From the NCBI GenBank assembly GCA_041287245.1, contig JBEULP010000096.1, positions 1 through 29,942 of the forward strand: a stretch of DNA of 29,942 nt, in the 5' to 3' direction. Source of the stretch: Infirmifilum sp. (GTDB lineage: Archaea > Thermoproteota > Thermoprotei > Thermofilales > Thermofilaceae). The notes under the pieces were generated by a model. That model did no database searches. It was not told the DNA's origin and saw only the letters and a list, made by a program, of their open reading frames with translations. How positions within the stretch are numbered: position 1 is the first letter of the stretch; each line of letters starts with the position of its first letter. This document shows positions 1 through 29,942 of the stretch, one piece after another. The translations under genes were made by a program, and so were the position numbers.

Positions 1-38
1 CCCATCGAGTACCGGGCGCTCCACCTTACAGATCTCAC
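1..38 (-). CDS. ptsH: 5' end of a gene running off the left edge; probably phosphocarrier protein HPr
   Basis: GTG at 38-36 overlaps the ptsI stop (GTGA coupling) and reads MRSVRWSARYSMG. Gly at codon 13 matches HPr G13-L14-H15 spacing. HPr is the only PTS component otherwise missing. The diagnostic His lies outside the window. Confidence 0.4.
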   Translation of the reverse strand, partial: MRSVRWSARYSM

Positions 39-1753
39 TCATAAAAGCTTATTCCACTCTGATTAAGGATTTTCCGGGCCCACTCCACAACCTCCTCTAC
101 AGTCTGTGTCTGCATTAAGACAGCATGTTCTCTCTCACGGAGTTTTCTCATATCCAGCCTCTTCAAGATATACTTGACCTTCCCGACAAACTGTGGGGAC
201 ACGCTTAAGCTCTCAACTCCTAAGGTAAGCAACACTGGAATTGCCAAAGGCTTAGAGGCAGCCTCACCGCAGACCTCGATTTCAGCTCTACCCTTCACGG
301 AGTTTACGGCTAGAGAAATAAGCCTTAGAACAGCAGGGTTTAGCTCATTGTAAAGGTAGCCTACTAGGCTGTTCCCCCTGTCGGCCGCCAACACGTATTG
401 GGTGAGGTCGTTCGTGCCGAAGCTGATAAAACCAAGCCCGCCCTTCCCCACGATTTCTCCCGCTAGGAGCGCGCTAGCAGGCGTCTCAACCATGACTCCA
501 AGCTCCAAATCCCCTGTTTTTACTCCGGCGGAGCTAAGCCTCTCACGCTCCCGCATGACTATTCTCCTAAAATAGTCCACCTCCTCTACTGTGCTGACCA
601 TGGGGAGCATCAGCCTCACCTTCCCGTGAAAAGAGGCCCTCAGCAACGCGCGTACAAGGGGGAGAAGTAGATCCTCCTCATGCTTGAAGAGAAGCCTCGC
701 CCCTCGAAGCCCCAGTTGAGGGTTCTCCTCACTGGGCAGCTCGATAAAGGGGACAGGCTTGTCGCCACCTATATCGGGAGCTCTTACGGTAAGAGGCTTC
801 TCGCCCAGTATTTGGGCGGCTTTCGAGAAAAGGTTGTATAGCTCCTCCTCATCTGGAGGGGAGGAGCGCTCCATATAGACGAATTCTATCCTGAAGAGCC
901 CCACCCCGCCGCACCCGTATTCGCCGAGAATTCTCAGCTCTTCAAAGCTTCCCACGTTGCAGTAGACGTTGACTCTAGACCCGTCCAAGGTAACTGCGTC
1001 GCTCTTAGCCTCTTGCGTAAAAGCCCTTAAGAGCATCTGATACTCTCCTGCCATACGAGCATATCTTCTTAACTCTTCACCGCTCGGCTCCACAACGACG
1101 TATCCGTTCAGACCATCTATCACAGTGTTTGCACCCTCGGTGACGCCTTCAAGGCGCAGGTTTCCAGCTATAACGTACGGTATTCCCCTTAGACGGGCTA
1201 GGATTGCTACATGCGACGTGACGCCGCCTTCTCTGGTTGCCAGCCCCTCAAGGCCGCTATTCGCAAGCTCTAGAAACTCGATGGGGTCTACCTGCTCTGC
1301 AAGGACTATCTTATATTCCCCGCCTATGCCCCTAGACCCCTGCCCCTTTATCAGGAGAACCAGTCTTGAAGCGAGGTCCTGTAGATCCTGGGCCCTCATG
1401 GCGAAAAGCTCGCTGCCCTGCCTGAGCATATCGCTGTACTTCTGGTATACCTGCCGCACAGAATACGCCGCGGTGTAGCCGGCGTTTGATATCAGATCAA
1501 GAGACTCGGAGATTATCGAGTCAAGCATTAGAAGCTGCGCGTCTACAATCTCCTGCTCCTGTCTAGGAAGCAGGCTCTTAATCTGTACAAGCCTTTCCTC
1601 CAGGGCTCTACCAGACGCTCGAAGCTTCTCAGCTTCAGTCTCCGGTTCTCTAGTCTTCTCCTCAGGGATGCTACCTAGAACATCTACTCTCTTCAATACG
1701 TGGGCCTTGCCAATCGCGATTCCAGGTGAGGCAACAATGCCTTTTGCTTGCAC
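35..1753 (-). CDS. ptsI: PTS Enzyme I (phosphoenolpyruvate-protein phosphotransferase)
   Basis: 572 aa with phospho-His motif GGVTSHVAILAR, plus GVGLFRIEF, DIGGDK, EENPQLGLRG, GVMVETP, SFGTNDLTQY and VCGE. Confidence 0.97.
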   Translation of the reverse strand: MQAKGIVASPGIAIGKAHVLKRVDVLGSIPEEKTREPETEAEKLRASGRALEERLVQIKSLLPRQEQEIVDAQLLMLDSIISESLDLISNAGYTAAYSVRQVYQKYSDMLRQGSELFAMRAQDLQDLASRLVLLIKGQGSRGIGGEYKIVLAEQVDPIEFLELANSGLEGLATREGGVTSHVAILARLRGIPYVIAGNLRLEGVTEGANTVIDGLNGYVVVEPSGEELRRYARMAGEYQMLLRAFTQEAKSDAVTLDGSRVNVYCNVGSFEELRILGEYGCGGVGLFRIEFVYMERSSPPDEEELYNLFSKAAQILGEKPLTVRAPDIGGDKPVPFIELPSEENPQLGLRGARLLFKHEEDLLLPLVRALLRASFHGKVRLMLPMVSTVEEVDYFRRIVMRERERLSSAGVKTGDLELGVMVETPASALLAGEIVGKGGLGFISFGTNDLTQYVLAADRGNSLVGYLYNELNPAVLRLISLAVNSVKGRAEIEVCGEAASKPLAIPVLLTLGVESLSVSPQFVGKVKYILKRLDMRKLREREHAVLMQTQTVEEVVEWARKILNQSGISFYE

Positions 1754-1985
1754 ATGTTTGAGGGTCGTCGCGGGTAAAAAAGCTTATGGAACAACTTGAA
1801 ACGATAAGTTTTCCCTGCTTGTACTAATACACCGTTAGTGTTTCAATGCTACTTATCCCTGGCTGTTCCTTTTAGTAGGCCCGGGTCTGCTTCCAGCACC
1901 GGCGGAAGGATGGGGGCTTAAGCCTGTAAAGGGCATTGTTACAGAACCTTTTTTACCGCCCCGGACTCTTATTATCTCGATTGCA

Positions 1986-3134
1986 ATGCGGGTTGTCATT
2001 AAGGGGGGGAGGGTTTTAACCCCGTATGCGGATTTAGGAATAAAGGATGTTCTCATCGAATCGGGGAGGATAGCAAAGATAGGTGACGGTCTGGTCGGGG
2101 ATAGGACAATCGATGCATCGGGGCTCCTCGTGGCTCCCGGCTTTATAGACACGCATTTCCACGGCTACGGGGGCGTTGACTTTACGCTTGCCAGCCCAGA
2201 AGAGATTCTGGAGGTTTCTCGCCGGATCACAAGGCACGGCGTGACAGGCTTCCTCGCCTCTGTAGTCGCAGCTCCCCACGACACCTTGCTTAAAGCCTGT
2301 ACGAGTATAGCTGCCGCGGCCTCGGGTTGGAGGAGTCATGTGGGGGCGCGTGTCATAGGCGTGCACCTTGAGGGCCCTTATCTCAACCCCCAGAAGAAGG
2401 GGGCTATGGACGCTAAATACTTTAAACACCCATCCCCCCAGGAGCTGGTTGAGTTTGCCGATGCCTCGAAGGGGTTCCTTAAACAGATTACTGTAGCGCC
2501 AGAGCTTCCCGGCTCCGAGGAATTTATAAGGGCTGCGGCTTCTCGCGGCATCGTCGTCAGCCTAGGGCATAGTGAGGCGACCTTTGAGGAGGCTTTGAGG
2601 GCCGTGTTGGCAGGTGCTTCAAAGGCTAACCACATTTTCAACCAGATGCGGCAGTTCCACCACCGCGAGCCGGGTCTGGCTATGGCGCTTCTAGAACAGG
2701 AGAATGTCTACATCGAGATGATTTCCGACTTTATACACCTTCACCCTGGGACGATGCGGTTGGTCGCCAGGACAGCAGGTCCAAGCAGGATCGTTTTAAT
2801 AACTGACGCGGTCGCCGCGACAGGACTCCCAGATGGCGAGTACACCCTGGGAGGCCTCAAAATCATCGTGAAGAACGGGGTTTCGCGTTTACCCGACGGT
2901 ACGATAGCGGGAAGCACCCTAACCCTTGACAGAGCAGTTGCAAACATGGTTAAACTAGGTTTTTCCGTGGCGGACGCGATTAGAATGGCGTCCACAAACC
3001 CTGCACAGAGCCTGGGGCTAGGCAGAGAGTATGGCGCCATTGCGCAAGGCTATGCCGCGGATCTCGTTCTCCTGAACGAGAAGCTCGAGGTGGAGAAAAC
3101 CCTAGTGGAGGGCGTTGAAGTCTATAGTAGGTGA
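1986..3134 (+). CDS. nagA: N-acetylglucosamine-6-phosphate deacetylase
   Basis: PGFIDTHFHG, HLEGPY, TVAPE, LGHS, HIFNQM, ITDA, IAGSTLT and NPA motifs. Confidence 0.95.
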   Translation: MRVVIKGGRVLTPYADLGIKDVLIESGRIAKIGDGLVGDRTIDASGLLVAPGFIDTHFHGYGGVDFTLASPEEILEVSRRITRHGVTGFLASVVAAPHDTLLKACTSIAAAASGWRSHVGARVIGVHLEGPYLNPQKKGAMDAKYFKHPSPQELVEFADASKGFLKQITVAPELPGSEEFIRAAASRGIVVSLGHSEATFEEALRAVLAGASKANHIFNQMRQFHHREPGLAMALLEQENVYIEMISDFIHLHPGTMRLVARTAGPSRIVLITDAVAATGLPDGEYTLGGLKIIVKNGVSRLPDGTIAGSTLTLDRAVANMVKLGFSVADAIRMASTNPAQSLGLGREYGAIAQGYAADLVLLNEKLEVEKTLVEGVEVYSR

Positions 3135-3138
3135 CAAC

Positions 3139-4968
3139 ATGGGCGGGTTTTTCGCGGCAGTCTCCCGTTCTAATACAAACGTTATCCCGAAGGTCATAGA
3201 GGGCCTGAAGAGGCTACGGTTTAAGGGTTATGACAGCACGGGAGTCGCCTTAGTGCAAGATGGCGTGCTAAGCATCCACAAGGACGTGGGCTGGGTTGAC
3301 CTCGTCGTCGAAAAGCTCGGCTTAGAGAACCTCACGGGCAGCGTTGCTCTGGGTCACACTAGATACGCTACTCACGGTAGGCCTACTACGGAAAACTCTC
3401 ATCCGTTTTCAGACTGCTGGGGTAGGGTAGCGGTGGCCGGGGACGGCTCTCTAGGGAACTATGAGAGGCTGAAAGACATGGTTCTTATGAGCGGCCACAA
3501 GCTGCAGTCTAGGAGTGATTTCGAGCTGCCTGCGCACCTCCTAGAAGAAATGTTGGAGAAAGAGCAGGCCTTACAACAGGCTCTAGCCAGCCTCGAGACA
3601 CAGCTCGAGGGGTTTTACTCGCTGGCTGTGTTGGAGGCGTACACGTCGAAGATCGGAGCATACTCGAACTCGCTCCCCCTTTATGTCGGCGTATCGAAAG
3701 ACGCTTTCTACCTTACAAACGTTATGACTGCTCTCGCGGGGTTTGCAGAAGACTACATAGTCGTTGACCCCCATGTGATCGCAGTTATCTCTAGCGACGG
3801 TGTGAGGTTTTACAGGGGTGGAGTTGAGCTTCCCACGCCCGTACAACAGCCCCTAAGGGTGGATCCAAGTCTTGTCGACAAAGGCGGTTTCCAGCACCAC
3901 ATGTTACGGGAGATTTACGAGGCACCATTATCGCTTCTAAGATCTCTCTACACGATCCAAGAGAAATACTTGCAGTTGGCTGCGAGGCTTGTATTGGGAG
4001 CGGACAATATTTACATCATCGCGAATGGAACAAGTCTCCACGCCGGAATGGTTGCCTCCTATTACCTCTCAGAGCTCGTAGGTATAAGCCCCGTGGTTAC
4101 AAGTGCGGCTGAATTCCCGCTCTACTATGTTGAGAACGTAGGGCCTGGAAGCCTCGTTATAGCTATATCACAGTCGGGGGAAACTGGAGATGTTCTCTCA
4201 AGCTTATATGAGGCTAAGCTTAGAGGAGCCACGATCCTGGGCCTAACAAACTATATTGGTTCAAGGCTTGCGCGTCTCTCAAACGTTTACCTCCCCATCG
4301 GGGCTGGACCCGAACTTGCAGTCCCCGCAACCAAGACATTTACTTCCACGCTTCTAGTCCTCTATCTTACAGCACTTAAAGCCTCTCAAGAAGCAGGGAA
4401 GACGAGTCCCAGCAATTACCAGGAGAAGATTCAATCAATCAAAGAAACAGCTACCCGTCTCTCCGAGGCGGTTACACGTTTAGATGAAGAGAGCAGGAGG
4501 GCCGTAAAACTCGTTAAGGAGTGCCGAGGAGGATACGTCGTATCTAGAGGAATAACTTACCCGCTAGCCCTAGAAGCGGCACTAAAGCTGAAGGAGGCCT
4601 CATACTTCCACGCGGAAGGAGTAGAGGCTGGCGAGTTTAAGCATGGACCATTCGTCCTCGTCGAGAACGGGTTTTTCACAGGCTTTATTATGCCAGCTGA
4701 AAAACTCTCCGCAGAGGCCACATATCCTCTCATCGCGGCTGCTGTCGACGCCGGCGCCTCAGTAGTGGTTTTCGGATTCGAAGGAGACACAAGTCTATCC
4801 CAGATACAAAGCGATAGATACGCTTTTGTGAAGACACCGGTTACGGAGAGGCACCTAGCGCCTATAGCTTTCTCGTTGCCATTACAACTCTTCGCCTATA
4901 GGCTAGGAGTGGAGCTGGCCAGACCGATAGATACGCCCAGATACTTGACGAAGGCTGTGCTCAGATAA
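3139..4968 (+). CDS. glmS: GlmS-like protein (Ntn glutaminase domain + 2 SIS domains) with degenerate glutaminase site; likely hexosamine-6-phosphate deaminase/isomerase
   Basis: ATG at 3139 follows a GGTGA RBS. GYDSTG, GHTRYATHG, ISQSGET, VPATKTF, ALKLKE, GEFKHGP and PRYLTKAV are present, but the N-terminus is MGGF rather than MCGI. Confidence 0.9.
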   Translation: MGGFFAAVSRSNTNVIPKVIEGLKRLRFKGYDSTGVALVQDGVLSIHKDVGWVDLVVEKLGLENLTGSVALGHTRYATHGRPTTENSHPFSDCWGRVAVAGDGSLGNYERLKDMVLMSGHKLQSRSDFELPAHLLEEMLEKEQALQQALASLETQLEGFYSLAVLEAYTSKIGAYSNSLPLYVGVSKDAFYLTNVMTALAGFAEDYIVVDPHVIAVISSDGVRFYRGGVELPTPVQQPLRVDPSLVDKGGFQHHMLREIYEAPLSLLRSLYTIQEKYLQLAARLVLGADNIYIIANGTSLHAGMVASYYLSELVGISPVVTSAAEFPLYYVENVGPGSLVIAISQSGETGDVLSSLYEAKLRGATILGLTNYIGSRLARLSNVYLPIGAGPELAVPATKTFTSTLLVLYLTALKASQEAGKTSPSNYQEKIQSIKETATRLSEAVTRLDEESRRAVKLVKECRGGYVVSRGITYPLALEAALKLKEASYFHAEGVEAGEFKHGPFVLVENGFFTGFIMPAEKLSAEATYPLIAAAVDAGASVVVFGFEGDTSLSQIQSDRYAFVKTPVTERHLAPIAFSLPLQLFAYRLGVELARPIDTPRYLTKAVLR

Positions 4969-4975
4969 AGCTAAG

Positions 4976-6217
4976 ATGAACAAGATGTTGAGAGCAGGCT
5001 GTGGAAAAGCAATCATTACCCCCGAAGACCCCAAGGGTCACATCCTAGCGGGGTATATCAGGCGGAAAGGGGTCTCCCTAGGGGTCCACGACGACATCTA
5101 TGTGAAAACGCTAATTCTAGAAACTGGGGAGGAGAAGGTCGTTATAGCTAGCTTCGACCTCCTAGGCATTGACGAGCACCTCTACGAATATTCTCATCAC
5201 GTTGCCCGGGAAATAATGGGGGATGAGACGGTACTACTTGTTGCAGGAACACACACGCACTCAGCCCCCGCTACACCCTTCCAATCCCCCCTTCTTACAT
5301 TCGGCTACAGGGCCTTTAGCAAAGATTATTTTGACTACATCCTGGAATCCTTCGAGGACGCGGTCGTTCAAGCAGAGAAGAGTCTTTCACCAGTTAGATT
5401 ACAGATGACTCGCTCCAAAATACTAGGCGTGGCGACCGACCGTGAGGATCCTTCTCGTGAAATCGATGACATCGCCTCACTAATCGTCATGTCATCTACC
5501 CACGGGGAACGATGCGGCTTCCTACACTACGCCGTCCACCCCACAGTGCTAGGTCCAGACAATCTCTACATATCACGAGACTTGGTTGGCTATGCGGCTG
5601 ATTATCTCGAGAAGCACCTAGGGCTGAAAACCTGTCTTTTCCTAAACGGCGCGGCTGGAAACGTCTCCACAAGATTTGTCAGGCGCCAACAGAGCTTCGG
5701 CGAGGCGGAGCGTCTAGGCACACTGCTTGCAGAACAAGTCGCTGAAAATATTCCGGTTAACTCCCGCGATTGGACGGAAGCCGTCAGCTTGCAAATCCAG
5801 CAGCTCCCCGTGGAGATTAGGCTTAAAGCCCCCCTCAGGAAGCTTGAAGAGGCCTCACAGCTCCACATTGAGCAGCGGCCAGAAGAGGGGAGGAAAGCCG
5901 AAGCTGTTGCCGAAGGCGTCGAGCTAATCCAGCGGCTCGCGGAACTGGAAGATTTTCCCACCCATGCGAGAACGGTGATTTCCTTCCTGAGAATTTCAGA
6001 CATCTTCCAGAGCGTGTGGCTGCCCTTCGAGACCCCGTCAACCCTTTCTCTGGAGCTCCGGGAAGCCCAAGCTATACCTACGCTAGTGGTTTCATACGCT
6101 AATGGCTACTTCGCATACATCGCTCCAAGCCACAGCAAGGGCTACGAGAAGGTTTTTGAGCTTATTGAAGACGAGGACAGAAAGAAAATATTTAAGATGA
6201 TTCGAAAGCTGCTGTAA
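4976..6217 (+). CDS. Neutral/alkaline ceramidase-like metallo-amidase
   Basis: GVHDDIYVK, GTHTHSAP, YAVHPT, ISRD, NGAAGNVS and YANGY motifs; no signal peptide; 7 nt after the glmS-like gene. Confidence 0.75.
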   Translation: MNKMLRAGCGKAIITPEDPKGHILAGYIRRKGVSLGVHDDIYVKTLILETGEEKVVIASFDLLGIDEHLYEYSHHVAREIMGDETVLLVAGTHTHSAPATPFQSPLLTFGYRAFSKDYFDYILESFEDAVVQAEKSLSPVRLQMTRSKILGVATDREDPSREIDDIASLIVMSSTHGERCGFLHYAVHPTVLGPDNLYISRDLVGYAADYLEKHLGLKTCLFLNGAAGNVSTRFVRRQQSFGEAERLGTLLAEQVAENIPVNSRDWTEAVSLQIQQLPVEIRLKAPLRKLEEASQLHIEQRPEEGRKAEAVAEGVELIQRLAELEDFPTHARTVISFLRISDIFQSVWLPFETPSTLSLELREAQAIPTLVVSYANGYFAYIAPSHSKGYEKVFELIEDEDRKKIFKMIRKLL

Positions 6218-6272
6218 ATTTAAGAGGCCGTGTAGCAATGTCCTACACCTAGGCCTGACCCGAACGTCAGAT

Positions 6273-6789
6273 TTGGAAGGAAAATACGTCTTATCTCTCG
6301 ATGAAGGAACCTTTTAAAATGGCTCTGGAGAAGGCTCGTGTGGAACCCAAGGATGTGGCTGCTATAGGCGTCACCAACCAGCGGGAAACTACGATAATTT
6401 GGGATAAGAGGACTGGCAAGCCCGTCTATAATGCAGTGGTATGGCGGTGGAGGAGGACAGCGGAGGTCCAAGTGGCAGAACTAAGAGTCGATGGTGGGGC
6501 CGCTAAAAAACGACTTCCTCATCCAGTTCCAAGCGGATATCCTTGGCGTTAGGGTTATCAGACCGGTGATACTTGAGACTACAACCCTTGGAGCTGCTTA
6601 TCTCGCAGGTCTCGCAGTGGGGTATTGGAAGGATCAGGGTGAAATCGCTAAAATGTGGAAGATGGAAAAGGAATTCCACCCACAGAGGGATGAGGCGACC
6701 AGGGAAAACTCTATGCCGGGTGGAAAGAGGCTGTAAAGAGATCCTTAGAATGGGCTAAAATGCTTAAAGAGATTGGGTTATCCGAATAA
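6273..6789 (+). pseudogene. glpK: Glycerol kinase remnant with two internal deletions and frameshifts
   Basis: Pieces in order: [15 protein letters not shown], then [32 protein letters not shown], then [10 protein letters not shown], then [31 protein letters not shown], then [18 protein letters not shown]..stop. About 170 codons remain versus roughly 500 for intact GlpK. Confidence 0.95.
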
Positions 6790-6824
6790 TTTTTATCAAG
6801 ACCAGGTTTAGGATGTAGGTTAAG

Positions 6825-8333
6825 ATGGAAAGAAAAAGAGTTGTCATTATCGGGGCAGGAGTTGTGGGTGCTTCAATAGCCAGGGTGTTAAGTCAGTTCA
6901 ATGAGTTGGAAGTATACTTGCTAGAAAAAAATCCCGATGCGGGAATGGGGGTAAGTAAAGCCAACACCGGAATTATCCACCCTGGTCATGAGGACAGCCC
7001 GGAGGAAGATCCGCTAAGGGCTAGGCTTTGCGTCAAAGGAAACAGGCTATGGCGGCAATGGGTCAAAGAACTGGGAATACCTGCGAAATTCCCCGGAGAA
7101 CTAATGATAGCGCTGGAGGAAGAGGATATGAAGATCGCAGAGCACTATCTCGAGCTTGCCCAGAAAAATGGCGTCCCGGGGGTTAGGCTCGTAGATAGCG
7201 AGGAATTAGTGAAATTGGAACCTAATGCAAACCCGGGTGCTGCAGGAGCTTTATGGGCGCCTACCGCAGGGGTAATGGCTTCTCCAATGGCAGCCCCTGC
7301 AATAGTGGAAAACGCAGTCGCTAATGGCGTCAAATTTCTTCCAGAAACAGAAGTAAAAGGCATAAAGGTGGGGAACGGGGAAGTAAAGGGTGTAGAAACA
7401 AACAATGGATTTCTTGAAGCAGACATAGTGGTAAACGCAGCTGGTTTGTACGCGGACAAGATTTCCAGAATGGCCGGCATAGATCACTTCACGATACGCC
7501 CAAGAAAGGGGGAATACTATGTGTTTGACGATGATGCTGAGCCAAAGGTCAAAAGGATACTACATCAGACCCCCACACCCAAGTCGAAGGGAGTCTACGT
7601 GATCACCGAGATGAACGATGGGGTTATGATAGGTCCTAGTGCCCAAGACTTGCCCGAAGAGGCTAGAGAGGATACGTCCACTACCAAAGAGGGCCTCGAC
7701 TTTGTTTGGGAATGGGCTCAAAAACTCGTCAAGAAGTTGCCGCCAAAGGACAAGGTCATACGTACGTTTGCTGGGTTAAGACCTGAACCCCCAGGGGCGA
7801 GATGGATTATAGAATCCTACGACGACCCTTGGGGATTTATAAACGTCGCTGGAATAAGATCCCCCGGACTCACTTCGGCACCGGCGATAGCATACTATGT
7901 GGTTGAGGAGCTTATGCAGAAGAAGCTCGATTTAAGGCTTACTAAGAGAGCCCACTGGAACCCTTACAGAAGTGTGCTCCGGTTTAACATGTTGTCAAGA
8001 GAAAAGCAAAATGAGTTGATAAGACAAAACCCCTCTTATGGAAACGTCGTGTGTATGTGTCGGTTGATCACGGAGGGGGAAATAGTAGATGCTATCCACC
8101 GGATGAAGGAAATGGGTGTTAAAACGATAACCCTTGAGGGGGTAAAAATGAGAACTGGAGCTATGGGTGGGACATGCCAGGGGTCGTACTGCCGGGTTAG
8201 AATTGCTAGGATAATTGCCAGGGAAATGAACACGCCTCTTTGGGCAATTTCATTGAGAGGTAAAGGCTCAGAATACGGTATTGGTGACATTAAGGTTCTG
8301 CTAAGGGAGGATGGGGGGAAGAGATATGCATAA
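6825..8333 (+). CDS. glpA: FAD-dependent glycerol-3-phosphate dehydrogenase-like subunit with C-terminal BFD-like [2Fe-2S] domain
   Basis: IIGAGVVG, SKANTGIIHPG, PRKGEY, FAGLRP, GIRSPGLTSAPAIA, CMC...CQGSYC; directly downstream of glpK. Confidence 0.85.
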   Translation: MERKRVVIIGAGVVGASIARVLSQFNELEVYLLEKNPDAGMGVSKANTGIIHPGHEDSPEEDPLRARLCVKGNRLWRQWVKELGIPAKFPGELMIALEEEDMKIAEHYLELAQKNGVPGVRLVDSEELVKLEPNANPGAAGALWAPTAGVMASPMAAPAIVENAVANGVKFLPETEVKGIKVGNGEVKGVETNNGFLEADIVVNAAGLYADKISRMAGIDHFTIRPRKGEYYVFDDDAEPKVKRILHQTPTPKSKGVYVITEMNDGVMIGPSAQDLPEEAREDTSTTKEGLDFVWEWAQKLVKKLPPKDKVIRTFAGLRPEPPGARWIIESYDDPWGFINVAGIRSPGLTSAPAIAYYVVEELMQKKLDLRLTKRAHWNPYRSVLRFNMLSREKQNELIRQNPSYGNVVCMCRLITEGEIVDAIHRMKEMGVKTITLEGVKMRTGAMGGTCQGSYCRVRIARIIAREMNTPLWAISLRGKGSEYGIGDIKVLLREDGGKRYA

Positions 8334-9576
8334 CGACTATGATGTGGTAGTCATTGGAGGAGGGCCCGCCGGGCTAGCTGCTGCGATAAGGGCGAAAGAA
8401 CGTGGCTTAAGGGTTCTCCTGGTCGAAAACAGGGAGACCCTGGGAGGTATACCCCTCCAATGTGTTCACCCCGGATTCGGCCTCCACTACTTTAAAGAGG
8501 ATCTTACAGGAACCGAGTTTATCTACCGCTTCATAAACAAGTTCCTGGATATGGAGATTGAACACTACACCGGGGCCCACGTAGCGTCGATGGAGGTACT
8601 TTCTGACTTAGAGAAAAGATTAACGGTGATAACGTCGAAGGGGGTTCTAGATGTAACAAGCACCACGATCATCTACGCCGCAGGGGCAAGGGAAAGGCAT
8701 CCCTTTGAGATAGGAATTACGGGGCACAGACCTGCAGGGGTCTATACTGCTGGCGAGGCTCAAACAATGATGGACATTTACGGAGTAATGCCGGGTAAAG
8801 AAATCGTCATCGTGGGCTCTGGGGACGTAGGACTGATAATGGCGAGGCGCTTCACCCTAGAAGGAGCCCATGTAAAGGCTGTTATAGAGGCAATGCCCTA
8901 TCCAGGCGGACTGACAAGAAACATAGTACAGTGCCTGCAGGACTTCGGGATCCCATTGTATCTTAGCCATGCCGTTATACGAATTGAAGGGACAAAAAGG
9001 GTGGAAAAAGTTATCGTCGCCAAGGTTGATGAGAACCTGAAGCCGGTGGCTGGGACGGAGAAGGAAATACCCTGCGACACCGTTATAATATCCGCTGGTC
9101 TTGTGCCGTATCTAAAGTTGCTGGAAAAGGCAGGGGTTATGTTAGACCCCGCAACAAAAGGTCCGGTGGTGAATGAGTATCTTGAGACTAATATTCCGGG
9201 AGTATTTGTGGCAGGAAACGCTCTAGTGATAAACGATCTAGTCGATTATGTTGTTGAGCAGGGAGAACTGGCCGCTGAGGGTGCGTATCTCTTTGTGCAG
9301 AACAAAGGGATTCCCACCAAGAGGTGGAAACGGATCGTTAAAGGCAGGAACCTCCGACTAGTAGTCCCTCATTACGTGAGCGGAGACAATGATGTTGTTC
9401 TATACGCAAGAGTTCAAAAACCCGAAGAGAAAGTTAAGCTTCGTTTCCCGGAAATAGACAAGGAGGTAGGGCTCACATTTGTGAGACCAGAAGAAATGTT
9501 GAGGATTCAGCTCAGGAAAGATGAATTGGCACTAGCAAAAGACAAGATATCAATGGAGGTGGTTCCCCATGACTGA
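8326..9576 (+). CDS. NAD(P)/FAD-dependent pyridine nucleotide-disulfide oxidoreductase, partner of the G3P dehydrogenase
   Basis: VIGGGPAG, QCVHPGFG, GARER, GSGDVGLIMARR, GVFVAGN. ATG at 8326 overlaps the upstream stop. Confidence 0.88.
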   Translation: MHNDYDVVVIGGGPAGLAAAIRAKERGLRVLLVENRETLGGIPLQCVHPGFGLHYFKEDLTGTEFIYRFINKFLDMEIEHYTGAHVASMEVLSDLEKRLTVITSKGVLDVTSTTIIYAAGARERHPFEIGITGHRPAGVYTAGEAQTMMDIYGVMPGKEIVIVGSGDVGLIMARRFTLEGAHVKAVIEAMPYPGGLTRNIVQCLQDFGIPLYLSHAVIRIEGTKRVEKVIVAKVDENLKPVAGTEKEIPCDTVIISAGLVPYLKLLEKAGVMLDPATKGPVVNEYLETNIPGVFVAGNALVINDLVDYVVEQGELAAEGAYLFVQNKGIPTKRWKRIVKGRNLRLVVPHYVSGDNDVVLYARVQKPEEKVKLRFPEIDKEVGLTFVRPEEMLRIQLRKDELALAKDKISMEVVPHD

Positions 9577-9943
9577 GATTAGGCGTTTTAAAATCACATG
9601 TATTGTCTCTCCGCTCGGATGCGAGATTGAAGTGAAAATGGAAGGAGACAAGATCGTCGAGCTAACAGGGTTTAAATGCCCCAGGGGAAAGAATTATGCC
9701 ATAGAGGAGGTAACAGCCCCCAAGAGGGTGGTTATGAGCGTTTTAAAAGTGAAAAATGGTGACTTTCCAACAGTATCAGTAAAGACAGACAGAACGGTTT
9801 CCAAGGAGCTCATACCCGAGATCATGAAAGAGCTAGCTAAGATAGAAGTAGAAGCTCCGATTGAGATCGGACAGGTAATGGTGGAAAACATTGCCAACTC
9901 AGGAGCAAACATCGTGGCTACCCGACCTGTTAAAAAAGTCTGA
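9569..9943 (+). CDS. DUF1667-type small Cys-motif protein (third subunit of the G3P dehydrogenase cluster)
   Basis: TCIVSPLGC...KCPRG..YA..E...PKR, VSVKT, APIEIG, IVATR; GGAGGTGG RBS upstream. Confidence 0.85.
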   Translation: MTEIRRFKITCIVSPLGCEIEVKMEGDKIVELTGFKCPRGKNYAIEEVTAPKRVVMSVLKVKNGDFPTVSVKTDRTVSKELIPEIMKELAKIEVEAPIEIGQVMVENIANSGANIVATRPVKKV

Positions 9944-9966
9944 TTTTCGCCTTCTTCTTTTCTATT
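9944..9966 (+). terminator. Pyrimidine/T-rich tract, possible archaeal terminator
   Basis: ttttcgccttcttcttttctatt immediately after the stop. Confidence 0.35.
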
Positions 9967-9983
9967 CGAATTCAGTACAAATA

Positions 9984-10026
9984 GGAGGTGACTAAGTTGG
10001 AAGACCAAAAATTAGGACAAGCCTAG
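9984..10026 (+). pseudogene. Orphan RBS plus truncated gene start (MEDQKLGQA*)
   Basis: Perfect GGAGGTGA at 9984-9991 and TTG at 9997, but only 9 sense codons. Confidence 0.4.
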
Positions 10027-10049
10027 CCCCTTAGAGCGGGAAGAGGTCG
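10018..10049 (+). mobile_element. Possible degenerate IS200/IS605-family (tnpB-type) right-end remnant
   Basis: caagcctagccccttagagcgggaagaggtc resembles, from memory, the CCTCGCCC-TTTA-GGGCGGGGAGGAGGTC end hairpin of these elements in hyperthermophilic archaea. No transposase is nearby. Confidence 0.4.
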
Positions 10050-10186
10050 TAAAAAGGGCCGCGGTGGTTCATAATGATCCTGCGGCAGCACCTTCATTGG
10101 ATCAGTGAGGGTGAAGCCAGCAAACCGCAGAACAGTGAGCCGCCCCTCCAGAGCGTGGCATCAGAAAGGAATGGGTTGAAAGTCGA

Positions 10187-11314
10187 TTAGGCCGCAACAT
10201 CTACGGGGGAGCCCGTTAGGCTTGACCTGTAAAAACCGTCCAGCAAAACCTGGCTGCGAAGGCCGTCCTTGAGATCTGGTACCGGGCTCTCTTTTATCCC
10301 AGCTACGTTCTCAAGGAAATGTTTCAGCAGGATCAGGTACGAGTAGACCCAGCCCTCGAAGCTCTTCGGAGCTGGCCACGTGAGCCAGGGGTAGGTCTCC
10401 TCGAACCCCCCTGTGATCTTCTCGGTTCGGCTGTTTTCCCGTTTAAACAAGTAGAGGGTCTGAGGCTCCGCTATAGTAAACCTAATCCCCCCCTTCGAAC
10501 CATAGATCTCTATGCGCATTTGTTCCTCAAAGCCAGGTGAGACCTTAGACGCTTCGACGCTCCCCGCGGCACCCGATTCATATTCAACTATCGCGAAGCC
10601 AAGGTCCTCTGTGTCAACCCTTACTCTCTGCTTCGACGCGGGATCCCACCTCTCCTTTAGGAGTGTATATCCCCTCCCCCAGATCCTGTTTATCCTCTGA
10701 AGCGTTAGGTACTCTGCGAGGTCGAGCGCATGAACCCCCAGATCTGCTAAAACGCCACCCCCAGCCTCTCGCTTATTCATCCTCCACTCGTAAGGTGTAT
10801 CCTCATAGGCGTGTTTAGCATGGGCTATGACAGCTCTAAACTCGCGGATCTCCCCGATCTCGCCTCTGGATATAATGTCGCGCGCCTGGATTGCGGCCGG
10901 GAGGAAACGCGATACGAGGCATATAGCACCCCTCCTTCCGAGCTTTTCAGCTCTAGCCACCACTTCACGGGCCTCCTCTAAGGAGACAGCAAAGGGCTTT
11001 TCCACGACGATGTCGGAGCCAGACTCTAAGGCTCTAACTGCATATGGAGCATGAGTGTTGTTTGTCGACGAGATTACCACGACATCGAGATCCCCTTTGA
11101 AAAAGGCCGACTCATCTGTAGTCCACTCTCGAAACCCGTATTGTCTCGCGAAAGCCTCGATCTTTCCGGGGCTTCTACTCATCGCACGGGCCATCTCCAC
11201 TTCCGGGAAGCCTCTCTCCCTCACAGTGAACCTTAAAGCGTTTAAGGCCCACGCGACCGCACCGGCAGACCAGCCCGACCCTATTAGGCCTACTCTCAGC
11301 TTCACCCCCAACAC
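10187..11314 (-). CDS. Gfo/Idh/MocA-family NAD(P)-dependent sugar oxidoreductase
   Basis: VGLIGSG, NNTH, VVEKP, GGGVLADLGVHALD, IYGSKG. Confidence 0.92.
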   Translation of the reverse strand: MLGVKLRVGLIGSGWSAGAVAWALNALRFTVRERGFPEVEMARAMSRSPGKIEAFARQYGFREWTTDESAFFKGDLDVVVISSTNNTHAPYAVRALESGSDIVVEKPFAVSLEEAREVVARAEKLGRRGAICLVSRFLPAAIQARDIISRGEIGEIREFRAVIAHAKHAYEDTPYEWRMNKREAGGGVLADLGVHALDLAEYLTLQRINRIWGRGYTLLKERWDPASKQRVRVDTEDLGFAIVEYESGAAGSVEASKVSPGFEEQMRIEIYGSKGGIRFTIAEPQTLYLFKRENSRTEKITGGFEETYPWLTWPAPKSFEGWVYSYLILLKHFLENVAGIKESPVPDLKDGLRSQVLLDGFYRSSLTGSPVDVAA

Positions 11315-11320
11315 CCTGTT

Positions 11321-11824
11321 TTAGAACTTTAGGCTCCGGATTTTCTCCTCCATGTCCACCGGCTTTGGAGGAAAGTCCGGAAGCTGCTGGTAGTAGAGCT
11401 TCACACCCATATCCAGTATCCTAAGCAGGGCCTTATGATCATCTGGGCCTATGTCGAAGGTTTTTTCGATTTTTACACGGCCAGCCCTGTAGCCCATCTG
11501 TCCTAGAAGCACATACTCAACCCGGACGCCCGACTTCTCGAGGAAGTTTGCAACGTCCACGGGATTCTCGAATAGCAGGAGGACTTTCTCGCTGTTGTTC
11601 ATGGATTTTGCTTTTTGAGCTGCTTCGTCTACTTTGAGAACGGCGACGGAGATCCCGGGCGGGGCTAGCATTATCTGAAGCTGTTTAAGAGCCGGGTTAC
11701 TTGCAATCTTGTCGTTAACCACCCAGATTGAGGTGGCGCCGAACTTTTTGGTCCAGGCGGCTGTAACCTGACCGTGAATAAACCTGTCGTCAATGCGAAT
11801 AAAGATGTTCTGTTTAGAAGACAT
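11321..11824 (-). CDS. PTS mannose/fructose/sorbose-family IIB component
   Basis: RIDDRFIHGQV phospho-His motif; ATG at 11824 follows an AGGTGA RBS. Confidence 0.95.
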   Translation of the reverse strand: MSSKQNIFIRIDDRFIHGQVTAAWTKKFGATSIWVVNDKIASNPALKQLQIMLAPPGISVAVLKVDEAAQKAKSMNNSEKVLLLFENPVDVANFLEKSGVRVEYVLLGQMGYRAGRVKIEKTFDIGPDDHKALLRILDMGVKLYYQQLPDFPPKPVDMEEKIRSLKF

Positions 11825-11841
11825 ACAATTCACCTGCTGAT

Positions 11842-12297
11842 TTAGCTTTTAACCTTTTTGATAAGTTGTCTAATAAGTGATTTCTCCTCGGACTTCCCCT
11901 CAGCAGCAATTTCTTGAAGCTCTTTTCCAACAAAGCCTCTAACCCCCTCCCTCCCAGCCTTCCAGACGCTGGACATAAGTTGTTGAAAGTCCCCCGTGTC
12001 GTTCGATAGGAGCTCAATCACCATAGCCATGTTGAACCCTGTCAGGACTGCCCTAGCTTTTCCCTCCTGTAGAAGCATGAGCGCAGCTCTGCTTGGAGTT
12101 CCCCCAAACAGGTCTACGAGGATAACTGTGTCATTACCTGCAACTTTTGCTAGCTTGTCATAGTAATTCTCAAGGCTTTCGCCCTCGACTAGCTCTACAC
12201 ACGTGGCTTTTTCACGGACGGAAACGCCTAGAATCATTGCCACTGCGTTGATCATCTCACACCCGAGATTACCGTGAGAAGCCAGGACGACCCTCAA
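11842..12297 (-). CDS. PTS mannose-family IIA component
   Basis: VVLASHG (phospho-His), LVDLFGGTP, TGFNMAM. Confidence 0.95.
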   Translation of the reverse strand: MRVVLASHGNLGCEMINAVAMILGVSVREKATCVELVEGESLENYYDKLAKVAGNDTVILVDLFGGTPSRAALMLLQEGKARAVLTGFNMAMVIELLSNDTGDFQQLMSSVWKAGREGVRGFVGKELQEIAAEGKSEEKSLIRQLIKKVKS

Positions 12298-12304
12298 GCC
12301 CCGT

Positions 12305-13189
12305 TCACCTCAAATGTGACATAGCAATCCGCTTATAAGTGTGTCTAACCCCGCGGACAGCAACCGAAAGCTCGAGTATATTTTCAGGAACAGCAATCCC
12401 CATCGAGTACCCAGAGTCGCCGATGTGGTGAATATCGCACCCACATTCTTTAGAGTGGAGAGCAATATACCTTATTACCTCTCTTTGCGCACCTTCTTGA
12501 GATGTCCCAATAGTGCACATTGCTAGGGAATCATATTTTTCAGCAAGGGCAACAGCCTTTGAAACACTTTCAGGAGTAGCGCCTGGGACGGTAAAGGGGG
12601 CTGGTACCAGGATGCCGTCAGCGCCTCTCACCAGGACCTCCTCTATTAAGCTTAGATCAAACATTTTTTCAGTCTTTAAGCCTCCGCTGTGCATTTTTCC
12701 GCCGAACAATAACGCCTTATCTTGTACCACCTGTCTAGCTTTATCGACGCCCTCAGCTATCCGCCTCCACGTGACCCCTAAACCAGGGTTCCCTGTAACA
12801 ACAATCAAGCGTGAACCGAGCTTCAAGCTTCCAAGGATGGTGTCCTCGGATAATCTTCTCCCCTCTGGTATTAAGCCCGCCTCTACAGGCTCAAGGTTAT
12901 TCCCGACGAAACGCTGGGTAAACTGGGATATTCCCCTAATTGTAGCGTATTCACTAGGTACACCCTCGACCTTAGGGTTTAGAACATCATACATGTTCAA
13001 GATTATAATATCCGCACCAAACCTCGCCGCCAGCTCTACGTTTGACGTACCGTCTACAAGCGGAGTAGACGTTGCTACCACCTCAACCGCAACTACCCTA
13101 CCCTCAGAAGATTTAACCGCTTCTTTGAAGCCTTTTGGCTCAATATGTTCGAGATCCTTCCCAGTTAGATCTAAGACCCTTTTCGGCAT
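12305..13189 (-). CDS. Conserved uncharacterised TIM-barrel-like protein of PTS loci
   Basis: Alternating beta/alpha pattern with GADIIILN, GNNLEP, TGNPG, GKMHSGG, GADGILVPAP, GTSQEGA, HHIGDSG and RGVRHTY. First gene of the IIA-IIB-oxidoreductase operon. Confidence 0.7.
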   Translation of the reverse strand: MPKRVLDLTGKDLEHIEPKGFKEAVKSSEGRVVAVEVVATSTPLVDGTSNVELAARFGADIIILNMYDVLNPKVEGVPSEYATIRGISQFTQRFVGNNLEPVEAGLIPEGRRLSEDTILGSLKLGSRLIVVTGNPGLGVTWRRIAEGVDKARQVVQDKALLFGGKMHSGGLKTEKMFDLSLIEEVLVRGADGILVPAPFTVPGATPESVSKAVALAEKYDSLAMCTIGTSQEGAQREVIRYIALHSKECGCDIHHIGDSGYSMGIAVPENILELSVAVRGVRHTYKRIAMSHLR

Positions 13190-13281
13190 ATCTCAACAAC
13201 TTTTTACTTTATATCAATGGCATATAATATTAGCTTAAAACGAAACATTTATATAAAAAAAAAGTGTCGCAAATTTATTGT
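13190..13281. promoter_or_regulatory. Divergent archaeal promoter region
   Basis: AT-rich; CGAAAC followed by TTTATATA at about 13241-13255 upstream of ATG 13282, with TATA-like sequence on the minus strand upstream of 13189. Confidence 0.65.
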
Positions 13282-14883
13282 ATGACAACAATAGGACCAG
13301 TAGAAGTGGGAATTCTCGGACTCCTAGCCTTCATCTTCGGCCTTGACTACATCTGGGTCACACCTCTAGGCATCTGGCGCCCAGTGGTTGCAGGCACGCT
13401 CACAGGCCTGATTCTAGGAGACCCCATTACGGGGTTGGTGGTAGGCTCACTGCTCGAGTTTGTCTTTGCAGGGCTTTTCACCATTGGTGGGGGAACGGTT
13501 CCCGAAGCTGCCACCGGAACAATTGCATCTGTGGTCGTTGCCGTCGCAACGGGGCTTAGGCCGGAGGCCGCAGTTCCTCTAGCCATCCCAGTAGCTGTGT
13601 TAACCATGAACCTCGAAATCGTAGTAAGGTCGTTTGACGCAGTGTTCACTCACTGGGCGGACGCCGAGATAGAGCGCGGAAACTACGATAAAATCCCCCT
13701 CATAAACATCTTAGGCGCGTTTCCTTGGGGGCTTAGCCGCGCCATTCCAATATGGGCGTTCGTAGGTGCACTTGCAATAAACCCCCAGGGAGTAAAGTCC
13801 TTCATCGATGCCCTCCAGGTTGTTCAAATCGGCCCTCTAACGGTAAGGTTCTGGGATGCGATGGCTGTAGCCGGCGCCGTACTGCCGGCGCTAGGTGCTG
13901 CAATAATGATGAAAATGATGCTCTCCAGGGAGACTGTGGCTTTCTACATCCTCGGTTTCGCATTAGCCGCATACCTAAAGCTTAGTCTCCTCGCCATCGC
14001 CCTCGTTGCCGGCTCAATAATCTTTGCGCTATATCTCTTCACCCACAGAGAAGCCTTTGAACAATTAAGGCTGGGGGGTGGTGCCACAACCGCGGGGACA
14101 GCAACCTCAAAGGACTTCTTCAGATGGTTCGGCCTCTCGTGGTTCATCCAGTCCTCTTGGAACTATGAGAGAATGATGGGTACGGGCTTTGCGCACGGCA
14201 TGCTCGAGATCGAGAAGAAGCTCCGCAAAGATCCGGAGGAGCTTAAGTCTTGGATGAGGCTACACAACGAGTTTTACAACACAGAACCACACGTCCACAA
14301 CGCAATCTATGGTATGGTTATATCTCTAGAGGAACAGGGCGCAGACCAGGACGTCATACGAGGCGTCAAGACAGCCTTAATGGGGCCTTTCGCCGGACTT
14401 GGAGACTCAATGCTGTGGTTCACTATACTCCCCATCGCCTTCCTCCTCGGGGCATCGCTGGGGGTTGAGAGAAACCTACTAGGACCACTCGTAGCGTTGG
14501 TGATCTGGATACCTGTCTCCTGGGCTATCAAGTACTACAGTCTCGTATACGGCTACAAGTACGGTTTATCGCTCTCAGAGGTGCTAAAGGGAGACGTCCT
14601 TAAGATCTTCCGGGAAGCCGTAATGGCCTTTGCAATGGCCGTAATAGGAGGGATTACCGCAACCTACGTCCGAGCAACTACGCCGATTATTCTCGCACAG
14701 TATGCTGGCCACGCGATTAAGCTACAGCCAATACTTGACCAGCTTATGCCCTCACTACTCCCATTGCTCTTCACACTCTTCACCTACTGGCTAATCAAGA
14801 ATAAGGGCTACAGCTACGGGAAAGCAGTGATAGTCCTCTTCCTACTCGCCTTCGTCCTCGCAATCCTAGGAGTCCTCGGATAA
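13282..14883 (+). CDS. Fused PTS mannose-family IIC-IID permease
   Basis: IIC motifs RPVVAGTLTGLILGD..GSLLE and GAVLPALG, then IID motifs QSSWNYERMMGTGF, HNEFYNTEP and KTALMGPFAGLGDS in one ORF. Confidence 0.95.
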   Translation: MTTIGPVEVGILGLLAFIFGLDYIWVTPLGIWRPVVAGTLTGLILGDPITGLVVGSLLEFVFAGLFTIGGGTVPEAATGTIASVVVAVATGLRPEAAVPLAIPVAVLTMNLEIVVRSFDAVFTHWADAEIERGNYDKIPLINILGAFPWGLSRAIPIWAFVGALAINPQGVKSFIDALQVVQIGPLTVRFWDAMAVAGAVLPALGAAIMMKMMLSRETVAFYILGFALAAYLKLSLLAIALVAGSIIFALYLFTHREAFEQLRLGGGATTAGTATSKDFFRWFGLSWFIQSSWNYERMMGTGFAHGMLEIEKKLRKDPEELKSWMRLHNEFYNTEPHVHNAIYGMVISLEEQGADQDVIRGVKTALMGPFAGLGDSMLWFTILPIAFLLGASLGVERNLLGPLVALVIWIPVSWAIKYYSLVYGYKYGLSLSEVLKGDVLKIFREAVMAFAMAVIGGITATYVRATTPIILAQYAGHAIKLQPILDQLMPSLLPLLFTLFTYWLIKNKGYSYGKAVIVLFLLAFVLAILGVLG

Positions 14884-14893
14884 AATAAATTTT

Positions 14894-15574
14894 TTATAAT
14901 CTTTTTTCTTCCCCTAGAATTTTTTCAATAGCCTCTACAACCCCTTCCCCATAACTCTTATTTGTGATGAGATCAGCTTCGCCCTTCAACTTATCATTGG
15001 CGTTCGCGACTGCAACCTTAACACTCGCCGCCCGGAAGAGAGGCAGGTCGGAGGGGCTGTCGCCGATAGCGACGATTTGGTGGTCCTCCCAGCCCGTGAG
15101 TCTGAGAAGTCTCCTGAGCCCGACCTCTTTATCCAGATTCTTGGGCGCGAAGACATGAGTCCTTGAGCCAACTTTTTTAATCTCGATGGGATCATAATGA
15201 GCTATCTCAGCTAGTGTGTCCAACGCTTGAGGGAGAGATTCTTCGTCGAAGTAGTATAATAATTCTCCCCGGTTCACCGCCGGGATTCTCGCGGACAACA
15301 TACTTATGATGTCGTTCCAACGCCTCGACTTGAATACTATTAGATCCATGGGAGGAAGGAACAGGACGCCGCCCAGCTCAAGGATCAATGCGTCGAAGAT
15401 GTCTAAGCTTGTGAAGTTCTCGATATCATTGAGGGGTCTTGCTGTAGCCAGGACAAACTTAAACATGGACTGGCTCTTCAGAATAGAAATCCGCGTTAAA
15501 ACGCTCTTTTCGGGCGGGTTATTCTCCCGTGCTAGAGTCCCGTCGTAGTCTACTACGAAAAGCAACCGACTCAT
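14894..15574 (-). CDS. HAD-IIB (Cof/SPP/PGP-like) phosphatase
   Basis: DYDGTL, ATAR, DKEVG, IGDSPSD, VANA. Confidence 0.9.
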   Translation of the reverse strand: MSRLLFVVDYDGTLARENNPPEKSVLTRISILKSQSMFKFVLATARPLNDIENFTSLDIFDALILELGGVLFLPPMDLIVFKSRRWNDIISMLSARIPAVNRGELLYYFDEESLPQALDTLAEIAHYDPIEIKKVGSRTHVFAPKNLDKEVGLRRLLRLTGWEDHQIVAIGDSPSDLPLFRAASVKVAVANANDKLKGEADLITNKSYGEGVVEAIEKILGEEKRL

Positions 15575-15644
15575 AGACTCCCTCTACTCTGACTCTAAGG
15601 CGAATTTATTTACTTCACGGTTAGAACTCCCCGTCTTATAGTCT

Positions 15645-16373
15645 TTAAATTTGGAGTAAGGTTACCAACTCTAACCCTTCGGGTGCCACCTCACGCCACG
15701 TGTCTCCCACGGCGACCATAGAGAAACCGGCTACCGGAACCCCCCGTGCCTCGTCAACCATGTTGAAAAGCGCCTTCAGTGTTCTTCCCGTCCTGAAGAG
15801 GTCGTCGGCTATCAGCACCCTGTCTCCGCGCTTCAAGGCGTCTGCTGGGAGGTAGAGGTGAACATAGCTTGGAGGGTCCTGGAGGAAGACTCCGGTCTCA
15901 AGGTATTTCAGGCTGGGGCTCTCCCTCTCCCGCCTAGCGACCCCCAGCCTCGCCCCTAGGGAAGAGGCAACCAGGGATGCGAGCGGAACCCCGTTTGTAG
16001 CAGCAGTAACGACCACGTCAACCTTCCCCCTGAACAGTAGGAAGGCGACCGAGGAGGCAAGCTGCACGAGGTCGAGGTTGTAGGCGATCAGCGGCACATT
16101 GACAACTCCCTGAGGGTCAACTTCCACCGCCTTTCTGAAAACCCTTTCAACTAGGCCCTGGGTATAAATTCCCCTTAAAATCTGGTAGGCCTTTTCCGCG
16201 GTAGGCAACACGGAACCGCTGAGATACCTGCTAAGGTCAACAGGCGAGACCTCAACCCCAGCTTCACCCAGAACCTCTATTATCTCCCTCGGAGCGATAT
16301 ACGCTCTAACTGCACGCAGAGCTCTATGGCATATTACCCTGGCAATGTGGTCTTCAACCCTAGGGCCGCTCAT
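15645..16373 (-). CDS. HTH + type I phosphoribosyltransferase-domain protein (archaeal PurR/Apt-like regulator)
   Basis: N-terminal VDLSRYLSGSVLP HTH-like segment; TAATNGVPLA; PRPP loop VLIADDLFRTGRT. Confidence 0.78.
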   Translation of the reverse strand: MSGPRVEDHIARVICHRALRAVRAYIAPREIIEVLGEAGVEVSPVDLSRYLSGSVLPTAEKAYQILRGIYTQGLVERVFRKAVEVDPQGVVNVPLIAYNLDLVQLASSVAFLLFRGKVDVVVTAATNGVPLASLVASSLGARLGVARRERESPSLKYLETGVFLQDPPSYVHLYLPADALKRGDRVLIADDLFRTGRTLKALFNMVDEARGVPVAGFSMVAVGDTWREVAPEGLELVTLLQI

Positions 16374-16382
16374 GTTATCATA

Positions 16383-16444
16383 TTCAAGCTAAACATATAT
16401 AAATTTTTCCTTTTAAAATAACAAAAAATTTATATTTACTTGAA
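16383..16444. promoter_or_regulatory. Near-palindromic back-to-back promoter
   Basis: ATATAAATTTTT (16397-16408) and AAAAATTTATAT (16424-16435) form a perfect inverted repeat, with outer TTCAAG/CTTGAA. Each TATA is about 24 nt from a start codon. Confidence 0.75.
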
Positions 16445-16458
16445 AAAAGTCTGTTTTT

Positions 16459-17253
16459 GTGACCACACCAGGAAAAACCAAAAGAAGGGTAACGTGGGCA
16501 CACATAGTCACGTTCATACTAGCAACGGCAATTGCTTACGTGCTCGCAGTCCTATCCTATTTAATATTCCCCGTCCTGGGAGCACCAGGAGTCTCAGCCC
16601 TATACGTGGCAGCTTCAATTTACGTACCCCTGGGTGTTTGGATGGGAGGGTGGGGGGCTCTCGCGGGCTACTTCAGCTGCTTCTTCCTAGGCTTATATCC
16701 TAGCTCGTATACTATCCTCCAATCAGCTATATGGTCAATAGCAGACCTCATCGAGGCGCTAGTACCGGCCCTGCTCTTCCGGCTGCTGCGGGTTGACCCC
16801 GATTTCACCGTCAAGAGGGGTAGGGCGGCGAAGCTTTTCCCTATCTTCGTCTCCCTCGGCTTTATAATTCTTATACTAGGTATCATTATACAGGTTCTAT
16901 GGGGGGCCCTGGGCGAGCCCTTCACAACAATATACGTCGGAAGCGTGTACACGGGTCTAGGGCTCGCTGCAATAGGGGTAGTGCTAGGTTTAATGGTGGG
17001 AGACGCTAAGACATGGGCGACATACATAGCTGGGGTCGTGCTAACATCTCTACTCTCAGGGCTTTGGGGGGCGGCTACTCTAACAATTCTAAATCTCCCG
17101 CCCCCACTCCCACGAGAAGCTTTTTGGCCGGTCTTTACAGGGTGGGTTATAGGGGACCTCATTGTCCTGACAGTCCTCTCCACCGCAATACTCACAGCGT
17201 TAACCCCCGTCTTCAAGCGCACCGGGCTCTACGTAGAGGGATGGTGGGCGTAG
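16459..17253 (+). CDS. Integral membrane protein, probable ECF substrate-binding (S) component
   Basis: About 7-8 hydrophobic segments; first gene of an operon with EcfT and EcfAA'. Confidence 0.7.
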   Translation: MTTPGKTKRRVTWAHIVTFILATAIAYVLAVLSYLIFPVLGAPGVSALYVAASIYVPLGVWMGGWGALAGYFSCFFLGLYPSSYTILQSAIWSIADLIEALVPALLFRLLRVDPDFTVKRGRAAKLFPIFVSLGFIILILGIIIQVLWGALGEPFTTIYVGSVYTGLGLAAIGVVLGLMVGDAKTWATYIAGVVLTSLLSGLWGAATLTILNLPPPLPREAFWPVFTGWVIGDLIVLTVLSTAILTALTPVFKRTGLYVEGWWA

Positions 17254-17256
17254 CCG

Positions 17257-18087
17257 ATGCCAACAATCCTCGAGGAGCTCGCCGGGATATCGACAAGAAA
17301 GACGAGCTATAGCGAGCTGGACGGCATGGTCCGAATACTAATTCCCTTTTTTCTATCCATTAACGTTGTCTTTGTAAAGGATATTTACTCCGCCCTTCTC
17401 CTCTCAACGGCCTCGTTTTGCCTCCTTATCTGGGCAGGGGTCCCCATAAGGCTCCTCAAGACATACATAGCTTTAATTCTCAGCCTATCACTCTTCATCG
17501 TAATCTCCTTCGTGCTCTTCACCCAGGTTCCCGGAAGGACTCTATACGAGACAACACTTTTTAGCATGCACGCCGAGAGGGGGCTCTGGGAGTGGAGGAT
17601 TGTGGTTACAGATACGGCCCTTTTAAAGTCAGCGTTTTTCTTACTCAGGATACTAGCAATGATTTTTATCGCGTCTCTATTCGTAGCAACAGTCTCAGAC
17701 CGCGATATAGTATGGGGGTTAAGGCGTCTCAAAGTGCCCGCGGGGCTGGCGGTCTCCGCAGCCCTCTTCTTCAGGGGTCTAAGCTTCTTCGCCAGCGACT
17801 TTCTCACCGTGAGGGAGGCCATGATGGCGCGAGGCGTGGACTTTGAGAGGACAAGTCTGGTGAGGAGGTTCACCTTATATGCGAACGCCCTAATACCCCT
17901 GCTTTCCCTCATGGTCACCAGGAGCCTAGAGATATCTCTTTCACTGGAGTCCAGGGGAATCGCCCCTTCCACAAGGTTTTCAGTCGCTACAAGGAGCAGC
18001 AGGTTAAACATCCGTGACTACTGCATCCTAATCTTCCTAGCGCTGTTCACCCTTCTCTTCGCCTGGTGGTCAACATGGCAGCCGTAG
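17257..18087 (+). CDS. ecfT: ECF transporter T component
   Basis: Hydrophobic N-terminal half; twin coupling motifs AMMARG and SLESRG. Confidence 0.92.
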   Translation: MPTILEELAGISTRKTSYSELDGMVRILIPFFLSINVVFVKDIYSALLLSTASFCLLIWAGVPIRLLKTYIALILSLSLFIVISFVLFTQVPGRTLYETTLFSMHAERGLWEWRIVVTDTALLKSAFFLLRILAMIFIASLFVATVSDRDIVWGLRRLKVPAGLAVSAALFFRGLSFFASDFLTVREAMMARGVDFERTSLVRRFTLYANALIPLLSLMVTRSLEISLSLESRGIAPSTRFSVATRSSRLNIRDYCILIFLALFTLLFAWWSTWQP

Positions 18088-19733
18088 AAGCTCGAAAACT
18101 ATCCTGGAGGTACAGGGGGTCTTCTAAACCCGTGCTTAACGAGATAAGTCTCCAAGTGAAAGAAGGAGAGTTTGTAGCCATAACAGGTCCTAGCGGTGCG
18201 GGAAAGACCACCCTGCTCTTAGCGCTCATCGGCATAATTCCTCAACAGCTACCCGGAGAGTTTAGCGGGACAGTCCGGGTTTTAGGCTACGAGACTACGA
18301 AGACTGACACCTACAGGATTGCACGAGAAGTGGGCGTGGTCTTCGAAGACCCTGAAATCCAGTTCGTGATGAGTACTGTAGAAGACGAGATATTGCTAGG
18401 TTTAGAGCCCCTCGGATTAACTGCAGACGAGGTTAGGGAAAGGATAGAATGGTCTTTAAGCATAGTGGGCCTGGAATCCTCATTTCTCTCAAGGTCCCCT
18501 ATACAGCTCTCAGGAGGTGAGAAACAGAGAGTGGCAATCGCGTCAGCAATCGCTAGAAGACCAAAGCTACTGCTCCTGGATGAGCCTACGTCGGATCTCG
18601 ATCCTAAAGGTAAAGAGGAGGTTGTTTCCGCACTGCGGAGACTACGGGATGACTACAAAGCTACCATAATAATGGTGGAGCACGAGCCGGAACTAATAGA
18701 AGAGTTTGCAGACAGACTTGTAGTTGTGGACCAAGGCAGGATTGTCTTAGAAGGAGACCCTCATGAGATCTACGAGATTGAAGGCTTAGAGACTAAGCAC
18801 GCCGTGTATCCTCCCGACTACGTTGAGGTGGGTCGACGCCTAAACCTACAAGCTCGGCGGCGGGATGAATTTATAAAAATGTTGACTTCTCAAGAGAATA
18901 TCAGCCTAAACGGACTTTGCTGCTTCAAGGAGTATAAACCTCTTTCAGGAAGGCCTCTAGTCTCCGTACGCGACGTATGGTTTAGCTACTCCCCTGGAGT
19001 TAGTGTCTTGCGAGGTGTAAGCCTTGACGTATACCCTGGCGAAATGGTAGCCTTAATGGGCCCCAACGGTAGCGGCAAGACAACTCTTTCGAAAATAATA
19101 GCTGGGCTCTTAAAGCCCAGTAGGGGCGATGTATACATAGAGGGTCGTAGTATAAAGGAGTACACGCGCGCCGAACTAGCCGAGCTGGTGGGCTATGTCT
19201 ATCAGAATCCGCAGCACCAGATTTTCAACCAAACCGTCTGGGATGAAGTAGCATTCGGGTGGAGAATTAGGGGCGTCTCTGAGGCGGCTTATAAACGCCG
19301 TGTTGAGGAAGCGATAAGACAGTTTAACCTTGAGGGGCTGGAGCATGAACACCCGTTCTTTCTAAGCAAAGGTGAGAAGAGGAGGCTTGCAATAGCCAGT
19401 GTTTACACTCTTAACCCTAAAATGTTAGTAGTGGATGAGCCTACTACCGGACAAGATAGAAGGTTAAGTGACCAGATGTTGTCTCTCTTTAAATCTCTCA
19501 CGGGGGAAGGTAAGACAGTACTCGTAATAACACATAGCGTTAATCTAGCATTAAAGTATGCTGATCGCCTGGTCGTCATGGTTGACGGTAATGTGATCGC
19601 AGATGGAGCTCCATGGCAAGTCTTACGGGACGACGCGGTAATACGCAGTGCCCATCTAAAACAGCCCGTGGTGATCCAGGCGTGCATGGAGGTTGAGGCT
19701 AGAAGACATACGCACAGTGGTTCTTCCCCTTAG
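18075..19733 (+). CDS. ecfA: ECF transporter fused double ATPase (A-A')
   Basis: GPSGAGKT/LSGGEKQ/LLLDEP and GPNGSGKT/LSKGEK/LVVDEP. Confidence 0.95.
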   Translation: MAAVEARKLSWRYRGSSKPVLNEISLQVKEGEFVAITGPSGAGKTTLLLALIGIIPQQLPGEFSGTVRVLGYETTKTDTYRIAREVGVVFEDPEIQFVMSTVEDEILLGLEPLGLTADEVRERIEWSLSIVGLESSFLSRSPIQLSGGEKQRVAIASAIARRPKLLLLDEPTSDLDPKGKEEVVSALRRLRDDYKATIIMVEHEPELIEEFADRLVVVDQGRIVLEGDPHEIYEIEGLETKHAVYPPDYVEVGRRLNLQARRRDEFIKMLTSQENISLNGLCCFKEYKPLSGRPLVSVRDVWFSYSPGVSVLRGVSLDVYPGEMVALMGPNGSGKTTLSKIIAGLLKPSRGDVYIEGRSIKEYTRAELAELVGYVYQNPQHQIFNQTVWDEVAFGWRIRGVSEAAYKRRVEEAIRQFNLEGLEHEHPFFLSKGEKRRLAIASVYTLNPKMLVVDEPTTGQDRRLSDQMLSLFKSLTGEGKTVLVITHSVNLALKYADRLVVMVDGNVIADGAPWQVLRDDAVIRSAHLKQPVVIQACMEVEARRHTHSGSSP

Positions 19734-20739
19734 CCTCCTCGAGCCTCGCCCGACGCTCAGCATATATCTTATCCATCCACTCCTCATACCACTCCGCTCC
19801 TCGTATAGCCTCGCGTAGGGCTTCAAGAGCTTTCAGGCTGTTCTCAAGATGTAGATCAATCCTCCCCCGCTCGTAAGTGGAGCCGGTGAAAAGCAAGCAT
19901 TGCCTCTCACTCCAGTCCCCCGGCTGGTCCATCCCGGGGAAGTACGATCTTATCATGTTCTCCAAAGCCTCGGGGACAGTAGTTCCCGAGATCAGCCTGT
20001 CCACGTTGACACCTGTTGGTGTAGTGTCAGGCCCGTAAAGCGGCATATCATACTGGTTCGAGGCGAGTGCGGCAAAGTCCTCGAGGGTTATCAGTACAGG
20101 TTCAGCCCCCCGCTCCGAGATAAACTCCGAGGCTTTTCTAGCCCCAGGCTCGGAGATAAAACCGTAGATAACGATCCTGCGGAACTCCATGCCTTTAAAC
20201 CCGGCCATGTCAAGCGTCAAGCGTAGAGCCTCCAATAATGTCCTACCCGTTGCCACCGTATCTGCTACGACGAGTGTCTTCTCAGAGCCTGACAGCTCGC
20301 TGAACTGCACCTTCCCCACGTGGGGGGCTGCTTCAAGGTGCTTCTCGCCAGTACCACCATTATATACTACACGGACAAACTGCTCACGAACATCAAAACC
20401 CGCCTCTCGCAGTGCTACATCTAGCCTGTACCCCTGGGATCCCCTCAAAATATGCAGGAAAACCAGGGATCCCTCAGCGTTCAAGAGCTTCTTGAGAAAA
20501 GAGGCGGTAAAGCGTGCAGAGCTGATGGCAAGATTGTCCAAGGCTTTTCCCACAAGCTCGGGCATGCTGGCTATTTTCACGCTCGAGGGGGTGTGAACTA
20601 TGTATGCCTCAGCGTCAACAGGTAGATCCACCCCGCTTACAAACTTATCCTTACCGTCCGTAAAGGCTACCCTACCCTCAGCAACATTGATCCCGAAGAG
20701 ATCAGCTATCCTCTCAATGCTAACTCCCTCCATTAACAC
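19699..20739 (-). CDS. Uncharacterised type I phosphoribosyltransferase-fold protein (UPRT-like motifs)
   Basis: HILRGS resembles the UPRT ILR(A/G)G motif; VVADTVATGRTL is a PRPP-binding loop; PGDW near the C-terminus. Confidence 0.6.
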   Translation of the reverse strand: MLMEGVSIERIADLFGINVAEGRVAFTDGKDKFVSGVDLPVDAEAYIVHTPSSVKIASMPELVGKALDNLAISSARFTASFLKKLLNAEGSLVFLHILRGSQGYRLDVALREAGFDVREQFVRVVYNGGTGEKHLEAAPHVGKVQFSELSGSEKTLVVADTVATGRTLLEALRLTLDMAGFKGMEFRRIVIYGFISEPGARKASEFISERGAEPVLITLEDFAALASNQYDMPLYGPDTTPTGVNVDRLISGTTVPEALENMIRSYFPGMDQPGDWSERQCLLFTGSTYERGRIDLHLENSLKALEALREAIRGAEWYEEWMDKIYAERRARLEEAKGKNHCAYVF

Positions 20740-20847
20740 CTACAATCCTCTCAAGGGCTAACACCGCAAATAAAAGGTTAACTTCATGGGAAATCCAAGC
20801 ACAGGCTAAAAGAGGGCTTAGAAAAAAGGGTATTAAAAACCCGGTAA

Positions 20848-22311
20848 TCACTCTAGTATTATCTTCGCGAGTAGTTGAGGATCCTCCTCCTCAAATCGGA
20901 ATGCGACGATACCCTTGTAAGCGGCGAGGTCAATGACGCTCCTACCCTTCGAAACCGTTGTCGCATCTTCCTCAGCCTTTCCAGCTGGAAAGGCAAAGTC
21001 ATAAGTAAAGATATGGAGCTTGTTCTCACGACTTGCGGACAGGTACAGCCTAGCGTTGCGGTAGCCATATGTTGGAACCCCGCCCCAAGGCATGTCTAAG
21101 ATTCTAGACCCGTCGACCCTGAAGGTAACGGGGGGTTGGCTGTTTAGAAGAGCTCCTGTCTCAACGCTTACAATATCTTTCCAGCCTGCGTCGACGGGAC
21201 CAGCGTCAAGCGCGCCGTAATTAGCAGTGGTTGAGGTTCCGAGCAGCACCTTGTTCCCCGTGTTCTCGATAGAGGTTATACGTGCTCCGAAAGCCCCGAC
21301 AATGCGCGCCATCGGCGGCGTAATATAGACTAGGACGCTCGGCCCGACAATAGTGTTCATAGCCCCTGCAGCCTCCTTTTCCTCATCGTTTCTAGGATAC
21401 AGGACACCATGTGTAAAGGCGTTAAAAGCCGCTAAAACGCCACCCGCTAGAGGAGTCGCCATGGTTCTGAGAGGGCCATAGCCTGAAAGCCCGAAGTCGA
21501 AGAGCCGGATAAAGGACAGCCCCTCGTCGTTGAGGGGATTACCCGCTACAACCCCTCCCCGTACGAAGTGCATGTACCTTCCATACGCAGAGATAGCGGG
21601 GCCGCTCATCGTAAAGAATGCCGGTTGGGAATCCACACTTATCCGCGCGTAGTCCACGCCGAAAACCTCCCATTTTCCACTCACAAGATCTAGGCACTGA
21701 ACAGCCTCAAGCCCCCTTCTCCAATTCTTCATAACGTCAAAACAGGCATAGTCGCCCATCAGAGCGCCTTTGAGAGAAGGATTTTCACTTAACCTCTCTG
21801 CCCTGCCACCTCTCCTCGGAAGCGCGTAGACGCCGAGGTTTCTATGTCCGTCAGCCCTGGAGAGTATCAGCCTGTCATTAACAGGGTCGTAGATTATATT
21901 TGATATCTCGCCCGCCCACTCCGACTCGTGGCCAACGCCCTCCTTCCATAAGAGCCTGACAGTACCCTCTCGGACGTCAAACTCGTGTACGTGGCTGAAC
22001 TTGTCGAAAAAGTATATGATGCCTCCCCTGCCCACCCTACCGCCATACTTTGCCGGTGCATGTACCCAGCCTCCGAAAAAGATGGAGTCGTCGGCAACGT
22101 CCACAGCGTTATAAGTGTCTCCACCGCTTGTAGGCAAATGGCCTACCTGTTCGAACCGGTAGACCCTATCTTCTCGGTTTCTGATGAAGTGAGCCTCGGC
22201 TTCAAAGGCTATTGTGAAGTAGAGGGTGTCCTTGTAAAACTTCAGGCCGAATACTCCCCCACTGCCCCACTCGGGTCCGAAGCGGGGTGGAAATACGTGC
22301 ATTCTCTCCAT
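20848..22311 (-). CDS. Conserved archaeal DUF2139-like protein (beta-strand-rich)
   Basis: FPPRFGPEWGSGGVFGL, SGGDTYNAV, FGGWVHAP, WAGEIS. Start set at ATG 22311, about 25 nt below a TATAAA. Confidence 0.7.
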   Translation of the reverse strand: MERMHVFPPRFGPEWGSGGVFGLKFYKDTLYFTIAFEAEAHFIRNREDRVYRFEQVGHLPTSGGDTYNAVDVADDSIFFGGWVHAPAKYGGRVGRGGIIYFFDKFSHVHEFDVREGTVRLLWKEGVGHESEWAGEISNIIYDPVNDRLILSRADGHRNLGVYALPRRGGRAERLSENPSLKGALMGDYACFDVMKNWRRGLEAVQCLDLVSGKWEVFGVDYARISVDSQPAFFTMSGPAISAYGRYMHFVRGGVVAGNPLNDEGLSFIRLFDFGLSGYGPLRTMATPLAGGVLAAFNAFTHGVLYPRNDEEKEAAGAMNTIVGPSVLVYITPPMARIVGAFGARITSIENTGNKVLLGTSTTANYGALDAGPVDAGWKDIVSVETGALLNSQPPVTFRVDGSRILDMPWGGVPTYGYRNARLYLSASRENKLHIFTYDFAFPAGKAEEDATTVSKGRSVIDLAAYKGIVAFRFEEEDPQLLAKIILE

Positions 22312-22476
22312 ACGTTCCCAGGTGTTCTGCCATGGATTTATACTCGACGATATATTCTTCATTATGAAAAACCCTGCAGGGCTTCTGCGACGCATAGCTA
22401 GATGATTATAGGGAAGAATGTTAGTTGTCAATACCATATATTAGATAATAGGATAGGTAATAAGTGTAGACGTTTC

Positions 22477-22833
22477 ATGAGCGACGTCTCCGAGCCCGAG
22501 TTGAGGGTTATGATGGTCAACGAGAAAACTTCTGGGAATAACCTCCGAGGACGTTGACACGCTGCTCGAGCTGGGGCGATGCTCCTCGCACGTGTTAAAG
22601 GAAGTCATCGCGAGGGTAGCCGCTTGCGTTTGATGGTAGATACTACGGGTGCGTTCACCAGGGAGCTCATCGGATTATGCTCAAGCCCCCGCGAAGCCGC
22701 CGCTGTAGTAAAGGCGCTGTACTGGAACCTGAGCATCATGCTCCTCTCGTACGAAACCATATGGAAGCTGGTTTTCCTGAAAGCCGTAGGAGTCGGCGGC
22801 GAGCTCCTCGAGAGCGCGCGAAAATCGAGCTAA
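22477..22833 (+). pseudogene. Probable protoglobin-domain gene remnant
   Basis: Frame-hopping pieces RKLLGITSEDVDTLLELG / KEVIARV and VVKALYWNLSIMLLSYE..KAVGVGGELLE; too short for a whole globin. Confidence 0.4.
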
Positions 22834-23182
22834 CTTGGCACGCAGAGGTAATAAATGGCGTTAGGACTGTTATACCGACACTAACACATTTTCCTAAACC
22901 ACTCCTACCATAATCCCTGTTACAACATTCATTACTTTGACACTTTCCATCGGTTCATGAATCCCAGCATATACCACAGTAGCATTTTAACCCACTACCA
23001 CAATCTGCGTCTGAGCTGCATGACAAACCCCAATAGTTAACACTACATTTGAGAATCGGCACAATCTCTATTTTCATCACAATGATCATAGCCGTCAAAC
23101 CATTCCCGCCAAGCGGGCTATCTTCATCTGAAGTAACTGGAGTTGCGCGCGTAAACATGTCGTCACGAGAAAATGCTAACAT
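22830..23182 (-). pseudogene. Cys-rich repeat protein remnant
   Basis: CDENRDC / CSVNYWGLSCSSDADCGSGLKCYCGICWDS*TDGKCQSNECCNRDYGRSGLGKCVSVG / YYLCVPS*, spanning two frameshifts and one in-frame TGA. Confidence 0.6.
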
Positions 23183-23256
23183 GCCTCCTAGAGAAAAAGA
23201 GGCAACACTAAGGTTTTTATAATGAAAAAGAGCTAAAAGAAAGAGGAGGGCTGGAA

Positions 23257-23670
23257 TTGTCGCCAGACGACTGCGCGAGCGACGCTTTTAAAATAGCCGC
23301 CGCTATATTCTGGTTCAGCAACCCCGCTGGGAGCAGCAATCCGCATAAAGAGGGGCGCCAGTTCGAACACCTCGTCGAAGAGGAACTGCTTAACTTGGGC
23401 TTGCTGGTTTACCGCGCGAGCCGTAGCGGCGGCCCGGCCAGGCCCCGGGGACGGGGCCAGGTACCGGCCGACCTCATTGTCATAAACAGGAGGGGTAGGG
23501 TGCTGCTAGTCAAGTGCAAGACAGGCAGCACAGCCGCGATCCAGGCACAACACAGCTCCCCGAAGGCCAGCGTCAAGGTTCCGGAAGGCGTAGAGTACCG
23601 CGTCGTGACCCCAAACACCCTAAAGGCGTTTTTAAAGTGGGTAAGAGAGTGGCGGGATCGGGAGCCCTAG
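23257..23670 (+). CDS. Hjc-like PD-(D/E)XK nuclease, possibly inactive
   Basis: GRQFE..L...G..V.R...SG...ADLIV...LLVKCK; true start uncertain. Confidence 0.6.
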   Translation: MSPDDCASDAFKIAAAIFWFSNPAGSSNPHKEGRQFEHLVEEELLNLGLLVYRASRSGGPARPRGRGQVPADLIVINRRGRVLLVKCKTGSTAAIQAQHSSPKASVKVPEGVEYRVVTPNTLKAFLKWVREWRDREP

Positions 23671-23676
23671 CCTTGA

Positions 23677-23749
23677 GCCCCGCGCCTACAACGGTGCAGC
23701 CCGCACCGCGTCCAGCATTACACGGAGCCCCTCGGGGCCAGAGCGGGGT
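23677..23749. other. GC-rich multi-stem element (candidate structured RNA or element end)
   Basis: Closing stem GCCCCGC/GCGGGGT encloses the hairpins CGGTGC/GCACCG and GCCC-CTCG-GGGC. Confidence 0.3.
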
Positions 23750-23905
23750 GGAAATGTGTGTTTTTTCTGTAGGTTTCCCGATAGCCTGTATGAATTCTTA
23801 TTCTAGATATATTCTGGGTTATGAAAATTCCTGCGGAGCTTTTGCTACATGGCGTCTGATGGTTACAAGAAAAAATATTAGCCTTTTGTATCAAATATTA
23901 GTTGT

Positions 23906-25185
23906 ATGGATAAAAAATATAAATGGTTCGTAGTAATCTTCTTCTTCACCTTCCTATCCTTCCACGAGGCAGACCGCTTCATAATCTCTGCAGTCGCCCC
24001 GGATGTGGAGAAGGAGTTCCAGGTATCGCACGCACAACTAGGCCTTGTCTTCTCACTCACGGTTCTCTCGTGGCCGCAGTCCTCTACCCCATATGGGGGT
24101 ATCTCTACGACCGATACTCCAGGAGGATTCTAGCAGGACTAGCCGCGATGATCTGGGGTTTCACCACCATTTTCAACGCATTAAGCAGAACTTTCGACCA
24201 ATTCTTCGCAACCAGGATGGCTACAGGTGTTGATGACGCGGCTCCCCCGGGGATATACAGCCTGGTTGCAGACTACTTCGAGCCCTACGACAGGGGGAAG
24301 GCCATGGGCATCATTAACGCATCCAGTCCTATTGGTGCAATCCTCGGGACGATTCTTGCATTATCAATCGTGTCAGCCGGCTATTCGTGGAGAAACGCCT
24401 TCTACATCACCGGTCCTATCGGCGTCCTAATAGGGGTTTTAACAATTCTAATGATCAAGGATATCCCGCGGGGCAGCTCGGAGCCAGAACTTGAGGGGCT
24501 TCTAACTGAAGACCTGTACAAGGCGAGGCTCTCCGACCTCCCAAAACTGTTGAAAAACAGATCCCTGCTCCTCTTATACCTGCAGGGGTTCTGGGGGGTC
24601 TTCCCGTGGAACGCCATAACCTTCTGGATTATAACCTACATGGAGCTGGAGAGAGGTCTTGATCCAGGGTTCGTCATGGTCACCATGGTCTCGTGGCTTA
24701 TCGCAATGACCGTTGGGAACATCTTCGCCGGCTATGTGGGCGATAAGCTGTTCAAAAGGACAAAGCGAGGCAGGGCAATGTTCGGAGCCGTAGTTGTCCT
24801 GTTTTCAGCCATTCTAATATACCTGACTATAAATGCCCCGACGACGACAGAGTTTTTCATCTTTGGGCTACTAACAGCCTTTGAGATACCTATGGCTGGG
24901 CCGAACGTCTCCGCGGCGATAACTGACGTCACCGAGCCCGAGTTGAGGGCAAGCGCGACAGGCTATCTGAGGTTCTTTGAGAACATAGGCAGTGCCGTCT
25001 CACCAGCCCTCACAGGTTTCATCGCGGAGGGGCTGTCCCTCGGAAAGGCTATAATGTTGGTAAGCGTCTCCACCTGGCTTCTATGCTTTATCTTTTTCAC
25101 AATATTAGCCATCATAATCCCAAAAGATATAGATAGGCTGAGAAGCGTTATACAGGATAGAAAGAGGAGGCTTACGGGTGAATGA
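23906..25185 (+). pseudogene. MFS sugar transporter split by one frameshift at about 24064-24069
   Basis: MDKKYKWFVVIFFF..HEADRF..LGLVFSLTVL continues in another frame as VAAVLYPIWGYLYDRYSRR (MFS motif A). The junction is a (TC)3 run. Confidence 0.85.
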
Positions 25186-25186
25186 T

Positions 25187-26746
25187 ATGTTCCCGAAGAA
25201 GTTCATGTGGGGCGTGTCCCTAGCCGGCTTCCAGTTCGAGATGGGGAACCCTTCGGGCGACGCTGTGGATCCCAACACAGACTGGTACGCCTGGGTCCAC
25301 GATGAAAACAACATTAAAAGGAGAATCGTAAGCGGAGACCTACCTGAAAACGGTGTCGACTACTGGCACCGCTTCCGCGAGGATCACGACATTGCCAGGT
25401 CAATAGGGATGAACACGTACCGCCTCAACGTGGAGTGGAGCCGTGTCTTCCCCAAATCCACCTTTAGCGTTGATATCCAAGTGGAAAGAGATGAAAATGT
25501 CCTGGTAAAAGCGGATCTAGACGAGAACGACTTGTCACAGCTCGACTCCCTGGCCGACAAGGTGGCCGTCGAGCACTATCGTGAAGTGATACGCGACCTG
25601 CGCGAGAAGGGGTTCCTGGTAATATTAAACCTGGTACACTTCACACTTCCAATCTGGCTCCACGACCCGCTCCAGGCTAGGGCTACAAACCTTAAAAAGG
25701 GGCCCCTCGGCTACGCCGACCCCCGCTTTCCCGTAGAGTTCGCGAAGTTCGCCGCGTACGCAGCGTGGAGGTTCGGAGACCTGGTAGACATGTGGTCTAC
25801 CTTTAACGAGCCCAGCGTGGTAGCCGAGGCAGGCTTCCTCTTCAAAAACGGTAAATTCCCGCCCGGGGTCTTTAACTTCCAGGGGTATAGGAGGGCACTT
25901 CTCAACATAGCCCAGGCCCACGTCCTCGCATACCATCTTATAAAAAGGCTCGATAAGGCGAAAGCCTACCCTGATAGCCCAAGCCCCGCCGAGGTGGGCA
26001 TCATCCACAACATGATACCCTTCTACCCCTTCGACGAAAAGAAAACGCGGGATAGGATCGCTGCCAAGTTCGCAGACCACCTGCACAACAGGTGGGTTTT
26101 AAACGCCATATCCCGGGGCTGGGTAGACTCTAACACGGACATGCACGAGGAGCCAAGCGAGGTCTTCGAGTCCTACAAGGGGCGCGTGGACTGGATAGGC
26201 GTCAACTACTACTCGAGGCAGGTCGTCCGGGGAAAGCTAAACCCCCTCGCGTTTCTCTTGGGGCTACCTGCTTTCCCAGAGATGGTTAAGGGTTACGGCA
26301 ACGAGTGCACCCCCAACTCTAAGAGCCTCGCGGGCAGACCCACGTCGGACTTCGGCTGGGAGATCTACCCTGAGGGTTTAGCCGAGGTTCTAGACATAGC
26401 CAACGAGTACGGCAAGCCCGTGCTCGTCACTGAGAACGGCATAGCCGACGCGGAGGACAGGCTTCGACCCCACTTCATAGCACTCCACCTCAAGGTTTTA
26501 GAAACCTATCTCGACCGTGGAGGTAAGGTTAACGGGTATCTCCACTGGGCCCTAATTGACAACTACGAGTGGGCAGAAGGCTTCCGGATGAAGTTCGGCT
26601 TATACGCTGTGGACCTCTCTAGTAAAAGGAGGATTAAAAGGCCAAGCGCAGACCTGCTAGCCAAAATAATAGCCGAGGGACATGTTCCAGAGGAAAGGGT
26701 TAGAGAGGCCCTGGAGCGGGTTCCAGGCGTCAGGCTCCCCGAATAA
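25187..26746 (+). CDS. Glycoside hydrolase family 1 (archaeal beta-galactosidase/beta-glycosidase type)
   Basis: WGVSLAGFQFEMG, acid/base TFNEP, GVNYYSR, nucleophile VTENG, DNYEWAEG; ATG 25187 follows GGTGA. Confidence 0.95.
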   Translation: MFPKKFMWGVSLAGFQFEMGNPSGDAVDPNTDWYAWVHDENNIKRRIVSGDLPENGVDYWHRFREDHDIARSIGMNTYRLNVEWSRVFPKSTFSVDIQVERDENVLVKADLDENDLSQLDSLADKVAVEHYREVIRDLREKGFLVILNLVHFTLPIWLHDPLQARATNLKKGPLGYADPRFPVEFAKFAAYAAWRFGDLVDMWSTFNEPSVVAEAGFLFKNGKFPPGVFNFQGYRRALLNIAQAHVLAYHLIKRLDKAKAYPDSPSPAEVGIIHNMIPFYPFDEKKTRDRIAAKFADHLHNRWVLNAISRGWVDSNTDMHEEPSEVFESYKGRVDWIGVNYYSRQVVRGKLNPLAFLLGLPAFPEMVKGYGNECTPNSKSLAGRPTSDFGWEIYPEGLAEVLDIANEYGKPVLVTENGIADAEDRLRPHFIALHLKVLETYLDRGGKVNGYLHWALIDNYEWAEGFRMKFGLYAVDLSSKRRIKRPSADLLAKIIAEGHVPEERVREALERVPGVRLPE

Positions 26747-27659
26747 GCCTGATATAATTCCTACCCATCCTCTTTTCGAGCACTACTATCCCACGGGACT
26801 CCAGCTTCCTAATGTGGCGCCAGACGGTCGTAGCCGGCAGTCCAAGCGTGCTGGTAAGCTCTGACTGGAACATGCCCCCACCTGCCCTCCTAATAACCTC
26901 AATTATCTGGGTGTCAACCTCAGAGAGCTCCTCCCTCTCCCGCCGCCTCAGGATGAAGTACAGGATGACAACCATAATGACTATGATTATGGATGCGATA
27001 TAGAGGGGGTTAAACCCAGCCCATTGCACCGATGGGGTGACAGAAGGCTGTGTACTCGGGCCAGCAGGCGCTTCGGGAGGCTTTGGAGAAGAGGGTTGTT
27101 GGGAGGGCGCGGTCGGGGTCGGTTGACTGCTCGGCTTAGAGGTTGCCTGAGAGGGTGGGAGAATATATCCTATTAATACTGGACCTGGCTTAAAGGAGAG
27201 TATTATACTGCCCCCCTGGGTTGAAATACTGTCTGGGACTGTGTATATAGCGGACAAAGTAGCGTTAGGCGGCAGCTTCAACTGGACAGGTAGAGGTGAG
27301 GTGAAATTGACGATCCACCTCCCAGCAACCTTAGACGTGACAGTCGAAGTATAATAGTCTACTGTTACCTGTGCCGAGTCAAGGGTTATAATGGTCATAT
27401 CGCCCTGTGTCTGATTTATAGAGTAGGGTAGAGTTTCCCCCTTTTCGTTTTCCACAAGGATAACCATGCCAGGGTCAGGCTGACCTATAAGTCCCAGGTC
27501 GATCACAGCCGACCCGTTCGTCGGAAAAGTATAGATAACGTGGGCGCTACCGTCTATGTATACCTCTACCTTTACTAGACCCTGTGGCGCGGCGGCCAGG
27601 AACCCTGCCATGAGAAGTGAGATGAGCATGGCGATCAAGCTAGCCTTATTTGCAAGCAT
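26730..27659 (-). CDS. Membrane-anchored protein with C-terminal winged-HTH (predicted membrane-associated regulator)
   Basis: Signal peptide, beta-rich domain with N-x-S/T sequons, Pro/Ser/Thr linker, TM helix followed by RRR, then FQSEL..LGLPATTVWRHIRKLESRG. Confidence 0.8.
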   Translation of the reverse strand: MLANKASLIAMLISLLMAGFLAAAPQGLVKVEVYIDGSAHVIYTFPTNGSAVIDLGLIGQPDPGMVILVENEKGETLPYSINQTQGDMTIITLDSAQVTVDYYTSTVTSKVAGRWIVNFTSPLPVQLKLPPNATLSAIYTVPDSISTQGGSIILSFKPGPVLIGYILPPSQATSKPSSQPTPTAPSQQPSSPKPPEAPAGPSTQPSVTPSVQWAGFNPLYIASIIIVIMVVILYFILRRREREELSEVDTQIIEVIRRAGGGMFQSELTSTLGLPATTVWRHIRKLESRGIVVLEKRMGRNYIRLIRGA

Positions 27660-27711
27660 AACTTTTCCACTTGGATTCCACTATTAAAAAATAACGTAAG
27701 CTGGGTAGCCA

Positions 27712-28725
27712 CTAGGGCCTACAAACCCTCCCCCTGGGCTTCTCAGATCCCTTTTCGAGGTCGAGGAAAGCTTTCTCGAGAGCCTTTCGCAGCTCCGACG
27801 CCTTTTGCTCGGGTAGAGAGTCGTAGGTGAAAACCCAGCCTCCCCACTCGATCGAGGCAGGGTATTTCAACTTGTCCGCGGAGCGGTTAACCGGGTAGAA
27901 CTCTACGTGTAGGTGGAAGCCTTCGTATCCGCGGCAAGGCTTCTGGTGAAAAACCATCATGTAAGGCAGGCTGGAGTCGAAGAGCCTGTTATAAGCAGCG
28001 GTAACCATCCTTAAAGCGTCGGCTAGGTTTTCAACCTCACCCTCGCTGAGCTGCGCCAGCGTCTCGACGTGCCTCCCCGGGTACACGTGAACCTCGTACG
28101 GCCACATGGCGAAAAACGGCAGGAAAGCCTTGAAGTCATCGTTCGCGTAGAGCATCCTTACCCGCTCAGCCTCCTCCAACTTTAGAATATCGCACAACAG
28201 GCAAGTCCCGCGTTTTTCCCTGTGTGCCTGCATCATGCTATACTCCCGGCTGACACGCGGCGGGACGAAAGGCAAGATATAGACCTGCGAGTGGGGATGG
28301 GTAAGTGATACCCCGACAGCTTCTCCCTTGTTCCTAAAGGGAAAAACGTACTCTATTCTTGGATCGCTACAGTATCGGCTTGTAAGCTGCGACAGTACTT
28401 TAATGTATTTTACAAGGTTTTCGAAGGGCAGGCTATCCAGGTCCCCCTCGTGCTCAGGGGTCTCTACTACAACCTTAGCGTAACCATAGCCCTCCTTAAC
28501 AATGTATATATCATTGCTCTCTCGTGAGGCAACGGCGTCCGGCGTTAAAGCAGGATACTTGTTGTCGAGAACGATCACGTCCCACCCGAAGCCAGTCTCC
28601 TCTGCCCCGGGGCAGAACGGGCACTTCTCTACGCTGCGCCAAGGCCTAACGGCCCTCCTACTCGCAACTACGACCCAGGTGCCAAGTAGGGGGTTCCAAC
28701 GCAGCTCGTTAAAAGTGTTTTCCAC
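27712..28725 (-). CDS. galT: Galactose-1-phosphate uridylyltransferase
   Basis: ELRWNPLLG, CPFCPG, NKYP, NKG..GVSLTHPHSQ. Start set at GTG 28725 because the longer ORF overlaps galK. Confidence 0.93.
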   Translation of the reverse strand: MENTFNELRWNPLLGTWVVVASRRAVRPWRSVEKCPFCPGAEETGFGWDVIVLDNKYPALTPDAVASRESNDIYIVKEGYGYAKVVVETPEHEGDLDSLPFENLVKYIKVLSQLTSRYCSDPRIEYVFPFRNKGEAVGVSLTHPHSQVYILPFVPPRVSREYSMMQAHREKRGTCLLCDILKLEEAERVRMLYANDDFKAFLPFFAMWPYEVHVYPGRHVETLAQLSEGEVENLADALRMVTAAYNRLFDSSLPYMMVFHQKPCRGYEGFHLHVEFYPVNRSADKLKYPASIEWGGWVFTYDSLPEQKASELRKALEKAFLDLEKGSEKPRGRVCRP

Positions 28726-28760
28726 GTGAAGTTTATTTCCACAGATACCATTAATGCCTT

Positions 28761-29942
28761 GTGGAACCCCCAGCGGAACTGTTCGCATCTCTACGACGCA
28801 GACCCCAGATGGTATCATCGGCCCCCGGGAGAGTAGACTTCCTAAATACACACCAGGACTACAAGGGCCTACCAGTGGTGCCCGTAGCAATTAACCTTAG
28901 GACCTACATTGCCGTGGTAGAGGATAGCGGAAAATTCGAGGTAACCAGTCTAAACCTCAAGGAGAAAGGCGTAGAACACCGTGATGCTTTCCCTCCCTCT
29001 AACCCCCGCCTAAGAGAGGGGAAGTGGTGGGGGAACTACCTTAGGGCGTGTGTAATAGCGCTACAGAGAAAAAAGGGCGTGAAGCTCCAAAGGGGCTTTA
29101 AAGCGGTCGTTTACAGCCAGGTTCCCGTGGGTTCAGGCCTCTCGAGCAGCGCCGCGTTAGAGGTGTCTTTCTTAAAGGCTATAGACGAGTACTTCAACCT
29201 GGGCTTAACCACCGAGGAACTAGCTGAGACTGCGTTCTACGCCGAGAACGAGGTTATGGGCATACCCTGTGGAAGGCTAGACCAATATGCCTCTGCGTAC
29301 GGGGGAGTAATCCTCCTCTACCCTCGCCCCCCAGTGCGCGTCGAACCGCTAGACTTCGGCCACCTTGACCTCGTCGTCGTGGATTCAGGGATAAGCCACA
29401 GCGTCAGCGAGATACACCCTGTAAGGCAGGCTGAAATAAACGAGGCCCTAAGGCTCCTAAGAGGGATGGAGGACCTACCGTTAACCACACGACTAAAGCT
29501 CGGCGCCACTTTCGAAGACACGGCTTGGGATGAGATAGCATACCACGAAATCAAGAACTATGTTGAAAGGCTCCCTACCGCCCTTGCAAACCGGGTAGTC
29601 TTCACGCTCCTCATGCATGAGTCGACAATGCGTGTCATAGCTAAGGCACGTGCCGGGAGCCTTGACGCGGAGACCCTGGCTGAGGAGGTAAACCGCCAAC
29701 ACGAGTTCCTCAGAGACTTATACGAGGTCAGCCTCCCACAGCTTGAGTCAATCAGGAATGCAATGCTCCAGGCTGGAGCACAAGCCGCCAAGATTAGCGG
29801 CGCCGGCATGGGCGGAAGCCTACTAGCGTTGACTCGCAGCGAGGCTGAAGCGAAGAGAACAGTACTACAGAAAGCCATGGAAGCCGGTGCAAGGCAAGGC
29901 TGGTTCGCCGTCCAAGACAGAGGAGCATCAATCGACTTCCAC
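28761..29942 (+). CDS. galK: Galactokinase-family GHMP sugar kinase, open to the window edge (not in the ORF track)
   Basis: Open frame from GTG 28761 (or ATG 28809): SAPGRVDFLNTHQDY, PVGSGLSSSAA, PCGRLDQ, LRDLYEVS, KISGAGMGG. Confidence 0.9.
   Translation, partial: MEPPAELFASLRRRPQMVSSAPGRVDFLNTHQDYKGLPVVPVAINLRTYIAVVEDSGKFEVTSLNLKEKGVEHRDAFPPSNPRLREGKWWGNYLRACVIALQRKKGVKLQRGFKAVVYSQVPVGSGLSSSAALEVSFLKAIDEYFNLGLTTEELAETAFYAENEVMGIPCGRLDQYASAYGGVILLYPRPPVRVEPLDFGHLDLVVVDSGISHSVSEIHPVRQAEINEALRLLRGMEDLPLTTRLKLGATFEDTAWDEIAYHEIKNYVERLPTALANRVVFTLLMHESTMRVIAKARAGSLDAETLAEEVNRQHEFLRDLYEVSLPQLESIRNAMLQAGAQAAKISGAGMGGSLLALTRSEAEAKRTVLQKAMEAGARQGWFAVQDRGASIDFH

What the first reader, a model, noticed from the sequence alone, without database searches (positions are those of the whole stretch)
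1..15574. Archaeal mannose-family PTS wired to an unresolved amino-sugar catabolic pathway
Seen: EI, IIA, IIB, fused IIC-IID and a probable HPr start cluster with NagA, a GlmS-like protein, a ceramidase-like amidase, a Gfo/Idh/MocA oxidoreductase, an unknown TIM-barrel-like protein and a HAD phosphatase. Known: PTS is rare in archaea (haloarchaea; also noted in Thermofilum), and plain GlcNAc use needs only NagA plus a deaminase. Inference: the three extra enzymes suggest the substrate is a modified or epimeric N-acyl-hexosamine that is oxidised, epimerised or deacylated before entering NagA and then fructose-6-phosphate. I know of no characterised pathway with this set.
Basis: partly seen in the sequence, partly recalled or inferred. 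Interest (0 to 1): 0.8.

Follow-up and report, generated by a model that had tools for sequence, protein, structure and literature searches.

The report
Archaeal amino-sugar PTS with orphan enzymes
This hot-spring archaeon carries a bacterial-type sugar-uptake system, already reported for its genus, joined to enzymes that likely break down N-acetylglucosamine and to several untested enzymes that likely convert related amino sugars into the same route.

Summary
The genes are real, with three corrections. HPr is not in the window; it lies complete on the overlapping contig, facing EI. A 3.7-kb decaying glycerol cassette, found at this place only in this genome, splits the cluster. A NagS-like sugar isomerase beside HPr was missed. 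The island is conserved in all 7 congeners, whose named relatives are Thermofilum/Infirmifilum; a PTS in T. pendens was already in print by 2009. The GlmS-like protein lacks both glutaminase catalytic residues while a canonical GlmS sits elsewhere, so it is likely the deaminase: GlcNAc-6P to GlcN-6P to fructose-6P. The ceramidase-like amidase, NagS-like protein and DUF7916 barrel recur beside amino-sugar PTS genes in other archaea and bacteria, so they are not hitchhikers. But two archaea with this PTS lack DUF7916 and the Gfo, and most DUF7916 lineages have no such neighbours. Best reading (0.5): a GlcNAc core plus a funnel for C2/C3-isomeric or other N-acyl hexosamines, ManNAc first. No substrate was tested. 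This scan noted the same island before in other genomes of the genus. New variant of a known kind; interest 0.5.

The parts
1..34 (.). Spacer between the convergent 3' ends of HPr and EI; no HPr start. HPr (C86:79181-79468, +) and a NagS-like SIS gene (C86:77781-78524, -) lie just outside the window on the overlapping contig and belong to the system
   Evidence: an independent-run contig also runs 267 bases past the window start
35..1753 (-). PTS enzyme I (His181, Cys495 motifs)
   Evidence: TIGR01417 397 bits, cut-off 341.7; motifs
1986..3134 (+). NagA, N-acetylglucosamine-6-phosphate deacetylase family, metal and catalytic motifs present
   Evidence: TIGR00221 312 bits, cut-off 225.65
3139..4968 (+). 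Full-length GlmS paralogue with Cys1 replaced by Gly and Asn98 by Asp, isomerase site kept; likely glucosamine-6-phosphate deaminase
   Evidence: canonical GlmS at C29
4976..6217 (+). Neutral-ceramidase-fold metal amidase (PF04734), HTHS, HPT, Glu352 and Arg156 motifs kept; substrate untested
6301..9943 (+). Inserted glycerol cassette, not part of the system: two glpK fragments, GlpA-like FAD oxidase, FAD oxidoreductase, DUF1667
   Evidence: absent between amidase and Gfo in the congeners; GC 0.485 against 0.529 and 0.509
10187..11314 (-). Gfo/Idh/MocA NAD-dependent sugar oxidoreductase, nearest characterised relatives scyllo-inositol/L-glucose and levoglucosan dehydrogenases
11321..11833 (-). 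Mannose-family PTS IIB (His20 motif)
   Evidence: PF03830
11842..12297 (-). Mannose-family PTS IIA (His8 motif)
   Evidence: PF03610
12305..13189 (-). DUF7916 TIM-barrel protein with invariant Glu36, Glu100, His167, His255, Asp258; reaction unknown
13248..13258 (.). TATA-like TTTATATA readable on both strands in an AT-rich gap between the divergent DUF7916 and IIC-IID genes (consensus match only)
13282..14883 (+). Fused mannose-family IIC-IID permease of a clade of its own
   Evidence: PF03609 and PF03613; tree
14894..15574 (-). HAD-IIB phosphatase, genus-specific paralogue convergent on IIC-IID; weaker link to the pathway

Best explanation
The island likely imports N-acetylhexosamines by PEP-driven phosphorylation, likely sends GlcNAc-6-phosphate through NagA and a glutaminase-dead GlmS to fructose-6-phosphate plus ammonia, and likely uses its orphan enzymes to convert related N-acyl hexosamine phosphates into that route. 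Shown by sequence: all PTS parts with their phospho-acceptor motifs, an intact NagA, and a GlmS copy without Cys1 and Asn98 beside a second, canonical GlmS. Inferred (about 0.8): phosphoryl flow PEP > EI > HPr > IIA > IIB > sugar, deacetylation, then deamination-isomerisation by the GlmS copy. Inferred (about 0.5): the NagS-like SIS protein and/or DUF7916 interconvert C2 or C3 isomers (ManNAc-6P first, N-acetylallosamine-6P second), the ceramidase-fold amidase removes acyl groups that NagA does not accept, the Gfo does a C3 or C1 redox step that not all lineages need, and the HAD relieves sugar-phosphate build-up.
For: Order conserved in the genus: DUF7916, IIC-IID, HAD, IIB and Gfo together in 7 of 7 congeners; amidase next to Gfo in 7 of 7 (one cut by a contig end); EI-NagA-GlmS block in 6 of 7. 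Cys1-Gly and Asn98-Asp in 8 of 8 cluster copies and in 5 of 5 other archaea that also hold a canonical GlmS; the altered copies form one clade, 100/100. A second family repeats the link: G400 has IIA, IIC-IID, IIB, amidase, SIS, NagA, HPr, EI in a row, G063 has IIC-IID, IIA, IIB, amidase. The eight archaeal amidases beside a mannose-type PTS fall in one clade, local support 96, apart from five paralogues. G047 joins DUF7916, a cellobiose-type PTS, a SIS deaminase-like gene, HPr, HAD, EI and the amidase. Bacterial L086 holds IIA, IIB, two NagS-like genes, amidase, HAD, SIS, NagA, two Gfo genes and DUF7916; L032, L034, L037, L043, L044, L087 and an E. coli plasmid put DUF7916 beside NagE-type GlcNAc permeases; plasmids put it beside hexosaminidases or AgaS-LacD. 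The SIS protein matches NagS at E 4.7e-48 and keeps its four essential residues; NagS binds GlcNAc-6P and ManNAc-6P (PMC12680351). NanE, the AGE-type epimerase and MurQ were not found in 5 of 5 genus genomes searched. NanE is the commonest secondary Pfam match of DUF7916, 30 of 75 members at E 0.05 or less, best 4.6e-6. The amidase fold occurs in a 752-residue Atlas cluster in which 39% of 116 members also carry the GlcNAc 2-epimerase family (a lead only).
Against: No activity or expression data. G063 and G400 have no DUF7916 or Gfo match. 19 of 34 other DUF7916 lineages show no test family nearby (4 of the 19 have short flanks), 6 more only a weak hint; DUF7916 copies in G073 and G152 have no PTS gene in the stretches fetched. 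The fold searches list no NanE among their top rows and single out no family. Three NagS homologues of 26-36% identity did not dehydrate GlcNAc-6P, so kept residues do not fix the reaction. E. coli K-12 already has NanE (control), so a DUF7916 gene on an E. coli plasmid fits a NanE role poorly. The permease groups with no reference of known substrate, and its best NCBIfam scores are to galactosamine/GalNAc subunits, all far below cut-off. The Listeria homologue sits in a D-allose cassette without amino-sugar genes.
Confidence: 0.5

Rival explanations
1. The PTS takes plain GlcNAc, and the extra enzymes are clean-up or repair functions for side products of sugar phosphates (heat dehydration products, wrong anomers, overflow), not steps for a second nutrient.
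For: DUF7916 closes an otherwise ordinary nagA-nagB-regulator-nagE run in L034 and L037 and follows PTS genes of four families, as a general helper would. It stands alone in most gut lineages. The core NagA plus altered GlmS is sufficient on paper.
Against: Five extra genes are kept in the genus, and the amidase and SIS recur with the PTS in another family. An amidase with its own PTS-linked clade is hard to need for plain GlcNAc.
Confidence: 0.22
2. The accessory set is a second, lyase-type route: the NagS-like protein dehydrates a HexNAc-6P to 6P-chromogen I, the amidase deacylates it, the enamine hydrolyses to 3-deoxyglucosone-6P, the Gfo oxidises C1 to give KDPG, and DUF7916 cleaves it to pyruvate and glyceraldehyde-3-phosphate.
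For: NagS chemistry and deacetylation of its product are shown in Streptomyces. The four activities needed match the four orphan folds. The Gfo's nearest solved relatives include an L-glucose dehydrogenase. G039 and G036, which have no DUF7916 match, carry a KD(P)G-aldolase-like gene beside SIS, HPr, EI and the altered GlmS; G039 adds a formamidase-like and two oxidoreductase genes. Aldolases are among the fold hits.
Against: Non-Streptomyces NagS homologues were inactive on GlcNAc-6P. No member of the DUF7916 alignment matched an aldolase family. DUF7916 occurs without SIS or Gfo beside nagE. The altered GlmS already gives a complete route. The G036/G039 permease seen is of the ascorbate type, so those genes may serve another sugar.
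Confidence: 0.1
3. The cargo is GalNAc or a neutral hexose such as mannose, and the amino-sugar genes serve it by the aga-type route or are only neighbours.
For: IIC and IID score best to AgaW and AgaD, IIA to AgaF. DUF7916 follows AgaS and LacD on an Enterococcus plasmid. One cultured genus member grows on mannose (PMC6965361).
Against: The IID lies outside the AgaD/AgaE clade (97) and the ManZ/Mpt clade (99). No AgaS- or LacD-like match was found in this genome at E 1e-8. G003 and G007 keep a separate GatZ-AgaS set.
Confidence: 0.1
4. The PTS imports a HexNAc glycoside, and the Gfo, helped by DUF7916, is an NAD-dependent phospho-glycosidase that frees GlcNAc-6P by 3-keto chemistry.
For: Glycoside 3-dehydrogenases (DgpA, BT2158-type) are among the Gfo's weaker matches. 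DUF7916 often lies beside disaccharide-type PTS genes and glycosidases. A genus paper calls an oxidoreductase near its CE9 gene GH109-like with unclear function (PMC4673724).
Against: No GH109 domain match. Mannose-family permeases mostly carry monosaccharides (recalled). G063 and G400 have no Gfo match.
Confidence: 0.08

Closest known systems
PTS of Thermofilum pendens, noted in genome papers (PMC2678158 passage seen; the 2008 genome paper was not held)
   Same: Same genus-level island; named T. pendens and Infirmifilum proteins are the closest homologues
   Different: The passages seen name only a PTS transporter; no substrate test or account of the accessory genes was found. This genome adds a glycerol insertion.
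E. coli manXYZ/nagE + nagA + nagB route; aga regulon (AgaVWEF, AgaA, AgaS)
   Same: Mannose-family PTS, deacetylase, then deaminase-isomerase to a ketose phosphate
   Different: Fused IIC-IID of a separate clade; deaminase role likely filled by a full-length glutaminase-dead GlmS; no NagB, NanE or MurQ found; four orphan enzymes
NagS GlcNAc-6P dehydratase of Streptomyces (PDB 9eol; PMC12680351)
   Same: SIS fold, about 94 of 238 aligned residues identical (counted), His53, Arg64, Glu94, Asp179 and Asn228 equivalents kept, NagA nearby
   Different: Below the 58.7% identity of true orthologues; Ser91 is Thr; tied to PTS genes, not to dmdR1; distant homologues were inactive on GlcNAc-6P
SIS-only glucosamine-6-phosphate deaminases (GlmD, NagB-II)
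   Same: GlmS-type isomerase site predicted to run as a deaminase
   Different: Keeps the whole N-terminal domain (609 aa); scores 61 and 116 bits against cut-offs of 580 and 430
Listeria lmo0734-0739 D-allose cassette (PMC5893763)
   Same: DUF7916 gene directly upstream of a PTS permease; the only experiment found on the family
   Different: Beta-glucoside-family PTS, RpiB and Rpe, no NagA; loss of the gene only slowed growth
D-glucosaminate PTS pathway (dga; recalled, not retrieved)
   Same: Mannose-family PTS followed by ammonia release and a TIM-barrel enzyme
   Different: No PLP lyase here, and DUF7916 has no Pfam match to an aldolase family

Membership tests
Mannose-family PTS | EI, HPr, IIA (PF03610), IIB (PF03830), IIC (PF03609), IID (PF03613) all present | tested here: met
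   HPr on C86
Mannose-family PTS | Phospho-acceptor His motifs in EI, HPr, IIA, IIB | tested here: met
   (motif identities recalled)
ManYZ/Mpt subfamily | IID inside the ManZ/Mpt clade | tested here: not met
   separate clade of 14 rows (100) outside the ManZ/Mpt clade (99); quick tree, deep forks open
Aga (GalN/GalNAc) subfamily | IID inside the AgaD/AgaE group and above NCBIfam cut-offs | tested here: not met
Fructoselysine/glucoselysine-type PTS | IID with the SIS-linked Listeria and Enterococcus permeases | tested here: not met
   (these references are labelled by their neighbours, not by experiment)
D-glucosaminate PTS | IID with DgaD; PLP lyase and DgaF aldolase | tested here: inconclusive
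   no DgaD reference in the tree; no PLP lyase in the cluster; no aldolase Pfam match
NagA (TIGR00221) | Score above cut-off; metal and catalytic residues | tested here: met
GlmS (glutamine-dependent synthase) | N-terminal Cys1 and oxyanion Asn98 | tested here: not met
   Gly and Asp in 8 of 8 cluster copies, although TIGR01135 scores 449 against 418
GlcN-6P deaminase | Deaminase activity | not testable with these tools
   isomerase-site motifs kept
NagS dehydratase | Essential His53, Arg64, Glu94, Asp179 | tested here: met
NagS dehydratase | 58.7% identity or more, Streptomycetaceae, dmdR1 synteny | tested here: not met
   about 40% identity; criteria
NanE (ManNAc-6P 2-epimerase) | PF04131 above cut-off for the window protein | tested here: not met
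   weak family-level matches only
NanE (ManNAc-6P 2-epimerase) | Structural match standing above other TIM barrels | tested here: inconclusive
   top Z 17.8 to 14.4 spread over many barrel families
Neutral ceramidase | Metal-amidase motifs of the N-terminal domain | tested here: met
Neutral ceramidase | Full length with C-terminal domain; equivalog score | tested here: not met
   413 aa; NF041649 27 bits against 1200
GH109 NAD-dependent glycosidase | GH109 C-terminal domain | tested here: not met
   only Gfo/Idh/MocA domains at E 0.001

The most novel reading that the evidence does not exclude
The island encodes an undescribed amino-sugar Entner-Doudoroff-like route: NagS-type dehydration of a PTS-made HexNAc-6P, deacylation by a ceramidase-fold amidase, oxidation to KDPG and cleavage by DUF7916. 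It would give first reactions to three widespread orphan families (non-Streptomyces UPF0309/NagS homologues, short PF04734 amidases, DUF7916) and run beside the NagA/GlmS route in archaea and in bacteria such as L086.
Probability: 0.1. Interest if true: 0.85.

Novelty: new variant of a known kind. Interest (0 to 1): 0.5.

Why it matters
No substrate test was found for any mannose-family PTS outside bacteria and haloarchaea in the papers searched, and Thermofilaceae depend on unknown components of other archaea's cells or broth (PMC6965361 passage). Naming the cargo would say what they scavenge. The island also gathers thermostable members of four poorly understood families in one testable set: a glutaminase-dead GlmS that still passes the synthase cut-off and so is likely mis-annotated, a NagS homologue outside Streptomyces, a short ceramidase-fold amidase, and DUF7916, which databases label 'HAD hydrolase' or 'PEP phosphonomutase' and which rides on Enterococcus and E. 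coli plasmids.

Tried and rejected
HPr start inside the window: rejected. HAD as a mere housekeeping phosphoglycolate phosphatase: not upheld, since it is 45-60% identical within the genus against 25-47% (mostly partial matches) elsewhere, sits by IIC-IID in 8 of 8 genomes, and 4 congeners hold a second, more distant HAD match; its part in the pathway stays unproven. Glycerol genes as part of the pathway: rejected. DUF7916 in sialic-acid operons: a NanA-like gene lies three or more genes away in one gut lineage only, dropped. The first genome-contig scan gave one real locus and two short chance matches. Fold searches gave only a generic TIM barrel, and neither NanE nor DgaF was listed; the Atlas gave only DUF7916. 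The sigma-70 promoter scan is not suited to archaea. No RNA holder was listed. The listed contig pieces do not bridge both ends of the glycerol insertion, though all 30 bins were covered in 3 runs of 1 study. A DegT-type gene near the G047 amidase was not pursued; its family is my reading of the sequence, not a scan. Paper searches listed no test of this PTS, of DUF7916 or of the altered GlmS; the library lacks most subscription papers, the 2008 T. pendens genome paper was not held, and no supplements were read. Tree: 140 rows, P0210 left out as a fragment, no DgaD reference. One search used the 80 best of 506 loci, so it is biased to close homologues. No complex was predicted.

Full report
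What is there. The window is contig C6 of G000, a 99.99% complete, 5% contaminated assembly. Its closest named proteins are from Infirmifilum and Thermofilum. Family scans confirm EI, NagA, a GlmS-like protein, a ceramidase-like protein, a Gfo/Idh/MocA oxidoreductase, IIB, IIA, DUF7916, a fused IIC-IID and a HAD, with the expected motifs (motif roles recalled). The HPr claim fails. C86 overlaps the window by 141 bases and carries a complete HPr that faces EI and ends 24 bases before base 1; the frame after EI stops after 33 residues. C86 also carries a 247-aa SIS protein 660 bases from HPr. Between amidase and Gfo lies a glycerol cassette with a broken glpK, lower in GC, not at this place in congeners; its oxidase is 66% identical to a gene of another genus and at most 40% to congeners'. 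Three runs of one study cover all 30 bins of 1-16500; they may be the source campaign.

Distribution. The IIC-IID protein matched 8 of 61 related genomes, all of the genus. PF03613 matched 9 of 401 genomes of the phylum: 7 of the genus plus G063 and G400 of another family. DUF7916 passed its cut-off in 9 of 251: 7 of the genus, G073 and G152; G047 was found later. In the 7 congeners Gfo, IIB, DUF7916, IIC-IID and HAD lie together in 7, the amidase adjoins the Gfo in 7 (G002 cut by its contig), and EI-NagA-GlmS in 6 (no NagA match in the 81% complete G002). The SIS gene is in 7 of 7, beside HPr in G001, G003, G004 and G005, elsewhere in G006 and G007.

The core route. The GlmS copy begins MGG instead of MCG and has GDG instead of HNG in 8 of 8 cluster copies, while the C-terminal isomerase motifs are kept (the C-terminal lysine motif in 7 of 8; the L031 copy diverges there) and a canonical copy sits on C29. 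Five other archaea hold both an altered and a canonical copy, and the altered ones form one clade. Cys1 is the glutaminase nucleophile (established knowledge), so this copy should not use glutamine; downstream of NagA, with no NagB match in the genome, it is likely the deaminase. With NagA above its cut-off this gives HexNAc-6P > GlcN-6P > fructose-6P. The permease does not name its sugar: the IID forms its own clade with five unnamed relatives and L033, outside the ManZ/Mpt, AgaD/AgaE, SIS-linked and lmo0024-type references (quick tree, no DgaD). A second, ascorbate-type IIC on C114 may share EI and HPr.

The accessory genes. The amidase is the most constant partner: adjacent to the PTS in the genus, in G400 and G063, in G047 beside EI and in bacterial L086. 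The eight archaeal copies beside a mannose-type PTS fall in one clade; the G047 and L086 copies do not. It keeps the metal-amidase motifs but lacks the ceramidase C-terminal domain; an Atlas cluster joins this fold to the GlcNAc 2-epimerase family in 39% of 116 members. The SIS protein matches NagS (E 4.7e-48, about 40% identity) and keeps its essential residues. In PMC12680351 (abstract, passages, sections 10 and 16 read) NagS dehydrates GlcNAc-6P and ManNAc-6P, but three homologues of 26-36% identity did not act on GlcNAc-6P. Other copies lie beside NamZ muramidase (G058), beside GatZ-AgaS (G003, G007) and behind a Listeria mannose-family PTS with CutC. DUF7916 folds as a TIM barrel (pLDDT 94) with no family-level match and weak NanE likeness. 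Among 37 lineages from 80 metagenome loci, 3 are of the archaeal type, 9 lie within 6 kb of NagA, NagB, NagE, SIS, MupG or the same Gfo, 6 show a weak hint and 19 nothing. On plasmids it follows a NagE above cut-off, hexosaminidases, AgaS-LacD or cellobiose-type PTS genes. I confirmed that the Listeria copy lies between rpiB and the beta-glucoside PTS, the place of lmo0737. In PMC5893763 (parts 2-3 of 4 and passages) leaving it out lowered growth on D-allose from 0.150 to 0.108, the same as leaving out the PTS (0.106); the primers join rpiB straight to the PTS start, so a polar effect is possible (my inference). The Gfo is nearest to scyllo-inositol/L-glucose and levoglucosan dehydrogenases, below all cut-offs. 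Against a fixed pathway: G063 and G400 have no DUF7916 or Gfo match.

Mechanism. The families converge on C2, C3 and the amide of a hexosamine 6-phosphate. NanE, the AGE epimerase and MurQ were not found in 5 genus genomes, so orphan proteins could fill such steps. I commit to a GlcNAc core with a funnel for isomeric or other N-acyl hexosamines, ManNAc first (0.5). Rivals: plain GlcNAc with repair enzymes (0.22), a NagS-type lyase route to KDPG (0.1; G036 and G039 carry a KD(P)G-aldolase-like gene in a parallel cluster), GalNAc or mannose (0.1), a glycoside (0.08). All steps beyond gene content and motifs are inferred.

What is known. PMC2678158 (passages) states that T. pendens has a PTS transporter; PMC6965361 (passages) mentions one PTS gene and lists growth on mannose but not chitin; PMC4673724 (passages) notes a CE9 esterase and an oxidoreductase of unclear function whose locus tags are three steps apart. 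PMC10154347 (passages) shows PTS-dependent GlcNAc use in Parageobacillus without the word 'hypothetical' in its main text; PMC9973855 (passages) added nothing. The 2008 genome paper was not held; that it placed the PTS beside NagA is recalled. Eight searches listed no test of these proteins. Earlier notes of this scan describe the same island, DUF7916 and the altered GlmS in other genomes; I had found the GlmS change, before reading that note, and took the lmo0737 lead from them.

Verdict. Real, conserved, known in outline, unresolved in substance: a new variant of PTS-linked amino-sugar catabolism. Interest 0.5; the lyase reading would merit 0.85 at about 0.1 probability.

Noticed in passing
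window 6301-9943: Inserted glycerol cassette with glpK reduced to two fragments; contigs of public runs show loose ends at 6935 and 6967 inside the GlpA-like gene, as an insertion in some strains would give
   Followed up: partly
G000:C114:617-2442: Second PTS enzyme II of the ascorbate/galactitol type (IIC and a IIA-like ORF) on a short contig; in G001 an 80% identical IIC sits between HAD and the phosphoribosyltransferase gene
   Followed up: partly
L208-L212 (G036, G039, G400, G063, G058): The Cys1-less GlmS clade extends across Thermoproteota, also in genomes without a mannose-type PTS match
   Followed up: partly
L224:1221-10001 (G047): An archaeal lactose/cellobiose-family PTS with DUF7916, SIS, HPr, HAD, EI and the amidase
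   Followed up: partly
L181, L182, L228 (G036, G039, G030): Archaeal EI and HPr with NagA, SIS or aldolase-like genes; ascorbate-type IIC and an LLM sugar-phosphate-dehydrogenase-like gene in G039
   Followed up: partly
L183:7832-9747 (G058): NagS-like SIS gene directly upstream of an exo-beta-N-acetylmuramidase NamZ in an archaeon, which hints at MurNAc use
   Followed up: no
L165:4480-9181 and L044:7095-10906: CutC lies with a mannose-family PTS and a NagS-like gene in Listeria, and with NagE and DUF7916 in L044, suggesting a sugar role for CutC
   Followed up: no
window 15645-20739: HTH-phosphoribosyltransferase-like gene, an ECF transporter whose 264-aa membrane subunit has no family match, and a 346-aa protein with no match, conserved next to the island in most congeners
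   Followed up: no
window 23906-29942: MFS permease whose start seems split over two frames at 23906-24133, GH1 beta-galactosidase, GalT and GalK: a galactoside cluster
   Followed up: no
L186, L018 (G007, G003): GatZ, AgaS-like SIS, a second NagS-like gene, BadF-type kinase and ascorbate-type IIC: a likely GalNAc module in two congeners
   Followed up: partly

Follow-up and report, generated by a model that had tools for sequence, protein, structure and literature searches.

Which reaction does a GlmS carry out once it has lost the cysteine that splits glutamine? The question is raised by a gene directly behind nagA in a contig of the hot-spring archaeon Infirmifilum sp., here analysed as a single window of 29,942 nt (Table 1). 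The gene is mis-annotated: databases name its product a synthase, and the glutamine-splitting Cys is absent. The original prediction proposed that the protein instead deaminates GlcN-6-P to Fru-6-P and NH3, and the residues, phylogeny and gene distribution described below suggest that it is probably the GlcN-6-P deaminase of a GlcNAc uptake pathway.

Table 1. Features of the window that bear on the GlmS-like gene, with the basis of each assignment.
Feature	Coordinates	Strand	Basis
ptsI, PTS enzyme I, divergent from nagA	35..1753	-	TIGR01417 above cut-off
nagA, N-acetylglucosamine-6-phosphate deacetylase	1986..3134	+	TIGR00221, 312 bits, cut-off 226
GGTGA ribosome-binding-like word, overlapping the nagA stop	3130..3134	+	sequence
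Cys-less full-length GlmS paralogue	3139..4968	+	609 aa, Ntn/GATase-2 ~aa 2-236, two SIS ~aa 247-609
Gly codon GGC at the catalytic Cys1 position	3142..3144	+	sequence
G101-D102-G103 for His97-Asn98-Gly99 of the oxyanion-hole segment	3439..3447	+	alignment
ceramidase-like amidohydrolase	4976..6217	+	PF04734; 7 nt gap
Gfo/Idh/MocA oxidoreductase, mannose-family PTS IIB and IIA, DUF7916 protein	10187..13189	-	profile matches
fused mannose-family PTS IIC-IID permease	13264..14883	+	PF03609 and PF03613

The open reading frame contains no internal stops, begins with MGGFF and can be aligned with E. coli GlmS over its full length; Pfam recognizes an Ntn domain and two SIS domains, and the protein passes the glmS equivalog model TIGR01135 with 449 bits (cut-off 418). 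As predicted, Gly stands in place of the catalytic Cys1 and the HNG motif is altered: A100-G101-D102-G103 aligns with V-H-N-G of E. coli, so that the glutaminase-side changes include Cys1→Gly2 and His97-Asn98-Gly99→Gly101-Asp102-Gly103 (E. coli numbers first). That list was correct as far as it went and overlooked Trp74→Tyr76, Arg26→Lys29, Thr606→Leu608 and a C-tail that is shorter by one residue. The glutamine pocket retains Arg75, Thr78, His79, His88 and Asp127. The isomerase residues said to be kept were all located in the translation (SQSGET at 344, LKLKE at 482, KHGP at 501, and LTKAV with its C-terminal Lys at 603), and the sugar site retains Ser299, Ser344, Gln345, Ser346, Lys483, Glu486, His502 and Lys605. 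The E. coli positions Arg26, Arg73, Asn98, Asp123 and Asn600-Glu608 are those that we take to be standard, and they fit this alignment. The available text of PMC9272926 supplies the numbering of Cys1, Trp74, Glu488, His504 and Lys603, and that of PMC10201695 supplies Ser303 and Ser347. An AlphaFold model is confident in both domains (pLDDT 94.3, pTM 0.93) and retrieves E. coli GlmS on top in Foldseek, with the C1A form first; the isomerase domain superimposes on that of C1A GlmS with an rmsd of about 2.5 Å, and the domain orientation differs over the full length.

The 4 nt spacing behind nagA holds exactly, with nagA ending at 3134 and the ATG lying at 3139. This ATG is supported as the start by the GGTGA word 4 nt ahead of it, which we take to be an archaeal Shine-Dalgarno motif. 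Another start that would restore an N-terminal Cys was ruled out; the upstream TTG (3115) yields none either.

A sequencing error or a decaying pseudogene could account for the missing Cys, as TGC→GGC is one base change and frameshifts or truncations occur in a few relatives (G030, G108 and G076). The orthologues speak decisively against it. Across an alignment of 130 rows (the 120 best homologues and 10 loci), 123 rows start with Gly-Gly and 7 are gapped there, while the Asn98 position is occupied by Asp in 126, by Glu in 1 and by a gap in 3. After dereplication at 90%, Gly1 and Asp98 are each found in 115/115 clade sequences, compared to Cys1 and Asn98 in 79/79 canonical sequences (59 bacterial, 20 archaeal); the concern that close orthologues might retain Cys1 is thereby settled. 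Gly1 is encoded by all four codons (GGC, GGA, GGG and GGT) across the orthologues, and dN/dS is well below 1 in both domains. Contigs from three hot-spring runs show no other letters in the N-terminal part, these runs belonging to one study that may include the source sample and hence not being independent. Sequencing error was accordingly rejected via the orthologues, and error or decay together almost certainly do not explain the gene.

The same 115 sequences show which parts of GlmS have been kept. S299, S344, Q345, S346, K483, E486, H502 and K605 are invariant; the Trp74 channel-gate position is Tyr in 84, Phe in 28 and Ser in 3; and Asn600, Ala602 and Val607 of the C-tail are not conserved. 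Near the sugar site, Pro396 (for Ala400) and Val352 are clade-specific invariant changes. In a FastTree phylogeny, 67 clade loci group together with a support of 0.91 (L018, a mislabelled canonical row, removed), and the clade is archaeal. Among named homologues, those from Infirmifilum and Thermofilum are the closest, and named members occur in Ignisphaera, Thermosphaera, Zestosphaera, Desulfurococcaceae and Sulfolobales, where they are labelled as synthase or SIS proteins. A check for other Cys-less Ntn families among the best 150 representatives returned the Gly/Asp pattern in 5, canonical Cys/Asn in 133 and unclear or other patterns in 12. Two side observations concern unusual copies. G076 carries a 5′-truncated, SIS-only clade copy (L225:6445-7470(+)) that hardly differs from the full-length G079 copy, both genomes being without nagA, and it may be read as a recent truncation; otherwise, the best short matches to natural SIS-only clade members are largely labelled partial or lie on short contigs. 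Separately, the canonical-type GlmS of family f12 (L019, L020 and L022-L024) starts with MCRI and has LEYGG replacing LEYRG, such that its Arg26 appears to have moved to position 2.

The surroundings of the gene point to amino sugar catabolism. The product of NagA is the predicted substrate of the Cys-less protein, and the ceramidase-like amidohydrolase gene, present at the same position in several same-genus loci, is probably the third gene of the same operon. The order nagA, Cys-less gene, ptsI is conserved in six same-genus genomes; a seventh (G002, 81% complete) has only a partial match with a lower score. HPr lies just outside the window start on the overlapping contig C86 (G000:C86:79154-79465(+)), and the fused IIC-IID permease is likely an amino sugar importer. 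With IIA and IIB at 11321-12297(-), the archaeal mannose-family PTS is thus complete (EI, HPr, IIA, IIB and fused IIC-IID), and the end of C86 that overlaps the window start also bears a SIS_2 gene (77784-78530, minus strand), as it does in relatives. The ceramidase-like gene, the Gfo/Idh/MocA gene (10187-11314(-)) and the DUF7916 gene (12305-13189(-)) accompany the PTS cluster in same-genus genomes. Here, the PTS/nagA cluster is split by a GlpA/GlpB-like FAD oxidoreductase cluster that relatives lack at this place and that is preceded by a glpK (glycerol kinase) remnant at 6301-6736(+), consisting of two short pieces (model positions ~57-120 and 412-488) with the middle lost. At the far end, positions 25178-29942 hold a galactoside-use cluster with a GH1 beta-glycosidase, a GalT-like uridylyltransferase and an ORF that, judged from its sequence, is presumably galactokinase-like. 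Three same-genus genomes have a gene for glutamine synthetase ~4-5 kb away from the clade gene (L036:2743-4014, L037:3106-4380 and L038:3018-4346), and its product could recapture released ammonia. A PTS has already been noted in Thermofilum pendens, and its relatives are implied to have GlcNAc-use enzymes, in the available part of PMC2678158.

The same cluster leaves some room for a different substrate, where the protein would be a deaminase or isomerase of another hexosamine phosphate (GalN-6-P to tagatose-6-P, as with AgaS, or ManN-6-P) or an FrlB-like deglycase of amino-acid-sugar phosphates. The PTS belongs to the mannose family, AgaF is the best, weak match of its IIA (66 bits, cut-off 130), the cluster includes the ceramidase-like amidohydrolase and the Gfo/Idh/MocA enzyme, and the invariant Pro396 and Val352 lie near the sugar site. 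However, the protein has no match to AgaS and only 34 bits to FrlB, compared to 449 bits to GlmS; the Schiff-base Lys is retained; and G003 has a separate SIS-only gene by a GatZ/KbaZ-like gene, while its clade gene lies by nagA. Such a substrate is therefore improbable.

The host genome is 99.99% complete, with 5% contamination. A second, Cys1-containing glmS, which the original prediction had suggested looking for, was found on contig C29; it is canonical (MCGI and HNG), adjoins a GlmU-like gene and a glycosyltransferase gene, and covers GlcN-6-P biosynthesis. The absence of nagB from the window extends to the whole host genome, in which a search with PF01182 gave no match to NagB, and GlmD, a SIS-only deaminase and SIS-only double-SIS proteins were likewise not found there. 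The genome also carries glnA. These genes bear on the possibility that the Cys-less protein is an ammonia-dependent GlcN-6-P synthase, backing up GlmS under high ammonia or scarce glutamine. Its sugar site is complete, and one genome (G186) shows the clade copy only. In principle the reaction can also run in either direction, as glmS loss is suppressed by overexpressed NagB according to the available part of PMC11822699. But the host owns both glnA and canonical glmS, and the gene is coupled to nagA and the PTS rather than to glmM or glmU, which makes a synthase role rather improbable, somewhat more so than another substrate.

The distribution of the gene across genomes argues for the deaminase assignment. 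Among 86 genomes of its own class, each at least 85% complete, the clade gene occurs in 18, nagA in 25 and both in 17; nagA is present in 17/18 genomes with the clade gene versus 8/68 others, and the link also holds in genera g30 and g31, in which the two genes lie at a distance from each other. NagB was found in 0/86 of these genomes. The 8 nagA genomes without an intact clade copy comprise 4 with a SIS-only GlmS-like gene, 1 with a frameshifted clade copy (G030, 14 kb from nagA) and 3 with neither. In a second class, 201 genomes were sampled around a Sulfolobales record, with clade calls resting on a score gap (704 vs 563 bits) and starts checked on a fetched subset. The clade gene occurs in 82, nagA in 71 and both in 54, such that nagA is found in 54/82 clade genomes versus 17/119 others; it lies within 1.5 kb of the clade gene in 22 and within 12 kb in 27. 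Fisher p-values for these co-occurrences overstate their significance, as the genomes are related.

Further, the genomes that have nagA and no intact clade copy appear to use a substitute. In the second class, 13 of 17 such genomes bear a SIS-only GlmS-like gene, which lies 3 nt from nagA in G124 and 13 nt in G221 and is fused to it in G106, where NagA and a SIS-only GlmS-like domain pair are joined in one 771-aa protein (L260:470-2785(-), contig C18); G108 has a SIS-only gene plus a frameshifted clade copy. The remaining 4 of the 17 have no partner, and in two of these nagA is at a contig end. Conversely, at most 3 of the 54 genomes with both clade gene and nagA have more than two GlmS-like matches among the matches listed (E 1e-36), a threshold that distant SIS proteins can miss. 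The pattern suggests that one pathway step has undergone non-orthologous replacement, and together with the co-occurrence it supports the predicted deaminase reaction.

Several distributions nevertheless count against a deaminase. No nagA was found at E 1e-9 in 28/82 second-class clade genomes, nor in G079, and five of the nagA-less genomes carry the clade gene on large single contigs; in G036, the gene next to nagA is SIS-only and the clade copy lies at another place, and G108 has the arrangement given above. In the nagA-less genomes, GlcN-6-P from another source may be deaminated, or the enzyme may be used differently. A PIG-L deacetylase is present in 8/28 of them and 20 have neither deacetylase, and the clade gene's neighbours are mostly housekeeping genes (20/28 fetched, 14 annotated at least partly). 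Elsewhere, its neighbours are catabolic (GH116/GH31/MupG, asparaginase-2/GH130, a BadF-type kinase and a PIG-L deacetylase). By hand count, PIG-L is found in 36/82 clade genomes versus 10/119 others, and in G102, which lacks nagA, a PIG-L family deacetylase gene (L209:9522-10187(-)) is convergent with the clade gene. The ammonia-dependent synthase draws some support from the nagA-less genomes, since glnA was not found in 6/28 of them versus 7/173 others (related draft genomes), though 22/28 do have it; loss of glutamine synthetase as a driver was rejected, with glnA in 188/201 genomes and in the host genome.

In the proposed pathway, the mannose-family PTS would import GlcNAc and phosphorylate it to GlcNAc-6-P, NagA would strip the acetate to yield GlcN-6-P, and the intact SIS site would convert GlcN-6-P to Fru-6-P and NH3 by running the GlmS isomerase chemistry in reverse, as in NagB-II and GlmD. 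His502 would open the ring, Glu486 would act as the base and Lys605 would form the Schiff base, as in GlmS and NagB-II; the available part of PMC10201695 reports that NagB-II employs the equivalents of Ser303, Ser347, Glu488 and His504. Against this route, the accessible text of PMC9272926 calls canonical GlmS irreversible and states that it cannot work with free ammonia, so that a reverse activity would require the remodelling to be real. In favour of it, a Cys→Ala GlmS fails to complement E. coli ΔglmS ΔnagB according to what is available of PMC11822699. With the Trp74 channel gate and the coupling residues of the C-tail lost, glutamine would no longer control the sugar site and ammonia could escape. 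The N-terminal domain would then be mainly a folded scaffold that orders the C-loop, possibly with amino-acid binding retained.

The glutaminase domain itself has evolved under relaxed constraint, yet the sequences indicate that purifying selection persists. In a comparison of 33 within-genus pairs, the paralogue has an Ntn/SIS distance ratio of 2.05, against 1.24 in the canonical GlmS that these genomes carry, and its ratio is the higher one in 30/33 pairs. Where dS is unsaturated, the Ntn dN/dS is about 0.07-0.47. At least 95% conservation is reached at 21/235 Ntn positions in the clade, compared to 51 in canonical GlmS; the conserved positions include Gly1, Gly2, Gly27, Arg73, Gly78, Asp98, Gly99, Asp123 and Glu125. 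Of the Cys, Asn, Gly and Thr residues named for glutamine hydrolysis in the available part of PMC7000685, the clade retains Gly only, and Thr76/His77 is replaced by Ser/Arg in 40/115 sequences. The Q-loop subtype tracks nagA, which is present in 18/20 genomes with Thr-His (as here) and 3/23 with Ser-Arg, in a sample picked with nagA status known. Cys93 was considered as a substitute nucleophile and rejected: it is invariant in the clade, but likewise in all 20 archaeal canonical rows.

Why the domain is kept has a plain scaffold explanation, since R-loop and Q-loop residues of the glutaminase domain keep the C-loop ordered above the sugar site (PMC7000685, in the part available). The core of the ligand pocket (Arg73/Asp123/Gly99) is invariant in the clade, and a possible role as a glutamine or amino-acid sensor is compatible with these data. 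A new ligand role is hinted at mainly by the invariant Asn→Asp swap, which could equally make a salt bridge to the free N-terminus. In a sensor, Arg73, Asp123 and Gly99 would hold an amino-acid backbone, Gly1 would make room, and the invariant Asp98 would recognize the side-chain amide or amine of glutamine, ornithine or lysine, such that nitrogen status would gate the breakdown of amino sugars by way of the domain coupling inherited from GlmS. A third GlcN-6-P deaminase architecture of this kind, with the glutaminase domain turned into an amino-acid-sensing regulator and the protein a living intermediate between GlmS and SIS-only deaminases, is an unlikely extension. Pocket invariance would also suit a non-catalytic, regulatory partner of canonical GlmS, acting in a hetero-oligomer or as a metabolite sensor, and a second full-length GlmS match accompanies the clade gene in 18/18 own-class genomes (Cys start confirmed in 16). 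However, GlmS is near-universal here, making that co-occurrence weakly informative; the clade keeps every SIS catalytic residue, and its SIS domains evolve no faster than canonical ones (distance in close pairs 0.27 vs 0.30), leaving a regulatory partner very improbable.

If correct, the deaminase assignment supplies the GlcN-6-P deaminase that GlcNAc use has lacked in two classes of thermophilic archaea, where no NagB was found, and corrects a systematic mis-annotation, as the glmS equivalog model accepts the protein and its named relatives are all labelled synthase or SIS proteins. Deamination by SIS-fold chemistry is already known. A full-text literature search by titles and abstract starts, with subscription papers largely missing from it, found no description of a natural Cys-less full-length GlmS. 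The clade would offer a natural experiment on why GlmS runs in one direction only and cannot accept ammonia, and it clearly exemplifies a half-dead enzyme maintained by selection.

Compared to GlmS/GFAT (EC 2.6.1.16; TIGR01135; PDB 2j6h, 1jxa and 3ooj), the protein has the same architecture and length, shares the isomerase residues and is about 30% identical to the E. coli enzyme by structure alignment. It differs through the clade-wide absence of Cys1 and the changes Asn98→Asp, His97→Gly and Trp74→Tyr/Phe, and through loss of the Asn600/Ala602/Val607/Glu608 C-tail; its gene sits with nagA and the PTS, while true glmS is elsewhere in the genome. It thus has the domains and isomerase residues of GlmS but falls short of what defines that enzyme, lacking Cys1, Asn98, the Trp74 gate and the conserved C-tail, and GlmS activity in the sense of glutamine-dependent GlcN-6-P synthesis is predicted to be absent. 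The engineered C1A GlmS (3ooj) has in it a natural counterpart. NagB-I of E. coli (PF01182) has the same predicted reaction and the same step after NagA, with an unrelated fold. AgaS (a GalN-6-P deaminase) and FrlB (a fructoselysine-6-P deglycase) are catabolic enzymes with the GlmS-type SIS pair that act behind PTS uptake; they are SIS-only, in contrast to the full-length GlmS architecture here. The closest functional parallels are Thermococcus GlmD (NF041128) and Shewanella NagB-II (NF046059; PDB 8eol and 3hba), which have the same catalytic Ser/Ser/Glu/His (S299, S344, E486 and H502 here; PMC10201695, in the part available), the same predicted reaction and the same place beside nagA. The linkage to GlcNAc deacetylase and uptake genes that marks these enzymes is found at this locus and, across the clade, is strong and incomplete. 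They are ~325-370 aa long without an Ntn domain, whereas the present protein has 609 aa with one, and it scores far under both model cut-offs (61 bits of 580 for GlmD and 116 of 430 for NagB-II), which counts against a deaminase. The clade shares a relaxed C-tail with archaeal SIS-only genes, but its placement as their sister has a support of only 0.67, and descent of the SIS-only deaminases from it was dropped. Overall, the comparison suggests that the protein most likely acts like GlmD and NagB-II yet belongs to neither family.
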